Positions 1 through 61,891 of a stretch of DNA of 61,891 nucleotides are shown here, in pieces. The position numbers were made by a program, and so were the translations under genes. Position 1 is the stretch's first letter, and every line of letters begins with the position of its first letter. The notes below the pieces were generated by a model. The model had not been told where the DNA came from. It saw nothing but the letters and a program-made list of their open reading frames with translations, and searched no databases. This DNA is from a virus (lineage: Duplodnaviria > Caudoviricetes). Where the stretch lies: positions 1 to 61,891 of IMG/VR virus record IMGVR_UViG_3300037242_000090; one strand, 5' to 3'.

Positions 1-141
1 GACGCCGAGCGCCCTGGAAGCTGCGGGCTGGACGCTGAGCGCCCTGGAAGCTGCGGGGTGGACGCCGAGCGACGTGGAAGCTGCGGGGTGGACGCCGAGC
101 TCCCTGGTAGCTGCGGGCTGGACGCTGAGCGACGTGGAAGC
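1..141 (+). repeat. 30-bp tandem repeat, continuing from 61772-61891
   Basis: Units of GACGCCGAGCGCCCTGGAAGCTGCGGGSTG. Bases 1-22 are identical to 61870-61891. Confidence 0.95.
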
Positions 142-472
142 CATCCAATCAGACGCCGAATCGGACATAAAAGAAAAAGCAATCAAGATGGGTCGCGATG
201 AATCGATGTTCGTCTGCGAAACGCTCCGGCTCGGGTTAATGGATGGTTCACAATACGGCACCCTGCTGGAAAGTTGCGGCTGCTTCATTGGAAGCGCCGC
301 AAAAAAGGCCGGGCTGAGCACTGGAGAATTTTGCCGCAAAGCTGGCATTGTGCGCGATGGATCAAGCCCAGCCGAAAAATGGTTCATCGGAATTCGCCCT
401 GGCGATACGCCGGAAAACAGCTACGCCGCGAATATGGGCGTGAAGTGGATCGAAGAGTTGTGGAATAAGTAA
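1..472 (+). CDS. 3' part of a 10-aa-repeat (AGWTPSALEA) protein that starts at 61637 and crosses the contig junction
   Basis: Frame open from base 2 to the stop at 472. The C-terminus (GSQYG..CGCFIG..SSPAEKWFIGIRPGDTPE..W) resembles the domain that follows pentapeptide repeats in phage proteins. Confidence 0.75.
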   Translation, partial: TPSALEAAGWTLSALEAAGWTPSDVEAAGWTPSSLVAAGWTLSDVEAIQSDAESDIKEKAIKMGRDESMFVCETLRLGLMDGSQYGTLLESCGCFIGSAAKKAGLSTGEFCRKAGIVRDGSSPAEKWFIGIRPGDTPENSYAANMGVKWIEELWNK

Positions 473-487
473 TCTGGACCAGCATCG

Positions 488-647
488 GATATACTTGGCT
501 CATGCGCCAAAATGGCAGCTCAAAGAAAAACGAGAAAAATCGTAAAAATCGCAAATAGGCACTTGACGCATGCGCCGATACTCGATAGGATACAGGCGTC
601 GGATGGAATTGGCCAGCCGACAGGACCGGCGAAAGCCGGAAGGAAAA
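488..647 (+). repeat. Duplicated TIR + promoter + leader module, copy 2 (copy 1 at 61003-61162)
   Basis: ~160-bp imperfect direct repeat: ATATACTTGGCTCAT, A-rich tract, promoter, two hairpins, AGGAAAA RBS. Confidence 0.9.
563..591 (+). promoter_or_regulatory. sigma70-type promoter TTGACG-17-TAGGAT
   Basis: Near-consensus hexamers with 17-bp spacing, upstream A-rich tract, and conservation in the second copy. Confidence 0.75.
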
Positions 648-651
648 TCAG

Positions 652-981
652 ATGAACGGCGAAATGAAATCACACTATGAACTTTCGCGAGGCAACGAAT
701 GGCTGAGTTCTCACTCTACCTTAGAGGCTGCGGCTGCGGCTGCAAAAATAATAATATCCGACGAAAATCCTCAATTTCGAATGACGCCCGTCGGCTCCGG
801 CCGATTAAATGAATTTTCGACCGCAATGCTTGCCCACAATCTTTCGATCTGCGAGTCCACGATCGTGGAGCGTTCCCCCGACCCAGAAACCGCCATGGCC
901 GCAAGGAAAAAATGGGCCGAAATGCAGAAAAACGGCCTAGGATGGGACGGAACAGCCGCGACGTACCGTCCCGTGGAATAA
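652..981 (+). CDS. hypothetical protein (IS passenger)
   Basis: ATG after AAGGAAAA RBS, downstream of the promoter; 109 aa. Confidence 0.7.
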   Translation: MNGEMKSHYELSRGNEWLSSHSTLEAAAAAAKIIISDENPQFRMTPVGSGRLNEFSTAMLAHNLSICESTIVERSPDPETAMAARKKWAEMQKNGLGWDGTAATYRPVE

Positions 982-1097
982 TGAATCCTTGCCGCGCCGC
1001 AGCGCAAGCTGGAAACCAGCTAGGCTTCGGCCAAGATTAGCTCGGTGCTCGTAGGCTGTGAGAGAGCATCCGGCGCGGCTCCTTCGGGAGAGCGAAA

Positions 1098-2042
1098 ATG
1101 GACGAACCCAACTCACTACTTGCGGCCGCGCAATACTTCGCCGATCCGGCGGTCTGCAATCAGTACATGCGGCGGATCAAGTGGCCAGACGGGAAAATCG
1201 CGTGCCCTAAATGTTCGGGCGCGAATATCGGCGAAATCGCCACGCGCCACATTCTGCAATGTCGCGATTGCGGCAAGCAGTTTTCGTACAAAGTCGGCAC
1301 GATTTTTGAGGACTCTCCGCTTGGCCTCGATAAATGGTTCACGGCGGTTTGGTCCGTCGCCAATGCGAAAAACGGGATTAGCAGTCACGAATTAGGCCGG
1401 GCAATGGGTGTGACCCAAAAGACGGCATGGTTTATGACACACCGGATTCGCGAGGCCATGACGACGGGAACATTCCGCAAGCTGTCGGGGACCGTTGAGA
1501 CGGACGAAACTTTCGTCGGCGGCAAAGCCGAGAACATGCACAAGAAAATCCGAGAAAAGAAGATTCGCGGGCGCGGAGCAGTTGGCAAGCGAATCGTTCA
1601 CGGCCTATTGGAGCGCGGCGGCGAGGTCCGCGCCAAGGTCGTTGACTCGACGGAAGCCGCCGATCTCCATCCCGTCATAATTTCTAACGTCGAAAAAGGC
1701 GCGAATCTCTACAGTGATGCCGCTGCCAGCTACGAAGCACTGGCGAGCCGCTACGCCCATGAAGCGGTCAACCACGCCATCGAGTACGTCCGTGAAAATG
1801 TCCACACGAATGGTATGGAGAATTTCTGGGCATTATTCAAACGCTGCATCAAGGGTACGCATATCCAGCTTTCGCCGATGCACCTACAGCGGTATGTGGA
1901 CGAAGAGGTTTTCCGATTCAACCAGCGCAAGACGGATGATGCTGGACGGTTCGCGGCCCTGATGGCACAGACTCCCGGAAAGCGGTTGACCTACAGGCTT
2001 TTAACCGGACAAGACGGTGCCGGATTCATGGGACTCGAATGA
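1098..2042 (+). CDS. IS1595-family transposase
   Basis: N-terminal Zn ribbon (CPKC...CRDC), GTIFEDS, HTH (ISSHELGRAMGVTQKTAW), catalytic motifs ETDETFVGG, YSD, VNH, HTNGMENFW and YVDEEVFRFN. Confidence 0.95.
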   Translation: MDEPNSLLAAAQYFADPAVCNQYMRRIKWPDGKIACPKCSGANIGEIATRHILQCRDCGKQFSYKVGTIFEDSPLGLDKWFTAVWSVANAKNGISSHELGRAMGVTQKTAWFMTHRIREAMTTGTFRKLSGTVETDETFVGGKAENMHKKIREKKIRGRGAVGKRIVHGLLERGGEVRAKVVDSTEAADLHPVIISNVEKGANLYSDAAASYEALASRYAHEAVNHAIEYVRENVHTNGMENFWALFKRCIKGTHIQLSPMHLQRYVDEEVFRFNQRKTDDAGRFAALMAQTPGKRLTYRLLTGQDGAGFMGLE

Positions 2043-2152
2043 AAAAACCAAAGGGATTCAAGGCGTTCGATTCGCTCGCTCGGCTACTCGTTCAAGTGCC
2101 AAAATCTGAGCTTCCGGCTCGCAAACCCAAGTGGAAACGGAAGAAAAAGTGA
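2039..2152 (+). CDS. small basic IS1595-associated peptide (MKKPKGFKAFDSLARLLVQVPKSEL...)
   Basis: ATGA-coupled to the transposase stop; homologues at 20418, 56688 and ~58196. Confidence 0.75.
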   Translation: MKKPKGFKAFDSLARLLVQVPKSELPARKPKWKRKKK

Positions 2153-2246
2153 ACAGCGCTTTTATTCAAAAAACGGTGCTCAATGAGCCAAGTATATCAA
2201 TCCCAATCTGATTACCGGAATGTCCCTGGGGATGGAGTATAAAATG

Positions 2247-2269
2247 GGTGATTATATACTTGACTCACC
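2247..2269 (+). mobile_element. orphan IS1595-type left TIR
   Basis: GGTGATTATATACTTGACTCACC is 22/23 identical to 28621-28643. Confidence 0.75.
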
Positions 2270-2440
2270 CTGCGACTCCTTGCTTGGCTCGGAATGGAAG
2301 GCGTTTGCATTGCACGGCAAGCCCGGATTGGTAATGGTTTGGAGACCAATCGGCGAATCGAACATCAATGAGGCGCTTCGGACCTGCACAACGTGCAGAC
2401 AGTTCGGAAACTGGATTTTCGGCATCAGCGTGAGGACGAA

Positions 2441-2644
2441 ATGACCCAACGGCTTCTCGAACTCAAAGATCAGATCGCCATTCGGGCCGAAGCAATCCGG
2501 GCATTGTTCAAGCCGGGAGCTAAGGTCACGATTGTTGTTACACAACCGGCGCATCGCGGCGACGCTGGCGTTGTCGTCACTGGCGACGATATCGACACCG
2601 TAATAGCCGAGCTTCAAAGAGCAAAGGAAAGACGGGACACATGA
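2441..2644 (+). CDS. hypothetical protein
   Basis: GAGG RBS; ATGA-coupled to the next gene. Confidence 0.65.
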   Translation: MTQRLLELKDQIAIRAEAIRALFKPGAKVTIVVTQPAHRGDAGVVVTGDDIDTVIAELQRAKERRDT

Positions 2645-3039
2645 AAAAGCCCAAAGGCCACACATTTTTCGATGCCCACGGAACGACGCCCTATATGACG
2701 CGATACACGCTCATCGATTGTCGATGGTTCACTTTGAAGCTACACCACTTTCATCGTGGCGATTCTGATCCGGATTTTCACGATCATCCTTGGCCGTTTG
2801 TCGCCTTGATTTTGTGCGGCGGCTATTGGGAGCACACGTCGCGGGGCATTTCATGGAAGGCTCCCGGATCACTCGTATTGCATCGAGCGGCGGATGCTCA
2901 TCGCGTAACGATGGCATCGCCGACATGGACGCTTCTGCTTTGTGGAAAGAAGGTCCGGGACTGGGGATTTCATACTCCATCCGGATGGTGTCGATGGAAA
3001 ACTTATGTGGCCGGGGCGGCCGCTGGGGGTGCGCGATGA
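2641..3039 (+). CDS. cupin-like phage protein
   Basis: LHHFHRGDSDPDFHDHPWPF..LCGGYWEH...HRV..WTL..WGF motif set. Confidence 0.75.
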   Translation: MKKPKGHTFFDAHGTTPYMTRYTLIDCRWFTLKLHHFHRGDSDPDFHDHPWPFVALILCGGYWEHTSRGISWKAPGSLVLHRAADAHRVTMASPTWTLLLCGKKVRDWGFHTPSGWCRWKTYVAGAAAGGAR

Positions 3040-3545
3040 CGGCGATGGAGATCCTGATGAAGGAGTTTGCCTATTGGCGGGACCGGCCAGAGGGCAGCGT
3101 GGCTGCTCCGGGGACCGAGATCGGGGCGATGGGCGCGATCGCGAATGTAATCGCGGCGATTCATGGACATCCGGCGCCCTGGCATATGGGCAAGCTCGGC
3201 GCAATGGACTGCTACCGGACCGAGGACCTGCTGCGCATTGGCATGAAGCTCTATCGCCAGATTCGAGACGAGGACGAGGCGTGGAGCCGCAAGGTCCAGC
3301 GCGGTCATACTAAATTTGATCCTGAAATTGCCCGGCACTTCCGTAAGCGATATGAGGAATGGTACGCACCGTGCGACGCCGTGCTCGTTCTCGTGCAGGA
3401 CATGGAAAGGGATTACGGCCCACTTGCGGGAGGCAACGAATTCAAACTCGCCCGCGTCACAGTCAAACGGATTTTGGCTACGCCCATAGATCAAGTCTGC
3501 AATTCAATGGAACGGATCGCTAAGGGCGACTACGAAGCCTTATGA
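3036..3545 (+). CDS. hypothetical protein
   Basis: ATGA overlap with the upstream gene; open frame. Confidence 0.6.
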   Translation: MTAMEILMKEFAYWRDRPEGSVAAPGTEIGAMGAIANVIAAIHGHPAPWHMGKLGAMDCYRTEDLLRIGMKLYRQIRDEDEAWSRKVQRGHTKFDPEIARHFRKRYEEWYAPCDAVLVLVQDMERDYGPLAGGNEFKLARVTVKRILATPIDQVCNSMERIAKGDYEAL

Positions 3546-3636
3546 CTGCCCCAGGGGAAGGTAGCGGAACGTTCACGACGGCAGTATTCAAGGGAATCCG
3601 GACGTCCAACCCAATCACAAGCCGGCCACCGCACCC

Positions 3637-3918
3637 ATGGCGCCCGACCGTATCGAGTGTGGGGGCTGCGGCACCAGCATCATGTGCGGGAGCTTCACCG
3701 ACTCGCCAGCCCAATACCTGGACGATCTGAAGGCATGGGCCATCCGCCGGGCCGCGCCGTGCGATACCTGTGGCGCCGTGACCGTCTGGTGGGAACTGGC
3801 ATCCGAGCATGGGCGTCCGCTCGGGACGATTTTGCAGGTGCAGACGCCACGGGTGTTGCGGGGAGATGCGGCGCGGGAGTTTTTTTATTCACGGGATAAT
3901 GCCGCGTCCAATTGCTGA
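3637..3918 (+). CDS. hypothetical Cys-pair (Zn-binding?) protein
   Basis: Contains CGGC and CDTC pairs. Confidence 0.4.
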   Translation: MAPDRIECGGCGTSIMCGSFTDSPAQYLDDLKAWAIRRAAPCDTCGAVTVWWELASEHGRPLGTILQVQTPRVLRGDAAREFFYSRDNAASNC

Positions 3919-3945
3919 TCGAGTCGGCGGTGCAACTGCGCAGCA

Positions 3946-3982
3946 GAGTCTATCCAACCCCGCCCTGAGAGCAATCCGCAAC
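3946..3982 (-). repeat. fixed-end repeat, 37-bp inverted copy
   Basis: Exact reverse complement of the first 37 bp of 24802-24892. Confidence 0.95.
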
Positions 3983-4049
3983 TGGTCGCCTGTCCGGCAT
4001 TTTTATTGCGCCAAGAATCCTACCGCGCGTTTCTTCTAATACAAGTAGA

Positions 4050-4646
4050 TTATTTCTTCGGCGGCTTCCCATCACCGCCCCTTGGTTTTCCCGACGCCGC
4101 CTTTTTCACCCCCGGCTCCTGCCACTCCCTGATGCCACCCCATAGCAAAGCGATTACCGCTGCGTCGTGGGTGACGTCGTTGGATTTGGCATAGGAACGC
4201 ACCTGTGCGGCCAGATCGGGCGGCAGGGCCGAAGTCGCCGGAAGTGACGGGAACTGGCTGGAAGTCGCCGGGAGTGGCGTGGAGTGGCGGCCAGCGTCGG
4301 TGGGCTTCTGCGCATCTCCCCCGCCCAGCGGGGCGGCGGGTGGGGCAACCGATGATTCAGTGTCGGGAACGACGAATGCTGCGTAGAATTCGTCCTGAGA
4401 CATCTTCAGGGCTTTGGCCCAGAGCCTTGTCGCATTCGTGAAGATGGGTGCCCGCTCCTGGCGTTCCACCTTGTAGATGCCGCTGGCGGAATAGCCCACC
4501 TCAATACCAAACGACGCTTGGCTATATCCAGCCTTCTTTCGCGCCTTGGCAAATTTTCTGCCAAAAATCTTGACGGTTCTTTCGTCTGTTTCTTCTTCCG
4601 TAACCATGGATGGATCAATCATTAACGGCGTCGGCTGATCCATCAA
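4050..4646 (-). CDS. CI-like XRE HTH repressor
   Basis: FGRKFAKARKKAGYSQASFGIEVGYSASGIYKVER HTH, divergent from the cro-like gene. Confidence 0.8.
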   Translation of the reverse strand: MMDQPTPLMIDPSMVTEEETDERTVKIFGRKFAKARKKAGYSQASFGIEVGYSASGIYKVERQERAPIFTNATRLWAKALKMSQDEFYAAFVVPDTESSVAPPAAPLGGGDAQKPTDAGRHSTPLPATSSQFPSLPATSALPPDLAAQVRSYAKSNDVTHDAAVIALLWGGIREWQEPGVKKAASGKPRGGDGKPPKK

Positions 4647-4647
4647 C

Positions 4648-4710
4648 CTGATTTTATTGTGATTTTTACTCTGATTTTACCTTGACTCTACCGATAGTCA
4701 TAATAAAATG
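4648..4710 (+). promoter_or_regulatory. lysis/lysogeny switch region: TTGACT-16-TAAAAT promoter and three TGATTTT direct repeats
   Basis: AT-rich gap between divergent HTH genes; hexamers at 4682-4687 and 4704-4709. Confidence 0.6.
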
Positions 4711-4718
4711 CTATTCCG

Positions 4719-4943
4719 ATGAGAGATTCATTTAAGAGCATCAGGGAGCGACTGGCCGAATCACAGACGGATTTTGCCGTCCGGGCCGGACTCTCGGTCA
4801 GCACGATCGGCGCGTTTGAATCTGGCCGGGACAGCGAGTTCTCGCCTGGCACAAGGCGCAAGCTGGCCACCGCCTACGGCGTCACCATCGCCGACATTGA
4901 CGCCGCCTGCTCTAGCAAGCCTGCATCGGCGCAGCCGGCCTGA
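4719..4943 (+). CDS. Cro-like HTH protein
   Basis: IRERLAESQTDFAVRAGLSVSTIGAFESG; 74 aa. Confidence 0.85.
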   Translation: MRDSFKSIRERLAESQTDFAVRAGLSVSTIGAFESGRDSEFSPGTRRKLATAYGVTIADIDAACSSKPASAQPA

Positions 4944-5426
4944 GCGTACAGGACTGCCGGATGTGTCCGCCAAGGGAATCCGGCGTAGGGCGGCCGCGCG
5001 TGCAACGGATCGGTTTGGTTTATGACGGATAACGCGGATATGCGGGCGTCCGGCGCCCCGGCGGCGTGAGTGGGGCATCATAAAGGTGTCATGGATGAGA
5101 CACGGGAATTGTGGCGAAGTCTTTCGGTTGCGACAGGAACGGAATGGACCGTAATACGAAACAAACTCGCCGAGAGGTTCCATTAAGCGCCAAGCTGCCG
5201 CCTTGGAGCAATTGTACGACACATTGAAAAACATCGTGGAGTTCGATGACGCCGTTATTGCCCAGGCTTCAGGCGCACAGCCCAACTCCTTCCACAACCC
5301 TCCGTCGCCAGCGCCCAACGGCGCGGCGGCGGATTCACTTTGCGGCGGTGCGGCTGCCGTTAATGACGTGCCGGCAGTCGCGACGTCTGATTTAAGCCAG
5401 GGAAGGATTTCGCCATGGAGTGCCCC

Positions 5427-5810
5427 ATGACAATTTTCGAGAAAATAGTAGCCGTTGACCGGTCAAGGAACGTTGCGTTTACCGCTGTTGAGCGGCTTAC
5501 CGACAAAGCGCAAATGCGCGAGTTCATGGAAGGCTACATCAAGTGGTTGGCGACTAATCCGAGGATCGAGAACGCGAAGGCCGTTGCGGAAGCGGGTTCG
5601 ATCACCTGGGAATCCCTGAGCGACGGGCAGCGCGAGGTGCTGGCCGAGAAGTTCGCCCATGAGCGGGCTGACATGGTGCGCGATGCGCTGCTGGACAACG
5701 ACGAAGGCTTTCCCCTGACGGCTGCTCGGTGCATCGGCCAGAGCATCGTTGATGCATTCTGTGACTGGCGGGAGCAGCGGATTGACGCGATGAACGCGGA
5801 GACAAAATGA
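5427..5810 (+). CDS. hypothetical protein
   Basis: GGAG RBS, open frame with typical codon usage. Confidence 0.65.
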   Translation: MTIFEKIVAVDRSRNVAFTAVERLTDKAQMREFMEGYIKWLATNPRIENAKAVAEAGSITWESLSDGQREVLAEKFAHERADMVRDALLDNDEGFPLTAARCIGQSIVDAFCDWREQRIDAMNAETK

Positions 5811-6119
5811 TCCCAACCAAAAAAGGCGGCGTCGGGATCGCATCGGGGTTGGCGATGGGCATCCTCGCGATTTGCCGCCGGCAAAAACCGTCCGTGACCA
5901 GCGCGACTAGGGATGAGTTCCCCCGGCTCGGCAAGGATCGATGAGCGCCCATGAGAATTCCAGAACGATATTGGTCGCTGATCGCCTGGGCCGAGCAAGG
6001 CGACGCTGATTCTGGCGCCGCGGTCTTGGATGTGGTCCTGGTGGCGATAGTAATGCTGGCGATGCTTTTTTTTGCCCGCCGGTGAACGACTTTAAGGTGT
6101 GCGGCGGAGTCATTGGATG

Positions 6120-6627
6120 GGTACTGACATACTTGGCTCACCATGCACCAAAGTTTAACAAAACCAGCCGATAACAAGTTCCACGTCGGCAACCGCGCAG
6201 ACGGTAAGCACTATTGGCTAACGCCACCAGCGATTTATGCTCAACTCGACGCCGAATTTCATTTTGACTTCGATCCATGCCCTCATCCGCTGCCACCGGG
6301 GTTTGACGGGCTTTTGTGCGAATGGGGGCAATCGAATTATGTCAACCCGCCATTCGGATCCATCATCCACCAGGGATGCAAGAAAGGACCGACGGCATGG
6401 GTGCGGAAGGCCATCGCTGAACACGCCAAGGGCAAGACGGTTGTTTTGGTTTATCCGGTGGACAAATGGGTTTTGATGCTTCTTAACGTCATTGGTGCGA
6501 GCGTTCGCAACCTCGGCGACGTGCGATGGTGCGCGACCGAGGATGGTACGCCGGGAAGGGGAACGGGCCGACACATTGCCTGTTTTACCCTAGGAAGAGG
6601 ACGCGGTGAGTGAAGTATATCAGTACC
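6120..6627 (+). mobile_element. Non-autonomous IS1595-type cassette carrying an adenine MTase
   Basis: 23-bp TIRs 6120-6142 and 6605-6627 match 20/23; perfect 8-bp TSD ATTGGATG at 6112-6119 and 6628-6635. Confidence 0.92.
6143..6613 (+). CDS. phage-type DNA N6-adenine methyltransferase
   Basis: WLTPP, FHFDFDPCP, DGL..EW, YVNPPF motifs. Confidence 0.8.
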   Translation: MHQSLTKPADNKFHVGNRADGKHYWLTPPAIYAQLDAEFHFDFDPCPHPLPPGFDGLLCEWGQSNYVNPPFGSIIHQGCKKGPTAWVRKAIAEHAKGKTVVLVYPVDKWVLMLLNVIGASVRNLGDVRWCATEDGTPGRGTGRHIACFTLGRGRGE

Positions 6628-6672
6628 ATTGGATGATTCCGCTCCGGAGGCGAGCTATAACGCCGCCGGGAT

Positions 6673-6709
6673 GGGCCGGGAGTTTGTTCGGTATTCCCGG
6701 CCCCTTTTT
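6673..6709 (+). terminator. Rho-independent terminator
   Basis: GGGCCGGGA/TCCCGGCCC stem followed by a T run. Confidence 0.55.
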
Positions 6710-6955
6710 GAAAAATTCTCCAGACTGAATGGGAAACGAAAATGTGTCTTGGAATATCGGCTGAAATCGGAATCTTCGACGGGGTGCTCAAAGTCTGGCT
6801 GGGCGACCCCGACTGCACCGGACCGGATCGCGATAGGCATGAAAAGATCAGGAATTTTCACAAACTCAAAATCGATAACGGCGACCCCCGCCGGCATCGC
6901 CCACCGCCCGTCTGAGGCGCGTGAACTTGTGGAAGTTGGAGGCGCGGCATAGCCC

Positions 6956-7507
6956 ATGACCACAGACGCCCCCACAACTCCGCAGCCTACAACATCGCTT
7001 ACTTCGCTGCACGTTCCAGATCTGCAATCTCTGACAATGCAGATTATAGGTCGGGACGCGCAGCTTTCTAAAGAGCAAATCGCCCTGGCGTATGACACCA
7101 TCGCTAGGGTCAAGGAGTTCACCCAAGAACTGAAGATGGCCCTAGACGAGCAAACCATCAACTTTATCAGGGATTACGGCGACTTCTCTGTTGAGGGCAT
7201 CCGTTATTATTTTGGCATCCCCAAAAAGTACAGCATTAATGATGTCGAGCGCGCCCTGGAAGTGGCGCTGGAAGTCGAAGGGGGCGACCTATCCGCCGTC
7301 GCGCAATGGTTCGCATCAGATCCGATCAAGGCTGGGTACGCCCGCTCCCGCCTGGAGGAAAAGGGCAGGCCGGAATTGTTCGACCAGCTTTTCGCAACCG
7401 ACGAAACAGAGGAGGTGAGAGAGGGCAAGCCAAAACAAGAAAAGAAACTGATTAAGGTGAGTGAAGATTTTATACCAAAGCGACTTAACTCAACATCACA
7501 AGGATAA
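6956..7507 (+). CDS. hypothetical protein
   Basis: 183-aa ORF in the recombination operon. Confidence 0.7.
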   Translation: MTTDAPTTPQPTTSLTSLHVPDLQSLTMQIIGRDAQLSKEQIALAYDTIARVKEFTQELKMALDEQTINFIRDYGDFSVEGIRYYFGIPKKYSINDVERALEVALEVEGGDLSAVAQWFASDPIKAGYARSRLEEKGRPELFDQLFATDETEEVREGKPKQEKKLIKVSEDFIPKRLNSTSQG

Positions 7508-7512
7508 TCCAA

Positions 7513-8121
7513 ATGAACATCAACGATGTATACCCGAGCCGATGGCTCAAGGCATCCGATTTAAGCGGAGATACAACCGTCACAATCAAGTCCGTCAAAG
7601 CCGAAAGCGTCGGCAAGGGCAATGATGCCAAAGACAACCGGGCGGTCGCCTATTTTAACGAACTTGAAAAGGGCTGCGTTCTGAATGTGACCAACAAGAA
7701 CACCATCGTCAATCTATATGGTTTGCTCACCGAACAGTGGATCGGTAAGCGTATTACGCTCTTTGCGACCGAAGTGGATTACCAGGGCAGCCAGATTTTG
7801 GCAATTCGTGTGCGGATGCGTGCGCCGGAATCAGCGCAGTCGGCACCAACGGGAGGAGTCCAGGGCGGGATTACCGTCGAACAGCTCAGGGATGAAGCCA
7901 AGCGGGCCGCATGGGCGCAGTTCAAGGCGGCCTATCCGAATTTGGCACAAGATGCTTTGGTTTATCAGTTCAAACAGTCTGCCACTGCGTATTTCAACGG
8001 CACACCGCCGGACGCGACGGGTTGGCGTCGATTCGCTGATGACAGGTTTACTAAACAGCCGGTCACCGCACCGGCTTTCGATGAGATTGGACCGGGCGCC
8101 GACATAGACTGCCCATTTTGA
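7513..8121 (+). CDS. putative phage ssDNA-binding/recombination protein
   Basis: MNINDVYPSRWLKASDL...LNVTN...WIGKRITL family pattern; acidic C-terminus ending in PF. Confidence 0.65.
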   Translation: MNINDVYPSRWLKASDLSGDTTVTIKSVKAESVGKGNDAKDNRAVAYFNELEKGCVLNVTNKNTIVNLYGLLTEQWIGKRITLFATEVDYQGSQILAIRVRMRAPESAQSAPTGGVQGGITVEQLRDEAKRAAWAQFKAAYPNLAQDALVYQFKQSATAYFNGTPPDATGWRRFADDRFTKQPVTAPAFDEIGPGADIDCPF

Positions 8122-8167
8122 TCATCGCCTTAAGCAACGGCGCACGGGATAAACCCCGTTCGCTGTT

Positions 8168-8650
8168 ATGAACATGGCCACAGATCGTGTTGTCAACTTC
8201 TCCGACATTACCCAAAAGCGAGAGCTTTTGTCTAAGCTGGGCGCACTCCGGGGTCGTCAGCGCGTCCGCATAACCAAATTCCAGAGTCACCGGACACTGG
8301 CACAAAATAGTTTCTGGTGGGCGGCGATTATCACGCCATTACGCGATTGGCTCATCGAGCAAACCGGCGATGTAACAATCACGCTGGAACAAACTGCGGT
8401 GATACTCAAGCTGGAAATCAATTGGGTAAAGGAAGTCATCAGCCCCGTGACCGGGGAAGTGCAGCGGATTCCGAAGGACACACACAACCTGGGCGTTTCT
8501 GATTTCTCGGAACTGATTGAGCTTGCGGGCAACTGGGAAGCTAAATTCTGTGATATCGTGATTGCGGACGTAGCGAATTACATCGAGCCGCCGGCGCAGG
8601 CCAAGCCGAAGCGGCTGGTGGAAGCGAAGGAGGCGCAGCATGTCTGTTGA
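8168..8650 (+). CDS. NinB/YbcN-like recombination protein
   Basis: RTLAQNSFWW and T..L.VSDFSELIE motifs. Confidence 0.6.
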   Translation: MNMATDRVVNFSDITQKRELLSKLGALRGRQRVRITKFQSHRTLAQNSFWWAAIITPLRDWLIEQTGDVTITLEQTAVILKLEINWVKEVISPVTGEVQRIPKDTHNLGVSDFSELIELAGNWEAKFCDIVIADVANYIEPPAQAKPKRLVEAKEAQHVC

Positions 8651-9263
8651 AACAACGTATCGGTGCGATATATGTAAAGGAGAAAAGTGCAACGGCAGCA
8701 CCGTTCCCCTTTTTGGATTTAACGTCGGGCGCGATCGCATTAAGGCATGCCCAGTCGCCAAGGCGAATTATCATGCTTGCAGCGGTTGTCTGGATAATCT
8801 CATCAACGCGGGATCGGCACTGTTGCTGGCTTCGCCGCAGCTTCCTTCCGATAAAGCAGGGGCATCGCCTGCACCCCGCCGTCCCCGTCGCGCCACGCTC
8901 CCCACCGGCCTAGGCGTAGACCCCGCGCGTATCGCCGAGCAACCGCCGCCGGATGATGCACCAATTGCTACCACCGGCGCCGAGCCACAGAAACTTGCAA
9001 GCGCTGGCCGCGCTCCCGCGCCGCCCAAAACTGACAGTGAACACGTCAACATAGATGACGCCCTGAGCCAGCCCTGGGACAAACGCCTGATCTTCCTACA
9101 CGATACAGTAGAAAAATTATTACCCGGCTTGATGTTCGATGTGTTCAAAAAAGCGATTGAGCTGAAGATCGGGCTGCTTGGGTACAAGGGCAAGGAATCG
9201 AAGATGCCCACGGAAAAACGTCGGGAACTGTACGAAATGGTTGTTAAGGGAGAGGTGCCGTAG
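8640..9263 (+). CDS. hypothetical protein with N-terminal Zn-finger
   Basis: YRCDIC...HACSGC followed by a Pro-rich linker. Confidence 0.65.
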   Translation: MSVETTYRCDICKGEKCNGSTVPLFGFNVGRDRIKACPVAKANYHACSGCLDNLINAGSALLLASPQLPSDKAGASPAPRRPRRATLPTGLGVDPARIAEQPPPDDAPIATTGAEPQKLASAGRAPAPPKTDSEHVNIDDALSQPWDKRLIFLHDTVEKLLPGLMFDVFKKAIELKIGLLGYKGKESKMPTEKRRELYEMVVKGEVP

Positions 9264-9272
9264 GAGCCACAA

Positions 9273-9827
9273 ATGAACACGGAAGATAAAAACGATATGG
9301 CCTATTGGTTCCCGATATTGCAGTCCACGGGCGTCTTGGTTCCGCGCACTGAAATAATCAAAACCGACGTTGAGCTGATCGCTCTCATGGATGGGAAAAA
9401 GCCCGATGGCTTCGACGAGTTTGTCCGGTGCCTGCGCGCGGCAGCGGATGAATTTGGATACCCCGCATTTTTGCGAACCGGCCAAACAAGCGGAAAGCAT
9501 TTTTGGAATCGAACGTGTTTTTTGGAAAGCGCCGACAACATCAATCAGTGCATTTATGAACTTGTAGAGTTCAGCGAGATTGCCGATTTTATCGGGCTTC
9601 CTTACGGCACTTGGGCGGTACGCGAGTTTCTTAATCTGGAGAGTTCGTTCACGGCGTTTCCGGGCAGAATGCCCGTCAATATGGAGCGGCGATATTTTAT
9701 CGAGGATGGTCATGTTCTTTGCCATCACCCGTATTGGCCAGCATATTCAATTGAGGATCAACGCCCGTCCGCGCCAAACTGGCGAGACCTGCTTGGTAAA
9801 CTGAACCTGGAATCCGATCTTGTTTGA
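9273..9827 (+). CDS. ATP-grasp-like phage protein, possibly C-truncated
   Basis: GYPAFLRTGQTSGKHFW, AVREFL, ERRYFI, HPYWP motifs. Confidence 0.55.
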   Translation: MNTEDKNDMAYWFPILQSTGVLVPRTEIIKTDVELIALMDGKKPDGFDEFVRCLRAAADEFGYPAFLRTGQTSGKHFWNRTCFLESADNINQCIYELVEFSEIADFIGLPYGTWAVREFLNLESSFTAFPGRMPVNMERRYFIEDGHVLCHHPYWPAYSIEDQRPSAPNWRDLLGKLNLESDLV

Positions 9828-9952
9828 CAAGAAGGGCCATCGGCTCATCACCAAAATCAAAACGAAGGATTTCGCCTAATGAAGTTCCGCAGCCTGTCAA
9901 TCTTCCCCCGCCGCACCCGCCAATTCAGGATGGGCGGGAAGGTATATATACC

Positions 9953-10213
9953 ATGAGCAAGCTGCTGACAATTTCCGAAGTGGCCAACGTCCTGCGCTGT
10001 CACCCAAAGAGCGTACTACGGCTCATCCAGCGCGGAAGACTTCGCGCCGTGCATCGTCCGATTACCCAATCGGGTAGGGGCAAGCGCCCCACCCATTTGG
10101 TGTTTGAGACAGATTTGGAAGCCTACATCAATGGTCTTCCTGAAGCGCCTACAGCACAAGGATATCGTAAAGAGAAGCGCCCCCGAGCCCATGCGGTTAT
10201 CCAACTCGTTTAG
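9953..10213 (+). CDS. excisionase-like HTH protein
   Basis: LLTISEVANVLRCHPKSVLRLIQRGRLRA...DLEAYI; convergent with the integrase. Confidence 0.8.
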   Translation: MSKLLTISEVANVLRCHPKSVLRLIQRGRLRAVHRPITQSGRGKRPTHLVFETDLEAYINGLPEAPTAQGYRKEKRPRAHAVIQLV

Positions 10214-11444
10214 ACTTCGAAAAAAGTTGGCGTTCGATATGTCGTGCGACTTTCATCAATTTCTCCCGCATCTCGCCCCTGAGATAGAATTCGTCTATGG
10301 GGAACCGGAGCTTGCGCCCCATGATGACCGCGATCAGGTCTGGATCAATGTCCGCGCCCAACATCATCGTACGGCACATCGCTCGCAGGGTTTTGAATCC
10401 CGTCCGTTTCTTGGCCAGCCCGATCCTGCGCACCATGCGGGAAAAATTCTTGCCGATGGTGTCATTTCTGGATGCGGTCAATGGCCCCAACTCATCAGAG
10501 CGAACCTTGGCGGCGTTACATTTTTGGCCGGCCATGGTCGCAAAGAGCAAATTTCCGTCACCGCGGCGGTGAGCAAGGCTGCTGTAAATTGCATCGACGA
10601 CGCGGCGTGGAATAAAGCAGGCCCTAGGGCGACCCTTTATCTTAACTCTTGGGAAGCGGATCAAACCAGTTTTCAGGTCAACCGAAATCTTGGGCATAGC
10701 GGAAAGATCATCCGAGCCAAACGCACCAAACAATGCCAAAAGGATCTGGGCGTGAAGGTGCGGGTTGCGCGGCGGCAATTTCCTTCCCGATTTGGCGCGG
10801 CGATATTCCCCCAGGCGGCCGGCCTCGGCGATGATGCGACGCAGTTCCGCGATTGTCCAGGCTCGCTCGCCATATTCTCTGTCGCGCGATTCGCGGTGGC
10901 TGTCCAGTTCATGCTTGGGCGGCGGGTCGAACTCGTCCAGGTAGTCGGGGGCCAGCATCATGCTGCGCTTGGCCGCGAACCTAAAAAGCGCTCGGACAAT
11001 TACAATGTGCCGGCTGGCCGCAGAGGGTCCTCGCCTCCGCGCAGCAAGCCGAATGGTTTTGAACAGCTCTGCGGGCTGATTATCCCCGGGCCAGCGACAA
11101 CGGAAATCATGGAGAGGCGTTTTGGGGCTTATGGCCTTGGGCAACATCTTCTGGAGTTCAAGCCGGTATTTGCCAATCTGAACGTCGCTGAGCTTCCCGT
11201 CGGCGTGACGGCCGCACAGGCGCGTCCAGAAAAGATTGATGGCATCGCCGAGGGAATAGCCCTTGGGGGTGTCCCGCTCAGCGTGTCCCCGCTTCCGGTT
11301 TTCTTCGTCGATATTGTAGAGCCGTTCGCTTTCCTCGGCGTCGGCCGTGTATCGCATTTCCCGGCCCTGGCGTTTGCACATCCAGTAGCCGCGCTTATGC
11401 CAATACAGCGGGAAGTCCTTCCTGGGCTTTTGGGGCCGAATCAT
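10197..11444 (-). CDS. int: tyrosine integrase
   Basis: N-terminal arm-binding-like FPLYWHKRGYW, core VRALFRFA, FPRVK, FKTLR, IMGR..Y; adjacent to attP and xis. Start is uncertain. Confidence 0.85.
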   Translation of the reverse strand: MIRPQKPRKDFPLYWHKRGYWMCKRQGREMRYTADAEESERLYNIDEENRKRGHAERDTPKGYSLGDAINLFWTRLCGRHADGKLSDVQIGKYRLELQKMLPKAISPKTPLHDFRCRWPGDNQPAELFKTIRLAARRRGPSAASRHIVIVRALFRFAAKRSMMLAPDYLDEFDPPPKHELDSHRESRDREYGERAWTIAELRRIIAEAGRLGEYRRAKSGRKLPPRNPHLHAQILLALFGAFGSDDLSAMPKISVDLKTGLIRFPRVKIKGRPRACFIPRRVVDAIYSSLAHRRGDGNLLFATMAGQKCNAAKVRSDELGPLTASRNDTIGKNFSRMVRRIGLAKKRTGFKTLRAMCRTMMLGADIDPDLIAVIMGRKLRFPIDEFYLRGEMREKLMKVARHIERQLFSKSKRVG

Positions 11445-11530
11445 TTGCCGCAGTGTGCAACAAGTGTGGAAGAATTTCAACCCCCCCTTGCATCGCTCGG
11501 GAAATGCGATACATTTGGCGCTATGGCTAC

Positions 11531-11577
11531 TGTCCCTGATAAGGACGAGGTCGCAGATTCGAATTCTGCCGAGCCCA
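11531..11577 (+). other. attP core: 3' half of tRNA-Ile(GAT)
   Basis: Anticodon arm TGTCC-CTGATAA-GGACG, AGGTC, T arm GCAGA-TTCGAAT-TCTGC, 3' acceptor strand CGAGCCCA. No 5' half; ~90 bp upstream of int. Confidence 0.85.
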
Positions 11578-11678
11578 ATGCAAATCATCCGACAAAGCAG
11601 GTCGATTCAGACGAATCGCCCAATTTGTTCAGCGTCGCCACATTAGACAATAAATACCTGACGGACGCCGTACATGGT

Positions 11679-12209
11679 GTGGCGGCGGGTGTGCAGAAGG
11701 GGAACGGGCGCGATACCGGGAGTCGTGCCAAGGATCGTGTCGCAACATGCCGTGTCTGCGGAAAGCCCTTCCCGATAAGTGAACGTCAGCTTGTGCGATA
11801 CGATCAACACTGCTGCTCGACTAGATGCATCAGCGCTCGTTCCCGTGCAATTGCTCTTGAACAGCTTGCCCAGAGATTTACGGTTCCCGAATCAACCGAA
11901 CGCCAGCGACGGAGCGCCCATAAGCTTGTTAGTGGTCGCATCCGGCGCGGCGCGATGGTTCGCCCCGATACCTGCCAGTTTTGCGGCGAACCATGCGGGC
12001 CGCGCGCCCATCACCTTGACTACAACAAGCCAGACGAGGTGATATTTCTTTGTGATTCATGCCACAAGAAATGCCACTATCGCCCGGGCTTTGAAGCGAT
12101 GGCCCTATCGCGTGTTGCGCCGACTTCAATTCCAAAAAGCAAAACGGATGGACAGCATCGGGAGCGATCCACTTCCATCTCCCGCACCGGCGGATCGGGG
12201 GGAGAATGA
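11679..12209 (+). CDS. Zn-finger/HNH-like protein
   Basis: CRVCGKPF..CCSTRC, then RPDTCQFC...AHHLDYNKP.EVIFLCDSCHKKCH. Start is uncertain. Confidence 0.7.
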   Translation: MAAGVQKGNGRDTGSRAKDRVATCRVCGKPFPISERQLVRYDQHCCSTRCISARSRAIALEQLAQRFTVPESTERQRRSAHKLVSGRIRRGAMVRPDTCQFCGEPCGPRAHHLDYNKPDEVIFLCDSCHKKCHYRPGFEAMALSRVAPTSIPKSKTDGQHRERSTSISRTGGSGGE

Positions 12210-13759
12210 AACCACTGCGGTTCGGCACATTCTGCTCTGGCATCGGCGCGCCCGAGTGCGCATGGCGCGGGCTGGGCTGGCAACCGGCGTGGTGCAGCGA
12301 AATCGATCCGTTCGCATCGGCGGTTCTGGCGCATCATTTCCCGAACGTCCCCAACCACGGCGATATGACCAAATTGCAGGGAGGCGATCTTGAGCGAGTT
12401 GACCTTGTTTGCGCCGGGACCCCCTGCCAATCCTTCTCTGTCGCGGGCCAAAGAGGTGGAATGGATGACCCGCGTGGCAACCTGGCACTCCGATTTTCTG
12501 AGCATGTTGGCGTTATACGCCCCAAGCAGCTGGTCTGGGAGAATGTCCCCGGCATCCTATCAAGCTGGACGGATGAGACGACGTATGCTCCGTCCGAAGG
12601 ATCGCTTGCCGTTGTTGGAGAAATTGAGCGAATTAGAAAAACCCTTGAGGTGGATGGCATTGACGTTGGCCCAAAAATCAGCAGTAGAGACTTTGAAGAG
12701 GTTGACCAGACCAACGATTTTGACCAATTCACATTCGCCCTTCTTGAACGCGGGCATAGTCTCGCGTGGGGAATCCTGGACGCTCAATATTTCGGAGTTC
12801 CGCAGCGGCGCCGTCGCGTCTTCGTTGTCGGAAGTCTTGGAAACTGGACCGATCCCGCCGCAATATTATTTGACCGCGCTTGCCTGTCTGGGCATCCTGC
12901 GCCGAGCCGAGAGACGGGGCAAGGAATTGCCGCAAGCCTTACGCACGGCGCTGATGGCGGTTGCAATGGCGGATACGCAGGGCGACGGCGCGAAGACGAC
13001 ACAAATCTAATCGCCGCGCCGCTTCGCGCGGTTGGGCCTGGATCGGCGCGCGTCGGCGATTCTCGCGGGCAGGATGCCCTAGTCGCTGGAACCCTGAGTT
13101 GGAACGGTAAGGCTGCGGAGAGCGCCACTCAACAGGACGCCGAATCAAATTTACTAATCGCGCACACACTGAGTGCCGATGGCTTTGACGCCAGCGAAGA
13201 TGGAACGGGGCGCGGGACACCGATCATTCCTATTCTGGAGGTAGGTAAGGGAACAACTTCTCGCGGTGCTGGTCCCAATGGCGCTGGTATCGGCAACGCG
13301 AATGATCCAATGTTCACCCTTCAGGCTGGCGCGCAACACGCAATCGCCTTCCAGAGCAGAGCATCCTCCTGCCAGAGTATGAATCCAAATGAAATCGCGC
13401 CGTCATTGGATGTCGGGAAATCCGGTGGTCTTGCAGTGGCTTTCCAAACTCGCATCGCGCGCAACGGTCGCGGCCAGCCAAAGGAAATCGCCGACGCACT
13501 GACAAGTTGTGAAGGCGGCACGCATGCCGACAGTAAGCCGCATGTCGCGGTGGCCAGCGGAGTGCGCCGATTAACACCACTGGAATGCGAGAGACTTCAG
13601 GGGCTGCCGGACGGGTGGACGGACATCATCTATTGCGGCAAGCACGCCAAGGATTCACCACGTTATCGAGCGATCGGAAACTCAATGGCGGTTCCGGTGC
13701 TGCGCTGGATCGCCCAGCACATCCGATCCGTGGATGAGATTGCGGGGAATCTCCCATGA
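12206..13759 (+). CDS. dcm: DNA cytosine-5 methyltransferase
   Basis: FCSGIG, GTPCQSFS, WENVPG, QRRRRVF, RRLTPLECERLQGLP, AIGNSM. Confidence 0.95.
   Translation: MKPLRFGTFCSGIGAPECAWRGLGWQPAWCSEIDPFASAVLAHHFPNVPNHGDMTKLQGGDLERVDLVCAGTPCQSFSVAGQRGGMDDPRGNLALRFSEHVGVIRPKQLVWENVPGILSSWTDETTYAPSEGSLAVVGEIERIRKTLEVDGIDVGPKISSRDFEEVDQTNDFDQFTFALLERGHSLAWGILDAQYFGVPQRRRRVFVVGSLGNWTDPAAILFDRACLSGHPAPSRETGQGIAASLTHGADGGCNGGYAGRRREDDTNLIAAPLRAVGPGSARVGDSRGQDALVAGTLSWNGKAAESATQQDAESNLLIAHTLSADGFDASEDGTGRGTPIIPILEVGKGTTSRGAGPNGAGIGNANDPMFTLQAGAQHAIAFQSRASSCQSMNPNEIAPSLDVGKSGGLAVAFQTRIARNGRGQPKEIADALTSCEGGTHADSKPHVAVASGVRRLTPLECERLQGLPDGWTDIIYCGKHAKDSPRYRAIGNSMAVPVLRWIAQHIRSVDEIAGNLP
12390..13010 (+). 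CDS. overlapping alternative-frame ORF, putative MTase beta polypeptide
   Basis: 206-aa nested ORF ending SSLSEVLE...YYLT..ACLGILRRAERRGKELP, resembling the M.EcoHK31I beta-type partner. Confidence 0.65.
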   Translation: MSELTLFAPGPPANPSLSRAKEVEWMTRVATWHSDFLSMLALYAPSSWSGRMSPASYQAGRMRRRMLRPKDRLPLLEKLSELEKPLRWMALTLAQKSAVETLKRLTRPTILTNSHSPFLNAGIVSRGESWTLNISEFRSGAVASSLSEVLETGPIPPQYYLTALACLGILRRAERRGKELPQALRTALMAVAMADTQGDGAKTTQI

Positions 13760-14040
13760 CCCCGGCCGCCCCCGACATCCTCGTGTTCCCGCAACCAATT
13801 ATCGCGCAGGCCGACGCTACCGCGCTGCCCCTGGCTGATGCGTCGGTTGATCTGGTTTTCACTTCGCCGCCCTATGTTGACGCCCGCACCTACGGGATCG
13901 GCGCGCAGCGAGATTGCGTCGAGTGGATCGACTGGATGAAGGGCGGCGAGATTTCACAGGCGATCCCGCCTGCTTATACAGAGTTCATCGGTAAACAGTT
14001 TCTCGCGCATGTCGTAGCGCAGACTGCGGTGGTCACATGA
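13756..14040 (+). pseudogene. chimeric methyltransferase fragment
   Basis: N-terminal DASVDLVFTSPPY (amino-MTase) fused to EISQAIPPAYTEFIG (C5-MTase-like C-terminus); only 94 aa. Confidence 0.65.
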
Positions 14041-14786
14041 AGCTCCCGGTCCCATATTTCGAGCGCGACGGGATAACGATCTACCACGGCGATTGCCGCG
14101 AGCTGATGCCGTCTCTTATCGGATCGCTTGAGGCTGACGTTTGCATTGTCGATCCCGTCTGGCCCAATTCGGTGGCTAGCCTGATGGGCTATGAGCGCCC
14201 GGCGGAACTGTTTGCTGAGACCGTCAAGTTCATCCCGCAAATCACCGGCCGTCTTGTGGTTCATTTGGGTTGCGACAGCGATCCGCGATTCCTCGCGTCG
14301 GTGCCACCTTCGATGAAATTCATTCGGTGCTGTTGCCTGGAATACGCATTGGCCAGACCAAAGGGGCGCATTCTCTACACCGGGGACGTTGCGTATGCTT
14401 TTGGCCAACCACCAAAGCCACGGCCAGGTCGATCAATTATCCCAGGCCGAATGATAAGTACCAAATCGGATTATCGTCGCCCGCGCACAATGCCGTCATC
14501 ACGCAAGGCATTCGAGGGCAAATGGACTTTTCATCCGTGCCCGCGTCGGCTCGAACATGTTGCCTGGATCGTGAAGTGGTTCGCCGATGGGCTTGTGTTT
14601 GATCCATTCTGCGGTGTCGGAACAACACTCCTGGCGGCAAAGATGGCCGGGCTGCCGGCGGTCGGGATCGAAATTGACGAAAACTTTTGCAAGAAGGCGG
14701 CGCGTCGGATGGATCAGGGAGTTTTGTTCGGGTCACCTTCCGAGCGCATCCAATCCGTGGATGAGATTGCGGGGGCTCTCCCATGA
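14037..14786 (+). CDS. site-specific DNA methyltransferase (N4/N6, beta class)
   Basis: IYHGDCRE, DPVW (variant DPPY), HPCPR, DPFCGVGTT, GIEID. Confidence 0.85.
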   Translation: MKLPVPYFERDGITIYHGDCRELMPSLIGSLEADVCIVDPVWPNSVASLMGYERPAELFAETVKFIPQITGRLVVHLGCDSDPRFLASVPPSMKFIRCCCLEYALARPKGRILYTGDVAYAFGQPPKPRPGRSIIPGRMISTKSDYRRPRTMPSSRKAFEGKWTFHPCPRRLEHVAWIVKWFADGLVFDPFCGVGTTLLAAKMAGLPAVGIEIDENFCKKAARRMDQGVLFGSPSERIQSVDEIAGALP

Positions 14787-15808
14787 CCACCAGCGCCCCC
14801 GACATTCCGGCGATCGGTGCTGTCGCCCCCTGGTTCGGAAGCAATCGCATGCTCGCGAGTGAAGTCGGCAAACGACTTGACGGTTGCTCGTGGGTTGGCG
14901 TCCCGTTCGCTGGCGGAATGTGTGAACTGCCGTACATCACGGCGCGCACGCTGATGATCAACGACGTTCACCGGCACGTGATCAACCTGGCCCGCGTTAT
15001 GGCCGATCCGCAATTGGGGCCCCGATTGTATCGCCGACTGCGACGGCGACTTTTTCATCCCGACGAACTTGTGCGCGCCCAGGCAATGTGTTTGGTTGTC
15101 GAAGCGGAAATCGGCACGAAAGAAGGCTCGGGGCTTTTTACGGATGAGGAACACGATCGCCTTTTAAATCGATATTCCAGCGGGGACCTCAACTGGGCCG
15201 AGGCCTATTTCGTCTCCGCCTGGATGCCACGACACGGGTCTTCTGGAACATCCGGCGAGCTGAACGCCGGACTTTCGACCCGATGGAATGCTGGCGGTGG
15301 CGACTCCGCAAAGCATTACTGGAACGCTGTCGCGTCGATCCAGGCGTGGCGGCGCATTCTTCGCCGCGCCAATTTCACCACTTTGGACTTCCGCGACTTC
15401 CTTGCCAAATGCAAAGAAATGGGCGTTGCAGGAATCAGTATAGGTCGCGAATTGGATTTGGTGATCGCTGCGCCAGCAAAACCCAGCAGATATATTCCAG
15501 AGTCGATTAAGCGAGAAGTGTATAAAAAGCCCTGCGTAATCTGCGGCGGTAATTTCGGCATCCACGTTGACCACATCAAGCCAATCTCTCTTGGTGGCTC
15601 AAATCATCCGTCGAATCTGCAATCGTTGTGTTGGCTCTGCAACAATAAAAAGAGCAATCGTCTATCAAACACAGAGCTACGCAGGTGGTATCTCGCCGAT
15701 CCAGACTGGTTCAAACAAATGGAGGAGTATCGCCAACGGACTTTAGGCATTAGTCCATTCGACAAACCACCACGCCCGCGGCACAAGGAGGAAATAGGTT
15801 ATGCCTAA
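14783..15808 (+). CDS. Dam-like (D12 class) N-terminal part fused to an HNH domain
   Basis: PWFGS, PFAGG and INDV motifs but no DPPY; C-terminal CVIC..HVDHIKP..GGSN..NLQSLCWLCNNKK. Confidence 0.75.
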   Translation: MTTSAPDIPAIGAVAPWFGSNRMLASEVGKRLDGCSWVGVPFAGGMCELPYITARTLMINDVHRHVINLARVMADPQLGPRLYRRLRRRLFHPDELVRAQAMCLVVEAEIGTKEGSGLFTDEEHDRLLNRYSSGDLNWAEAYFVSAWMPRHGSSGTSGELNAGLSTRWNAGGGDSAKHYWNAVASIQAWRRILRRANFTTLDFRDFLAKCKEMGVAGISIGRELDLVIAAPAKPSRYIPESIKREVYKKPCVICGGNFGIHVDHIKPISLGGSNHPSNLQSLCWLCNNKKSNRLSNTELRRWYLADPDWFKQMEEYRQRTLGISPFDKPPRPRHKEEIGYA

Positions 15809-16673
15809 CCGAATCGTGCGTCGCGGTTTTGTTGATTCCGAACACGTCTGCGCTCTCTCTGACTGGACGCACCGCGTCTATGCAAATCTTCTGATCGAGT
15901 GCGATGATGCAGGTCGATTTGACGGCAGGCTGGAAGTTCTCCGCTCTCGTCTTTTCCCACTTGGATCGAGTCGTCGAACCGAAGATTTCGAGCGCGCCGT
16001 CGCGGAGATGGAATCCAATCTCCTGCTGATCCGGTACGCCTTTGCCGAGCGCCCGCTAGTCCAACTATTGCGGTGGCAGCGGAGCGGAAAGTCCCTTACA
16101 TCAAAGTTCCCATGGAAAGATGGAACCTTTGATATTTGCTACACTTCCCGTCTAACTTCTGATGGTAACAAGGAATTTGTTACCACGTCGATATGTGATA
16201 ACGATGGGATGACTATGCCACCATTATACGGTGTTCATGGGGAACCTTCCAAGTCCAATACGGAGACGGAGACGGAGACGGAGACGGAGACGGAGACGAA
16301 TAAACAGGCTGCGCCTGTTTCCGGCGAGGCGGCCGTACCGCCGTCGCCAGCGGAGGTCGCCGTTCTCTTTTTCCCCACAATCCATCGCAGCGGAGAGCGT
16401 GAATCCTGGCCGCTGTTTCCGTCACAAATTGAAGAATGGTCCAAGGTTTTTGTCGGAATCGACGTGGGGGCCGAGGTTCGCATGGCTCATGCCTGGACCG
16501 ATGCCAATCCGAAACAACGAAAAACTGCTGGCGGCATGAAAAGATTTCTCAATTCCTGGCTCAGCAGAAGCCAAAACCGGGCTAGGGGGAATGGGCAACC
16601 CTTTGGCAAGCGAGTGACTACAGGGCTTCAGGCCAACGTCGAAAAAAACACACAATTTCTGGAGACATTGTGA
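15801..16673 (+). CDS. phage replication initiator-like protein
   Basis: MPNRI..., CDDAGR, poly-ET linker, C-terminal NPKQRKT..GMKRFLNSWLSR. Confidence 0.8.
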   Translation: MPNRIVRRGFVDSEHVCALSDWTHRVYANLLIECDDAGRFDGRLEVLRSRLFPLGSSRRTEDFERAVAEMESNLLLIRYAFAERPLVQLLRWQRSGKSLTSKFPWKDGTFDICYTSRLTSDGNKEFVTTSICDNDGMTMPPLYGVHGEPSKSNTETETETETETETNKQAAPVSGEAAVPPSPAEVAVLFFPTIHRSGERESWPLFPSQIEEWSKVFVGIDVGAEVRMAHAWTDANPKQRKTAGGMKRFLNSWLSRSQNRARGNGQPFGKRVTTGLQANVEKNTQFLETL

Positions 16674-17302
16674 ACCACGGCGAAGCAAAGCGTGTTGGAA
16701 CGTTGGTCGCCAAGTTGTGGCCGGCGGTGACGACGGGCCAACTGGAGGAGGTCGTCGATGAGGTTCAAAAGTACAAGTACGACCGTGCTCTGGCCGTGGT
16801 GAAAACATGCGCGAAGAACGAGAAACACTTATTTTTCAATTGGCCGGGGCTCTGCGGGGCGTTTAAGGATGACGCGATTAAGCACGCCGATCGCAAGAAT
16901 ATCCTAACCCACCGGCGCATCGTGGATTGGATCAGGGACAAGGCGCGGGAACGCAACGATGATCGGTTCGCCGCGCTGGACGACGAGAATTTAATCACGC
17001 TGCATTTCGGTGACTGCGCACAGGCACAGCGCGACCACCAGCCGACGCTTACACAGGAAGTCATCGGAACCGCGCTGGGCATGATCCTGGGCCATGCAGT
17101 GGCGGCGTATCGGGAGATTGGCCTGGACGATGCCAGCGCGCACGAGTTAGCGCGGGCGATCGTTGGCGAATTCAAGCCGTGGAAGCTGGAAAGCGTAAAG
17201 CTGAAACCGCTTCCACCAGCGGACATCGCCAAGGCGCAGGCGAAGCAACTCAGGGAACTGGAACAAGCGCCCGTCGCGGCGGAAAAAGTGACAGCAGCGT
17301 GA
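16670..17302 (+). CDS. hypothetical protein (replication-associated position)
   Basis: GTGA-coupled to the initiator. Confidence 0.65.
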   Translation: MNHGEAKRVGTLVAKLWPAVTTGQLEEVVDEVQKYKYDRALAVVKTCAKNEKHLFFNWPGLCGAFKDDAIKHADRKNILTHRRIVDWIRDKARERNDDRFAALDDENLITLHFGDCAQAQRDHQPTLTQEVIGTALGMILGHAVAAYREIGLDDASAHELARAIVGEFKPWKLESVKLKPLPPADIAKAQAKQLRELEQAPVAAEKVTAA

Positions 17303-17710
17303 CCATTTAAGATTGAGGATGATGATGGACACAACGGCTACAACAAATCGGGCCACGTCTGACACCGGCCGGATAGCGTTCTCGGTTCGGAGCAAGCCTC
17401 AGGCTTACGGCGACGGGGCCACCTTCCATGAATATCTCGTCATCATGCGCGCCGACAACAAAATTGTGGGCGTCAAAGCTGGTCCACGTCGCGAACACAA
17501 ACACGCGCCGCGTGTCGTGCTGCTGGCTACCGTTGCATCCAGAAACTAAAAACGCACCGGCTATTCGTCGTCGAAGTCAGCAAGAAAGACATCGAAAACG
17601 GTGAAGAGCGTTCATGCCGGGCGTGCGCGATCGCTCAGGCTCTGTGGATCAGCCGTGCTATCCAAGACCGGGTGGCTGAGTTGGATAAGCGGGAAGGGAA
17701 GGAAAAAAGG

Positions 17711-17920
17711 ATGAGCCATAAGAAGCAAACGCAACGCAACACCGAATTTGCATGGGGCGTGCGCATAGGAAGTCGTCCCCAAAACCAGCCATACCTTCAG
17801 CTCGACGAACATGGCGCGGGACCGGCCCTGTTTGACAGCAGGAAAACGGCGCTGCGCTACCGATCGGCCCCCGTGGCCGGAAGGGTTGTGCTGGTTAAGC
17901 TGACGTATGCCGCCAAGTGA
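17711..17920 (+). CDS. hypothetical protein
   Basis: Purine-rich RBS, open frame. Confidence 0.5.
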   Translation: MSHKKQTQRNTEFAWGVRIGSRPQNQPYLQLDEHGAGPALFDSRKTALRYRSAPVAGRVVLVKLTYAAK

Positions 17921-17961
17921 GAGAGGTAAGTCGAACAAATACTGAAGGGAAGGTTGATTCT

Positions 17962-18594
17962 ATGGAACACAGGGAACTCACGCCGCTCAAGTGGCCGGAA
18001 GGCTGGGGGCGGACGCTGATAGCCGTTCGTAAGAACAACGGTGTGTGGAAAAAGCCGCTGGGCTTTTATCACGATGCCGTGCTGAATGAACTGAAGAAGC
18101 TTGGCGTATCCGCCGCCACCGTGTCTTACAATGGCCCACCCAGAGAGCGCGTCGACCCCGGCGCTGCGGTATGGTTTTCGCTGAAACCCGCTGCGGATTT
18201 TACTTGGCAACCCGAATTGCAGTTGGAGAACCCGGCACCGTCGCTAGAAGAAATAGATGCGCAGTATCGCTTGCTCGTTCGCAAACATCATCCCGACGCC
18301 GTGGATCTCGGCTCCGGAGGCGATAAACAGATATATCTTCGCCTGAGCGATGCTCGAAAGCGTGCGAAAGCCTGGGTCCTGGGCAACGATGCGCCGGTCC
18401 TGGACAACTGCATCCCATGCGACCGCTTCACGGAGATTCGCCAAAACCTCGCGGCGATCCGCTTGGCGCTGGCGGCGTTCCGGCAACTTGAGAGGGTCGG
18501 CATCCCGGCAATCCTTGAGCGCGTGATGGACCGCGCTTTCAGGACCGCGTTGCCTAAAGATGGAGGGGTGAGCAATGCCACAGCGAATGCTTGA
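17962..18594 (+). CDS. J-domain-containing phage protein
   Basis: PLKWPEGWGRT, DPGAAVWF, YRLLVRKHHPD, CDRF..NL.AI motifs. Confidence 0.75.
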   Translation: MEHRELTPLKWPEGWGRTLIAVRKNNGVWKKPLGFYHDAVLNELKKLGVSAATVSYNGPPRERVDPGAAVWFSLKPAADFTWQPELQLENPAPSLEEIDAQYRLLVRKHHPDAVDLGSGGDKQIYLRLSDARKRAKAWVLGNDAPVLDNCIPCDRFTEIRQNLAAIRLALAAFRQLERVGIPAILERVMDRAFRTALPKDGGVSNATANA

Positions 18595-19078
18595 AGGTGA
18601 GATCGTCGATAGTCAGCCCAACAGCGCGCCCGGAGAAACGGAACGGCTGCGCGCCGCCGTCGACCGGCTGACGCGCGAACGCGATGCGCTCCGAGAGGAA
18701 AACACGGATCTGCAACGGCGCGTTGCCGAGGACACGGCCCCGCTTGCCCGACTGCGCAAGGTTTTAGAGCCGCTCTACCGCGCGCTGCAATCAGTGTTTA
18801 ACGAGTTGGAGTCGGTCGCGCCGGCGCCAGACGTAGCGCAAGCCGTTCCAGTGAGTAATCACGTCGCGGCGGCTTGGGAAGAATGGAAAACCAAATTGGG
18901 AGGTGCTTGCGCCAGCATCATCACGGCGCTGCAAAAGCACGGCAGCGCCAATTACAGCCAATTGATGATCCTGATTGGAGTCAAGCGAAGGCAAACCGTC
19001 TACGACGCGATTCTTAAGCTGAACAAGTCTGGCCTGATCGACAAGAACGGCGACCGCTTTTCTCTGAAAGAACTCTAG
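18575..19078 (+). CDS. coiled-coil protein with C-terminal winged-helix-like region
   Basis: Heptad-rich N-terminus; IITALQKHG...KLNKSGLIDKNG. Confidence 0.6.
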   Translation: MPQRMLEGEIVDSQPNSAPGETERLRAAVDRLTRERDALREENTDLQRRVAEDTAPLARLRKVLEPLYRALQSVFNELESVAPAPDVAQAVPVSNHVAAAWEEWKTKLGGACASIITALQKHGSANYSQLMILIGVKRRQTVYDAILKLNKSGLIDKNGDRFSLKEL

Positions 19079-19092
19079 GGAGTCGTGCTGAA

Positions 19093-19401
19093 ATGATCGG
19101 CGTATTCAAAAATGTCTGGATCGTGATGGCGGATGTCGGAAATTACAGCGACTCAACAGGTTGGGTCGTGGCTGTGTTTTCTAGTAAACGTAGCGCCGAC
19201 AAACACCGGGAGTTGGCGGACGCGGAATCGCGGCGACTTTGCGACAAGTATCGTGGTCGCGTCACCGAATATGATATTCGGAACGACGACAACGAAGATT
19301 ATCCCGTGGTCGCGGCGAGCAAATATGACGACGGCTTTGTAGAGCATGGATCGGGACGCGAGCCGACGTATTCGGTTGAAGAAGCGAAGATGTTTATGTG
19401 A
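19093..19401 (+). CDS. hypothetical protein
   Basis: GGGAG RBS; VWIV...VAVFSSKRSA pattern. Confidence 0.65.
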   Translation: MIGVFKNVWIVMADVGNYSDSTGWVVAVFSSKRSADKHRELADAESRRLCDKYRGRVTEYDIRNDDNEDYPVVAASKYDDGFVEHGSGREPTYSVEEAKMFM

Positions 19402-19576
19402 CCACGGAGGCGCCATGGGACAGAAATTCAGATCGGAATATTTAGTTAAAATCGTCGATGTCGCGCTCGAAGAAACCCACGGCCTCGGCAGACACAACAG
19501 GCTGATCGTGACGGCGAGAAATGGTTGGCAATGACTTACTTGACTCATCATCATCGCGATCCGCTTGCACCCCTTC

Positions 19577-19663
19577 ATGGGCGGGAGCCGCGTCGTGGGC
19601 CGTCGAGTCACTTGGCGTCAATTGTGCGAAATAGACGGGTGCGGATTCATGGGACTTCAATAG
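19577..19663 (+). pseudogene. IS1595 transposase C-terminal remnant
   Basis: SRVVGRRVTWRQLCEIDGCGFMGLQ* versus TPGKRLTYRLLTGQDGAGFMGLE* in the intact transposase. Confidence 0.8.
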
Positions 19664-19672
19664 GAGAATTCG

Positions 19673-19885
19673 ATGAGCAAGACCATCTATAAAAACCTCG
19701 TTGTTGTGCTTTACGATCTTGATGAAAACGGCGAGGCCATCGCCAGTCACTTCTACTGCTCGGACAAATGCCGCTCCACGGTTGGGCATCAATACGAGCA
19801 AGAAGGGGAGACGTTTGATTGCATCGCCGGCACGCAATGCGAAGCCTGCGGAGAGAAAATCGAAGCGGAGTATGTCGGAGAGTGA
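19673..19885 (+). CDS. small Cys-rich cargo protein
   Basis: AGGAG RBS; YCSDKC and CEACG. Confidence 0.7.
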   Translation: MSKTIYKNLVVVLYDLDENGEAIASHFYCSDKCRSTVGHQYEQEGETFDCIAGTQCEACGEKIEAEYVGE

Positions 19886-19930
19886 AAACGGCCGCCCAAT
19901 GGCTGTGGAGTCATGGGATTGGAGTAACCA

Positions 19931-20497
19931 ATGTGGAAGAAAGCCGAAGAAGTTCCCAAAGCTGATGCGGACGCGATTTTGGAGCGATGGGATATGACCG
20001 CGCCCGATATTCGGCGCATGGTCGTCCTCCAATATATTCTCGACATTGAAGCCCTCAAATCGGCGATGGAAGACTGGGACGCCGACGACCTTGCAGAGCT
20101 GCACAGGATGATCCCGGACCTGAACGGCGTTCTGACGCACAATCCGATCAGTCAAGTGGCGTTCCGCGCTGGGCTTTTGGCCTGCCGGGAATATATGGCG
20201 AGATTTGTCGAGCAAGGCGGCGGTGATGTTGAAAAGAGCATTGCACAGTCGATTCGCGCCAATTGGTGGCCGTCCCTGGGCGATGATCCGGGACCGCCTA
20301 GACAGCTTCGTTACGACGAGATTGCCGACGAAAAGCCCAGCGGACGGATTGACCACAAAGAGATGTCGCCGAGCGTAGAAGCCCTGCCGCGAGCGTTTGC
20401 GTTCATTGGAGGCCGCAATGGCAAAGAAGCCGAAGGGATTCAAGGCGTTCGACCGCCTGATGCGCAAGCTGGTCAAGGTTCCACCGTCGGAACTTAA
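19931..20497 (+). CDS. hypothetical cargo protein
   Basis: GGAG RBS; 188-aa ORF inside the cassette. Confidence 0.65.
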   Translation: MWKKAEEVPKADADAILERWDMTAPDIRRMVVLQYILDIEALKSAMEDWDADDLAELHRMIPDLNGVLTHNPISQVAFRAGLLACREYMARFVEQGGGDVEKSIAQSIRANWWPSLGDDPGPPRQLRYDEIADEKPSGRIDHKEMSPSVEALPRAFAFIGGRNGKEAEGIQGVRPPDAQAGQGSTVGT

Positions 20498-20528
20498 ACC
20501 GAAGCGACCGAAGAAAAGGCGAAAATGA
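20418..20528 (+). CDS. small basic IS1595-associated peptide (MAKKPKGFKAFDRLMRKLVKVPPSEL...)
   Basis: GGAGG RBS; homologous to 2039-2152; 40 bp inside the right TIR. Confidence 0.8.
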   Translation: MAKKPKGFKAFDRLMRKLVKVPPSELKPKRPKKRRK

Positions 20529-20732
20529 GAACTTGGGAAACCCATCATGGAATCAGTCAAATGCCGGGTGAGTCAAGTAAGTCAGTCCCAAATGGTTGGG
20601 GGACCACACTAATATTCAAGGTTCCCGCGAACCGCTGCGCGTCCTACACGATTGGCCGCGAGGTCGACGTATCGTTTGGTATACGGGCGAAGTGAAGGCC
20701 AGCGATGAACTGTTTGGGTGAACGGAGGCACC

Positions 20733-20960
20733 ATGTCGGCGATCTGTACGCTACCGGCCAAGCAAGGCAATGGATTCGTCCGCCTGTGCAGTACTCGCGT
20801 ACAGCTTGCCAAACGATTCAAGGTGTCCCCGCAGCGCATTGGGCAATTGGAGCAGCGGGCGCTACTCAAGATTCGCCTAGCTTTGCTGGATGATCCCGAG
20901 GTTGTGGAAGTGTTGCAGGAAATGGGGATGGGGGGCTTGTCTTCCGAAGATTCACCGTAG
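20733..20960 (+). CDS. sigma70 region-4-like HTH protein
   Basis: GGAGG RBS; TRVQLAKRFKVSPQRIGQLEQRALLKIR. Confidence 0.65.
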   Translation: MSAICTLPAKQGNGFVRLCSTRVQLAKRFKVSPQRIGQLEQRALLKIRLALLDDPEVVEVLQEMGMGGLSSEDSP

Positions 20961-20996
20961 AATAAACGCGGGCACGGGCATTATCGGGAGGTACGA

Positions 20997-21596
20997 ATGG
21001 GCGCTTGCTTCGCGGCTTCATCGCCGATGCAATTATCTTGTTCTGACACTATCTCCCCCGCTGACGCGATCCTTGCGGCCCTACCACTTCAAACGATCCA
21101 CGAACAGCAGGAATCCATCAACAGCCACACCGCGCGGGCGCACCTGCCCCTGAAAATCTGGCTGCGGGAGTGGATGCGCGTCGACCTGGAGCTTAAGGCA
21201 TTCGACCGTGAGTTGGCCAAGCGACAGAAGGGGGAACGCAAGCGAGCGGAAGCCGCGCAGCGCCAGCAGAAACGCCAGATCGACGCACTGAAGGTTCCGT
21301 GCTCCTGCCAGCAATGCCGGGGCTTGGCGAAGTGTCCCAGCTATTACACCCAGCGAGTCAGGATCGTTACTGGGGAGGCGGCTGGTGTGGTTACAACCCT
21401 ATTCCAAGAGTGCTACTGGGAGTTTCAGGACATCGAGCCGGGGACGCTGGATCGATTGGCAAGGGAGGTGCGGGAGCATTTTGCGTCGCTCATGCCGGAC
21501 AGGCCCATGCACGGATCGGCGATCATGGCGCGAAGGCGGGAGCGTAAAAAAAGCGAGAAAATAGAAAATCTCATAAGGCCAAGCGATGCAAGGTAG
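20997..21596 (+). CDS. hypothetical protein
   Basis: GGAGG RBS; 199 aa. Confidence 0.6.
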   Translation: MGACFAASSPMQLSCSDTISPADAILAALPLQTIHEQQESINSHTARAHLPLKIWLREWMRVDLELKAFDRELAKRQKGERKRAEAAQRQQKRQIDALKVPCSCQQCRGLAKCPSYYTQRVRIVTGEAAGVVTTLFQECYWEFQDIEPGTLDRLAREVREHFASLMPDRPMHGSAIMARRRERKKSEKIENLIRPSDAR

Positions 21597-21891
21597 TTAC
21601 GGCGATATTCCGACTCAAAACGGCGTTCCGATGTTCACTAGCGCGCCAGTATGTACAGAAGGTCTACCTTTTTTTGTGCCATCTCTATTCGCGCGTCAAA
21701 ACGAGGCCGTGCGGCTGCGCAATGATCAGCATTGCAGCATCGCGCGGATTGGGGAGCTTATGGGGGTGACGGCGCGGGCGGTCTTTTATCTGCTGGCCCG
21801 GGCGCGCAGGCGCGGTTTAGGGGTGTGGACACCGCCGTTGCCGAGCCACGGCCGTCATATCCAGGGCGGCGACAGCCTCGGGAACTTGTAG
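21586..21891 (+). CDS. HTH protein (sigma region-4-like)
   Basis: SIARIGELMGVTARAVFYLLARAR. Start is uncertain. Confidence 0.55.
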   Translation: MQGSYGDIPTQNGVPMFTSAPVCTEGLPFFVPSLFARQNEAVRLRNDQHCSIARIGELMGVTARAVFYLLARARRRGLGVWTPPLPSHGRHIQGGDSLGNL

Positions 21892-22230
21892 ATGCGGAAG
21901 TTGCAAGCGATCGATGGCCTGAATCAGATCATCGGTTCGGGCTGCCGGACCGCTAAAAATCACCTGCCGATCCACCAGTACTTCAAGGCTGCTGTGACCC
22001 CGAAAAGCGAGTATTGCGAAATCTGGGTCAACGGCGAGCGCGTCGGGCCATGTATCGAAGCGGACGCGCGGCAGGGCTGGGCGCTGGTCTATGTCACCGA
22101 TAGGTGCGGCTGGGTGCTGCATGACGAGCTTGGCAATCCGCGGACAAAGACGATCAAGGGTGCGATTGAGATTCGGTTCGCACCGCCGAACATTCTGGCT
22201 GGGTTGGCGTTTGCATTGACGGGGCTTTAG
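21892..22230 (+). CDS. hypothetical protein
   Basis: Abuts neighbouring genes; CIEADARQGW. Confidence 0.5.
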   Translation: MRKLQAIDGLNQIIGSGCRTAKNHLPIHQYFKAAVTPKSEYCEIWVNGERVGPCIEADARQGWALVYVTDRCGWVLHDELGNPRTKTIKGAIEIRFAPPNILAGLAFALTGL

Positions 22231-22551
22231 ATGTCGATCAGCATCGAGAGGTTTGCATCGAGCGGTCAGTTCCCCACATTCGGTCCCCACGCCGAAGGTT
22301 CTCAGCGAGTCGCCATTTTCCAGTTGCAGTGCCACTACTGCGGGTTTGAACCTGAAGATACAGCCACCCGAATATGCCCCAAGTGTCACGGCCAGTCCTG
22401 GGAACGGTTCACCCGACCCCACAGCATTTTCGATAACGCCGCGCGTGAGCAACTTCGACTACGACCTTCCGACGCGCCGCAGCGCGATGCAACTGTTGGC
22501 GCTGCTCCCACCACCGCCACGCGCGATCGGGATCATGGAACTGGCGGGTGA
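22231..22551 (+). CDS. Zn-ribbon protein
   Basis: CHYCG...CPKCHG. Confidence 0.5.
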   Translation: MSISIERFASSGQFPTFGPHAEGSQRVAIFQLQCHYCGFEPEDTATRICPKCHGQSWERFTRPHSIFDNAAREQLRLRPSDAPQRDATVGAAPTTATRDRDHGTGG

Positions 22552-22736
22552 TTTGCAAATTGATCGGCGCGGGATTCTGGGCCTGATAACTACGCTTCAG
22601 CACCGGGGATTCGGAATCGAGCGGGATCTGGATACGCAAACAGCATGGGCGACCAAGGCGGGTTGGGAGCGGATAGAGCATGAAGCGGGGCGGTGGATCG
22701 ATGAAAATGAATAGGGTGGCCGGGTGGCCGAATTAA

Positions 22737-22925
22737 ATGCTCCCGCAATCTGCTGAGTCTCTGTCCAACGAAATTGAGTTTACCCGCCGCAAGATCGACA
22801 TGGTTAAGGCCGCGCATGACGTACAGGGTATGGATCGCGACCTGCGCCCACTGAACCATCGGTTGGCGGAACTGATTGATGAGCAAGAGCAACGTGCCGA
22901 AGCAAAAGCAAAATCGGCAGATTGA
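22737..22925 (+). CDS. hypothetical protein
   Basis: 62-aa helical ORF. Confidence 0.45.
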   Translation: MLPQSAESLSNEIEFTRRKIDMVKAAHDVQGMDRDLRPLNHRLAELIDEQEQRAEAKAKSAD

Positions 22926-23046
22926 CATTGATGCGCTTTGCAGGCGAGCCGCAGAGCGGCGTGATGCTGAAATCGCCGCCGCGCCACGCCAACTTTACGA
23001 GCCGGAAAAACCTGAGCCGAAACTATCAATCGCGTAGGGAAGCAAA

Positions 23047-23799
23047 ATGAATCTGAATAGGCTGACAGGACAATCCGGCTCGCGCATTCTCTCGCACGGC
23101 AGCAACGGCCATGGCACGCTTACCCGCGCCAAACGCCATCGGCAGGCCATGGACATCCTAAGGCTGGCGGCGGTGCTGGCCGGCCTGGGGGTGATGTGGG
23201 CGCTGTTCGGGTGCGGCCCGGTGATTTCCCCACAGGCCACGGCGCAGATTAGCGCGGACTACAGCCAAGCCAAGGTGGATGGACAGAGGGCCACGGATGC
23301 CGCCGCATTGAAGTCGCAGCAAGCCAAGGCGGATGCCGACGCCGCGATTGCCAAGGCCAAGGCGGACGCCACGCTGCTTGCGGCGAAGGCAGAGTTTAGC
23401 CCCATGGCCCATCCGATCGCCGCGTCCAATTATGTAATTCAAAAGATCAGGCCGTATCTGATCGGGCTCGCCATTGCGTTCGCGCTGGCGTTTGCCGCTG
23501 GCATCATCCTCAAGGGATGGTTCCCGTCTCTTGGCGGCTCGCTGATGGAGGATGGGCTTAAGGGGTTTTTGGCGTTTGCGGGGGCCGCGATACTCTCGGC
23601 GTTGTTTGCACCAATCATATTCATAGCGACCGGGGCGTTCGTTGCTTGGTTCATCGCCCTAGTGATTATCGACAAGGGCAATGTCAAGGAAGCGGCGACG
23701 ACCATTGCAACGGATGTCGGCCTGGAAACGCCCGCGACGACGGTAACGACGGTAACAAAAACGACGGTGGCCGCTGCGCCCGCGCCGCCGATTACCTGA
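23047..23799 (+). CDS. membrane protein, possible lipoprotein
   Basis: Hydrophobic segment ending LFGC, Ala/Lys coiled coil, further TM segments. Confidence 0.65.
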   Translation: MNLNRLTGQSGSRILSHGSNGHGTLTRAKRHRQAMDILRLAAVLAGLGVMWALFGCGPVISPQATAQISADYSQAKVDGQRATDAAALKSQQAKADADAAIAKAKADATLLAAKAEFSPMAHPIAASNYVIQKIRPYLIGLAIAFALAFAAGIILKGWFPSLGGSLMEDGLKGFLAFAGAAILSALFAPIIFIATGAFVAWFIALVIIDKGNVKEAATTIATDVGLETPATTVTTVTKTTVAAAPAPPIT

Positions 23800-23831
23800 T
23801 CTGATCCATCCTTCCCTGGGTGGCGTGGCAA

Positions 23832-23910
23832 GCCGAGAGGTCCACGCCTCAAATGGTAGAGCTGCTGTTTTGTAAACAGCGGGTTGTCAGTTCGATTCTG
23901 ACTTGCGGCT
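23832..23910 (+). tRNA. tRNA-Thr(TGT)-like, irregular 5' part
   Basis: Anticodon arm GCTGT-TTTGTAA-ACAGC, T arm GTCAG-TTCGATT-CTGAC, D loop AAATGGTA. Acceptor pairing and acceptor-D spacing are aberrant. Confidence 0.6.
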
Positions 23911-24042
23911 CTTTTTTTTGCAACATGACGAACCGTGAAAAAACTTGCACAACTCATCGTTACGCTTCGCCTAGAACTCGCCAAACTGAAAGAGGGCGGC
24001 GGAGTAGACACATACATATACAAACTTTTGGAAAGGATTATT

Positions 24043-24582
24043 ATGCCAACGCTAGATGATGTTGTCGTAGCGGCAACAAGCCAAATCGTAAGCCAGGCAG
24101 CGCAAATTGTAGCACTAAACGCGCAAGTCGGCAGTCTTACTGCCCAGCTTGCGACGGCTCAAGCCGGCAATGCTCCGCCAGCTCTGGGTCTTGATACAAA
24201 CTCTGTCACCGATGTGAATGGGCTGGGCGCGGTGCTGACGCCGCCTATCGCGCCGGTCAACGGGACTCCGCTTGCTGCGGCGAGTGCTGGGTCCGCGACC
24301 ACGCTGTCCGTCAGCGCCCCGTCCACTGCCGCTGTCGGCACGCCCATCCAAGTCACCGTCACCGCGCAGAACGCGGCTGGTGCCACGGCCACCGGCTACA
24401 CCGGCACGGTTACGCTGGGGAGCACCGATGGCGCCGCAACGCTGCCCCCAGGAGCCGCACTGGTTAATGGCGTGGGCACGTTCACTGTCACGCTCAACAC
24501 GGTTGGGACGCAGACGATTACTGCGGCGGACAATTCCACGCCGTCGCTGGGCGGTTCTAGCGCGCCGATCACCGTTTCGTAA
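24043..24582 (+). CDS. coiled-coil + Ig-like domain protein
   Basis: GAAAGGA RBS; VTVTAQNAAGATATGYTGTVTLGSTD...LNTVGTQTITAAD. Confidence 0.7.
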   Translation: MPTLDDVVVAATSQIVSQAAQIVALNAQVGSLTAQLATAQAGNAPPALGLDTNSVTDVNGLGAVLTPPIAPVNGTPLAAASAGSATTLSVSAPSTAAVGTPIQVTVTAQNAAGATATGYTGTVTLGSTDGAATLPPGAALVNGVGTFTVTLNTVGTQTITAADNSTPSLGGSSAPITVS

Positions 24583-24801
24583 CGCGGCACACTTCCCATG
24601 CCGGCGGTGGTCTTTGCCCGATTCCATCGCCGGCCTTTTGGAACAACAAGGAGCGGTCAATGAAAAATATCCGTAGACGGTTCGGCCTTACGACTGGTGA
24701 GGTTGGCGGCGGTATCGCCATCATCGTTGCCGTGGTGTTGGCTACCCTGTTCATTGTCGAGCTTATTAGGGGGCACCACTAAGGGGTTGCCGGCGTTCTC
24801 T

Positions 24802-24892
24802 GTTGCGGATTGCTCTCAGGGCGGGGTTGGATAGACTCGCTCGAAGCGCAAGCCCTGGGCAACCGTGAGCTTGACGGCGGATGCGCTCAGAA
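24802..24892 (+). repeat. fixed-end repeat, 91-bp copy
   Basis: Identical to 26317-26407. Confidence 0.95.
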
Positions 24893-24959
24893 AAATTCGA
24901 GCTGCTTCGGCTGGGTTGGCGGAAGCTTTCGCATTTTTCCCCAGAAGATTTGCATCCGC

Positions 24960-25046
24960 ATTTAACGCCGTTGATTATTGGAATTGCGGGGCTTTGGATT
25001 GACTCCCGCAATACCCGGCGCGCCGCCGAAAAAGATGAGCGAGATA
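24960..25046 (+). repeat. 87-bp exact duplicate of coding sequence 25373-25459
   Basis: ATTTAACGCCG...GAGCGAGATA is present twice. Confidence 0.95.
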
Positions 25047-25099
25047 TCTCCGATTCCCGCGACAGGATGCACGTTGTGCGCCGCGCGGGAACCGTCTCG

Positions 25100-25129
25100 C
25101 CCGAGCGATTCAGCACCGCTCGGGTTTTT
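25100..25129 (+). terminator. Rho-independent terminator
   Basis: CCCGAGCG/CGCTCGGG stem followed by TTTTT. Confidence 0.6.
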
Positions 25130-25263
25130 GAAACACCCGATGCAATTCACGGCTTGGCTCATCCTGTCTTTGGCCGCTGTCTCTGTACTGGTCGGCGTGG
25201 CCAGCGCCGGCGCGGATAGGCTGCGGTAATGGCGACACCGCCGACGGCCGCCAGTGAGCCAAC

Positions 25264-25812
25264 ATGTTAGCCTTCCCGCCCAGAACATGGCCAGGACTGA
25301 TCGGTACTGCCGGGCTGGGGGTTATCGCCTTTGCGTTGGGTGATGGCTTTAAGGCGGAGTCGCTGCTTCCTTATTTAACGCCGTTGATTATTGGAATTGC
25401 GGGGCTTTGGATTGACTCCCGCAATACCCGGCGCGCCGCCGAAAAAGATGAGCGAGATACCAGGCTTGCGGCGGCTAAGGAGGAGCGCGATACCCGGCGC
25501 TCCGAGGAGCAACGCAAGGCGACGACCGAACTTACTGCCGCCAACAACACGCTGCACCTGACCATCAACAGCAATATGGAGGCTTATAAGCGAGTCGCCG
25601 AGGAAGCTGCAAGGCTGCAAGGATTCGCGGCGGGCTTGGCTTCCGCAGAGGCAAAGGCGGCAGAACGCGCCAAGGGGGCGAAGGAAACGACGGACGCCAC
25701 GGCCGCCGCTATCGTCAGGTCAGCGGTTGCTGCTGCCCCGGCGCCACCTCCGACCGAGTTGCCGGCGCCAGCGTCAGGCGAACAAAACCAAACCAACCAA
25801 GGAGAAAAATGA
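25264..25812 (+). CDS. membrane protein with coiled coil
   Basis: Two N-terminal hydrophobic segments followed by a charged helical tail. Confidence 0.65.
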   Translation: MLAFPPRTWPGLIGTAGLGVIAFALGDGFKAESLLPYLTPLIIGIAGLWIDSRNTRRAAEKDERDTRLAAAKEERDTRRSEEQRKATTELTAANNTLHLTINSNMEAYKRVAEEAARLQGFAAGLASAEAKAAERAKGAKETTDATAAAIVRSAVAAAPAPPPTELPAPASGEQNQTNQGEK

Positions 25813-25994
25813 ATATCCCCAACCCCAGCCCCAACCAGCAAAATCCGGCTCCGCATCAGGGCCACTCCCATAAACATGCCGACGCGGAGAAACAGGCGCA
25901 GGCCGATAAGGCCGCCGCTGAAAAAGCTGCTGCGGAAAAGCAGGCGGCCGGCGACGTTGCCGATGAGCAGGACGACGAACAGCCGGCGAAGTGA
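25809..25994 (+). CDS. small hydrophilic protein
   Basis: GGAG RBS; ATGA coupling. Confidence 0.55.
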   Translation: MNIPNPSPNQQNPAPHQGHSHKHADAEKQAQADKAAAEKAAAEKQAAGDVADEQDDEQPAK

Positions 25995-26221
25995 TGGTCA
26001 AGCGCAAGGTGGTAGTGGAGCGCAGGCAGTCCCCGCCACTCATAGAGCGCTGGGGAGGATGGGGAACGTTGCTGACGCTGGCATCGGTCATCTTCGCCGC
26101 TGGCGGCGGATGGAAGACGCTGGCGGACCATGGGGAGAAGATCAACGCGATACAGCAACAGCTCGACAAGCTGTGGGATACCGTGAAAGTTGCGGATTGC
26201 TCTCAGGGCGGGGTTGGATAG
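25991..26221 (+). CDS. small membrane protein; 3' end supplied by the repeat
   Basis: TM segment plus coiled coil; the repeat begins at 26189 inside the ORF. Confidence 0.55.
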   Translation: MMVKRKVVVERRQSPPLIERWGGWGTLLTLASVIFAAGGGWKTLADHGEKINAIQQQLDKLWDTVKVADCSQGGVG

Positions 26222-26243
26222 ACTCGCTCGAAGCGCAAGCCCT
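26189..26243 (+). repeat. fixed-end repeat, 55-bp copy
   Basis: Identical to the first 55 bp of 24802-24892. Confidence 0.95.
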
Positions 26244-26316
26244 CTTATCGTCATCGTGCTGAATCGTGTTGCTGCTGAGGCACTGAGGGAATCATGAGCG
26301 TAACCGTATTCGACGG

Positions 26317-26407
26317 GTTGCGGATTGCTCTCAGGGCGGGGTTGGATAGACTCGCTCGAAGCGCAAGCCCTGGGCAACCGTGAGCTTGACGGCGGATGCG
26401 CTCAGAA
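26317..26407 (+). repeat. fixed-end repeat, 91-bp copy
   Basis: Identical to 24802-24892. Confidence 0.95.
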
Positions 26408-26854
26408 CGCGCGAGCCGGTGCAGGGCGAACTTGATTGCCCGAGTATGCACGACGGATTTCTGGTGTTGAAACGGATTGGCGGCGCGAAATGAATAACAT
26501 CGATCATGACGACAATGGCACAATCGTGTCGGGCAATCCGTTACTTTCCACCGACGAAGCCAACGCCGCAATGCACGATCCCCGCACGGCCAAGAAAATC
26601 TGTCGCGATGAATGCTGGTGCAACGGATTTATCTGCACCCTTCCGCTGGGGCATGAGGGCGGTCACTTCAACGCGCCGTCGCGGAATAGTTGGGGAAGGA
26701 ATATCGCGCGTCGGGTCAACGGCAACGATCCATCGGCCCGGTGTGCCACACGCGGGCCATTTTTATGCGCGGGTAGGCGCAGAACGACCTTCCGCACTTG
26801 GGGCAAGCCACGGAATCGTCATCGGCATCGGCCAAGCAATAGGGGCAAAGTTTC

Positions 26855-27037
26855 ATGGCCCACATTATATCGTTGTTCCTATGGATCGCCTACGGCGCGT
26901 TCGCCTTCATCGTGGGCGCGATGGCTGGGCGGTGGCATGAGCGGAGCAGCGGCCTAATGACCTGTATCGGGTTGGGCGTTTTCTTTGTCGTTGGATTTTT
27001 TATCGGGATCGTCGTGTCCACGCTGGGGGACCAATAG
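26855..27037 (+). CDS. small two-TM protein
   Basis: Two hydrophobic segments in 60 aa. Confidence 0.55.
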   Translation: MAHIISLFLWIAYGAFAFIVGAMAGRWHERSSGLMTCIGLGVFFVVGFFIGIVVSTLGDQ

Positions 27038-27041
27038 AACC

Positions 27042-28613
27042 ATGAGCGCTTCTACGCCAGTAATCATGTCAACCAATCTGCTGCCCTTGCAAGCGCTGCC
27101 TGGGGTCGTCTACCCCAGCGACGCTTGGCTGGCGACCCTTGCGCCATGCCGCACGGCGGATTTGTTCTTTGACTTCAACGCCTACGCGCTGGCCAATAAA
27201 TACGCGTTTATCTATCTCGGTACGCAACCGGGTGATTATGCGAATCTCAAGGCGCTGTACGCCGCGGGGGCCGCTGTCCTTGCTGCTGGCAAGCCCCTAT
27301 GTATGCAAGTGCGCCGCAACCAGACGGTGACATTGGCGCAGATTGGTAGCCAAGTACTCATCATGTGCGGAACGTCCCCGGCACTGCCCGTGATCTTGAT
27401 GGCCACGCCGGATATCCAGAACCCACGGCCGATTTTTGAGGGGCGACTTAGCATCGGCAATCCGCACGGCGTTGTTCAGAACGTGGTGATAGATGCCCCG
27501 GATTTTTATGATCCGCTGGCCGATCCGTCCAACCCCCTATTCGCTGGTGCCGCGACAAGCGCGCAAGAGTCTGGGATTTATCTGGTCAGTAATCAGGCCA
27601 ACAACCACATTCTGGTCCAAGATGCCCGCGTGCAATTCATGCAAGGTGGTTTTGACATCGAAGGGATAGGCAATGATCCGCTCAGCACGATCATTTTGCA
27701 CCGCTGCACGGTCGCCAACTGCTATGGTCAGAGATGGGGGTTGTATGTTTCGAATACCCAGGATTTGCTGACACTCGATTGCATATTCGCGCACAACGGA
27801 TACGCCGCGCCGGTCGGGAAATGGCCCGGTGTTCCAAAAGCCGTAACCAACCAAAACATCTATCTTCAAAGCTGGGACAGCGAGTACATCGACGCGCCGT
27901 ACCTGAACGCGAATCCGATGACGCGGACCATCGGCCTGATTTCGGCGGATCCAGCGGCCGAAGGAATCGAGCAGCGCACGGGCGGCTTAATCGACACGGC
28001 GGTATTCCTGGGCTGCCCGATTACCGGGTTGATCGGCGCGACTGGCGGCCCAGCGGTCGTTATGAATGTCGTGATCGACTTCGGCGGTGGCGCGTTCGAC
28101 TTGACCAGCGGGCCGGGTGGTGGGGTGGCCTGGGGATTCTTGGACGTTTGCTCGCCGAGCGTCGATTTCTTGAACATCTACGGTGTCAACCAATCGCCGA
28201 CCCAACCCGCGCCATGGGTCATCGGGCTTCAATGTACGGCCACCCAAGACGGCGTGGCGATCGCGGCGCCCACGGATGCCAATCTCCTGAAGTGTATAGT
28301 TGTTGATCCATCCAACAAATCCTTCTCAGTGACATCGGGAACGGCGGGGAAGATCGTATTCGAGCAATGTGTTTTGCCGGGGACTACTGCGGCAAACGGA
28401 ATCATTACCAATCCTACATTTGTGAACGCCGCGTGGACCGTGGGCAAATACTTCGCCAGCCTGGGCATTCCCGGCGTGGTGGATGCGCCGAGCGGGCTCA
28501 AATTTATCGTGGCTAATCAGCGACGCGGAAACTGGAACGCTCTGCTAACCGCCCAGGCAATCGTCGCGGCGGCCGCTGCGGAGCTTACGGTGCTGCCGGC
28601 GGTGGCGGCGTGA
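27042..28613 (+). CDS. putative right-handed beta-helix protein
   Basis: GIYL/GLYV/DCIFAHNG/NIYL beta-helix-like stacks. Confidence 0.6.
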   Translation: MSASTPVIMSTNLLPLQALPGVVYPSDAWLATLAPCRTADLFFDFNAYALANKYAFIYLGTQPGDYANLKALYAAGAAVLAAGKPLCMQVRRNQTVTLAQIGSQVLIMCGTSPALPVILMATPDIQNPRPIFEGRLSIGNPHGVVQNVVIDAPDFYDPLADPSNPLFAGAATSAQESGIYLVSNQANNHILVQDARVQFMQGGFDIEGIGNDPLSTIILHRCTVANCYGQRWGLYVSNTQDLLTLDCIFAHNGYAAPVGKWPGVPKAVTNQNIYLQSWDSEYIDAPYLNANPMTRTIGLISADPAAEGIEQRTGGLIDTAVFLGCPITGLIGATGGPAVVMNVVIDFGGGAFDLTSGPGGGVAWGFLDVCSPSVDFLNIYGVNQSPTQPAPWVIGLQCTATQDGVAIAAPTDANLLKCIVVDPSNKSFSVTSGTAGKIVFEQCVLPGTTAANGIITNPTFVNAAWTVGKYFASLGIPGVVDAPSGLKFIVANQRRGNWNALLTAQAIVAAAAAELTVLPAVAA

Positions 28614-28620
28614 TGGTTTT

Positions 28621-28643
28621 GGTGATTATATACTTGGCTCACC
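28621..28643 (+). mobile_element. orphan IS1595-type left TIR
   Basis: GGTGATTATATACTTGGCTCACC. Confidence 0.8.
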
Positions 28644-28653
28644 TTACCACGCC

Positions 28654-28854
28654 CTATAGAAAATTGTCCATATCCGGCTCTGGATCGGGAGGGTCTTCAA
28701 CGCCCGACCCGCCGCACCGTGAACAGGTCCGCTCCGCGTCGTCGTCGCCTGTGATTGTTCCCATACCAGCGCATTCGGGGCATTCAATGCCTTCCGCATC
28801 GGGCGGACCGTATTTCCAGTCGTCCGGCTCAATTGGGCATTCGTGTAGTCCCAT
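28654..28854 (-). CDS. small acidic DnaJ-type Zn-finger protein
   Basis: CPECAGMG and CSRCGGSG motifs; antisense gene immediately inside the TIR. Confidence 0.7.
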   Translation of the reverse strand: MGLHECPIEPDDWKYGPPDAEGIECPECAGMGTITGDDDAERTCSRCGGSGVEDPPDPEPDMDNFL

Positions 28855-28929
28855 TACTTATTCCCCTTGCGGCGTGGCCGCTGTTTGGGTTTGAAACTAA
28901 CAATTATACCTGAAACCAACCGGAGCGAT

Positions 28930-30405
28930 ATGTTTCGAACGCTCATTGAACATCTTGAACCGCGCCGCCTGCTCTCGGCCAGCACTCCCGTAGCACCACC
29001 ACCTGGGAAGCTGCCGGTACAAATATTTGTAGAGGATGCGTGGAACAACACCACCATCACCGCTGAGTCCGCACCGTTTCAGGCATCGTTCAGCGCAACG
29101 CCCTACCAGAACGATGAGAATGTGGTGATTGGTTTGTCCAATGGGCCGGCTAGCGCCTACGCGGACTTGGCCGCGATCGTTCGGTTCAATCCAACCGGGC
29201 AAATCGACGTGCGCGACGGCTCGAATTACCAGGCCGACAACACGGTAAATTACGTTGCGGACACGGTGTACAAATTCACGATGGACGTGAACCCGGCGAA
29301 CCAGACATACGGTGTGTACGTCACGCCCGCCGGCGGTTCGCAAATCGAGCTGGCATCGAATTACGCGTTCCGAACCGAGCAGGCGACCACCTCGACCTTG
29401 AATAACCTGGGCGATTATGCCCTGGCCGGCAATGCGGGCGTGAGCGGCCTCGTGGTGGCGCCGCTGGCGACATCGCCCCCCCCGCCACCGCCCATCGTTG
29501 GGAATCCTGGGAGTGCCGGTCCAACGGATATGCCGAACGCATCGAACACGGGCCCGCAGGGCGGCACTTCGTTGACGCCCTACTATGGCATTCTCGATAC
29601 AACGGCCAATGGGCAGGTCATCAAAGACCTGGCGATTCAACCGGGCGACGGCGACATCATTGGGCAGATCAACGTTTTCAACGACAACGTCACCATCGAC
29701 GACTGCACGATCGACGGTGGCGCGGTTGGCCCGGGCACAAAGGGTGGATCTGCCTGGATCATTAAAATAATGCCCGGTGTAACGGGGACGGTCATCGAGA
29801 ATTGCTCCATAACCGAAACGGGCGATGGCGAAGTCTGCGTCACGGTTTGTGGGAACAACACCACGATCAGCAATTGCCAGTTCTTTAACACCGCCGGTTC
29901 GGTGTTCATGTTGGACGCCAGCAATGTGACAGTGGAGGGAAACTGGTTGTATGAAATTGGTTTCGATGCCGTAGGGACGGACAACAGCGATGATCCAGCC
30001 GATTTTCATGTGGACGATTGCTTCCTGGAGTCCGGCACAGGCGACATCATTGAGAATAACCTTTTCGACACACCGTGGCAGACAACGATTAACGGTGTGG
30101 AGTATGGCGACACAACAGATTTTTTCATTGACCCATTCGCGTCCACCGATGTTGTCGGTACGGTACTAATCCAAAACAACTACCTAGCCGGCGGCGGTTC
30201 GTACATTTTTTATTGCATGGGTCAAGGCACTGTGACCTTTGCGAACAACGAGATTGCATCGGGCTATCACGATGGGATTATCTATCCATCGTATGTAGGC
30301 GACGAAATAAATTGGTCGAACAACGTTCTTGCGCCGAGCGGACAGCAGCTTTCCGCCCCCGTGGTATCTGGGACGCACTTGGTAACGGACGCGCAGCCCG
30401 CGTGA
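28930..30405 (+). CDS. LEPR-xLL (planctomycete extracellular motif) protein with beta-helix domain
   Basis: MFRTLIEHLEPRRLLSA N-terminus, beta-sandwich region, poly-Pro linker, P.ASNTG and NVTIDDCTI/TVIENCSI/VTVEGNWL repeats. Confidence 0.8.
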   Translation: MFRTLIEHLEPRRLLSASTPVAPPPGKLPVQIFVEDAWNNTTITAESAPFQASFSATPYQNDENVVIGLSNGPASAYADLAAIVRFNPTGQIDVRDGSNYQADNTVNYVADTVYKFTMDVNPANQTYGVYVTPAGGSQIELASNYAFRTEQATTSTLNNLGDYALAGNAGVSGLVVAPLATSPPPPPPIVGNPGSAGPTDMPNASNTGPQGGTSLTPYYGILDTTANGQVIKDLAIQPGDGDIIGQINVFNDNVTIDDCTIDGGAVGPGTKGGSAWIIKIMPGVTGTVIENCSITETGDGEVCVTVCGNNTTISNCQFFNTAGSVFMLDASNVTVEGNWLYEIGFDAVGTDNSDDPADFHVDDCFLESGTGDIIENNLFDTPWQTTINGVEYGDTTDFFIDPFASTDVVGTVLIQNNYLAGGGSYIFYCMGQGTVTFANNEIASGYHDGIIYPSYVGDEINWSNNVLAPSGQQLSAPVVSGTHLVTDAQPA

Positions 30406-30492
30406 TGATTCTCCAAAAAGTCCGGCCAGCGCAACGCAACTGTGCTGTCCGGACTACCTAAAACACTACACCGCTTAAGCGCATACTCACGC

Positions 30493-30732
30493 ATGAGAGA
30501 CGAAATCCTAGTACGCGCCATCGTTGGCGGGACGACGCTGGTCCTGATGGCGCTGGACATCTTTCTCGTCTGGACGGGTCGCGCATCAATCACCAGTCAG
30601 TGCCGCTGGCTCAACGAAAAGACGCAGTACTTGTTCGCGCTGGTGCTGGCGTCGATATGGGTCCACCTGTTCATTTACCCACTGGTCAAGCGATGGCTGG
30701 CATGGCACACCCTGATACCGCAGGGGAAATAA
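30493..30732 (+). CDS. small two-TM protein (holin-like size)
   Basis: Two TM segments and a basic C-terminus. Confidence 0.55.
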   Translation: MRDEILVRAIVGGTTLVLMALDIFLVWTGRASITSQCRWLNEKTQYLFALVLASIWVHLFIYPLVKRWLAWHTLIPQGK

Positions 30733-30922
30733 TCTGCCCTGAGCAATGCGTCGGCTTCACTGAAATTATTCTTTGGAGGTTGAAGATGAAGGGTTATCAC
30801 AAAGTTCCATTTCGTAGTATCTATTGCGACACTTGGCGCAGTTGGCTTGCTGAGACAATTTACTGTTTGATTGTGTTGAAGCTGGAGCTGCCAAAGCCCC
30901 GATTGAGTGCGGCCCAAAAATA

Positions 30923-31384
30923 ATGTACCGCACCATCGCCATCCTCGGCGCACTGTTTCTCGAATGGCTGCTGATCATCGTGGCCATCGTGTTTTTGATT
31001 AACCGTGCGCGCCACGGCCAGACGCAGGAGTTTCCCGCCAAGCCGGTAAGGCCAGCGCCACCTGCGCAGGCACCCGCGCCCGCACAGAAGCCCATCGATG
31101 GCGCGATTTTCCGTCGCCACGAATACATCCGCAATGGAAAGAAAATTGACTGCTGGCTAAACGAACATGGCCAGCCCAAACAGATAATTGGGATTGCTCC
31201 GACTTCGTTCAAGCATCCGTTCACGCATGAACCGTGTCTTGCGATGGTGGGCTTTGTGATTGATGCCTGGAATCTGGCGGACGCGTGGGCGGTCTTCGAC
31301 CGCTTGGCAGCTCAAGCCCAGCGAGATTTCCACTGTGGGCGTAGAAAGCTGGAACTTCAAATGATGCGGGGAGAATCCATATAA
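30923..31384 (+). CDS. membrane-anchored hypothetical protein
   Basis: N-terminal TM segment and Pro-rich linker; TAATG-coupled to the next gene. Confidence 0.6.
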   Translation: MYRTIAILGALFLEWLLIIVAIVFLINRARHGQTQEFPAKPVRPAPPAQAPAPAQKPIDGAIFRRHEYIRNGKKIDCWLNEHGQPKQIIGIAPTSFKHPFTHEPCLAMVGFVIDAWNLADAWAVFDRLAAQAQRDFHCGRRKLELQMMRGESI

Positions 31385-32430
31385 TGCCATTTGCGCCTAC
31401 GACACCACCGCCCGCATCTACGCCGATTCTTCTGCCCATCAACGTCAAGAATTATGGTGCGCGTGGCGACGGCGTTACTCCCGACGATGCCGCTATCCGT
31501 CTGGCAATCGCCACGGCGGTGGGGCTCGGTAAGCCGCTGGCCAGCAATTCCACGTTAATCAGCTACGTTCCGTCGATCTACTTCCCACCCGGAAACTATC
31601 TGACGGCGCAGCCGGGAACGTTTAACCCAACAGTACCAGTCGGCAATTCAATCCAGGGTCTTGCTTTCGTCGGTGACGCTTACGGCAACACGCAAATCAC
31701 GGTCAGCGCGGCGACATACGCCGTCGGGCCTACGGATTGGTTATTCAACAATCTCAATCTGGCGTCGCTGGTCAGCTTCAAGAACATTCAGTTTGTGGGC
31801 GGCACGGGTACGGAGCAGTGCATGTATTTTGCCTGCACTGCGGGCGGCCGCGTCTACGACTCCCGATTTGAAGACTGTGATTTCAGGAACTTCGCCCAGG
31901 CGCTTCTCTACGGTGGGTCACAGAACACCTCGGAGAATAAATTCACGCGCACCTCGTTCTTCCTGGGCCCGAACCAGACGGGCATCACGATAGACAATGA
32001 GCAGTCTGTCAACTTCGACTTCAACGTGCTGAACGTGGGCGCGAACGGGGGCGGGACGTTCATCAACCTGATGCAGGGGGGTTTCATCAAGGCGCGGGAC
32101 ATCAACGCCTCGCTGCTCGGCGGTGGCGTGCTGTTGCAGACTCAGCCGCCCAACGCCGGCATCGGGCGCAATAACGACGGCATCTTCTTTGACGGGATGC
32201 GATGCGAGGTGTCGGGAGCCGCCCAGGTCGCGGTCGTGCAGAACAGTTTTCGCATGACGATCCAGAACTCCATGATCGGTCCGGTTCTTGGGGCGTACAC
32301 GGGAACCACGGGCCACTTGGCGGTGACAAACGGCAGCACGATCAAGTGCAAGAACTGCATTTACGATCCGTTGATAATCACTTTTGGTGCGGGCGTGACA
32401 TTCGACTCGGATTGCAGCTCGGCGAATTAA
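31384..32430 (+). CDS. pectate-lyase-3/tailspike-like beta-helix protein
   Basis: INVKNYGARGDGVTPDDAAIRLAI...IYFPPGNYL. Confidence 0.85.
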   Translation: MPFAPTTPPPASTPILLPINVKNYGARGDGVTPDDAAIRLAIATAVGLGKPLASNSTLISYVPSIYFPPGNYLTAQPGTFNPTVPVGNSIQGLAFVGDAYGNTQITVSAATYAVGPTDWLFNNLNLASLVSFKNIQFVGGTGTEQCMYFACTAGGRVYDSRFEDCDFRNFAQALLYGGSQNTSENKFTRTSFFLGPNQTGITIDNEQSVNFDFNVLNVGANGGGTFINLMQGGFIKARDINASLLGGGVLLQTQPPNAGIGRNNDGIFFDGMRCEVSGAAQVAVVQNSFRMTIQNSMIGPVLGAYTGTTGHLAVTNGSTIKCKNCIYDPLIITFGAGVTFDSDCSSAN

Positions 32431-32458
32431 GGCGCGTGAGCGGCGCGGGTGTTGGCAG

Positions 32459-33235
32459 TTATTTATCGAGTAACGGCGCGAGGCGTGATTCCAGCCTCAC
32501 GCAACCCAGGCCCATCGGATGGATACCGTCAGGCGCGAGGGAAGAATCGAGCTGGCCCGTTGCGTCTTGGGCCGCCGAGCCGACATCCACAAAACCGACG
32601 CCTTCTCCGGAGGCCATGGTTTTCAGCCGAGCATTAAGCTCGCCGATAATGGGATTCATCGCCGTCGTCGATGGCTTTCCCAAGGGCAACAGGGCGACAA
32701 CGACAATGCGCGTCTGCGGCGATCCCGACTTCAATCGGTCGATGATTTGTCGGTAGGTCTGGGCGACCTGCGAAGGCGGACGGTCCTTGGTCAGATCGTT
32801 GATCCCGCACCAGAGGAAAAGCTGGCGTGGGTGAAGGTCGATCAGGTTTTGCTCTCTGTCGAGCAAGCCCTCCGCCGTCTCTCCGGCGATGCATCGGTCG
32901 CGAATGTCGGGCAATGCGGCGTGCCAAGCCGCATCGGCATCACCCTCGTGGTCGCGGTCCAGCTCGAAGGCGAGCAGGGCGGCTGGGATGCTGTCGCCCG
33001 CGAAGACGATACATCCACGCGGCGCGCGAAGTGTCTGAAACCGGGCGTCTGACCAATCACGGAAAAAAGGATGGTAAGCCAGCGCGTTGCCGGGCGCGAT
33101 CTTTTTCCGCTGCTCCGCCACTTCGTGCCGAACGGCCAGGGCAATGCCAGCGACGTTTAGAAGCAGCGATGCGAACACCAGGCCAATACAAACGGCGTCT
33201 AGAAGCGGCGATGCGAACCGTGTCCATTTAAGCAT
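32459..33235 (-). CDS. GDSL/SGNH lipase-esterase
   Basis: FAGDSI, IAGET, GINDL and DGIHP blocks; N-terminal TM segment. Confidence 0.85.
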   Translation of the reverse strand: MLKWTRFASPLLDAVCIGLVFASLLLNVAGIALAVRHEVAEQRKKIAPGNALAYHPFFRDWSDARFQTLRAPRGCIVFAGDSIPAALLAFELDRDHEGDADAAWHAALPDIRDRCIAGETAEGLLDREQNLIDLHPRQLFLWCGINDLTKDRPPSQVAQTYRQIIDRLKSGSPQTRIVVVALLPLGKPSTTAMNPIIGELNARLKTMASGEGVGFVDVGSAAQDATGQLDSSLAPDGIHPMGLGCVRLESRLAPLLDK

Positions 33236-33259
33236 TCGGGAATCTCCTGCTGAGCAATT

Positions 33260-33724
33260 ATGCCACGAAACAACATAGCCGGCATCATCGGCTCGATTTT
33301 CCAGCGCCGCCGCTGCAAGGTTACGCGGGTGTGGTGGGGCGCCTTAACGGGAACAGCATCACAGTTTATCCTGTCCTATTCGTCGTCGACACCATCGAAC
33401 GGTAACTTTTTTTCCACCACAGATTACAACGAAATGATCCTTCATGCGGTGGCGCAGACGCCCGGGGCGAGCTACGCGAACATGACGGGTCTTACCGTGC
33501 TGCTGCAAAAGTTCAGCCCCGTATCCCAGGACTGGATCACGCTTCAGACGCTCAGTGTTGGCGCTTTAACGGGCGGACCCGCCGGCAACGGGACCGGCAC
33601 TTATTCGTGGGGTTCGCCTGGGATTTATACCAATTTTGGCGATCTGTGTCGCGTTGCCGTCTATGGCAGTGGTAGTTCCCCTGGGGCTGGATACCTGCAC
33701 ATCTTTGCCACGATGAAGGGATGA
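33260..33724 (+). CDS. hypothetical beta-rich protein
   Basis: 154-aa ORF abutting the next gene. Confidence 0.6.
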   Translation: MPRNNIAGIIGSIFQRRRCKVTRVWWGALTGTASQFILSYSSSTPSNGNFFSTTDYNEMILHAVAQTPGASYANMTGLTVLLQKFSPVSQDWITLQTLSVGALTGGPAGNGTGTYSWGSPGIYTNFGDLCRVAVYGSGSSPGAGYLHIFATMKG

Positions 33725-33725
33725 A

Positions 33726-35024
33726 ATGAGCGCACTTACCGTTACATCCCTTCTGAATTCAAATAGCTCCGTGACCTTGACGGGAACTTGGGCCAACTCA
33801 AGCAATACCGGGTCTAATCCGCTTTCGACCAACGTAAAGGTAACAACACATGTTGGCGATACGGCGACCGTTGTATTCACCGGCAGGGCGCTCTATCTTT
33901 TGACGGAGACCTACCAGACTCGTGGACCATTTACAGTCACGATCGACGGCAATCCCGTAACCGGCGACTTCCACTGCCAGAACTCACCCACGGCGGCTAC
34001 CGATTCGTTGTTGTCCAATCCCGGCGGCGCGTATTATGATCGGGTACTCGTTCCTATCGCCAGCGGGTTGACCGATAACGTTTCGCACACCGCGGTTTTG
34101 ACTTGCGCGCAGACGACCGTAAGAAGCGTAGCCGGCGCGAGTGGTCTAGCCGTTGACGCCTTTATTGTGGTGAGCGGTCAGCAGCTTAGTCCTACGGCGG
34201 GGATTTATGTTCCGCTGGGCGATAGCTGGGGAACGGGCGGTGGTCAGCCTTACTTTTACGATTTTGTATATCCCTACGTTGTCACCCGCGCGCTTCAGGC
34301 CGCGCTACAGCGGTCTATCACGATCCAGAACGGGTGTCGCTCTGGTTCGCTTTACTGTGCAAGCGCGGGTACCGGGGCCGTCGGCGGCATGTCTCGATTA
34401 TTCACCGGCGATGACACATGGGGCACCGCCGCTGTCAACGGGCTTTACGGGTTGCTCTCGTTTTCGCCGGAATTTGTGACGATCTTATTCGGCGCTAACG
34501 ATCTGCGCAGTGAAGCAAGCGGCGGCTCTTATACCGCCAACGGCGTTTCTGCGGCCGACTACGCGCGGCATGTGGTTGGTACGCTCCAATTCATGCAGGA
34601 TACTTTGGACGTGGTTGGGACGTATGGAACGCCCGTGAAGGTGGCGATTGGTACGCCGCCCTATTTGCCGCCGAATATGTTATGGGATTCCGTTCAGACC
34701 TACGCGGGTTCATCGACCTTTACCATCGCTGGCCTGGACAACGTTGAATTTGCGGTCGCACTGACTCGGCGAGTGTGCGACAGATATTCGTGGGTGCGTT
34801 GTGCCGGAATCTTCGAAGCGATGCAATACAACGATAGTTTGCTGATCCCCAACGCCAACACCGGCCAATCGGTTTATGGCTATAACAACGTCACATATAC
34901 AACCGATACCGGGTTGCATCCTTCCGAGCCGGCCAGTGGACTTATAGGCGAGGAGTTCGCGTCGACGTTGTTAGGCTTGACCTTCGATCAGCCAAACTAC
35001 AACCCGAATTTCTTCGCGCGGTAA
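33726..35024 (+). CDS. SGNH hydrolase with N-terminal beta-sandwich
   Basis: LGDSW, FGANDL and GLHP blocks. Confidence 0.8.
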   Translation: MSALTVTSLLNSNSSVTLTGTWANSSNTGSNPLSTNVKVTTHVGDTATVVFTGRALYLLTETYQTRGPFTVTIDGNPVTGDFHCQNSPTAATDSLLSNPGGAYYDRVLVPIASGLTDNVSHTAVLTCAQTTVRSVAGASGLAVDAFIVVSGQQLSPTAGIYVPLGDSWGTGGGQPYFYDFVYPYVVTRALQAALQRSITIQNGCRSGSLYCASAGTGAVGGMSRLFTGDDTWGTAAVNGLYGLLSFSPEFVTILFGANDLRSEASGGSYTANGVSAADYARHVVGTLQFMQDTLDVVGTYGTPVKVAIGTPPYLPPNMLWDSVQTYAGSSTFTIAGLDNVEFAVALTRRVCDRYSWVRCAGIFEAMQYNDSLLIPNANTGQSVYGYNNVTYTTDTGLHPSEPASGLIGEEFASTLLGLTFDQPNYNPNFFAR

Positions 35025-35027
35025 TCG

Positions 35028-37943
35028 ATGGCCAGCCTTCCCTATCCGTTCATGGTGCGCGACATTTACGGCAATCCGGTTGCTGGCGCAACCCTGACGG
35101 TATATGGCGTGACGGCGCTATCCAACGGTTCAACCGTTTCGGTTACGCCCACCACTCTTGATTTGGGTGATGGAGATTATGTCGCTTATTACGACGCGCA
35201 GGCGAACGGTGAGGCGAAGATCAAATTCACCGCGACCAAAAGCGGGGCGAACATAGCCGCGAATCCGGTTGTCATTGCCACGCTGGATAGCTCGCGGATT
35301 CAGACTTCGCTACCCGCTCCCGCCGCAGCGGCCTCGGGCGGTTTGCCCACCATCGGCGGAGGTTCTGGCCAGATCAACCCCGACGGCGCGGGCAACGTCA
35401 GTCTTTCCGCCGCCGCGCTGCAGACGATCGCGCAGGAACTTTGTGGCATCTCTGGAACGGTCTGGTTCGTCAGCACCGCAGGCAGCGACAGCAATACGGG
35501 AAAATCGTGGGGACAGGCGTTTCTCACACCCACCCACGCCGCATCGGTGGCCGTGGCCGGCGATCTGATCATCGTCGGGCCGGGAACATTCGCCCTGGGC
35601 GCTACCGCGATCAACCTGCCCGATCATGTTTCGATTTACGGGGCAGGGAAGTACGTCACCTTCATCACCAGCACGATCGCCAGCGATACGGGGATCGTCG
35701 CGCCGGGCAGTGATTCTGTGGTGCAGGACCTGAACATCACCGGCATCGCATCCTCGGGCGCGTTCCAGGCCCCGATCGGAAAGGCAAATGGGAATACCCC
35801 GACCTATGCGCTGATACGCCGCTGCAGCCTCAACGCCGACACCGACGGGATTTACTTTAACAACACGGTGGGCGGCGGCACGATCGACGTCGTCGATTGC
35901 GACATCAGCACCAAATACGACACGCTCAACGCCAGCCCCACGTTCGGCACGATCACCGTCAATTTCTACAACGTGCGCTCCAGCGCCGTCGGCCCCTCGG
36001 GCGGCTCTTCGGGACTGATTACCAGGGGCATCGTCGCGTCCGCCAACAGCATCGTGAACGTGTACGGCGGATATTCCTACGCCTCCAACAGCGGGGCGGG
36101 GCAGACGATCCTCTGCGCCGCGGCATCCGAGGGTGGCGGGCTTAATTGCTACGGCGTACGGTTCAACACCGTGCAATCCGGCTCGGCGACGACCAGCGCG
36201 GACGTGGTGAACGGGGGCGGCACGGTCACGCTGAGCGATTGCCTTGGCTCGGGAACCGGCGGCGCGGTGCAGACCAGCGGCACGATCAAGCTGCAAAATA
36301 CCTCCATTAGCGCGGCGGGACAGATCGCTTCGGGCGCGATCGCGGGGCCGCAGGCGTTTAACAACACCGGGCAGACAACCAACCTGCCGGTCGATGTTCA
36401 GACGATCAAGGGGCAAACCATCACGGCCACCGCTGGGTTCAGTTACGACGCCCAGACGACCGCTCAGACCAACATCGGCAATATTTCATCCGGCACAACG
36501 GTCATCCGCGCCAACGATTTTGGGGGCAATCACGTGGCGTTGGCATCGTCGATCCTGACCGGAGCGCAGATCGCAACCGCTGTCTGGCAGGATGCGACTT
36601 CCGGAGATTTCACGACCGCCGCCAGCGCCGGCAAGATGCTCATGACCACGTTGCCGGCCGACGTGCTGGCGATTCCCACCAATCCATACACGGGCACACC
36701 GCCCACAACGGCGCAAATTGCAACGGCGGTTTGGCAAGACGTGACCAGCGGAAGCGACTTCACAACGGCCAGCAGCATCGGGCTTCTGCTGGCGACCGAC
36801 ATCAACGCCACGATCAGCAGCCGCAGTACCTTCGCTGCCGGCGGCCCGGTCAACGCCACGCAGTGGGGCGGGGTGAACGTCACCGGCATGCCCATGCCGA
36901 CGTATACCCAGCCCACAGGGTTCCTCGCCGCGACGTTCCCGACGCTGGTCAGCAGCTATGCCGGTGGCGCGGTCGCCAGTGTCACCGCCGCGGTAACGGT
37001 TGCCGCCAGTGGCATCGCCAGCCCGCAGGCGTTTAACAACACAGGGCAGACGAGCTATCTGCCCGCTAACGTCATGCAGATCGACGGCCAATCCGCGCTG
37101 GCCAGCGGTAGCGTCACGTTCCCATCGATCATTGGCACAAGCACGCTCTCCGCTGGCGCTCAAATGGATCTGGTGAATTCGCCCAACGCCACCGCCCTGA
37201 GCGCGATCGCGACGGCGGTCTGGGCGGCCACCACACGCACACTCACTGGCTTTGGCTCATTAGTCGCCTCTATCGCCGCGGCGATCCTCAAGACGCCGGC
37301 GAACCTGCTGGCCACGGACTCCAATGGGAATGTAACTGGCACGATCGGCGGCTACGCCAGCGGCCAGGACCCGGCAACCTTGCTGACTAACAGCAGCGGA
37401 TATCTGGCGGCGGTAGCCAACGCGATATGGACGGCGGCTACACGCACGCTGAGTTCATTTGGAAGCTTTGTCAGCGCCATTGCGGCCGCAATTCTGAAAA
37501 CGCCGGCCAATCTTCTGGCCACCGACTCAAGCGGCAACGTGACGTTCAACAACGCCACGGGTCCGGTGAATGTCACGATTTATTCCCCGGTGGTGGCTCC
37601 GGGTGTGGTAGCCAATATTTACCGTGGTGACGATTATCTAGCCGCAGACGGGCTGGCGATCACCGGGCCGATTACTAATTACACTGGCCCGAGCCTCGCC
37701 GGCGCGACCGGGGAATTCAAGTTACTATCTATAGCTTCTCCGCAGGTAGCCACGGCTTTTGCAACAACCGCCGCGATTAACGTTAGCGGGACGAACGTAA
37801 CATTTAGTGCGGACATGCACGACACGGACACCGCAGACTTGTCCCCAGGTATTTACCCAGCCTTCTTCAAGGCCATCTTGGCGAGCGGAAGTGTCGCCAC
37901 TCGGGTTGTCGGCGTCGTGAACGTCTTGCAAGCTCCGCAATAG
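35028..37943 (+). CDS. large beta-helix/adhesin-like protein with internal repeats
   Basis: WFVSTAGSDSNTGKSWGQAFLT...GD.IIVGPGTF; duplicated QIATAVWQD, PQAFNNTGQT and AAAILKTPANLLATDS segments. Confidence 0.8.
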   Translation: MASLPYPFMVRDIYGNPVAGATLTVYGVTALSNGSTVSVTPTTLDLGDGDYVAYYDAQANGEAKIKFTATKSGANIAANPVVIATLDSSRIQTSLPAPAAAASGGLPTIGGGSGQINPDGAGNVSLSAAALQTIAQELCGISGTVWFVSTAGSDSNTGKSWGQAFLTPTHAASVAVAGDLIIVGPGTFALGATAINLPDHVSIYGAGKYVTFITSTIASDTGIVAPGSDSVVQDLNITGIASSGAFQAPIGKANGNTPTYALIRRCSLNADTDGIYFNNTVGGGTIDVVDCDISTKYDTLNASPTFGTITVNFYNVRSSAVGPSGGSSGLITRGIVASANSIVNVYGGYSYASNSGAGQTILCAAASEGGGLNCYGVRFNTVQSGSATTSADVVNGGGTVTLSDCLGSGTGGAVQTSGTIKLQNTSISAAGQIASGAIAGPQAFNNTGQTTNLPVDVQTIKGQTITATAGFSYDAQTTAQTNIGNISSGTTVIRANDFGGNHVALASSILTGAQIATAVWQDATSGDFTTAASAGKMLMTTLPADVLAIPTNPYTGTPPTTAQIATAVWQDVTSGSDFTTASSIGLLLATDINATISSRSTFAAGGPVNATQWGGVNVTGMPMPTYTQPTGFLAATFPTLVSSYAGGAVASVTAAVTVAASGIASPQAFNNTGQTSYLPANVMQIDGQSALASGSVTFPSIIGTSTLSAGAQMDLVNSPNATALSAIATAVWAATTRTLTGFGSLVASIAAAILKTPANLLATDSNGNVTGTIGGYASGQDPATLLTNSSGYLAAVANAIWTAATRTLSSFGSFVSAIAAAILKTPANLLATDSSGNVTFNNATGPVNVTIYSPVVAPGVVANIYRGDDYLAADGLAITGPITNYTGPSLAGATGEFKLLSIASPQVATAFATTAAINVSGTNVTFSADMHDTDTADLSPGIYPAFFKAILASGSVATRVVGVVNVLQAPQ

Positions 37944-37947
37944 CCCG

Positions 37948-40077
37948 ATGGCAGCGCCGTACAAACGCAAACAGCGATCGGCCAACCAAGCTGCCGCAGA
38001 TTACGCCAAGCATTCCGAGCGGGCGGCAACGCGACAAGCCGATGCCAGCCGCGCGGGCCGCGACATCGGCGAAATTCCAAAGGTCGCCGATCCGGCCCGC
38101 AAGGAACGTGGGAGTAAGAGCCTTGAGTTTTTCCTGCGGGCGTATCTGGGCAAGCGGTTTTACTTGCCATGGTCCGAGGACCATATCAAGGCGATCGACA
38201 AGACCCAGCGGGCCATTCTCAGCGGAATCGCCGAGTTATTCGCTTGGGCCATGCCGCGCGGCGGCGGGAAAACCTCGATCGTTGTGGGCGCGGCGTTGTG
38301 GGCGCTGCTCTACTTCCCCCAGATGTTCCTGCTGCTGCTGGCGGCGACCGATGATCTGGCGAAGAATCTGCTGAGCAGCATCAAGGCGGAGCTTGAAACC
38401 AACACAGTGCTGGCGGCTGATTTCCCGGAAGTCTGTTATCCAGTTAGCAAACTCGATGGGATCGCCAATCGCGCACAGGCCCAGCTCTATCGCAAAGAGC
38501 GCACGCGGCTGAAATGGGGATCCGATGAGATTATTTTCCCCAGCATCCCCGGCTCTGTATGTGCTGGCACGATCGTCCGGGTAGCTGGAATCACCGGTGC
38601 CTTTCGCGGCGCGTCATTTACCCGATCAGATGGCTCGACAGTTCGACCGCGGGTTGTGATTTTAGATGATCCGCAGACCGATGAAGTTGCCAAAGGCTTC
38701 AATCAGGTCGACAAGCTCGAGGCGATTATCAACGGCGCGGTGCTCGGTCTGGCCGGCCCCAATGAAACAGTAACGGTCCTGATGCCATGCACGGTCATTG
38801 CCCCCGATGACCTGAGCGACCGCTTCCTTGACCGCGAGAAAAACCCGATCTGGCAGGGTGAGCGGGCCAAGATGATCTATGGCTGGCCGGCCCACGAAGA
38901 CCTCTGGGACCAATACGCCAAGATTCGCGGTGATGCACTCCGCGCGGGATTGGATCAGACAGAGGCCACTACCTTCTATCGGGCCAATCGTGCGGCGATG
39001 GATGATGGCGCCGCGGCCGCATGGCCGGTTCGCAAACTGCCGGATGACCTGAGCGCCATCCAGCACGCGATGAATCTGTTTTACAAGATCGGCCGCCGCG
39101 CATTCTTCTCTGAATATCAAAACGATCCGATCCCCGAAGACAAAAAGGACGCGCTGGCGCTGACGGTTGAACTTACTGCGTCCAAGGCCAACGGGATGCC
39201 GCGCGGCTTGGTGCCATTGGAATCCACCCGGCTGGTCGCGTTCATCGACGTTCAGAAGGAATTGCTGTTTTACGTCGTGGCCGCCGTCGATGGGGCGTTC
39301 GGTGGTCATGTATGCGACTACGGTACTTATCCCGACCAGAAGCGTGAGGTGTTCAGCAAGTCCGATGTGCGCCGCACATTGATGTTGGCAGAGAAGGCCA
39401 ACCGGTGGGAAGAGGGTGTGCGGCGTGGGCTTGATGCCATTGCATCGCTCATCATTGGGCACAAGTGGACACGAGACGGCGGCGGCGTCGCGACGATTCA
39501 GCGATCCCTGGTCGACGCACACTGGGGGGATTCGACCGAAATTGTCAAAAACTTCTGCCGCAGCAGCGTGCATTCTTCGGTGCTGACGCCCAGCTATGGC
39601 CTGGGCATCACGGCCGGCAAGCTCCCGATCAATGACAAGCCGGTGAAGCCGGGCGAGCGGGCTGGGTTGAACTGGAGGATGCCGATACCAAAGCCCGGCC
39701 AAGTGCGGCATATCACTTTCGACGCCAACTTCTGGAAGTCATTTGCCGCCGCACGACTCATGCAGGCCGAGCGGACTTCGGGCAATTGGACTATTTGGGG
39801 AAGCCCCGAGGATCACCCGCTTCTGTGCCGCCATTGGACCAGCGAATACCCGACACCAACCGAGGGTCGCGGACGCAAGGTTACAGAGTGGAGCTTGAGG
39901 CCGGATCGGCCGGACAACGATTGGTGGGATGGATTGGTCGGTTGCATGGTGGCGGCGTCGATGGAAGGCGCAGCCTTGGCCGAAATGCCCAATGGCGATC
40001 CGGCTAAACCGAGGGTGCGGAAGAGCCAGATCCAGGCGGCACGCCGGCAATGGCAGGCAAAACAAGGAAAAAATTAA
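37948..40077 (+). CDS. terminase large subunit (GpA-like C-terminus)
   Basis: Walker A MPRGGGKT, Walker B VILDDPQ, EYQNDP, FIDVQ, NDWWDG. Confidence 0.92.
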   Translation: MAAPYKRKQRSANQAAADYAKHSERAATRQADASRAGRDIGEIPKVADPARKERGSKSLEFFLRAYLGKRFYLPWSEDHIKAIDKTQRAILSGIAELFAWAMPRGGGKTSIVVGAALWALLYFPQMFLLLLAATDDLAKNLLSSIKAELETNTVLAADFPEVCYPVSKLDGIANRAQAQLYRKERTRLKWGSDEIIFPSIPGSVCAGTIVRVAGITGAFRGASFTRSDGSTVRPRVVILDDPQTDEVAKGFNQVDKLEAIINGAVLGLAGPNETVTVLMPCTVIAPDDLSDRFLDREKNPIWQGERAKMIYGWPAHEDLWDQYAKIRGDALRAGLDQTEATTFYRANRAAMDDGAAAAWPVRKLPDDLSAIQHAMNLFYKIGRRAFFSEYQNDPIPEDKKDALALTVELTASKANGMPRGLVPLESTRLVAFIDVQKELLFYVVAAVDGAFGGHVCDYGTYPDQKREVFSKSDVRRTLMLAEKANRWEEGVRRGLDAIASLIIGHKWTRDGGGVATIQRSLVDAHWGDSTEIVKNFCRSSVHSSVLTPSYGLGITAGKLPINDKPVKPGERAGLNWRMPIPKPGQVRHITFDANFWKSFAAARLMQAERTSGNWTIWGSPEDHPLLCRHWTSEYPTPTEGRGRKVTEWSLRPDRPDNDWWDGLVGCMVAASMEGAALAEMPNGDPAKPRVRKSQIQAARRQWQAKQGKN

Positions 40078-40302
40078 ATGACTGATGATCTTCTCCCCAG
40101 CATTCAAACCAACGCCGCGGCGCCCAGGACCGTAGACGTTGACGGCACGAGTGTCACCCAACAAACCTTGGGCGACCAGATCAAGGCGGACAAGTATTCC
40201 AAGCAGGCCCAGGCCCAGGCCGCCCGCGCCGTGCCGTTCCGCCAGGTCAAACTCCGCCTGCCCGGCGCCTCTGGCGTGGATATCCACGACGGCCGTTTTT
40301 GA
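40078..40302 (+). CDS. putative head-tail joining protein
   Basis: 74 aa between terminase and portal (lambda gpW position). Confidence 0.6.
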   Translation: MTDDLLPSIQTNAAAPRTVDVDGTSVTQQTLGDQIKADKYSKQAQAQAARAVPFRQVKLRLPGASGVDIHDGRF

Positions 40303-41909
40303 TGCAGAATTTCGACCCATCCGCATTGAGCGAAGACATCCTGCCGACGACGGCGACGGTGCTTGCGCGTCGCACCGACGGTGATCGCCCCAAGATCGTC
40401 GGCGAGCAGGAGAATCGCCGGCTGTTGCGCCAGCGTTTCCCCGCAGAAATCAAAGCTCGGTTTGATACCCAGTTCACTACCGACGACAACCGCCGGCACT
40501 GGGCTCTGTCCGACGGGATGTCGATTGACGCGCAGGCGTCGTGGATGGTGCGGCGCATCCTGAGAATGCGCTGCCGGTATGAGTACCATAACAATCCGTA
40601 TTTCAGCGGCGCCGCAAATCGTCTAGCGCGGTTTGTGATCGGTCCCACCGGCCCCCGGCTGCACGTTGCGCTAGGCAACGGTCTGGCGGCCAAGAAGTTG
40701 GGTCGCCAAATTGAGAACAGTTTTAGCGCCTGGTCCAAGCAAATCCGTTTGGCCCGCAAGCTTCGCACCTCCCGGGCCTCTCGGTTCTACAACGGCGAGG
40801 GGTTTCTGCTGCTTCGCACCAACCCCAACGTCCGACACCGGGTCAAGCTGGACGTCTTTGAGGTCGAGTGCGATCAAGTCAGTAGCCCCTTGTTTGGGAT
40901 GTACCCGGCCAATTATCCCGATCAGTTTTTCGACGGAGTGGTGTTGGATCCCTGGGGAAACCCCGAGGTCTATCACATATTGCGTCAGCACCCCGGCGCT
41001 TTTGGCGCGTTCGTGATTATGGGGTATGAGTTCGAGCAGTGGCCCGCCAAATATGTGATTCACGACTACGGCGCGCTGCGGCCGGGTCAGCAGCGTGGGA
41101 TAGGCGAGGCGGTGCCGGCGCTGGACCTCTACGCCGACCTGCGGCGGTTCAGAAAGGCGGTTTGCAAGGCGGCCGAAGCGGCGGCGCGGTTTCCGATGGC
41201 AGTCAAGACCCAGGGTCCGGCCGATATTAATTCCGATCAAAGCCAGTGGAACAAGCCCGACACCTATGAGGTTGGAGATGTGCAGTTGACCGTGCTACCC
41301 GATGGAACGGACCTAGCCGGGGTCAAGGCCGAGCAACCCACGACGACGCACGATGCCTTCAGCATGTCACTGCTGACCGAGATCGGCCAGGTGATCGATA
41401 TGCCGCTGTTCATTCTGTCCGGAGATGCGCGCTTGGCTAACATGGCCAGTGCCTACATCGCCAGTGAACCATTCGTCAACTTCGTCAGTACCGATCGCGC
41501 CGAAAATTACGAGCTGCATTGCGACCGAATCCTGGGGGAATTTATTCCGGAAGCCATTCTTTGCGGCGAGCTGCCCCGCGATACGCCACAGGAGTTCGAG
41601 CACACCTGGCGTTGGAGCCGGGTCAGAAACCACGCCGATCCGGCGAAGATGGCCGCAGCACAGGCTCAGCGATTGGACAGCGGCACAACCTCGATTCCGC
41701 ATGAAGCTGCGTTGGATGGAAACGACTGGGAAGAAATGCAGGAGTCCGACGCCAAGTCACTTGGGATGACGATCGTCGAATACCGCGCGGCCCTCAGGCA
41801 GAAGCGGTTCGCCATTCGCGGCCAACCCTCGCCGGCGACGGTTGATCCAGAGCCAGCCGATCCCAAGGACGGCCCGGGTGACCCGATCGACGACAACGAA
41901 AACGAGTGA
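40302..41909 (+). CDS. lambda-family portal protein
   Basis: LRMRCRYEYHNNPY, GEGF, DGVVLDPWGNP..YHI, RPGQQRG, DPAK. Confidence 0.92.
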   Translation: MQNFDPSALSEDILPTTATVLARRTDGDRPKIVGEQENRRLLRQRFPAEIKARFDTQFTTDDNRRHWALSDGMSIDAQASWMVRRILRMRCRYEYHNNPYFSGAANRLARFVIGPTGPRLHVALGNGLAAKKLGRQIENSFSAWSKQIRLARKLRTSRASRFYNGEGFLLLRTNPNVRHRVKLDVFEVECDQVSSPLFGMYPANYPDQFFDGVVLDPWGNPEVYHILRQHPGAFGAFVIMGYEFEQWPAKYVIHDYGALRPGQQRGIGEAVPALDLYADLRRFRKAVCKAAEAAARFPMAVKTQGPADINSDQSQWNKPDTYEVGDVQLTVLPDGTDLAGVKAEQPTTTHDAFSMSLLTEIGQVIDMPLFILSGDARLANMASAYIASEPFVNFVSTDRAENYELHCDRILGEFIPEAILCGELPRDTPQEFEHTWRWSRVRNHADPAKMAAAQAQRLDSGTTSIPHEAALDGNDWEEMQESDAKSLGMTIVEYRAALRQKRFAIRGQPSPATVDPEPADPKDGPGDPIDDNENE

Positions 41910-42087
41910 TCTGCGGAAGAAATAGAGAGCGACAAGCGGTGGGTGGCGTGCTGTTCAGGATTATGCTGGATGAAATTGAAATGTTGAAAAGTGATCAGCA
42001 ATTGGCTGGACCGAGATTTGTTCGAATGTGTCCGGGTTGAGGAAATTGAGGGACGCTAGGGACGCTGGCGAATCAGTGTTACAAAAC

Positions 42088-44880
42088 ATGACACACACAC
42101 TCAACCGCAAGGCACTGGAGTGCCTCAAGGCGATGGTCCGTGCCGGCGATTTCGTGGACAAGCCATGGAACTGGGACGCCGCCGCCTCTAACCAACTGCT
42201 GGGCGATCCGGCCAATTGGACGGACTACGCCAAGTGGTTCCTGGGGATTCTGGAAGGCAAGGCCGACGCCGCCCAGGACTTTGCCGACGACGCTCAGAAC
42301 CAGCCACACAAAGATTGGTTTGCCTATCCCTACGGGGATGGGGTGAAGGTTAACCTGCAGGCGCTGCGGGCCATTGCCAGCCGAGCCAGCGCCCAGGGCG
42401 ATCAGCACATCGCCGACGCCGCCAGTGAAGCACTCAAGGACGCCAACTCGATGTTGGCCGATCGGGCCAGCGCCTGCGACGCGCCCCTGGAAATTACGGC
42501 GACGCTGCAAATCAAAGCTGGTGCCGCTGGCGCCGATGGCAAGCCGTCGGTCCCGACCTACGAAATGGACCCGTACAACGGCGGCCCGCTACGACTCAAG
42601 GGCTGGCAGCATCCGGTGGTCGTTGATCTGGATGGGTTGCAGGGCATGGATCGCCCTAGACCGAATTTCCGGGATCACGATCCGTCCAAGATCGCCGGCC
42701 ACACAAAATCGGTTTCGGTGCAGCAGGAGAATGGACGCCCGATACTCAAGGCGTCTGGCGTGATGAGCGGGCAAGGACATCCACATGCCGACGAAATTAT
42801 CAGCCACTCCAAGAATGGTTTTCCCTGGCAGGCGTCAATCGGCGCCCGCGTTTTGAAGAACCAATTTGTGCCCGAGGGCGAGACGGCCCAAGCCAACGGG
42901 CAAACCTGGCATGGGCCTGTCAACATCGCGCGGCGAACGTCGCTGGGCGAGATTTCATTTGTCGCTTTGGGCGCCGACGATACCACGTCCGCCCGCATCG
43001 CGGCCAACGCCGCAGGAGCATCCGTCATGAAGAAGAAGTTTGCCGCATGGGCCAAAGCCCGCGGTCTCAAGGCGTCCGAGCTGGATGAGGCCAGCATGAA
43101 GGCCGCCAAGGCGCTCTACAAGGCGCAGATGAAGTGCGAGGCGGACGATGAGTCTGATGAAGACTACGACGAAGAGCAGGACGCTAAAGATGAGGACAAA
43201 AAGAAGAAGAAGGACGCCGATACCAAGAAGAAGGCCGACGCCAAGGCTAAGGAGCTTGCGATACAGGCATCCGCCGACAACGACGATGCGTCCGAGACTG
43301 TGATCGACGGCACGGCCGGCATCGACATGAAGAAGATCGCTGCGCAGGCGGCCGCAGAGACGCGCAAGGCGGCTCTGGCGGAGCGACGCAAGGTCGCTGC
43401 GATCACGGCCAAGCTCGATGAGTTCAAACCCCAGATTGAGGCCAAGAAGTTCGCCGACATCGAGGCCAAGGCTTTTGAGGAAGATTGGGACTGCGATCGG
43501 GTTGAGCTTGAATGCCGCCGCAGCGCCCGCGCCGGCAAGCCGGCCAATGCCGCTTGGGCGGGCGTTCCGTTCGTGAACACCGGGGTGGGCGAGGAGCCGA
43601 CCGAGGAAATCATTGCCGCGGCCTGCGCGCTCAACGGCAATGTCTCGGAGAAGTATGCCCTGGCCGGACTGAATGAACAGCAGAAGAATATCGTCGCTAG
43701 CGGCAAGTTCCGCCGCGGCTTCTCCAGCATCTACGACATCTGCGACGTCGTAGCCGCCGCGCACGGCCTGCACCTGGGATCAAATCACATGGACCGCGAT
43801 GTGCTCGAGGCCATGCAGAAGGTCGAGATGCGGCGGGTGATGGAGATCCGGGCCGAAGGTGGCGCGGGCGGATTCTCGACGATGAGCCTGTCGGGAATCA
43901 CCGAGAATATCCTCAACAAGGCGATGCTTGAGGCGTACGGCATGGTCAAGAGCCTGGTGCCGATGTTTTGCTACGAGACCGACACGACTGATTTCAAGAC
44001 CTTCAAGCGCTATCGGCTCACTGCCAGCGGCATCTTGGCAGCTCTGGGGGCGACCGGAGAATTGAAGTCGATCAGTCTGCAGGATGAAAGTTATCCCAAC
44101 CAAGTCAAGACACAGGGCGTGATACTGAACATCTCGCGCCAGATCCTGCTCAATGACGACATGGGGGCACTCACGCAGACCCCGACGGTGCTGGGCCGCG
44201 GCTCGGCGCTATACCGGGAAATGATCTTCTTTGCCAACCTGCTTTCGGCCACCGGTGCGATCGCGCCGGGCGCCAGCGTGGGACAGGTCGCCAACAACTT
44301 CAAGTTCTTCAGCAGCGGGGCAAATAACTATCTCAGTGGCGCCTCCAGCGCCCTACAGGTTTCGGCCGTGTCGACGGCGATCCAGTATTTCCGCCAGCAG
44401 ACCGACGCCAATGGGATGCCGATCATGCTGGATCCCGATCGCTTTCTCCTGCCCCCGGCCCTGGAGGCAACCGGCTTCCAGCTTTGGAACGGCGCTGAGC
44501 TGGTCGTGACCGCGCTGACCAGCACTTCGGCGGCGGTCAAGACCTACGACCCGAACATCAACGCGCACAAGGGCAAGTACACGCCTTATGTGTCGCCGTT
44601 CCTGTCCGCGACAGTGGGCACGGCTCTGGCCAAGCTCAACAAGAGCGATCCGGTGCTCTCTAACTTCTCCAATGCCAGCGACACAGCCTGGTATGTGGGG
44701 TGTAATCCCTCCGGCGGGTTCGCGCCGGTGCAGATCGGATACCTGCGTGGCCAGCGCGTGCCGATCATCGAGCGCGGTGAGACCAACTTCAACACGCTGG
44801 GGATATCCCTGCGGGCCTACTACGACTTCGGCGTGGCCCTCCACGATTCCCGATGCGCCGTCATGAGCGCCGGCGTGTAA
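42088..44880 (+). CDS. prohead protease/scaffold/major capsid fusion
   Basis: YNGG..VVVDL..DH...WQASIG..LGEISFV.LGAD protease, charged linker, capsid region with NDDMGAL, LLPPALE, G.RAYYDFGV. Confidence 0.88.
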   Translation: MTHTLNRKALECLKAMVRAGDFVDKPWNWDAAASNQLLGDPANWTDYAKWFLGILEGKADAAQDFADDAQNQPHKDWFAYPYGDGVKVNLQALRAIASRASAQGDQHIADAASEALKDANSMLADRASACDAPLEITATLQIKAGAAGADGKPSVPTYEMDPYNGGPLRLKGWQHPVVVDLDGLQGMDRPRPNFRDHDPSKIAGHTKSVSVQQENGRPILKASGVMSGQGHPHADEIISHSKNGFPWQASIGARVLKNQFVPEGETAQANGQTWHGPVNIARRTSLGEISFVALGADDTTSARIAANAAGASVMKKKFAAWAKARGLKASELDEASMKAAKALYKAQMKCEADDESDEDYDEEQDAKDEDKKKKKDADTKKKADAKAKELAIQASADNDDASETVIDGTAGIDMKKIAAQAAAETRKAALAERRKVAAITAKLDEFKPQIEAKKFADIEAKAFEEDWDCDRVELECRRSARAGKPANAAWAGVPFVNTGVGEEPTEEIIAAACALNGNVSEKYALAGLNEQQKNIVASGKFRRGFSSIYDICDVVAAAHGLHLGSNHMDRDVLEAMQKVEMRRVMEIRAEGGAGGFSTMSLSGITENILNKAMLEAYGMVKSLVPMFCYETDTTDFKTFKRYRLTASGILAALGATGELKSISLQDESYPNQVKTQGVILNISRQILLNDDMGALTQTPTVLGRGSALYREMIFFANLLSATGAIAPGASVGQVANNFKFFSSGANNYLSGASSALQVSAVSTAIQYFRQQTDANGMPIMLDPDRFLLPPALEATGFQLWNGAELVVTALTSTSAAVKTYDPNINAHKGKYTPYVSPFLSATVGTALAKLNKSDPVLSNFSNASDTAWYVGCNPSGGFAPVQIGYLRGQRVPIIERGETNFNTLGISLRAYYDFGVALHDSRCAVMSAGV

Positions 44881-44951
44881 TCCCCCGCCGGCAATTTTTC
44901 TCCCCTCCATTCACTCGGTGGATTTCCCGCCACCATACAAGGAAAAATCTT

Positions 44952-45875
44952 ATGTGGATTCCCTCTGCAAAACGGGCCCAAGGCCCGACTTTTTCTCTCG
45001 ACTACACGCCGACGGCTTTTGTGGCCGCCGGTTCGGTCGTTGTCATCGGCGGACGCGTAGGCGTCGCAGATCAAGACATCCCGGCCAATACGCTGGGCGC
45101 CCTGAATGTTTTGGGCGCTTATGACGTGATCAACGATGGCAACGCGGTAAGCGATCGCCAGGACCAGTACTGGTTGACCCAGCCGGCGGTGACCATCAGC
45201 AGCATCACGACCACAACCACCACCGCCACGGCGACCACCAGCTCGGCGCACCTGCTGCAAACGGGCCAGAACGTGATCGTCAGCGGCGCCAACCAGGCTG
45301 CCTACAATGGGCTGCAAAGCAACATCACCGTCACCGGCTCGACCACTTTTACGTTCACCGTGCCAGCCGGCACCACGACGCCGGCGACCGGCACTATGAG
45401 CGTGGGTTCCACCACGGGCGGACTGCTGACTCCCCTGGCATCCGGCAACACCTACTTCGGCTATGCCGACGGAGCGGTGGCCAGCAGCACCATTGGGACC
45501 ACCACCACTCGCGTGGTGATGACACCCAATGGATCGGCGATCGCTACCGTCGGCGAAATCATTGCCGATCCCGGCGCCACCAATGCCATACCCATTACCA
45601 ATTCTGGCATCGTCAATCTGGTATCCGCGGCCACCGAAACCCGCACCTTGGCAGCCCCGGCCAGCGCAGGCCTGAGCCTGATCCTCAACGCCCAGAACGT
45701 CACGGCGGGCACGATCACCGTCAACAGCGCCACCACCAATGTCGGCAGCGGCAGCAAGTCCCATATCGCCCTGTCCGCCAATGGCCAGGCGATTGAACTG
45801 CTGTCGATCACCAGCAGCACCGCGGGTGTGTACAGGTGGATGGTCCGTGGTAACGACGGCACGGTTCTGTCGTAA
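44952..45875 (+). CDS. DUF2190-like capsid decoration protein with extra domains
   Basis: LDYTP..VAAGSVVVIG..VGVA..DIPANTLGAL start, then Thr-rich inserted domains. Confidence 0.7.
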   Translation: MWIPSAKRAQGPTFSLDYTPTAFVAAGSVVVIGGRVGVADQDIPANTLGALNVLGAYDVINDGNAVSDRQDQYWLTQPAVTISSITTTTTTATATTSSAHLLQTGQNVIVSGANQAAYNGLQSNITVTGSTTFTFTVPAGTTTPATGTMSVGSTTGGLLTPLASGNTYFGYADGAVASSTIGTTTTRVVMTPNGSAIATVGEIIADPGATNAIPITNSGIVNLVSAATETRTLAAPASAGLSLILNAQNVTAGTITVNSATTNVGSGSKSHIALSANGQAIELLSITSSTAGVYRWMVRGNDGTVLS

Positions 45876-46255
45876 TGTCCAACCTGCTGCAAAACGGGAC
45901 GGCGTGGCTCATCGCCACGCTCAAGTCGCCGGCAGTTGCCGGAATCCAGGTCGTGTATTCGCGCGTTGGCCTGGGAAGCGCGTCCATCTTGGTCGTCAAG
46001 AAGCGCACCCCAGAGCAGTTGACGACCGAAGACGGCACGGTCATGGATGCGCATGTTCCTGGCTATCTGATTGAGGTGGCCGACTTGGTGTTGGCTGGGA
46101 GTCCCGTGCAGCCACAGGTCGGAGATGAGATCACCGAATCCGATGGAACCGTGTCCCGCGTTATGGATATCGACGCCAAGGAAGGCTGCTTTGGCTGGCG
46201 CGGTCTATTTAGAACGATCTACGATGTCCACACCAAGCAGGTCGCCGCGTCATGA
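45875..46255 (+). CDS. putative head-tail adaptor
   Basis: Position; YLIEVADL...PQVGDEI...VHTK. Confidence 0.65.
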   Translation: MSNLLQNGTAWLIATLKSPAVAGIQVVYSRVGLGSASILVVKKRTPEQLTTEDGTVMDAHVPGYLIEVADLVLAGSPVQPQVGDEITESDGTVSRVMDIDAKEGCFGWRGLFRTIYDVHTKQVAAS

Positions 46256-46725
46256 GCGAGATTTACCAGATCGCCGATGCGGTGGTGGCGGCAATCCAGG
46301 CGGCGACACTGCCGGTCACCGGCTTGATGCCGCAGCGGATTTATATGCCGCGGGAGGAATTGGAAGACCTCTCACCCTCGGCCAAGCCCACGGTTCTGGT
46401 CTATCCCCAGCTCGACGGTATCAGCCTGGTTGCTCGGGACACGCTCAATGAGGATGTCACGATCAACGTGGCGCTGATCCAAGCCCTTCCAGCCGGCACC
46501 GTTCCCTACACGGTGGCCGCTAATGCCGTGATCGACCCGCTGGTGCAGTTGGCCAGGTCCATCGCACTGACGGTTTTTGCGCCGGGTTCCAACGCGGCTG
46601 GAGCGGGTTGGGTTGAGACCAAATACCCGCTGGTTTGCAATTCGGACTATTTGCGGACCAAGACGGCTTTCCTGGCCATTATTCATTTCAAGTTTCGCCA
46701 GCCTAATGCGCCGGCGAGCGTTTAG
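46252..46725 (+). CDS. putative tail completion protein
   Basis: Position; IADAVVAAI start. Confidence 0.55.
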   Translation: MSEIYQIADAVVAAIQAATLPVTGLMPQRIYMPREELEDLSPSAKPTVLVYPQLDGISLVARDTLNEDVTINVALIQALPAGTVPYTVAANAVIDPLVQLARSIALTVFAPGSNAAGAGWVETKYPLVCNSDYLRTKTAFLAIIHFKFRQPNAPASV

Positions 46726-46737
46726 GAGATACAACAC

Positions 46738-47238
46738 ATGCTACTCGGCATCAAAGCATCGATCTCATGGCTCGCCACCACTTCGCAACCGCGCATAGCG
46801 TGGACTGGCACGGCCACCAATGGCTATACCCCCGGCGCCCAGCCAATAGGCCTACAGGCTGTAACCCGCGTGGGAAACATCAAGGTTGCAGCGGAGAAGG
46901 AACAGGCGGATGGCTCGAGCCGCGATTCCAACTTCTTTCTGACCGGGGGAGCGCTGCTCAAGATTCCGGTCGATTTCAAAATCCTGTGGGACCCATCCAA
47001 CGATCCATCCCATATCGCCTTGGCGATGGTGGCGTTTAGTTCCGGCCTCTATATCCCACTGCTGGTCAGCGATCAGGTCGTCACGGTCCATACGAACAAC
47101 TATGGCGTGTGGGCGGATTGGGAGGTCTTGAAGTTAGAGCAAGGCGACGATCTGAACAACTTCGAGACCTACGACGTTTCGATCCAGCCCAGCGCCCTCA
47201 GCTCGGTCTACCCGCAGCGCGTCAGCGTCACGGGATAA
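46738..47238 (+). CDS. putative tail tube protein
   Basis: AGGAG RBS; position ahead of chaperone and tape measure. Confidence 0.6.
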   Translation: MLLGIKASISWLATTSQPRIAWTGTATNGYTPGAQPIGLQAVTRVGNIKVAAEKEQADGSSRDSNFFLTGGALLKIPVDFKILWDPSNDPSHIALAMVAFSSGLYIPLLVSDQVVTVHTNNYGVWADWEVLKLEQGDDLNNFETYDVSIQPSALSSVYPQRVSVTG

Positions 47239-47325
47239 GCCGCGCGCACCATTTGGCTAATTATCTCAATCAACGTCTTTTGATCGGCCGTTACTGGTAT
47301 CCGTAAATCAACATTTGGAGAAATC

Positions 47326-47583
47326 ATGGACCCAATCACACCCAGCGATCCGATCCTGGCACCTCCGGCCACTGTCCAGCCGGTGCCAGCACTTGTCACC
47401 GAGGATGCCCTGTCTGCAAAGCTGCTGGACGCGCACAAGCACGTCGGCCTGAAGGAAACCGCATACCATCTGGCGGATATGGCGCGTGGCGAGGCCGGGA
47501 AGCTGCTGGACAAGGCCAAGGCCGATCTGGCCAAGGCCACAGAGGCGCTTCATTTGTTCCATCGTTCCAAGAAGCAGGGGTAA
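47326..47583 (+). CDS. hypothetical protein
   Basis: GGAG RBS; 85 aa. Confidence 0.6.
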   Translation: MDPITPSDPILAPPATVQPVPALVTEDALSAKLLDAHKHVGLKETAYHLADMARGEAGKLLDKAKADLAKATEALHLFHRSKKQG

Positions 47584-47588
47584 AGATA

Positions 47589-48065
47589 ATGGCCAAGTTC
47601 AAAGACCGCGACGGCCGGGAATGGTCGATCGCGCTGGATTACCTGGTGGTTGAAAAGGTCGAATCCGCCACGGGATTCAATATCCTGGACCTGTTCGACC
47701 CAAAGGTAGCCAAGGACCTGACCGGGCTCAAGCTGTTGGCGATTCTGTGGGCGATATGCGAGAGCGAGGCGGAATCGCGGAAGATGAGTCGGGACGATTT
47801 TAAGCGGGCTTTTGATCCGGACAGCGTTGCCGAAGCTGGAAGCCAACTTGAGATCGAGTTGATAAATTTCTCCCCGCGCCGCCTCCAGACGGCGCTACAC
47901 AGCCTGAGGGAAAAGACCCAGGCCCTGCGGGCGGCGGTGGAGACTCAATCGATGGAAATGGTGCAGAAGATGGACCCGGCAAAGATGGCGCAGCAGATCA
48001 CCGAGAAAATGGAGAAAGTGCTGGTCGCCGATATATCCGGATCGGCTATGAAGCCGCCGGAATAG
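47589..48065 (+). CDS. putative tail assembly chaperone
   Basis: FKDRDGREW start, ELINFSP; position. Confidence 0.65.
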   Translation: MAKFKDRDGREWSIALDYLVVEKVESATGFNILDLFDPKVAKDLTGLKLLAILWAICESEAESRKMSRDDFKRAFDPDSVAEAGSQLEIELINFSPRRLQTALHSLREKTQALRAAVETQSMEMVQKMDPAKMAQQITEKMEKVLVADISGSAMKPPE

Positions 48066-48109
48066 TCGGCGTTGACCCGGGCCGCTTCACGCTACGGCGT
48101 CTGATCTAC

Positions 48110-48316
48110 ATGCGCGATGCGGCGCTGCGCGAGCGATGGGACCGCACCAGTTTCATTGCGGCCTGCCTGATCAATTCCAACCCGTTCCGCAAAGGTCCGG
48201 CGATCTCGCCACAACGCCTCAACCCCTACGCCAATTCAGCGCGGCGCAAGCCGACGATGGTTATGACCATCGGGCAGTTTCTGGACCTCAACCCCGACGC
48301 TTTCGGCGCGCGGTAA
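48110..48316 (+). CDS. putative tail chaperone second part (-1 frame)
   Basis: The frame is open upstream into the previous gene (AAGIVGVDPGRFTLRRLIYM...). Confidence 0.55.
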   Translation: MRDAALRERWDRTSFIAACLINSNPFRKGPAISPQRLNPYANSARRKPTMVMTIGQFLDLNPDAFGAR

Positions 48317-48319
48317 ACA

Positions 48320-48772
48320 ATGGGTTCAAACCTCAAAATCAAGGAGCTATTCTTCGATCGCGACAAGGTGGTAAGCGCCTACCACGATGGCCGCGGCAAG
48401 GTGTTGTCGCACATCGGGGCATTCATCCGGCAGCGGATGAAGTCAATCACCAGCCATAGGTCTTCTGGTTCGGCGCAACCCGGTCAACCCCCCAAGCGCC
48501 ACATTGGGCATCTCCACGACCTGATTTTTTTTGCGGCCGAGCCGGATCATGGCGGCGTGGTTATCGGGCCGCTGAAATTCACCTCTGCCGCCGGCGAGGA
48601 TATTGGCGCTGATGTCCTGGAGCATGGCGGCGACGAAACGATCGTGGTCAACAGGGCCGGACGAAAAAAGCTCGCCCACTTCCACGGCAACCCGTTCGCC
48701 GCGCCCTCCCTCAAAGCGGAGATCGCGGCAGGGACGATTCCAGCGGCCTTTTCCGGGTGTGTGAGGGGCTGA
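48320..48772 (+). CDS. putative neck/tail completion protein
   Basis: FFDR..V, GAFIR, PGQPP, IFFA, VVIGP, LEHGG, PF.AP motifs. Confidence 0.6.
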   Translation: MGSNLKIKELFFDRDKVVSAYHDGRGKVLSHIGAFIRQRMKSITSHRSSGSAQPGQPPKRHIGHLHDLIFFAAEPDHGGVVIGPLKFTSAAGEDIGADVLEHGGDETIVVNRAGRKKLAHFHGNPFAAPSLKAEIAAGTIPAAFSGCVRG

Positions 48773-48773
48773 T

Positions 48774-50789
48774 ATGGCTGGCGCAAATGACATCAGAGCC
48801 GGCGGCGCTTATGTCGAGGTCAGGACAGAGGACGCTGCGCTTATGGCTGGGCTGGACAGGGCCGCGGACAAATTGCGAGCATTTGGGGCATCCGTCACCG
48901 CGGCTGGGTTTCAGGCATCGCTCGCTGGCGGCGCGTTGTCAGCCCCAATCGTCGCATCGGCCACGGCGTATGGGGAACACGGCAAATCGCTGACATTGGG
49001 GGCCGCAAAGACGGGTGTAAGCGTCGAGGCGCTGAGCCTGCTGCAATATGCGGCTAAGCAGTCCGGCGTGGACATCGATCAACTTAACAATGGCCTCAAT
49101 CGGATGGGCCATTTCCTCACCGGCGCGGTGCAAGGCTCGAAAGAGGCGGCCACGGCGCTGGCCACGATTCACCTGTCGATCGCCGATCTGAACGCACTCT
49201 CGCCACAAGATAGATTTAAGACAATCGCAGAGGCCATTCGGAATGTGCGCGATCCATCGGTGCGGGCTGCCGAGGCGATCGCCGTTTTCGGGCGCTCTGG
49301 GGCCGACCTTTTGCCGCTGGCGGCTAACATCGATACCCTCACGGCAAACGGCCGCATCCTCGGCCAGCAATGGAGCGGCGAGGACGCCGCCGCAGGGATG
49401 ATTTTTGCCAGCGCGATCACCGATCTTTGGGACGTTCTGCGCCGGGGATCGGAGATCATCGGGTCTTCGCTGGCCCCCAGCATGCTGGCGTTTACGAATA
49501 TTCTGATCCGCGGAGCCCTCTATGCCAAAGAATGGGCGGCGGAACACACCAAGGCGTTCTCGATCATCAAGGCGGTGGGCATAACCCTGACCGCAGTAGG
49601 CGCCGGGCTTCTTTTGCTGGGCGCCACGTTTTCGGTGTTGGGCGTGGCACTGGGCACAATCGCATCGCTTGTCGGCGCGGTGGGCGCGGCATTCTCGGCG
49701 GTTCTGTCGCCGATTGGCCTGGTCATCGTCGGAATCGGAGGCGCGGCCGGTGCGCTGATGTATTTCAGCGGGATCGGCACATTGGTGGGCAACGCGCTCA
49801 TCGACGCCTTCAAAAGCATTTACGGCATGATCAAGTTTGTCCTGGACAACACATCCAGCGCATCCCAGGCGTGGGGCGCGGTGATGCACGAAACGATCCT
49901 ATTCGTTCAGCAGGAGTGGGCCCGGGCGAAGGGGTATCTGGTTGATATTTGGATCGACTTCAAAGGCTTCATGTCTAACCTCTGGGACGACATTGGGATC
50001 GACATCGTTTCGGCGGCGTCGGATGCGACCAAAACCTTTCTGGATATCTGGGCCAAGGCGATGCACGGATGGAGCAGCTTGGTCAACACGACGGCGGATT
50101 GGATTCAGCAGACCTTCCTCGACACCGGGAAGGCGGAACTAAAAACCGCGCTCGAGCAAATCGACCAGCAGGAGCATTCGGGACAGCTAACGCCCAAACA
50201 GGCGGAGCAAGGCCGCGCCGCCGCCCATAAAACTTTCGACGATTACGACGCCCAGCAGAGGGCGATGCGAGACAAGGCCAATGACGATGATTTGCAAAAG
50301 AAACTAAACGACATCAAGGCTGAGGCCGACGCCAAGCAACAATATCTGAACGACCTGAGGGCCAAACAGCGGCAGGCCAATGATGCGGAGTCCGACGAAG
50401 AAAGAGCTGGCAACGACAAGAAGGCCGCAGATGCCGCCAAGGCTGCGGCCGACGCCCGGGCCGCTTACGAGCAGGCCCTAAAACAATCCTTTAAGGCCAG
50501 CGGCCAGCAATCGATCCTGGACCAGCTCAAATCACTGAGCAAGCCACTCACCAAGCCGGTCGCACCCGGAGCGCCGGATGTCCCCGATTTAGAGAGCGCG
50601 GCAAAATCAAGCCAAAAATCGCTGGGCACGTTTACCGGCGACAAGGTATTGCTGAGAGAAATCTTCGGCCATCCTTCTAAGCAAACGAAAGAGAAGCATG
50701 AGAAGGAGATCGCCGACAACACGCGGGAGATGAAGGCCAGCTTGAACAAGATCGCAAACAACCCATTCCCTGGATTAGTTACAACATAG
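48774..50789 (+). CDS. tail tape measure protein
   Basis: IRAGGAYVEV start, TGVSVEALS.LQYAA, FGRSGADLLPL; helical 671 aa. Confidence 0.88.
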   Translation: MAGANDIRAGGAYVEVRTEDAALMAGLDRAADKLRAFGASVTAAGFQASLAGGALSAPIVASATAYGEHGKSLTLGAAKTGVSVEALSLLQYAAKQSGVDIDQLNNGLNRMGHFLTGAVQGSKEAATALATIHLSIADLNALSPQDRFKTIAEAIRNVRDPSVRAAEAIAVFGRSGADLLPLAANIDTLTANGRILGQQWSGEDAAAGMIFASAITDLWDVLRRGSEIIGSSLAPSMLAFTNILIRGALYAKEWAAEHTKAFSIIKAVGITLTAVGAGLLLLGATFSVLGVALGTIASLVGAVGAAFSAVLSPIGLVIVGIGGAAGALMYFSGIGTLVGNALIDAFKSIYGMIKFVLDNTSSASQAWGAVMHETILFVQQEWARAKGYLVDIWIDFKGFMSNLWDDIGIDIVSAASDATKTFLDIWAKAMHGWSSLVNTTADWIQQTFLDTGKAELKTALEQIDQQEHSGQLTPKQAEQGRAAAHKTFDDYDAQQRAMRDKANDDDLQKKLNDIKAEADAKQQYLNDLRAKQRQANDAESDEERAGNDKKAADAAKAAADARAAYEQALKQSFKASGQQSILDQLKSLSKPLTKPVAPGAPDVPDLESAAKSSQKSLGTFTGDKVLLREIFGHPSKQTKEKHEKEIADNTREMKASLNKIANNPFPGLVTT

Positions 50790-51016
50790 CCCCGGGCGGC
50801 GATCAAGCTTTGGTTTGGTTACAAAAACAAACCATCAAGGTCGGGGATATACCGAACCACCACACGATCATTGGTGTTGATCGGAGGCGCGAGATCAAGA
50901 TGGACCGGCGAAGAATGGGAGCCATTGTCGGGGTGGGGAAATTACGACGCAAATTCCTCTGATTTCCTTTGGCAAGGCGACGGTCCGACCAGACGCGAGC
51001 CAATTTCAACGTAATT

Positions 51017-51039
51017 GGTGAGCCAAGTATGTCAAATCC
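51017..51039 (-). mobile_element. orphan IS1595-type right TIR
   Basis: GGTGAGCCAAGTATGTCAAATCC; its reverse complement is 20/23 identical to 6120-6142. Confidence 0.75.
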
Positions 51040-51183
51040 AAAGCAAATTGACGAATTGGAGGGCGCAGGCTTTGTCCACAGCGATAACAGAATTTGGCTT
51101 TCCCAAGACCACGGCGGCACCAGCGGCCAATATCCGCACCGATCAAGTTTGAATGCAACGACTATCTGAGGAATTAAACCACC

Positions 51184-51498
51184 ATGAACAAAATCTGGCA
51201 AGCCTTCGGAACACCGCATTTCGATGATCAGGATCGCGAAATCCAGATCGAGCGCGAGGTATCCGTTGCTGGCTTCCGTGCCCAAATCAAGAGTGAGATT
51301 AGGTTCGTCGCCATCGTCGATATGAAGGTGGGTAACATCATCTTCCGCGGTCGGCGCGTGACCATCGACGACGCCAAGAATATCGACGACGCCTACGAGA
51401 AATACGAAGCGGCGGTCGACTCTGCCCGTGCCGAGTTCGAAGCCGCGCGTCAAAGCGCCATCCTTGCGGCCCCGTTCTCGCTTTCGCCGCTCCCATAA
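51184..51498 (+). CDS. hypothetical protein
   Basis: GAGG RBS; 104 aa. Confidence 0.6.
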   Translation: MNKIWQAFGTPHFDDQDREIQIEREVSVAGFRAQIKSEIRFVAIVDMKVGNIIFRGRRVTIDDAKNIDDAYEKYEAAVDSARAEFEAARQSAILAAPFSLSPLP

Positions 51499-51508
51499 AC
51501 AACCTTCC

Positions 51509-52480
51509 GTGGCACTCAAGGCATCCGAAACCTGGAAAAGCGGCTCTGGCGGCCTGGGCCTCAACGCCTGGGACGAATACTCCTGCTGGATATGGGGCAA
51601 CCCCCTGCCCCTGGCCCAGGGCGGCGATAACGCGGATGATCCTGGCCAAATAAGCCTTGGCGCCCTGCCTCTATTCAGCATCATCAGTGAGATGGGCAAC
51701 GTGTTTTGCGATTTCAATCGCGAGCGCGTATCACCCGGCCGATGGCTGATCACCGCCAAGTACAAATCGCCCATCGCCGTCAAGCAAACCGGCGATGCCA
51801 CGTTCGCGTTCCAGATTGGCGGCGGGACCACACACATTTCCAGCAGCATCGCCACCAAGGGGTCGTACGCGCCGAGCGGACAGACGGCGCCAAATCACAA
51901 TAACGCGATCAACGTGGGCGCCGATGGGGCTGTGGGCGGCGTAGATATCCCTACCGGATCGTATTCGTTCCGCACGACGTTTTACACGACTATCGCCACG
52001 TTGAACGCCGGTTACTTGAACGAATTGAACGCCTCTGTCGGGCAATTCACCAACTCCGACGAAGTGACGATCAACGTTAACGGATTTATACAGGTGTTCC
52101 AGCCCGGATCACTACGGATCAAAAGTGTATCGGGACAGGAGCGGGCTGGGTTTGGCGATGTAGAAATGTCGCTCGACTGGGAATACGCACCCAACACCAC
52201 CAGCCCAATCACGATCGGCAGCGGATCCAATCAAATCACCATCCCCGGCGGCGTCAAGAACGGTTTCGATTACCTGTGGACGCAATACCTGCCGGCCAGC
52301 ATCAGCGGAACGACGATGGATTCGATACCCATTGCCGCCTACGTCGAGCAGGTCCTCACACCTGTTCCGCTGAGTGGCTTAGTGCTGCCCAACAGTTTCA
52401 ACCTCTCCAATATCCCCGGCTGGGGTGGGACACCAATTTACCCCGGCCTTCAATCCACCCTGTTCGGCGTTGGAAACTAA
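51509..52480 (+). CDS. putative distal tail protein
   Basis: GGGTTHI, AINV...GVDI, GFDYLWT.Y, P.AAYVEQV; downstream of the tape measure. Start is uncertain. Confidence 0.65.
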   Translation: MALKASETWKSGSGGLGLNAWDEYSCWIWGNPLPLAQGGDNADDPGQISLGALPLFSIISEMGNVFCDFNRERVSPGRWLITAKYKSPIAVKQTGDATFAFQIGGGTTHISSSIATKGSYAPSGQTAPNHNNAINVGADGAVGGVDIPTGSYSFRTTFYTTIATLNAGYLNELNASVGQFTNSDEVTINVNGFIQVFQPGSLRIKSVSGQERAGFGDVEMSLDWEYAPNTTSPITIGSGSNQITIPGGVKNGFDYLWTQYLPASISGTTMDSIPIAAYVEQVLTPVPLSGLVLPNSFNLSNIPGWGGTPIYPGLQSTLFGVGN

Positions 52481-52492
52481 AAGGAAAATACA

Positions 52493-52948
52493 ATGGGACT
52501 GACACGCTCTGCGCTGTATGGCGGCACTATCACCAACGACACTTCCCCAAGCGGTGGCTCGGCTCTCGTCCGCAACGCCGACGGGTCGGGGAACCTCGCT
52601 GGTGTTGGCCTAATCACCACCGCTGTTGCCAACAGCGGCGGCGTGGTGAGTGGTGTCATTGTCTTGACCAGCACGCCCGCAGGCACTGTCGGCGCGGACA
52701 AGCTGTACTCATGCAATTGCACATCCGGCGTAATCGCGCCGCCCCTGCCGCCAGCTTCGGCATCGGCTGGCATGGAGCTGTCATTCGTGAAGACCGACAG
52801 CAGCGCTAACGCCATGACGATCACGGCCAATGGAACCGACAAGATTCTCACCTCTGGCGGCGGTGCCGGTGCGGGGACCGTCAGCACAACCACCCAAGGC
52901 GCAAGATTCGACCTGTGGTGCGACGGGACGATCTGGACGGCCAAATAA
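52493..52948 (+). CDS. putative tail-fibre-like small protein
   Basis: AGGA RBS; LPPAS..G...FVKTDSSANAMTI...CDGTIW. Confidence 0.6.
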   Translation: MGLTRSALYGGTITNDTSPSGGSALVRNADGSGNLAGVGLITTAVANSGGVVSGVIVLTSTPAGTVGADKLYSCNCTSGVIAPPLPPASASAGMELSFVKTDSSANAMTITANGTDKILTSGGGAGAGTVSTTTQGARFDLWCDGTIWTAK

Positions 52949-52981
52949 TCTCCGACTCCACCTCGCGACCAATAGCAGCAC

Positions 52982-53011
52982 AACCGCGCGAATGATATCG
53001 GGCGGTTTTTT
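52982..53011 (+). terminator. Rho-independent terminator
   Basis: AACCGCGCGA/TCGGGCGGTT stem followed by a T run. Confidence 0.5.
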
Positions 53012-53142
53012 CTTTGGGACACAGGCGACGTACTGGGATATCAAGGGTCCTTCCTTCCCTAATAAAAATCGGCCGATTGACTTGGGAACAGGCCGACAAG
53101 CGCACATACTTTCTTTCTTTTCCCAAAAGGATTTAGATAAAA

Positions 53143-53949
53143 ATGGCGGGTGACGTATTCAAAACCTACGCGACGGGCGATCGGTGGCAACCAAATGCGG
53201 GATGGCTCAACGCCTGCACGGGCGCGGCCAAGGCGTGGCTGGCGCAGAATAAACACGGCGGCAAGCTATCGGGTAACGTGCCCGATGGCCTGATCATGGT
53301 TCAGAACAACAGCGGCGCGGTTCGTAAGCCCGGCGAAATCCTGGCGATCAGGGCGCCGCTGATTGGCCCATCAGCCAACGTCAACCAGTTTCAATTCGCA
53401 CCCGCGATTACCGGCGTTCAGCCCACGACGGCGGACATCGGAAACTTCCTGGTGTGCTATTCTCCGATCGCGTCAGGTGCGCTGGGCGTGGGGTTCATGG
53501 CTGGGTTCGGGTATTGCACGGCCTGGGTCGACTTCCAGAACGTCAACGACGAGTTCGCGGACATCAAGGCGGGCGACTGTACGCAATTGATCAGCAACAA
53601 CCTGGCCGGCTCGGCGGCGCTGGCCTCTCATCCAAGCAGCACGGGCAAGCAGCAGATTTTGGTGGTGCTGGGGAATTTTCCGTTCGGCCAACATTTCGAC
53701 GTGGCGCTCAGTGGCCCCACCGGTTCGGTGAGCACGGGCTATAGCTACGTTGTGAAGGACACCAATGGGAACAACGTAACCAACTCGTTTAGTGGCTCAT
53801 CGCCATTCACGCCGACCTATCGGATGACTACTCCGAGCACGCTCAATCTGAACGGTTCAGCAACGGTTGGCCAGGGGCTGGTGAAGCCTAGCGGGGCTTT
53901 CGTTCTGAAATTCGCGGAAGAGACCTGGAACTTCGGAGATTGCACTTGA
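53143..53949 (+). CDS. putative minor tail protein
   Basis: VQNNSG....GEIL...PI.SG..G pattern; tail operon position. Confidence 0.6.
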   Translation: MAGDVFKTYATGDRWQPNAGWLNACTGAAKAWLAQNKHGGKLSGNVPDGLIMVQNNSGAVRKPGEILAIRAPLIGPSANVNQFQFAPAITGVQPTTADIGNFLVCYSPIASGALGVGFMAGFGYCTAWVDFQNVNDEFADIKAGDCTQLISNNLAGSAALASHPSSTGKQQILVVLGNFPFGQHFDVALSGPTGSVSTGYSYVVKDTNGNNVTNSFSGSSPFTPTYRMTTPSTLNLNGSATVGQGLVKPSGAFVLKFAEETWNFGDCT

Positions 53950-54128
53950 TCTGCCCACCGTCAATCCTCAATCGTCTTGGCCGGCCGCGACGGCGTTCGC
54001 CCATTGTGGACCGCTTCGGAGGGCCCGTCGACGCGCCGCCGCAAATTTGCCCGCGCTGTCGCAAGCCGACCCTGCGCACGCCGCGCAGACCAAGGCCCTG
54101 GTGGCGCGGGGGCGTTGACGCCCTGAAC

Positions 54129-54776
54129 ATGGCCGGCGGGGTCGGGCTGTGCAAGAGCGGCGTGGGACAATGCAAATCGGGGATGGGAATCACGGGGACC
54201 GCGGGCGATCCGTGCTGCTGCTCTGGGCCATGCACTTTTTGCACGGCATCGCGCACAACCTTGGGCGTGGATTTTTCCGGCACTGTCGCTTCTGGTTGCT
54301 GCAACGGCAGCGGGTGTTTCAACACCTACTCTACGTCAGGAACGATAGACGGGAGTTATGATCTAACCATTGGGTCGGGCGAATGCGAAGCACAGCTATT
54401 CGGCACTTATCCCAGCGGGAGCATTAACTCCTACGGAAGTGGCGTGGTGCCATGCTCAGGCACGCCAGCGTGCAGCGCTGGCCTAGCGATTATTCGCACA
54501 TACTTCGGCCCGGGCCCAACCATTCGGGTTACAGCCGCCATTTATTGCGATAGTGAAGGCGACCTGGGCGGCTGCGCCTTCGACTCGGGTACGATTTCCG
54601 ATACGACTGGTTTCTGCGCGGGCACCGTAAGTTCGGTGACTGTCTCCAATTCTTATACCACTGCGTGCGGTTCTGGCGGATGTGAGCCCGAGGGCTGCTG
54701 TAATGGCTTGGCGACCGAAGCGCAGAGTCTTTGCTGTATGTTCTATAGCGGGACAGCCACTTTGACTTGGGGTTGA
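54129..54776 (+). CDS. Cys-rich putative tail protein
   Basis: PCCC motif, about 20 Cys. Start is uncertain. Confidence 0.55.
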   Translation: MAGGVGLCKSGVGQCKSGMGITGTAGDPCCCSGPCTFCTASRTTLGVDFSGTVASGCCNGSGCFNTYSTSGTIDGSYDLTIGSGECEAQLFGTYPSGSINSYGSGVVPCSGTPACSAGLAIIRTYFGPGPTIRVTAAIYCDSEGDLGGCAFDSGTISDTTGFCAGTVSSVTVSNSYTTACGSGGCEPEGCCNGLATEAQSLCCMFYSGTATLTWG

Positions 54777-55337
54777 ATGCCGCACAATAACGCACAATGT
54801 CGGCTTTGCGAGTTCAAGCGCCGCACTCCCCCAGGGCGCATCGAGTGTTCGATAGAGGCCGTCGCGGATGCCGAGAAAAAGGCCGATGAAAGGTTCCGCG
54901 TCTACACCACTGACGCACTGGTGCAACTCACGATCCGCTTTGTTCCAGTTGGCCAGGGTGTTGACATCATCGAACGCGGCAAGCGCGGCGAGTGTCCGAT
55001 TGGCAAATTCAAATATCCCAACACGGACAATCCCGACGCGCCCAAGCCCGGGCCGCCGGCTCCGCCGCCAAAGCCCGTTCACTACGCCGACTGGCCCGAC
55101 AACTGCAAGGCGCTGGCCAAAGAGGCCATACCCACAGACGCGGGCATCGGTGATGTGGTGACACGGATGATCGCCGAGAAACGGATCGGCGCTGTCACCG
55201 CCGGCCGAGTCCTGATAGATGAGTTTGGAGCGGCCAACACGACGAAGAACGCTATTGCTTGGGTACTCGGCAGACCATGCCAATGCTCGGATCATCAGGC
55301 GCACCTCAATCAGCTATACCCGCTGCCCACCACCTGA
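54777..55337 (+). CDS. hypothetical phage protein
   Basis: CPIGKF; GIGDVV...C.C....LNQLYP. Confidence 0.65.
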   Translation: MPHNNAQCRLCEFKRRTPPGRIECSIEAVADAEKKADERFRVYTTDALVQLTIRFVPVGQGVDIIERGKRGECPIGKFKYPNTDNPDAPKPGPPAPPPKPVHYADWPDNCKALAKEAIPTDAGIGDVVTRMIAEKRIGAVTAGRVLIDEFGAANTTKNAIAWVLGRPCQCSDHQAHLNQLYPLPTT

Positions 55338-55386
55338 CCCCGCACGCCCCATTCCCTTCTTTCCGACTTTCCGACTATCATTCTCA

Positions 55387-55404
55387 CGGTACTATTCACT
55401 TGAC
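55387..55404 (+). mobile_element. IS1595-type end (CGG variant)
   Basis: CGGTACTATTCACTTGAC is 17/18 identical to 59807-59824. Confidence 0.65.
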
Positions 55405-55450
55405 AAAAGCAGCCCCAATGAGCGGTAGGGCCGCATCGGGCTTCCCCCGT

Positions 55451-55627
55451 CTACTTCCGCCGCCGCTTCTTCGGTTCTGAGATTGACGCTTCCGCCCTGA
55501 TCTGGGCCACGTCTGCCGGCTTGATCTTTAGCAGACCGGCTAGGGCTTGTTCTGGCGTCAACGGGTAGAGGGATATTGGATTACCCTTGCGGCCGTTGGG
55601 GTTTGGGTTGTGGCGCTTCTTGGCCAT
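55451..55627 (-). CDS. small basic peptide pointing at the 55387 end
   Basis: MAKKRHNPNPNGRKGNPISLYPLTPEQALAGLLKIKP...KKRRRK*; 58 aa. Confidence 0.6.
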   Translation of the reverse strand: MAKKRHNPNPNGRKGNPISLYPLTPEQALAGLLKIKPADVAQIRAEASISEPKKRRRK

Positions 55628-55788
55628 GACGGCATTTTAGCATCACCCGAACGAACAAACAGGCTGTGCCGCTAGTCGCGTACTGTTATTCCGAATTTAC
55701 GGAGTAGTCGCCGGACTGTGAATCGCGGACTGTGGTTCCGGCGATATGACGCCATTGCGCGGAATGCCAGTTTGCCGGAGTGGGCGGC

Positions 55789-55817
55789 TTGATTCAGAAG
55801 TCGCTGTTCGGTATGCT
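55789..55817 (+). promoter_or_regulatory. putative promoter TTGATT-17-TATGCT
   Basis: Near-consensus hexamers just upstream of the HTH gene. Confidence 0.45.
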
Positions 55818-55827
55818 TACCCGCACT

Positions 55828-56043
55828 ATGCCAAATCTTCGGGAAGCGGTTCAAAAGGAACTGGAGCGGCGCGGATGGTCTGCCTACCGGCTCGTACAGG
55901 AATTGAAGGGCAAACGCAAGGATGGCAGAGACGTGCCGCCAGCAACGATTTACGAGTTTCTTCGCGGCGAAACGACGATCAACAGCGCCGATTTGGGCCT
56001 CATCTTTGACGCGCTGGGCCTTGAACCGAAGCGGAAGCGTTGA
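55828..56043 (+). CDS. XRE-type HTH protein
   Basis: ELERRGWSAYRL...ATIYEFLRGE...IFDALGL. Confidence 0.8.
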   Translation: MPNLREAVQKELERRGWSAYRLVQELKGKRKDGRDVPPATIYEFLRGETTINSADLGLIFDALGLEPKRKR

Positions 56044-56046
56044 CCA

Positions 56047-56196
56047 ATGAATTGCCCCGCCAAAAGCCTGATCGAAGCCGTCCGCTACTTCGCGGATCGG
56101 GCTGTCGATGACGTGATGAGCCGGGTCGTGGGCCGTCGAATCACTTGGCGGCAATTGTGCGAAGTGGACGGCGCTGGATTCATGGGATTGGAGTGA
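56047..56196 (+). pseudogene. internally deleted IS1595 transposase (N- and C-termini fused in frame, 49 aa)
   Basis: AKSLIEAVRYFADRAV resembles PNSLLAAAQYFADPAV; VVGRRITWRQLCEVDGAGFMGLE* resembles the transposase C-terminus. Confidence 0.85.
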
Positions 56197-56198
56197 GC

Positions 56199-56408
56199 AT
56201 GGGTCTAAAAATGAATAGCGCCGGCGTGGCGTGGGAAGTCGAGGACGACGGGGGGATTCTGCACAGCGTCACACGTCTCCCGTCCGGTCGATATTCCGGG
56301 GAAATGCGCGTTTATGGCCGTGTTGTAATCGAAGGCGTTGAATACGAATTTGATCGCTGTGTAAAGGTGGCGATGAAAAAGCAAAAAGAGCCGGAGAATA
56401 ACACATGA
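56199..56408 (+). CDS. hypothetical cargo protein
   Basis: ATG 2 bp after the remnant stop; ATGA-coupled to the next gene. Confidence 0.55.
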   Translation: MGLKMNSAGVAWEVEDDGGILHSVTRLPSGRYSGEMRVYGRVVIEGVEYEFDRCVKVAMKKQKEPENNT

Positions 56409-56707
56409 GAATAGACATCGTGCTTCCTTCCGAGGTCACCATACCGGACGATCAGCTTCTCCATCTGGCAAAACGTATCCGAGAAAGATTTGAAATGGAT
56501 GACGACGCCCCCGTCGGCGGCCACGATTTGGTGGCCGAGGCAATTCTCGCCGGATTGCTGAATGGCGACGAATTTTCTGGCTGGGAGGTGGCCCCGCACG
56601 AGGACCAGGAATACACAGACGAGGAGCTTCGGGCCATCCAGCGAGAGGCGACGGAAAAGCATTCAGCCACAATCCGAAAGGGCAGGCATGGGAAGCAAAA
56701 AACCTAA
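56405..56707 (+). CDS. hypothetical cargo protein
   Basis: GGAG RBS; acidic 100 aa. Confidence 0.65.
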   Translation: MRIDIVLPSEVTIPDDQLLHLAKRIRERFEMDDDAPVGGHDLVAEAILAGLLNGDEFSGWEVAPHEDQEYTDEELRAIQREATEKHSATIRKGRHGKQKT

Positions 56708-56795
56708 AGGCTTTAAAAACTTCGATGCTCTGATGCGCAAGCTAGTCAAGGTGCGACCGAAGGCGCGTAAACCGACGCCGCGAAAAACGAAATGA
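56688..56795 (+). CDS. small basic IS1595-associated peptide (MGSKKPKGFKNFDALMRKLVKVRP...)
   Basis: Homologous to 2039 and 20418; ~33 bp inside the right TIR. Confidence 0.75.
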   Translation: MGSKKPKGFKNFDALMRKLVKVRPKARKPTPRKTK

Positions 56796-56827
56796 GAAAT
56801 CACGATGCAAAACTCGAACGGGATCAA

Positions 56828-56850
56828 GGTGAGTCAACTAAGTCATTACC
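56828..56850 (-). mobile_element. IS1595-type right TIR
   Basis: GGTGAGTCAACTAAGTCATTACC; its reverse complement is 19/21 identical to 19527-19547. Confidence 0.8.
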
Positions 56851-56885
56851 GAAGAAAAGGCACCTTTTAAAAAGAAGCCGAAAAA

Positions 56886-57314
56886 GTGAACCTTACCTCA
56901 TCCGACATCCACTCCCTTCCCGACGGCCCCGCGAAGCGGGACATGCTGCGCCAGCTTGGCAAGAGCGCATCATCCCAAGCGGCGCCTATCCGCGCATCCC
57001 TTCCCCGTGGGATGAACAAGCTGGAGAAGCGCTACGCCGATCACCTGGACTTTCTGAAGCGCGGTGGGGAGATCACCGCATGGTGGTACGAGTGCGTGCG
57101 GTTCAGAATCGGAGCGGGGGCTCAGTACAAACCAGACTTCATCGTGCTATTGCCGGACGGGAAGATTGAAGTGCACGAAACCAAGGGGTTCCGTCGTGAA
57201 GCTGCGATGGTGCGGATCAAGGCCGCTGCGGAGCGTTACGCGCCCATCCCCTTCTTTCTGGTGAGGGTGCTGCAAGGGCGGTGGTGCAGGACGAGAGTGG
57301 GGGAAGGGAGATAA
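56886..57314 (+). CDS. PD-(D/E)xK nuclease (DUF1064-like)
   Basis: MNKLEKRY...YKPDF...EVHETKGF. Confidence 0.8.
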   Translation: MNLTSSDIHSLPDGPAKRDMLRQLGKSASSQAAPIRASLPRGMNKLEKRYADHLDFLKRGGEITAWWYECVRFRIGAGAQYKPDFIVLLPDGKIEVHETKGFRREAAMVRIKAAAERYAPIPFFLVRVLQGRWCRTRVGEGR

Positions 57315-57316
57315 TC

Positions 57317-58360
57317 ATGGGCACAAAGACGAATATTTCCTGGACGACACACTCCTACAATCCGTGGTGGGGCTGCGTGAAGGTCCACGACGGCTGCAAA
57401 AACTGTTATGCGGAGCGCGAGAGCAACCGATACGGCTATGATGTTTGGGGGCCGCACTCCGAGCGCCGCATGTTCGGCGATAAACACTGGAACGAACCGA
57501 TGAAATGGAACAAGGTGGCCGAGCGCGAAGGCCAGCGCCATCGCGTGTTCTGCGCCTCGATGGCCGACGTGTTTGAGGATCATCCCGCTCTGCCAAGGCC
57601 GCGCGGGCGTCTTTTCGATTTGATCTGTCGAACGCCTTATCTCGACTGGCAGGTGTTGACCAAGCGCCCAGAGAACGCGCTGCGGATGATGGTTGAGGCT
57701 GGACTATATGCTTGCGAGAATCCCGATCTGCCTTGTCCGCAACCAAATCTGTGGATCGGCACAAGCCCATGTAATCAAGCGACACTCGAACGTGAATATC
57801 CATTGCTGCGTAAAGTTCCGGCGGCACTCCGCTTTATTTCCTACGAGCCGGCGATTGATGAGGTGGATTTAACCGGATGCCTTGATGGGATTGGCTGGGT
57901 GATTATCGGCGGTGAATCCGGACCGAAAGCCCGCGAGTTCGATGTGCTGTGGGCGGAAAAGACTATCGGACAATGCCGCGCCGCCGGCGTTCCCGTGTTC
58001 GTGAAACAGCTTGGCGAGAATCCGATGATCGGTGACTCATCCGAACCGCACGGCTGGCCTCAGCGCCGCGGTGTAGTGGACTGGGAAACCGGCAAGATTC
58101 GGTTGCGCGACCGGAAGGGCGCCGATCCATCCGAATGGCCAGAACATTTGCGGGTCCAAGAGTTTCCTGTATCGCCGGCGGCATCGCATCCGATTCTGGC
58201 TCGCAAGCTGGTTAAGGTTCCGCCGACCGAATTGGTGACGTGGATTGGTTGCCCAATGTGTAATCCGCAAGGCAAGTCGCCGCATGTGTACATGGGAACG
58301 CCATGCCCCATGTGCAATGACGAAGGGTGGATCAAGCCTAAACGGAAAAAGCGAAAATGA
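57317..58360 (+). CDS. Gp37/Gp68 (DUF5131) family protein with foreign C-terminal extension
   Basis: TNISWT..YNPWWGC.KV..GCKNCYAE, FCASMADVF, LTKRPE, IIGGESG, FVKQLG. Confidence 0.9.
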   Translation: MGTKTNISWTTHSYNPWWGCVKVHDGCKNCYAERESNRYGYDVWGPHSERRMFGDKHWNEPMKWNKVAEREGQRHRVFCASMADVFEDHPALPRPRGRLFDLICRTPYLDWQVLTKRPENALRMMVEAGLYACENPDLPCPQPNLWIGTSPCNQATLEREYPLLRKVPAALRFISYEPAIDEVDLTGCLDGIGWVIIGGESGPKAREFDVLWAEKTIGQCRAAGVPVFVKQLGENPMIGDSSEPHGWPQRRGVVDWETGKIRLRDRKGADPSEWPEHLRVQEFPVSPAASHPILARKLVKVPPTELVTWIGCPMCNPQGKSPHVYMGTPCPMCNDEGWIKPKRKKRK

Positions 58361-58932
58361 GAACTTGGGAAAACCATCGCGATGTCTCCGAAGACCAACT
58401 GAACGCCGCTCACTGCGGAATCTTCGCAAAGAAATCGGCGCGGCGCGAACGGCCCGACGCATCACGGCCGCAGTTGTTCGCCGCACCGCCACCGCAACCA
58501 CAACCCAAACCATTCACCGGCATCCGCATCGACGGTGTGTTGCACTTCGATGGCTCATGTTTTCCAAACCCAGGCGAGAGCCAATGCGGATTCGCGCTGC
58601 ACGTCGGCATGAAAATCGTCGAACGATCAATCCGGCTCGGGCATGGGACGAACAACACCGCCGAATATAACGGCGCGATTCATGGCCTACGCGCAGCTCT
58701 GGAACTTGGCGTTACGCATCTTGAGATTTACGGTGACAGCCAACTTGTGATTCGCGGGCTGCAAAAGGGACCGTGGGCCAAGGGCAAGCCGCATTTGGAA
58801 GTGCTGAAAAAGGAATCGCTGGAATTAATGGCGCGATTCTCGGTTGTTGATCTGAATTGGGTGCCACGCGAAGAAAACGCGCGGGCGGATGAACTGTCGA
58901 CGGCCGGGGTTGATGCTTTGACTCGCGTGTGA
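58357..58932 (+). CDS. ribonuclease HI-like protein
   Basis: FDGS..PNPG, TNNTAEY, GDSQLV, WVPREENARADELS. Confidence 0.9.
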   Translation: MRTWENHRDVSEDQLNAAHCGIFAKKSARRERPDASRPQLFAAPPPQPQPKPFTGIRIDGVLHFDGSCFPNPGESQCGFALHVGMKIVERSIRLGHGTNNTAEYNGAIHGLRAALELGVTHLEIYGDSQLVIRGLQKGPWAKGKPHLEVLKKESLELMARFSVVDLNWVPREENARADELSTAGVDALTRV

Positions 58933-58996
58933 CGCCGGGATTTTGTTTGCGGCGGGATTGAGGCGGGGTAGGATTGGGGGTCCCGCGGGAGGCAAC

Positions 58997-59800
58997 ATGG
59001 TGGCTTTGCGGAAACGAGGCGGTCGTAGCGCTGCGGGCTGCCTAATAATGATCGTTGTCGGAACTATCGTCGGGGTTTGGATACACTCCGAGATTCCCCA
59101 AATCTCCAATAACACCGCGCCGCCACCGGCGCCGCAAATCTCCAGCCCAGAGCACTCGAGCGTTCCGCCAAGGAGCACCACGCAAACAGCCACACCCGAG
59201 CCCTCGATTTTTGACCTTGAGACGGCATTGAAAACCGCCAAACAACGCGAACTCAACGCCCGATTTGCCGTGATTACCGCCCTGGGCAATGACCCCAAAT
59301 ATATTTCTGCACAGCAAACGGTGAAATCTCTCTCGCATCAGGTAGAGGCCACCCGCAACGGCGGCGACGGAGATATTCAGGATCTCGCCAAGCAGCTGCT
59401 CGATGCAAGGCCGGTAATGGGAAAACTGGAAACAGCGGCGCTGGCTGAGAATGCCGAAGAGCAGGCCGCGGTCGCCGAAGTCGCCGGCTGCAAATCAAGA
59501 TACGATTTTGCGGCCGCCGCGAAACGCATCGCAGACGAAAAGACGCATGCCGATTTCAGGCGCGAGCTTGCAGACGAACAGGCCAAAATCGACAATGGCC
59601 CGATGAACATCGTCATAAGAAAGCATCAATTGATAGAGGGAATGACGATTGCGCAGGCCGTGGAGTCTTTAGGGAATCCGTACTCAATATCGAAATCCGG
59701 AAATACCACGGTTCTCGACTGGGCAAGAACTGACGGCGACTATTGGAGCGGAATATTTGTGGACGATTCCGCAGTCACCGTCACCCACACCAGGTTTTGA
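58997..59800 (+). CDS. membrane-anchored/exported hypothetical protein
   Basis: GGAGG RBS, N-terminal TM segment, GMT..Q....LG.P C-terminal motif. Confidence 0.7.
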   Translation: MVALRKRGGRSAAGCLIMIVVGTIVGVWIHSEIPQISNNTAPPPAPQISSPEHSSVPPRSTTQTATPEPSIFDLETALKTAKQRELNARFAVITALGNDPKYISAQQTVKSLSHQVEATRNGGDGDIQDLAKQLLDARPVMGKLETAALAENAEEQAAVAEVAGCKSRYDFAAAAKRIADEKTHADFRRELADEQAKIDNGPMNIVIRKHQLIEGMTIAQAVESLGNPYSISKSGNTTVLDWARTDGDYWSGIFVDDSAVTVTHTRF

Positions 59801-59806
59801 GAATGA

Positions 59807-59824
59807 CGGTATTATTCACTTGAC
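59807..59824 (+). mobile_element. IS1595-type end (CGG variant)
   Basis: CGGTATTATTCACTTGAC; its 9-bp flank is the reverse complement of the flank at 55387. Confidence 0.65.
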
Positions 59825-60066
59825 CATAGTACAGGCTATTGAGAGCCTTGAAGGTGAATTCACAAAACAGAACGTAATTGATTGGATCGACGAGAAATAC
59901 CCAGAGATGGGCGCCACGGGGAGAAAGCCCACCATCTCAACGCTGATTGCAAAACTGCGAACGAAACTGAATCTCGAAACGGTGGGTTCTCCGACAGGAT
60001 CAGAACCGCATAGGTTTCGGAAGAAGGGACCACCCGTAAAAACAGAGAAAGAGAGGTAGAGGAATA

Positions 60067-60098
60067 CCGAGACCTCCAGGGCCAACTGGAGGTCTCGG
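60067..60098. terminator. perfect 13-bp hairpin
   Basis: CCGAGACCTCCAG-GGCCAA-CTGGAGGTCTCGG right after a stop codon. Confidence 0.5.
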
Positions 60099-60431
60099 AA
60101 AATCTTGGGCTACCGGACGGCCAGGGGCCGGGGTGAACCCGATACATCAGGCCACGTCAGTATCGGCGAAATCCCCTACGGCATCAAGTGAAAAGTCCGG
60201 AGTGGAGGCTTCCAGCGATGGTAGCCAAACAATCTCCGTTCGCGCCGGCGGAGCAACATCCGGCGCAAGGTATTCCGCCACCATCAAGCGGAAAACATGT
60301 TGTCTTTGACAACGACGAGAGCGAGCCGGTTGCCATAAAGCATCGGCGCTGTCGGCGTAGCGGACAGTTTAGGCGCGTGCGGCCGTCAGATCCCACGCCA
60401 ATGTTGTTCGCGATGAACAACTAATTCTTCT

Positions 60432-60466
60432 GGACTGGAGGCGAGAAAGTCGTCTCCGGTCCTTTT
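60432..60466 (+). terminator. hairpin + T run immediately before the tRNA
   Basis: GGACTGGAGGCGA/TCGTCTCCGGTCC followed by TTTT. Confidence 0.5.
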
Positions 60467-60467
60467 G

Positions 60468-60550
60468 GCGGTTGTGGCGGAACTGGTAGACGCCGTGCGC
60501 TTGGAGCGCGCCGGGCCATGCCCGTCCCGGTTCAAATCCGGGCAACCGCA
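60468..60550 (+). tRNA. class II tRNA with Leu-type body and TGG anticodon
   Basis: Acceptor GCGGTTG/CAACCGC+A, D arm GCG-GAACTGGTAGA-CGC, anticodon arm GTGCG-CTTGGAG-CGCGC, V arm CGGGC-CAT-GCCCG, T arm CCCGG-TTCAAAT-CCGGG; no encoded CCA. Confidence 0.85.
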
Positions 60551-60616
60551 GGAAATTTGAACGGAACGATCCGAAGAGTATCGTTAATCGCATCCGGTAT
60601 CAGGGGACGGTTACAT

Positions 60617-61048
60617 ATGCCGAACAAAGAAGCCTGGAAAACCATTCTGGAACATGAAAGGCTGTGCTGGGAGTCGGAGTGTGAAAACGCAGAGCGATTG
60701 GTAAACCGAATGCGAATGATGTCAGCAATAGCCGCCGTGGTTTTGGGCGTTGGCCTTTTCAAATTTGATTGGCTTTACACTCCGACCGACATCTCGCGGA
60801 TCGGTACCGGCTGGGTACTTTTCACTATTAGAATTCTTCTGGTCGCATCACTGATTTGTTTGGCAGTTGCTTTTTGGCACGCAATGAAGCCGAGCAGGCC
60901 TCGCCGAAAAACACATGCAAGCCATTATATGTTCCTACAAGATCGACACGTTACTGCCATGCCCACCACCGGATCGGGAGCCGCAGCCCTTATTTTGGGA
61001 TCGATATACTTGGCTCATAGGCCAAAATGGCAGCAAAAAGAAAAATGA
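60617..61048 (+). pseudogene. membrane protein apparently truncated by the TIR at 60997
   Basis: Two TM segments; the last residues (GSIYLAHRPK...) are read from the TIR/promoter module. Confidence 0.55.
60997..61018 (+). mobile_element. IS1595-type left TIR
   Basis: 21/22 inverted match to 2183-2204. Confidence 0.85.
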
Positions 61049-61077
61049 GAAAAATTGCAAAAATAACAAATAGGCAC

Positions 61078-61106
61078 TTGACTCAGTAGTCGATACTCGA
61101 TAGGAT
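61078..61106 (+). promoter_or_regulatory. sigma70-type promoter TTGACT-17-TAGGAT
   Basis: Near-consensus, duplicated at 563-591. Confidence 0.75.
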
Positions 61107-61165
61107 ACAGGCGTCGGGTGGAATTGGCCAGCCGACAGGACCGGCGAAAGCCGGAAGGAAAAGCA

Positions 61166-61567
61166 ATGCGATACATCCAGATCGACCACACTCCGTATCG
61201 AAGAATTGACTCTGGCGAGCCAGCCAGAGGCGTCAATGGCCTAGATTACGCCGATGCTGTTGCGGATCAGGGATATCAGATCGTTACCGCCGATTGCGCC
61301 TCTAATATAGCTATCGGTGATCTCATCAGTGTCGGGACGGGACACCTGACGGCTCCTGTCGCCGATCCGCGACCAGCGATATCCTCCGCGAATTACGGCG
61401 AGGGCCTCAAGCTGGTAAGTTCCACATTTTGCGCGGTCACAAAGATCGGGCGTCCATACAGAATGCTCAGTGAGTCCGTGATCGCCGACGAAAGTCACTC
61501 CTACGATGGACAGCACACTATAGGTATGACCACGATCTTTGTTTGCCGCGTTTATTTTGCCAAATGA
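61166..61567 (+). CDS. hypothetical protein (IS passenger)
   Basis: ATG after AAGGAAAA RBS, same position as the 652 gene in the sister module. Confidence 0.7.
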   Translation: MRYIQIDHTPYRRIDSGEPARGVNGLDYADAVADQGYQIVTADCASNIAIGDLISVGTGHLTAPVADPRPAISSANYGEGLKLVSSTFCAVTKIGRPYRMLSESVIADESHSYDGQHTIGMTTIFVCRVYFAK

Positions 61568-61636
61568 TTCTTTGCCGCGCCGTCGCCCTTGGGCGACGGG
61601 CAGAGAGCGTCTACGCAATCACAGGAGGACATTTTT

Positions 61637-61891
61637 ATGACGAATATATCAAATAAAACCCAGACGAATATACTGGATCTGTACACGCAATGGTCCGACG
61701 AGCAACGACGAGCCGCGCTGGTTTCGATGCCCCTGTACAGGAGGCGCGAATTGGTTTCGCAGCTCAGATTGGCGGGGTGGACGCCGAGCGCCCTGGAAGC
61801 TGCGGGCTGGACGCTGAGCGACCTGATAGCTGCGGGGTGGACGCCGAGCGCCCTGGAAGCTGCGGGGTGGACGCCGAGCGCCCTGGAAGCT
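61637..61891 (+). CDS. 5' part of the AGWTPSALEA-repeat protein
   Basis: AGGAGG RBS; frame runs off the end and joins base 2 in frame. Confidence 0.75.
   Translation, partial: MTNISNKTQTNILDLYTQWSDEQRRAALVSMPLYRRRELVSQLRLAGWTPSALEAAGWTLSDLIAAGWTPSALEAAGWTPSALEA

Follow-up and report, generated by a model that had tools for sequence, protein, structure and literature searches.

Phage morons are accessory genes that lie between core genes and are defined by that position, and we know of no mechanism by which they are inserted. One subgroup of the IS1595 family of insertion sequences (IS), named ISNwi1 in ISfinder, has ends of the form GGnnatTAT. IS1595-family IS that carry passenger genes are known as transporter IS, or tIS (Siguier, Gagnevin and Chandler 2009, as cited in PMC3129680), and the same article names the mobile insertion cassettes (MICs), for example IS231-MIC231 of Bacillus cereus (De Palmenaer et al. 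2004). A survey of viral genomes describes MITEs in a small fraction of phage sequences, where there are usually two to a sequence (Nadal-Molero et al., bioRxiv 10.1101/2024.01.18.576219; PMC11602168). The elements MPME1 and MPME2 are described in PMC4351075 as about 440 bp long, with inverted repeats and a single ORF, scattered among phages, often truncated, and in some cases recombination hybrids.

Here we describe IS1595-type ends in a complete phage genome of 61,891 nt (IMG/VR record IMGVR_UViG_3300037242_000090), which was analysed over its whole length and is called the window below. The host of the phage is probably a planctomycete. Earlier, a sequence-only reading had called the phage temperate and had proposed that its accessory genes are gained and shuffled in cassettes bounded by such ends. 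The first of these statements is unsupported, since no integrase was found: in a profile search of the window PF00589 reached 13.7 bits, under its cut-off, and PF00239 had no matches.

Detection of the ends

The core TACTTGRCTCA, with at most one mismatch, occurs 12 times in the window against 0.74 expected, and none of 100 shuffles reached 12. Eleven of these sites are ends already listed in the earlier reading; the twelfth, at 61075, is a subterminal repeat within the element named E1 below. A position weight matrix (PWM), trained on the same window sites that it scores, gave 34-41 bits in one scan, and the scores listed below in another, to 10 full-length ends of the form GG-N8-TACTTGRCTCA, with left-facing outer bases at 2247, 6120, 19527, 28621 and 60997 and right-facing ones at 2204, 6627, 20589, 51039 and 56850. 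A degenerate end at 482 scored 15.8-21 bits, the next best window site reached 9.6 bits, and the top sites of 20 shuffled sequences lay between 3.0 and 16.5 bits. Support independent of this training comes from the 11-mer count against shuffles and from matches in other genomes, the false-positive rate being one match of at least 14 bits per 926 kb of shuffled phage sequence. Such a scan had been suggested as a check, and it recovered ends both in the window and elsewhere. The 11-nt core is common to all end subtypes in the window, and every end is located between called ORFs.

About 14 ends had been counted previously. The two CGG variants at 55387 and 59807 and a divergent site at 55692 fail, with -2.0, -4.4 and -16.7 bits, and the count is therefore 10 + 1. 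An 18-mer shared by these sites was absent from the rest of the window, from 16 phage records and from 80 bacterial loci.

The IS subgroup in other genomes

The expectation that IS1595 ends yield 8-bp target site duplications (TSDs) was borne out. In the window the pairs 6120/6627 and 19527/20589 have perfect TSDs, as had been read, and in other genomes 45 of 60 end pairs around relatives of the window transposase do so (7 of 13 viral and 38 of 47 bacterial pairs); one more viral and three more bacterial pairs have TSDs with one mismatch. The TSD-supported elements are 1.7-3.9 kb long against 0.93 kb for the transposase gene. It could be argued that the motif is a phage regulatory operator or promoter unrelated to transposition, as it includes a TTGAC/TTGGC string and is intergenic. 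This is contradicted by the TSD data, with inverted pairs and 8-bp flanking duplications here and elsewhere, and promoter prediction around cassette A yielded no sigma-70-like promoter; we regard such a role as extremely improbable. The window ends are IS1595-family terminal inverted repeats (TIRs) and, judged by their sequences, belong to a widespread subgroup of that family.

In a quick tree (94 rows, 6 rows dropped) the window transposase falls in a virus-only clade of 6 (SH-aLRT 97), nested in a 17-row clade (SH-aLRT 99) in which the remaining 11 rows come from Planctomycetota. Sampling may account for part of the virus-only grouping: each species is represented by one genome in the bacterial collection, and contigs in IMG/VR could be prophages. 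The unusual density of ends was upheld: the window has 11 ends with a single transposase against 0-4 ends in each of 21 other phage records, which is exceptional, although a PWM trained on window ends favours the window in this comparison; elsewhere, ends down to 14 bits were recovered.

Integrity of the assembly

Such a density could be an artefact if the assembler had made a chimera by joining sequences at repeated IS ends. G004 and G017, two relatives, share 99.99% identity on one side of an IS terminus, starting precisely there, and are unrelated on the other, a pattern expected from an assembly switch inside a repeated IS, and the ends of the window contig fall inside a 30-bp tandem array. 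However, six ends (2204/2247 and those of cassettes A and B) are spanned without a single difference by Logan contigs from an independent assembler, which break elsewhere, at the repeats 3946-3982 and 16247-16307. Depth is even at 10-13 over positions 1100-21000, save one bin of 31 at the high-depth repeat 3946-3982, and the phage modules are complete and occur once each. At their ends the window elements share at most 23 nt, with mismatches, apart from one 163-nt stretch at 90% identity; the ends at 28621, 51039, 56850 and 60997 are argued to be intact because the shared stretches are too short to mislead an assembler. A chimera is thus very unlikely. The phage was present in one run only, as contigs, which cannot show rare variants, and no close relative was found in the collections searched. 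Neither an empty site nor an excision variant was seen in this material.

The autonomous element E1

The autonomous element, E1, is better read as running from 60997 across the contig junction to 2204, because these two ends are 96% complementary and L023, a relative, is built in the same way. On this reading the end at 482 is an internal degenerate duplicate. The parts of E1 are:

61118-61567, plus strand: ORF149, a passenger upstream of the transposase, 84% amino acid identity to the ORF at the same position in L023/G015
60997-61019, plus strand: left TIR (outer end), 30.2 bits, 96% complementary to 2183-2206
482-504, plus strand: degenerate copy of the left end (L') inside E1, outer 9 nt diverged, 1-nt indel
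652-981, plus strand: ORF109, second upstream passenger (ORF call)
1098-2042, plus strand: IS1595-family transposase, apparently intact (PF12762, PF12760, NF033547)
2039-2152, plus strand: small ORF of 37 aa, overlapping the transposase stop at ATGA, conserved companion gene of this IS group
2182-2204, minus strand: right TIR, 33.6 bits, 23/23 identical to the L023 right end

The end at 60997 is identical to both L023 ends at 21 of 23 positions, and positions 488-650 duplicate 61003-61165 at 90% identity. E1 has no TSD, its flanks being CTTATTTT and AATCTGAT. The transposase, described beforehand as the one intact copy, is indeed the single instance of its domain in the record. It covers PF12762 from profile position 1 to 153 of 153 (142 bits), has the PF12760 zinc ribbon (35.6 bits), scores 186 bits with NF033547 against a cut-off of 75, and retains 54 of 54 invariant columns in a 28-sequence alignment. 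An HMM of the small ORF, built from coordinates, had 80 matches at E<=0.001 in 99 loci plus the window, and the small ORF itself matched no Pfam, NCBIfam or Atlas family. ORF149 found no family in Pfam, NCBIfam, PHROG or PADLOC, nor did ORF109 in library searches.

Cassettes, fossil and solo ends

The other copies in the window are the following:

6112-6635 including TSDs, plus strand: cassette A, 508 bp (6120-6627), single gene, TSD ATTGGATG on both sides, ends 36.7 and 34.8 bits
6143-6613, plus strand: Dam-like N6-adenine DNA methyltransferase (phrog_111, 2e-16), the entire content of cassette A
19519-20597 including TSDs, plus strand: cassette B, 1063 bp (19527-20589), transposase-less, TSD AAATGGTT, ends 33.7 and 34.9 bits
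19598-19660, plus strand: transposase C-terminus remnant in cassette B (tblastn residues 294-314; L009 alignment)
19673-19885: ORF70, second cargo ORF of cassette B
19931-20497, plus strand: ORF188, a cargo ORF of cassette B with 18 relatives in viruses (44-69% identity)
20418-20528, plus strand: small-ORF copy by the right end of cassette B, 68% amino acid identity to the E1 small ORF, HMM E=8e-13
56047-56850, plus strand: cassette C, left end lost, right TIR 34.0 bits, small-ORF HMM 6.7e-8
58196-58378, plus strand: fossil right-end region without a TIR, small-ORF remnant joined to the C-terminus of ORF 57281-58360
2247-2269, plus strand: solo left end, 42 bp from the E1 right end, 35.0 bits, no partner found
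28621-28643, plus strand: solo left end, 7 nt past the stop of ORF 26985-28613, 34.5 bits, no partner
51017-51039, minus strand: solo right end, 250 nt past the tape-measure gene 48774-50789, 32.6 bits

In cassette A the methyltransferase starts immediately 3' of the left TIR and its stop codon lies within the right TIR, and the cassette has neither a transposase nor a small-ORF trace. The protein scores 27.6 bits with PF05869, slightly below the cut-off of 28.1, and has 325 viral relatives, the best 80 of which are 72-84% identical over residues 1-150. In library searches no other cargo had a recognisable function. The cassette A ends are identical to those of L011 at 21-22 of 23 positions. 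The two TSD-bounded pairs had been taken to enclose only cargo; this holds for 6120-6627, but 19527-20589 also contains the transposase remnant and the small ORF.

The right end of cassette B is identical to an L009 end (23/23). Cassette C consists of a collapsed transposase gene (56047-56196), cargo ORFs 56145-56408 and 56405-56707, a small ORF (56688-56795) and the right TIR (56828-56850). Its positions 56047-56106 match L009 3001-3060 at 96.7% identity, and 56105-56196 correspond to L009 3857-3948. By alignment, cassettes B and C are shown to derive by deletion from L009-type elements, and since their transposase-deletion junctions differ they are independent decay products. Both could have lost the transposase after insertion, so B and C alone are no proof of mobilisation in trans.

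In the fossil, 58345-58378 is 94% identical to 20513-20546, and the gene that follows begins like that of cassette B. The interiors of the solo ends at 2247, 28621 and 51039 had no match to known elements beyond the TIR. Downstream of the first, ORF 2641-3039 has a small-ORF-like N-terminus and an ATGA overlap; downstream of the second, gene 28867-30405 encodes a tail-fibre-like beta-helix protein (Beta_helix PF13229, 37.1 bits); no small ORF was found near the third.

In its strong form, the sequence-only reading would make the transposase at 1098-2042 the mobiliser of all the cassettes, so that the genome would now be one coordinated cargo-shuffling system. The transposase looks intact, all end subtypes share the 11-nt core, and cassettes A and B retain a TIR at either end as well as their TSDs. 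Yet the outer 10 nt of the cassette ends differ from those of E1 and match L011- and L009-type elements, none being of the resident subtype; the end subtypes in the window represent several lineages, each matching a different autonomous element in other phages. All elements are single-copy and diverged, the best internal match among them being 90% over 163 nt with no close duplicates, and the deletion junctions of B and C differ. The flanks of the solo ends had no match in any orientation, and there is therefore no signature of intragenomic transposition or inversion. With no copy repeated in the window, and with cassette ends that fit other IS lineages, mobilisation by the resident enzyme is unsupported; we consider this scheme unlikely, and the proposed shuffling within the genome found no support.

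Cargo cassettes in other phages

We fetched 98 loci with two cargo proteins, the cassette A methyltransferase and ORF188. Ends were present in 9 of them, and in 8 of these 9 the cargo gene lies between them in an element flanked by a TSD; in the exception, L188, two ends of the same orientation lie about 2 kb off on either side, with no TSD. The bracketed loci include:

L165: 532-bp single-gene cassette with its own perfect TSD
L180 (= L182): 531-bp single-gene cassette with its own perfect TSD
L238: 517-bp cassette of an ORF188 relative alone, TSD-bounded
L159: 1649-bp autonomous element with transposase, methyltransferase and TSD
L153 (= L154 = L155): MITE-flanked composite, in which two 181-bp copies (179/181 identical) flank the methyltransferase and the outer ends bear a TSD

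In all, other phages carry three further cassettes of the methyltransferase and one of ORF188, 517-532 bp long, each at a different site with a perfect TSD of its own. The IS1595 transposase domain was absent from 4 of the 5 cargo-cassette phage records, all five of which are incomplete. Because the cargo homologues are TSD-bounded at different sites in unrelated phages, cargo-only cassettes of the window's end family appear to transpose, suggesting that such cassettes can carry genes between phages.

These cassettes bear on another possibility, that the window is a passive graveyard in which every copy entered as a full IS, lost its transposase in place and never moved as a cassette, the class having no function. 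The transposase stubs in B and C with their different junctions, the ongoing decay seen in solo ends and fossils, and the lack of recognisable cargo function besides the methyltransferase would all fit. Against it stand cassette A, whose ORF abuts both TIRs with no trace of the IS genes, and the minimal cassettes and MITE-flanked composite of other phages, since repeated precise deletion in place down to one minimal form is unlikely. The cargo ORFs are also intact and conserved, as the methyltransferase identities illustrate. Overall we consider the graveyard unlikely.

Origin of the cassettes

We think it likely that the window records repeated invasion by related lineages of one IS1595 subgroup, whose copies decayed and whose cassettes were mobilised in trans. 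Elements of this subgroup have 23-bp TIRs of the form GG-N8-TACTTGRCTCA, produce 8-bp duplications, encode a DDE transposase and the conserved small basic ORF, and usually bring passenger genes too. E1 alone keeps its transposase, the other copies being derivatives at various stages of decay: cassettes A and B intact, C with its left end lost, three solo ends and one or more fossils that lack ends and have merged with phage genes. By analogy with the family, the transposase would bind the TIRs and insert the intervening DNA at a staggered 8-bp cut. If any DNA between compatible TIRs can be moved, transposase-less cassettes would be mobilised in trans, with a cognate transposase as helper, encoded by a related element of that phage, of a co-infecting one or of the host. 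Only intergenic insertions would survive. In the order of events that we infer, the ends would erode over time and the cargo would remain as ordinary phage accessory genes, with whatever benefit it may confer. The idea of non-autonomous cassettes moved in trans thus survives in part: it is favoured by the transposase-less, gene-carrying cassettes and the TSD-bounded cargo elsewhere, with the resident transposase an unlikely mover.

Comparison with known systems

The tIS and MIC kinds of element are already known, and the case in the window is an unusually dense and phage-associated one. The tIS share with the window elements a transposase with DDE_Tnp_IS1595 and zinc-ribbon domains, TIRs that begin with GG, TSDs of 8 bp and additional genes not involved in transposition, and E1 and L159 match this description. 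The window elements differ in residing in phage genomes, within a virus-only clade, in having a conserved small ORF that matches no library family, and in the loss of the transposase from most copies. MICs, as named in the same article, have IS-type inverted repeats around coding passenger DNA, have no transposase and are presumed to be moved in trans, a pattern that fits cassettes A and B and those of L165, L180 and L238. In contrast to the IS4/IS231 type, the window cassettes are of the IS1595 family and located in phages, and include minimal one-gene forms of about 0.5 kb whose ORF abuts both repeats.

Viral MITEs are likewise non-autonomous elements with TIRs and TSDs, and the 181-bp units of L153 are MITEs in the sense of PMC11602168. 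That article defines MITEs as non-coding, whereas the window cassettes encode proteins. Its main text has no occurrence of IS1595 or Planctomycet, and its supplementary lists might already hold some of these 0.5-kb elements as 'MITEs'. MPMEs are also very small, single-ORF phage elements with inverted repeats; by their description in PMC4351075 they have one conserved 123-residue ORF and a 6-bp spacing, whereas in the window elements the cargo varies, the TSDs are of 8 bp and an IS1595 parent can be identified. Finally, the cargo resembles morons in consisting of single accessory genes between conserved phage genes, but unlike morons it still has the transposon ends and target duplications that explain its arrival.

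Terminal repeats and transposase

With at most one mismatch, the 11-mer TACTTGRCTCA occurs 12 times in the window against 0.74 occurrences expected, a count reached in none of 100 shuffles. When the sites were put in one orientation they resolved into a 23-nt end, GG-N8-TACTTGRCTCA, whose GG start lies ten bases upstream of the 11-mer. A PWM was built from the window's own ends, so that its scores here carry no independent weight; it gave ten full-length ends at 34–41 bits, five per direction, and a degenerate end at 482, and no other window site scored above the shuffle range. The sequence-only reading had counted about 14 ends. The ten full-length ends and the degenerate one stand, but 55387, 59807 and 55692 fall to -2.0, -4.4 and -16.7 bits and are not members of the family; 55387 and 59807 were also considered as ends of a second element type and were rejected as members. 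Every end falls between called ORFs. The two pairs of ends reported to have perfect 8-bp TSDs do so, with identical flanks ATTGGATG at 6120/6627 and AAATGGTT at 19527/20589.

Two sites only, 55378–55404 and 59798–59824, hold an 18-mer with a loose likeness to the IS ends (GG-N7-CACTTGAC), in the same orientation. The 9-mers preceding the two copies are exact reverse complements, and could be a 9-bp duplication split by inversion, of which they would be the single line of support. A small basic ORF lies beside the first site on the minus strand (55451–55627).

The ORF at 1098–2042 proved to be the intact IS1595 transposase that it had been taken for. PF12762 covers it over 1–153 of 153 positions at 142 bits (cut-off 27), NF033547 matches at 186 bits (cut-off 75), and an N-terminal zinc ribbon, PF12760, scores 35.6 bits (cut-off 25.4). 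All 54 invariant columns of a 28-sequence alignment are retained, including D136, D207, N238, E241 and K248, and we take the catalytic residues to be among these invariant positions; C36, C39 and C55 are likewise invariant in the transposase alignment. The sole DDE domain of the record lies at 1479–1922.

Relatives of the transposase were collected from 19 viral contigs (35–76% identity) and from the best 80 of 382 bacterial contigs (49–63%). Among loci with full flanks, the same PWM placed ends on both sides of the gene in 13 from viruses and 47 from bacteria, and the 8-bp flanks are perfect in 7 of the 13 and 38 of the 47, or 45 of 60 pairs, with one mismatch in one further viral and three further bacterial pairs. 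A motif serving as an operator unrelated to insertion, which would undo the transposon reading, is ruled out by these ends and TSDs around IS1595 relatives, which also place the elements among the tIS, the IS1595 "transporter IS" with passengers. TSD-supported elements measure 1.7–3.9 kb against 0.93 kb for the transposase gene, so passenger DNA is usual. In their GG-N2-AT-NAT form the ends resemble those of the ISNwi1 subgroup of IS1595, to which they may belong.

Phage genome and assembly

The window encodes a large terminase, a portal, a protease-capsid fusion and a tape-measure protein (PHROG), a set of genes that marks it as a genuine tailed phage, together with replication and methyltransferase genes. 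In its classification the record is 100% complete, with direct terminal repeats. That "direct terminal repeat" is a tandem array of 30-bp units found at either end of the contig (1–141 and 61712–61891; bases 1–112 match 61780–61891 at 94%) and contained in an ORF of decapeptide repeats that spans the junction and continues to 472. A circular or terminally redundant genome is the best reading, the array at its junction being of uncertain length.

The phage had been called temperate, a label that finds no support here. The top match to the tyrosine recombinase family PF00589 in the whole record reaches 13.7 bits (cut-off 27.1) on the minus strand at 10317–10682, inside the span of a plus-strand ORF (10104–12209), and the serine recombinase family PF00239 has no match in the record. 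A pair of XRE-type regulators at 4050–4943 does not establish lysogeny.

ARAGORN called a tRNA-Pro (tgg) at 60468–60550, some 450 nt before the left end at 60997; a marginal tRNA-like Rfam match at 23846–23902 (29.8 bits) has no ARAGORN call. A 37-nt repeat is present in four copies, at 3946–3982 (minus strand) and at 24802–24838, 26189–26225 and 26317–26353 (plus strand), two of which extend to an identical 91 nt (24802–24892 and 26317–26407). In the source run a 37-nt contig of the repeat has a depth of 180, whereas the phage is at about 11; the repeat is therefore present many times in that community. The 91-nt repeat was absent from five planctomycete genomes searched and gave no relevant Rfam match, and its fold is not unusual (z 0.24).

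The hunt for empty sites in related phages yielded no relative near enough to supply one. Window 7000–30000 had no match in the phage collection, the flanking proteins at 6956–7507 and 19093–19401 had no relatives in viral contigs, and the closest relatives of the large terminase are just 38–41% identical. None of 16 other IS-bearing phage records has a backbone gene in common with the window, and a metagenome scan with 10104–12209 gave one weak match of 37 residues. The phage was present in one run only, as contigs, which cannot show rare variants; these contain no joint lacking a cassette, a result that therefore does not bear on mobility. Since this run is probably the source sample, bridging by its contigs checks the assembly and not the biology. 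Contigs from an independent assembler span 2204/2247, cassette A and cassette B with 0 differences, and break at two other repeats, which speaks against a chimera joined at these IS ends. A joint from 20486 to 20567 and loose ends at that place were attributed to other related elements in the sample.

Anatomy of the elements

Elements and element remnants in the window
60997, across the contig junction, to 2204: E1, the transposase-bearing element, about 3.0 kb; ends 96% complementary and matching those of L023, a locus in another phage, at 21–23 of 23 positions
2039–2152: small ORF of E1, 37 codons, starting on the transposase stop codon (ATGA)
2247: solo left end, 42 bp from the right end of E1
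6120–6627: cassette A, 508 bp; sole content a Dam-like methyltransferase ORF
19527–20589: cassette B, 1063 bp; 21-codon transposase stub, two cargo ORFs (ORF70, 19673–19885; ORF188, 19931–20497) and small ORF
28621: solo end, directly after the stop of a 542-aa ORF
51039: solo end, 250 nt after the tape-measure gene
Right end 56850, left end absent: cassette C; collapsed transposase, two cargo ORFs and small ORF
58196–58378: fossil right-end region, TIR lost; small-ORF remnant fused to the C-terminus of ORF 57281–58360

The complementary ends of E1, and their agreement with L023 in sequence and architecture, indicate that this element reads across the contig junction. L023 has the same order in compact form: left end, a homologue of ORF149 (61118–61567), transposase, small ORF and right end. 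Inside E1 there is a 1.2-kb segment that holds the repeat-protein ORF, the degenerate left-end duplicate at 482 and ORF109 (652–981). E1 has TIRs and no TSD.

The categories of tIS, MIC (a mobile insertion cassette without transposase) and solo inverted repeat are set out in the available text of PMC3129680. Cassettes A and B have IS-type TIRs at both ends, no transposase inside (a stub only in B) and passengers, the Dam-like methyltransferase in A and ORF188 in B, as MICs do. In cassette A the ORF starts directly 3' of the left TIR and stops inside the right one. Assignment of A and B to the MITEs was rejected, as they encode conserved proteins and so are not non-coding; only the 181-bp units of another phage locus, L153, fit that class.

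In cassette C the transposase has collapsed, with codon ~20 joined to the last ~30 codons, and 56047–56106 is 96.7% identical to the related locus L009. A deletion junction shared by B and C would have proved long-term spread of a form without transposase; the junctions differ, which indicates that decay was independent. B, C, L009 and E1 differ completely from one another between the conserved 3' end of the transposase and the small ORF, and this stretch can therefore be regarded as a variable cargo slot. The gene after the fossil at 58196–58378 begins as in cassette B. The interiors of the solo ends had no match in the fetched elements, and their flanks, compared by eye, had neither TSD nor inversion signature. 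Recognisable IS-derived DNA, summed over the listed parts, comes to about 6 kb, or about one-tenth of the genome.

The small ORF was followed with an HMM made from three window copies cut by coordinates and then iterated, which found 80 significant matches in 99 loci and the window. The ORFs sit immediately 3' of the transposase gene, on either strand, and share the motif [FY]xxFxxLxRxLLxVP[KH]xE followed by a basic tail. No family in Pfam or NCBIfam matches the protein, and the ESM Atlas gave only "hypothetical protein" clusters. Cassettes B and C both keep the small ORF beside their right end, which makes it a component of the element and not cargo.

ORF 2641–3039 matches phrog_4786 ("cysteine dioxygenase") at 138 bits; its first residues are like the start of the IS small ORF, it too overlaps the ORF before it by ATGA, and it may be a fusion remaining from a deleted right end. 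A small minus-strand ORF (28657–28857), close to the solo left end at 28621 on its inner side, contains two CxxC pairs, with weak matches to DnaJ-type or Anti-TRAP zinc fingers, every one below cut-off. Inserts with CxxC pairs are also found in ORF70 and in the fossil at 58.2 kb.

Density in other phage records

Scanning the genome and other phages with the PWM, as had been proposed, set the window apart. At a score of at least 14 bits the 16 other IS-bearing phage records have 0–4 ends and 1–3 transposase matches each, and five further cassette-bearing records have 2–4 convincing ends each; 926 kb of shuffled records gave one match at this score. With 11 ends and one transposase, against 0–4 ends per record in the 21 others, the window is the densest of the 22 phage records examined. 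In the available text of a survey by de novo detection, MITEs are reported from about 0.01% of viral sequences, mostly two per positive sequence (bioRxiv 10.1101/2024.01.18.576219; PMC11602168).

Cargo genes in other phages

The methyltransferase of cassette A has 325 relatives in viral contigs, of which the best 80 (72–84% identity) were fetched, and ORF188 has 18. Ends of the window's family were found in 9 of 98 cargo loci, in 8 of which the cargo gene lies between them in an element with TSDs.

Cargo loci with ends of the window's family
L165: methyltransferase cassette, 532 bp; TSD TAAAATTT
L180 (= L182): methyltransferase cassette, 531 bp; TSD ATTTGTTT
L238: homologue of ORF188, 517 bp; TSD TTCGTTTT
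L159: 1649 bp, IS1595 transposase (150 bits) and methyltransferase; TSD ATTAAAAA
L153 (= L154 = L155), 2146–3502 of L153: two direct 181-bp units (179/181 identical) around a Dam-like methyltransferase; outer 8-bp flanks CATTTTTG
L188: truncated transposase beside methyltransferase; two ends in the same orientation, about 2 kb to either side; no TSD

L159 holds both transposase and methyltransferase and is thus an autonomous form. The 181-bp units of L153 are non-coding and inverted-repeat, and the compound is identical in three viral records; these units and the TSD at the outer flanks make it a compound element built from MITEs. The IS1595 domain is absent from four of five cassette-bearing phage records tested, all five of which are incomplete (23–87%). 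Perfect TSDs at different sites around units without transposase are what mobilisation in trans predicts, and they support it by comparison, short of demonstrating it. Ends of the window's family are absent from 72 of the 80 methyltransferase loci, so this cargo represents the capture of a gene common in phages. Three single-gene methyltransferase cassettes differ in 5' junction and in end subtype, and are either old or formed more than once. PADLOC gave no match for 10 cargo ORFs.

Lineages of the elements

The ends fall into several subtypes. Those of E1 resemble the ends of L023 and those of A the ends of L011 (21–22/23); the right end of B is that of L009 (23/23), the right end of C is nearest to L009 and L010 (20/23), and the ends at 2247 and 28621 share another subtype. 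The closest internal match between window elements is 90% over 163 nt. Several subtypes and no close copies point to repeated independent arrivals, and the window elements do not look like the product of intragenomic copying by the resident enzyme. The sequence-only reading is largely borne out in what it observed, and its central idea, gain of accessory genes through TIR-bounded cassettes moved in trans, is upheld in part: TSD-bounded cassettes without transposase exist here and in other phages. Movement of the cassettes by the resident transposase and shuffling within this genome find no support here.

The 11 best bacterial matches to the transposase are all from Planctomycetota MAGs (57–63% identity). 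In a quick maximum-likelihood tree of 94 rows, which leaves out L032, L034, L013, L099, L023 and L026 because their matches were short or interrupted, the window transposase falls in a virus-only clade of six (SH-aLRT 97) with L009, L010, L011 and L012 (= L025). This clade is nested in a 17-row clade (99) whose remaining 11 rows are Planctomycetota; the remaining phage-borne copies are dispersed among Acidobacteriota and other groups. A truncated copy in L023 has 98.3% identity to window 982–1100, although the phage of L023 and the window have no backbone gene in common; one IS lineage is thus present in unrelated phages.

L023 itself, which lies in phage record G015, has a transposase gene interrupted at 3367–3900 by a 177-aa ORF, the N-terminus of which we take to resemble a homing-endonuclease motif. 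A second truncated transposase 5' end abuts the end of another element at L023 1552, which indicates nested elements. Phage records G004 (2876–15897) and G017 (1124–14145) are 99.99% identical from an exact IS terminus and unrelated past it. They were set aside as proof of IS-mediated mosaicism, because an assembly switch in a repeated IS looks identical. Pairs of ends without TSD are commoner in phages (5/13) than in bacteria (6/47; Fisher p=0.049), a difference resting on small numbers and open to the same ambiguity of assembly switches.

Implications

Judging from these sequences, the window probably records how several lineages of an IS1595 clade associated with phages invaded one phage again and again, their elements decaying into solo ends, fossils and cassettes with cargo only. 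A broader proposal, which we consider possible rather than probable, is that a phage-specialised IS1595 lineage serves to deliver gene cassettes among phages in the environment. Genes would be carried singly between 23-bp ends, an orphan Dam-like methyltransferase being one example, and moved in trans among co-infecting phages and hosts, the ends would erode to leave "morons", and the small basic ORF would be a new accessory factor.

The usual explanations for the gain of single genes between conserved phage genes, illegitimate or homologous recombination, leave no mechanism visible. In the present case one cargo gene is found in three states across phages: with transposase, as cargo only, and in a MITE-flanked composite. 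Retained ends, 8-bp duplications and these three states make a transposon route of phage gene gain directly testable, and the independent invasions of the window provide a natural series for the decay of cassettes into fixed phage genes. A phage-associated clade of a little-studied IS family is also defined, together with a conserved small protein that is unnamed in databases. The methyltransferase suggests that the cargo may include anti-restriction functions; if so, counter-defence genes would be spread horizontally among unrelated phages by this route. No description of the phage case was found in open-access text, and the supplementary lists of the MITE survey may include some of the elements. 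The elements of the window are similar in kind to the known tIS and MICs.

Follow-up and report, generated by a model that had tools for sequence, protein, structure and literature searches.

The IS1595 family comprises insertion sequences that generate 8-bp target site duplications (TSDs) and encode transposases combining a zinc ribbon with a DDE_Tnp_IS1595 domain (PMC8101967). Forms of this family that carry passenger genes have been designated 'transporter IS' (Siguier, Gagnevin and Chandler 2009, cited in PMC3129680). Mobile insertion cassettes (MICs) are activated by a cognate transposase (PMC3129680), and one of them, MIC231, derives from IS231 (De Palmenaer et al. 2004, cited in PMC3129680). 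Transposon-like units of restriction-modification or orphan-methylase genes, with inverted repeats and 8-bp TSDs, were described by Furuta, Abe and Kobayashi (2010), who raised the possibility of a transposase acting in trans (PMC2853133). In phages, insertion sequences are rare because genome space is tight, and MITEs were detected in 0.01% of viral sequences (Nadal-Molero et al. 2024, PMC11602168).

The present locus belongs to a complete phage genome of 61.9 kb, which was analysed over its whole length of 61,891 nucleotides (the window). We consider it very probable that positions 6120-6627 correspond to a non-autonomous derivative of the IS1595 family, that is to say a mobile insertion cassette, which carries a methyltransferase passenger and was moved in trans. 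As far as the published descriptions extend, the cassette and its relatives resemble the IS1595 'transporter IS' by their ends starting with GG, the 8-bp TSD, the transposase harboring the zinc ribbon and DDE_Tnp_IS1595 domains, and the location of passengers between the ends. A sister element detected in locus L009 has exactly this form since it contains a transposase gene and the same methyltransferase gene. The cassette of the window differs from the 'transporter IS' in that it has no transposase, resides in a phage, and is trimmed to the ORF, the ATG abutting the left end and the stop codon falling in the right end.

The described features of MICs, namely IS ends, no transposase, and a cargo unrelated to transposition, were all found in the cassette, and a candidate gene for a transposase of the cognate type (1098-2042), itself bordered by ends of this family, was found in the phage genome. 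For MIC231, as for the cassette, activation is presumed to depend on a cognate transposase encoded elsewhere in the genome. The differences, within what is reported for MIC231, concern the IS family (IS1595 instead of IS4/IS231), the replicon (a phage), the cargo (a single methyltransferase), and the trans-mobilisation, which is putative here. The modification genes in the units of Furuta et al. are similarly bordered by imperfect inverted repeats and an 8-bp TSD, no transposase being present inside; these units are located in bacterial chromosomes, and the accessible part of the report gives no IS family for them (PMC2853133). The present cassette is in a phage, is related to IS1595, and has a transposase-bearing sister and many sister cassettes. 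Viral MITEs, in the available part of their description, are also small non-autonomous elements of phage genomes, but they are non-coding whereas the cassette is nearly all one gene (PMC11602168). Accordingly, MITE was rejected as a designation since 471 of the 508 bp belong to one ORF, which is full length in comparison to 46 relatives. The ultra-small mobile elements of mycobacteriophages are likewise small, non-autonomous, and phage-borne; their ends and insertion signature are unlike those of the cassette. Visual inspection led to rejection of an integron cassette, as no attC-like site follows the gene and the cassette has inverted ends and duplicated flanks. The underlying element type (MIC or IS1595 derivative) is well known. 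Transposase-less cargo cassettes of this type are known but uncommon in phages, and a search of open-access main text retrieved no paper on IS1595-derived methyltransferase cassettes in phages.

The cassette measures 508 bp from one terminal inverted repeat (TIR) to the other (Table 1). Its two TIR arms are complementary at 20 of 23 positions. The TSD reaches 9 nt, CATTGGATG, once the preceding base is counted in. The ATG of the cargo ORF, at 6143, begins at the first base past the left TIR, and the right TIR encodes the last two codons and the stop codon (TGA). A promoter scan did not reveal any sigma-70-like promoter in or beside the left end, and the left end and the ATG leave no room for a Shine-Dalgarno sequence between them. 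The preliminary description of this DNA, based on its letters and ORFs, had reported a 508-bp cassette with a TSD, a 23-bp TIR, an ATG at 6143, an ORF with an NPPF motif, and a stop codon in the right TIR, and each of these elements was recovered at exactly the same position. It had also stated that no transposase is present. This holds within the cassette, in which tblastn did not detect a transposase, and does not hold for the genome, which contains an IS1595-family gene 4 kb upstream.

Table 1. Coordinates of the cassette, of its insertion site, and of related features in the window.
Feature	Coordinates	Strand	Basis
Left-end copy upstream of the transposase gene, outer 7 nt degenerate	482-504	+	End scan
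IS1595-family transposase gene, 314 aa, candidate trans-acting enzyme	1098-2042	+	PF12762, PF12760, NF033547
Small basic ORF of 37 aa, immediately internal to the right end	2039-2152	+	Homologues in two other elements
Right end of the transposase-bearing element	2182-2204	-	21/23 versus the end at 60997; 17/23 versus 482
Solo left-type end, 42 bp from the end at 2204	2247-2269	+	End scan
Left half of the split hairpin (left arm, loop, first 3 nt of the right arm)	6103-6119	+	Folding of the rebuilt site
Left TSD copy, 8 bp, ATTGGATG	6112-6119	none	Identical to 6628-6635
Left TIR, 23 nt, begins with GG	6120-6142	+	Inverted-repeat search; 21/23 match to the L090 ends
Sole cargo ORF, 156 aa, Dam-like, NPPF motif	6143-6613	+	PF05869 and phrog_111 matches
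Right TIR, 23 nt, holds the stop codon (6611-6613)	6605-6627	-	22/23 match to the L090 ends
Right TSD copy, 8 bp, ATTGGATG	6628-6635	none	Identical to 6112-6119
Right half of the split hairpin	6633-6643	+	Folding of the rebuilt site
Second complete cassette without transposase, 1,063 bp	19527-20589	+	Exact 8-bp duplication AAATGGTT
Solo left-type end	28621-28643	+	End scan
Solo right-type end	51017-51039	-	End scan
Remnant of a third cassette	56118-56850	+	Right end 56828-56850, small basic ORF, subterminal stretch resembling that of the second cassette
Second left-end copy	60997-61019	+	Best partner of 2182-2204 across the record junction

The product of the ORF located at 1098-2042 matched the DDE_Tnp_IS1595 catalytic domain (PF12762, E = 1.8e-41), the N-terminal zinc ribbon Zn_Tnp_IS1595 (PF12760, E = 9.1e-9, residues 19-61), and model NF033547 (186 bits for a cut-off of 75). 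This ORF is full length, with conservation of the D, D, and E-containing motifs. The closest transposase, with 68% identity in an end-to-end alignment, was that of the element L090 (319 aa), which is bordered by perfect ends. The features of the IS1595 family were therefore found in the form of the DDE domain and zinc ribbon, both encoded by 1098-2042 outside the cassette, of the 8-bp TSD, and of ends common to transposase-encoding members.

Ends of the cassette type are present in ten or eleven copies in the phage genome. With up to 3 mismatches, the left arm was found 4 times in the window and never in 100 dinucleotide shuffles; with up to 6 mismatches, it was found 10 times, the mean and maximum for 100 shuffles being 0.11 and 1, respectively. 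The degenerate copy at 482 is an eleventh occurrence that lies beyond the ten found with this threshold. Positions 488-650 are 90% identical to positions 61003-61165, and the small ORF behind the end at 60997-61019 is interrupted by a stop codon. No target duplication was found around the transposase-bearing element, which may itself have lost its mobility. Homologues of its 37-aa ORF are located at the same place in the second cassette and in the remnant (20397-20528 and 56688-56795). The copies of AAATGGTT that flank the second cassette occupy positions 19519-19526 and 20590-20597, and its cargo ORFs were not assigned to any known family. The left end of the remnant was not found. Larger composite elements, obtained by pairing 2247 with 6627, 28621 with 51039, or 60997 with 2204, were rejected because of mismatched flanks. 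Thus, despite the rarity of insertion sequences in phages, this phage holds a transposase gene, two complete cargo cassettes, and several remnants.

The end-pair scan was applied to 267 fetched loci and the window. Convergent end pairs were detected in 104 cases, with identical flanks at 8 of 8 positions for 42 pairs, at 7 of 8 for one pair, and at 5 or fewer for the remaining 61 pairs. In total, 45 distinct elements were obtained; an IS1595 transposase gene, full or partial, is present in 19 and absent from 26. The exact-duplication scan retained 18 elements among the loci fetched by one end pattern, a small set with an ascertainment bias; 17 of them were devoid of transposase, and seven of these 17 carried a DNA methyltransferase gene, from three Pfam families. 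The same methyltransferase, which the preliminary description had suggested searching for between like ends elsewhere, was indeed recovered (75-83% amino acid identity) as the sole cargo of elements with related ends at five further insertion sites (L015, L030, L142, L160, and L185), each with a different 8-bp duplication. The cassettes of L015 and L160 are identical at 532 of 532 positions and are located in unrelated flanks. The 'transporter IS' form mentioned above (L009, positions 1809-3457, 1,649 bp) contains the transposase and methyltransferase genes between perfect ends. Additional copies with other flanks were detected in contigs from runs X2 and X3, which match positions 6120-6546 of the window with 28 differences, and from run X5, which matches positions 6120-6422 with 5 differences in 303 nt. 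All three matches begin exactly at 6120, and the preceding sequence is unlike that of the window.

Homologues of the methyltransferase always located at this locus, the situation that had been named as contrary to mobility, were not observed since 78 of the 80 top-ranking viral loci for this methyltransferase have no gene of their flanks in common with the window. The two others share only one distant gene, a homologue of the ORF at 2641-3039. The scan of viral methyltransferase loci for ends, which takes in a second end type, revealed that about 150 of 160 loci with this methyltransferase are without such ends, and most copies of the gene are therefore not cassette-borne. The closest relative of the cargo, in L153 (84%), is among the copies without cassette ends. 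A tree was built from 151 sequences of the methyltransferase, and good support was obtained for 6 of its 120 inner branches. Five changes were needed to account for the cassette label on this tree, one origin also being compatible; the tree is silent on single versus repeated capture because it is poorly resolved.

In the scheme that we propose, an ancestral insertion sequence would have kept both ends recognised by the transposase, lost the transposase gene, and retained one passenger. A DDE transposase of the IS1595 type, acting in trans, would have bound both 23-nt ends and transferred the element to the loop region of a phage hairpin located between genes. Staggered cuts 8 bp apart, followed by repair, would have produced the ATTGGATG duplication. 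The most likely source of the transposase would be the intact gene at 1098-2042, the alternative being a host-encoded copy. Transposition by an enzyme of the family is indirectly supported by the identical cassettes located in unrelated flanks; which transposase moved the cassette, and whether the cassette is mobile at present, we infer. The preliminary description had interpreted the locus as a mobile module. This interpretation stands as regards a real transposable cassette with an 8-bp TSD, a stem-loop target, and a content limited to the ends and a methyltransferase-like gene; it requires correction in that the cassette is not an orphan. That description had overlooked the IS1595 family, the transposase of the cognate type, about nine more end copies, and the second cassette.

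The cassette might instead have been moved by a host transposase, in which case it could have moved during the stay of the phage DNA in a cell or been acquired from a host chromosome. The same end core is present in 46 stretches of contigs from bacterial and archaeal genomes belonging to several phyla, and most of the complete elements in these contigs encode their own transposase, which speaks for a host enzyme. Against it, a transposase of the matching subgroup is encoded by the phage itself, 4 kb away and between the same kind of ends, and some of the contigs may be phage DNA binned with a genome. We therefore view the involvement of a host enzyme as possible, albeit doubtful.

It may also be considered that the cassette came by IS1595-type transposition and is now a fossil, the phage transposase gene being a remnant devoid of action on the cassette. 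Three of the 23 positions are mismatched between the two ends, and the transposase-bearing copy has no TSD and a degenerate nearest left end. The second left-end copy has a stop codon in its small ORF, and the four or five solo ends, together with one cassette remnant, suggest decay. Run X1, from which this DNA probably originates, provided no presence/absence variation: one contig spans the stretch with no joint at the cassette, an observation that is neutral as to the existence of an empty allele. This reading accords less well with the full-length transposase ORF and its intact conserved motifs, with the exact TSD of the cassette, with the few differences in the run X5 copy found in another context, and with the complete identity of sister cassettes located at different sites. 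Loss of mobility consequently appears rather unlikely.

The empty insertion site was rebuilt by removing the cassette and one TSD copy, i.e. by joining positions 6102-6119 to positions 6636-6643. A stem-loop had been proposed as the target of the insertion, and the rebuilt site indeed forms a strong hairpin, the 26-nt core of which folds at -15.1 kcal/mol into an 11-bp stem closed by a 3-nt loop. The z score was -2.9 for a 46-nt version, 6 of 500 shuffles folding as well. Strong hairpins (-12 kcal/mol or lower) were present in 5 of 21 rebuilt sites versus 3.5% of 2,100 control 28-mers (binomial p = 6e-4). Insertion into hairpins is proposed here as a tendency only, because strong hairpins are enriched yet the whole distribution of folding energies is not shifted relative to the controls (Mann-Whitney p = 0.20). 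For the latter reason, hairpin targeting was rejected as a general rule. The duplicated 8-mers contain 78.5% A+T. The empty hairpin, which the preliminary description had proposed to look for in relatives, was not recovered, as the exact pattern of the rebuilt site had 0 matches in viral and metagenome contigs. The left end followed by the start of the ORF, used as a junction pattern, had 0 matches in viral contigs, and the proteins encoded by the flanks (6956-7507 and 7513-8121) did not lead to relatives in viral contigs. A distant DNA search of positions 4600-8200 against phage records returned the methyltransferase of one Bradyrhizobium phage as the sole match.

The cargo protein matched PF05869 with an E-value of 2.8e-6 and 27.6 bits, just below the curated gathering cut-off of 28.1, and TIGR01712 with 15.9 bits for a cut-off of 97. 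It also matched phrog_111 ('DNA methyltransferase') with an E-value of 2e-16, and its best match in a Bradyrhizobium phage is annotated as an N-6-adenine-methyltransferase. The sister cargo in L231 passes the PF05869 cut-off (39.3 bits). (D/N)PP(Y/F) is the catalytic motif of such methyltransferases, and NPPF is present at residues 68-71 of the cargo. In an alignment of 47 sequences, comprising the cargo and 46 relatives, no variation was seen at P69, P70, or F71, and at least 90% of the sequences retain N68. Judged from these matches, the likeness of the cargo to Dam-like methyltransferases is real, and curated membership of PF05869 is just missed. Solved structures did not provide any match to the cargo by sequence. 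With regard to a class I SAM-methyltransferase fold, the structure model was of low confidence (mean pLDDT of 64.9, pTM of 0.59), and Foldseek with this model returned no match at E ≤ 0.001. The best VIA-align match was METTL5, an m6A methyltransferase (Z = 6.6), and the TaqI methylase was obtained with a Z of 4.9, both values being below the distinctive level of the tool.

The passenger methyltransferase probably methylates phage DNA, which would shield the latter from some host restriction enzymes. We propose that the phage tolerates the element because protection by the passenger would be a benefit. The cassette may thus have an anti-restriction or epigenetic role, as the preliminary description had suggested. 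The cargo could alternatively contribute to replication of the phage, to packaging, or to the timing of its genes, act as an RNA methyltransferase, or lack activity. Its marginal scores to curated methyltransferase models, the low Z scores of its nearest folds, which are RNA and protein methyltransferases, its small size (156 aa) with no visible DNA-recognition domain, and the presence in the phage of another methyltransferase (517 aa, 12206-13759) are compatible with such functions. Opposed to this are the phrog_111 match, the conservation of the catalytic-type NPPF motif, and the DNA methyltransferases of seven of the 17 transposase-less sister elements, a pattern that, with its three families, fits a shared benefit tied to DNA methylation. 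We regard a cargo other than a protective DNA methyltransferase as unlikely.

If the methyltransferases do protect from restriction, the cassettes would offer phages a cheap means of swapping counter-defence genes, and would also flag modification genes under current selection. A wider proposal, which we advance with considerable doubt and as a single joint claim, is that IS1595 cassettes with a single gene form a common pool among phages of soil and peat bacteria and would constitute an exchangeable DNA-modification toolkit, acting as adaptive counter-defence rather than as mere parasites. In this proposal, a few phage-borne transposases, such as that encoded at 1098-2042, would shuffle methyltransferase cassettes of multiple enzyme families among phages that infect the same cell, intergenic hairpins would offer the cassettes safe harbours in their AT-rich loops and tails, and the inner part of the end would drive expression, which would be leaderless for the cassette of the window.

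The possibility that the 23-nt repeats have a regulatory role in the phage, as promoters, operators, or terminators, the 8-bp repeat being coincidental and nothing being mobile, was rejected as highly improbable. In its favour, the motif occurs genome-wide, on both strands, and often between genes, and contains hexamers that resemble TTGACT and TATACT by eye. This possibility is contradicted by the different exact 8-bp duplications of the two cassettes of the window, by the 42 end pairs with perfectly duplicated flanks among 104, the others being random-looking, by the IS1595 transposase genes bracketed by the ends in 19 elements, by the identical cassettes in unrelated flanks, and by the promoter scan, which was empty at the ends. 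The inner 19 nt of the solo right-type end (51016-51034) are identical to those of the left end of the cassette.

The mobile-cassette reading of the preliminary description was borne out and can be made more precise. The insertion is a mobile insertion cassette (MIC; insertion sequence (IS) ends, no transposase gene, coding cargo) of the IS1595 family, its sole gene encodes a Dam-like methyltransferase, and the phage also encodes a matching transposase. This type of element is already known. The anatomy was found as claimed: the element measures 508 bp end to end, is flanked by two copies of ATTGGATG (6112-6119 and 6628-6635), and is bounded by arms of 23 nt (6120-6142 and 6605-6627) that pair at 20 of their 23 positions. 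The ATG codon at 6143 is the first base past the left arm, and the TGA stop codon (6611-6613) lies within the right arm. The cassette arm is not a chance repeat, since four copies of the left arm were found in the window with up to 3 mismatches (none in 100 dinucleotide shuffles) and ten copies of the arm with up to 6 mismatches (mean of 0.11 and maximum of 1 in 100 shuffles). The G+C content is 54.3% for the cassette and 57.9% for the window.

The cassette ORF (6143-6613) encodes 156 amino acids, the last two of which are supplied, together with the stop codon, by the right arm. Of the three mismatches between the arms, one, at position 16 of the right end and within 6605-6613, creates the TGA; were the standard end sequence present in this arm, the methyltransferase frame would run on into the flank. 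At the left end, a promoter scan detected no promoter-like site and there is no room for a ribosome-binding site. Several relatives share the MHQS start, indicating that the left end directly adjoins the start that is native to the gene. The protein matched phrog_111 ('DNA methyltransferase', E 2e-16) and the Pfam Dam family (E 2.8e-6), the latter with a score of 27.6 bits, slightly below the cut-off of 28.1; the score against TIGR01712 was far under the cut-off. Compared with 46 relatives, the protein is of full length, and P69, P70, and F71 of the NPPF motif are invariant. No solved structure matched the sequence. The AlphaFold model was weak (pLDDT 64.9) and gave no significant Foldseek match; the top VIA-align match was the NPPF-type m6A methyltransferase METTL5 (Z 6.6), a likeness that is suggestive only.

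Copies of the 23-nt end are dispersed in the phage genome, as listed in the table. The ORF at 1098-2042 (314 aa), located between the end copies at 482 or 60997 and 2182-2204, encodes an IS1595-family transposase. Its product matched PF12762 (E 1.8e-41), the Zn-ribbon PF12760 (E 9.1e-9), and NF033547 (186 bits, cut-off 75), displayed 68% identity, aligned full length, with the transposase of the L090 element, its closest match, and retained the conserved stretches ETDETF, YSDAAA, and NGMENFW. The flanks of this transposase-bearing copy do not match, and its right end (2182-2204) is identical at 21 of 23 positions to the end at 60997 and at 17 of 23 to that at 482, indicating that this corner of the genome was rearranged. 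The end copy at 60997 is preceded, at a distance of about 450 bp, by a tRNA-Pro(TGG) gene (60468-60550). No Pfam or PHROG family was matched by the ORFs of the second transposase-less cassette. A small basic ORF lies directly inside the right end of three elements (2039-2152, 20397-20528, and 56688-56795); the last of these, near 56 kb, belongs to the remnant of a cassette that has no left end. Solo ends of left type (28621-28643) and right type (51017-51039), with unmatched flanks, face each other across a 22.4-kb structural gene block, probably through chance placement of remnants.

Coordinates of cassettes, end copies, and repeats (L numbers, fetched viral, metagenome, or genome loci in their own coordinates).
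Feature	Sequence	Position	Strand	Duplication	Remark
Second transposase-less cassette	window	19527-20589		AAATGGTT	1,063 bp; own exact 8-bp duplication
23-nt end copies	window	2247, 6120, 19527, 28621, 60997	+
23-nt end copies	window	2182, 6605, 20567, 51017, 56828	-
Degenerate 23-nt end copy	window	482	+
Methyltransferase-only cassette	L015	916-1447		TAAAATTT	same site in L157, L227
Methyltransferase-only cassette	L030	2959-3489		ATTTGTTT	same site in L032, L188
Methyltransferase-only cassette	L142	1956-2489		CTTTTCTT
Methyltransferase-only cassette	L160	1957-2488		TTAACCAA
Methyltransferase-only cassette	L185	1956-2486		AAAATAAA
Second repeat family	window	24802-24892, 26317-26407, 26189-26243, 24951-25046, 25364-25459
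Second repeat family, inverted copy	window	3946-3988			21 kb off

Viral contigs contained 325 relatives of the methyltransferase and metagenome contigs at least 548, and the best 80 of each set were examined. The preliminary description had proposed a search for METHYLTRANSFERASE bounded by such ends at other loci. The loci were inspected for such cassettes, and the methyltransferase was found as the sole cargo between ends at five further sites, the window's site being excluded and duplicates of one contig dropped. No flanking gene is common to the window and 78 of the 80 viral loci; a homologue of the ORF at 2641-3039 was present in the other 2. At most loci no ends were seen: in a pattern test, the gene had an end to its left and another to its right in 8 of the 160 loci (153 with enough flank), to which L142 and L009 were added on inspection. 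The cassettes of L015 and L160 are identical over 532/532 bases and their flanks align at chance level; those of L030 and L185 display 87% identity and have unrelated flanks. A further copy of the 532 bases of L015 and L160, in L156, lacks a duplication; its right flank is that of L160, its left flank a different one. The five sites carry a second end type, and their DNA is 66-70% identical to that of the window cassette, which has the first type. L009 contains a 1,649-bp element (1809-3457) with perfect 22-nt ends and the duplication ATTAAAAA, encoding an IS1595 transposase (NF033547, 197.5 bits) followed by the small methyltransferase. This element is an autonomous form, and loss of its transposase gene could yield such cassettes. 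The closest relative of the methyltransferase (84%), in L153 (about 180-760), has no inverted ends; the 21-nt direct repeat on its two sides suggests that it was inserted in another way. In L030 and L032 (2880-3600), the cassette is located between two stretches resembling tRNA genes by eye (TPsiC-arm, CCA-like ends).

Contigs from four public sequencing runs were compared over positions 5400-7400 of the window. A single contig of run X1, a possible source of the window's DNA, spans this region with no joint. Contigs of X2 (5,312 nt) and X3 (887 nt), from two other studies, matched 6120-6546 with 28 differences, and a 321-nt contig of X5, from a further study, matched 6120-6422 with 5 differences. 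These three matches all begin precisely at the outermost base of the left end (6120), and the sequences before them are unlike the window's flank, with one in X5 and another common to X2 and X3. The homology breakpoint thus coincides with the predicted transposon tip.

Apart from the window, 8 viral contigs contained the core of the first end type (9 stretches), as did genome contigs of several phyla (46 stretches). In these loci and the window, 8-bp repeats (exact in 19 cases, 7/8 in 2) flanked 21 complete elements, in which the IS1595 transposase was full or nearly full (15), broken (2), or absent (4). The second end type, which shares a central ATACTT and terminal GG with the first, was found in 51 stretches of viral contigs. 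A generic scan, run on the window and all 267 loci, detected 104 convergent end pairs with flank identities of 8/8 in 42, 7/8 in 1, and 5/8 or less in 61, a two-peaked distribution as expected of true target duplications. The 42 pairs collapsed to 38 distinct elements; adding six of the 21 elements dropped by the stricter scan and the L142 cassette, identified by eye, brought the total to 45. An IS1595 transposase, full or partial, was present in 19 of these and absent in 26. The duplicated 8-mers have an A+T content of 78.5%. All the IS1595 family features given in the available text of PMC8101967 (8-bp duplication, Zn-ribbon, DDE_Tnp_IS1595 domain) were found.

Passengers of the transposase-bearing elements included trypsin-like peptidases, a HipA-like kinase, PIN, HicA, DUF6941, DUF3800, and a nested IS66. 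Loci with the second end pattern were fetched blind to cargo, and 18 distinct elements passed the exact-duplication scan. The transposase was absent in 17 of these, and 7 of the 17, a small sample, encoded a DNA methyltransferase: PF01555 (L224, L233, L256), PF02086 (L234, and L241 assigned by 91% DNA identity), PF05869 (L231), or the small methyltransferase (L227, equivalent to L015). The remaining elements contained a NUDIX protein or unknown ORFs, or were 224-421-bp miniatures. L089 (5419-10588) harbors a cluster in which a 1.5-kb cassette, with a duplication of its own, is nested in the transposase gene of a 3.5-kb element and splits it; a C5-methylase cassette devoid of duplication (8979-10588) follows 31 bp later. 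The IS1595 element of L101 (5312-6742), whose rebuilt target is a perfect 28-nt palindrome, has an IS66-family transposase nested in it as 'cargo'.

Removal of the cassette and one duplicate rebuilt the empty site, which had been described as a hairpin. The junction of 6102-6119 and 6636-6643 indeed folds into a hairpin (-15.1 kcal/mol) with 11 bp in the stem and 3 nt in the loop, and the 46-nt rebuilt site had a z of -2.9, with equal folding in 6 of 500 shuffles. Energies of -12 kcal/mol or lower were obtained for 5 of the 21 rebuilt sites and 3.5% of 2,100 28-mers drawn at random from their loci (p 6e-4), and of -15 or lower for 3 of 21 and 0.67% of controls (p 4e-4). The distribution for the 21 sites as a whole was not shifted (p 0.20). 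The rebuilt sites of L101 and L103 are perfect palindromes, and the L142 insertion is located in the T-rich tail following a hairpin. We interpret this as a tendency, though not a rule, for insertions to favor hairpins located between genes, in their A+T-rich loops and tails.

MICs, MITEs, solo ends, and passenger-carrying IS copies are established concepts in the accessible text of PMC3129680, which cites the IS1595 paper of Siguier and colleagues as the reference for passenger-carrying forms. Furuta and colleagues (PMC2853133) reported that inverted repeats enclose restriction-modification genes and orphan methylases, in some cases with 8-bp duplications, and raised a trans-acting transposase for such units. 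Phages are reported to hold IS elements and MITEs rarely (PMC11602168, accessible text). Our search of open-access text found no report of IS1595-derived methyltransferase cassettes in phages; the supplementary tables of PMC2853133 and PMC11602168 may list related ends.

The 61,891-base window is an entire virus record with a terminal overlap of 22 bases. The phage is tailed, as it encodes a tape-measure protein (48774-50789) along with a head-protease/major-head fusion (42028-44880). Tandem 30-nt repeats (1-150 and 61690-61891) correspond to a 10-residue unit repeated in an ORF spanning the record junction. A second repeat family, unrelated to the ends, comprises copies of 91 bp (100% identity) and 96 bp (97%) and shorter ones. 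The phage also has a larger resident DNA methyltransferase (12206-13759, 517 aa; phrog_116, E 1.3e-82), which adjoins a 701-aa protein with an endonuclease-like C-terminus.
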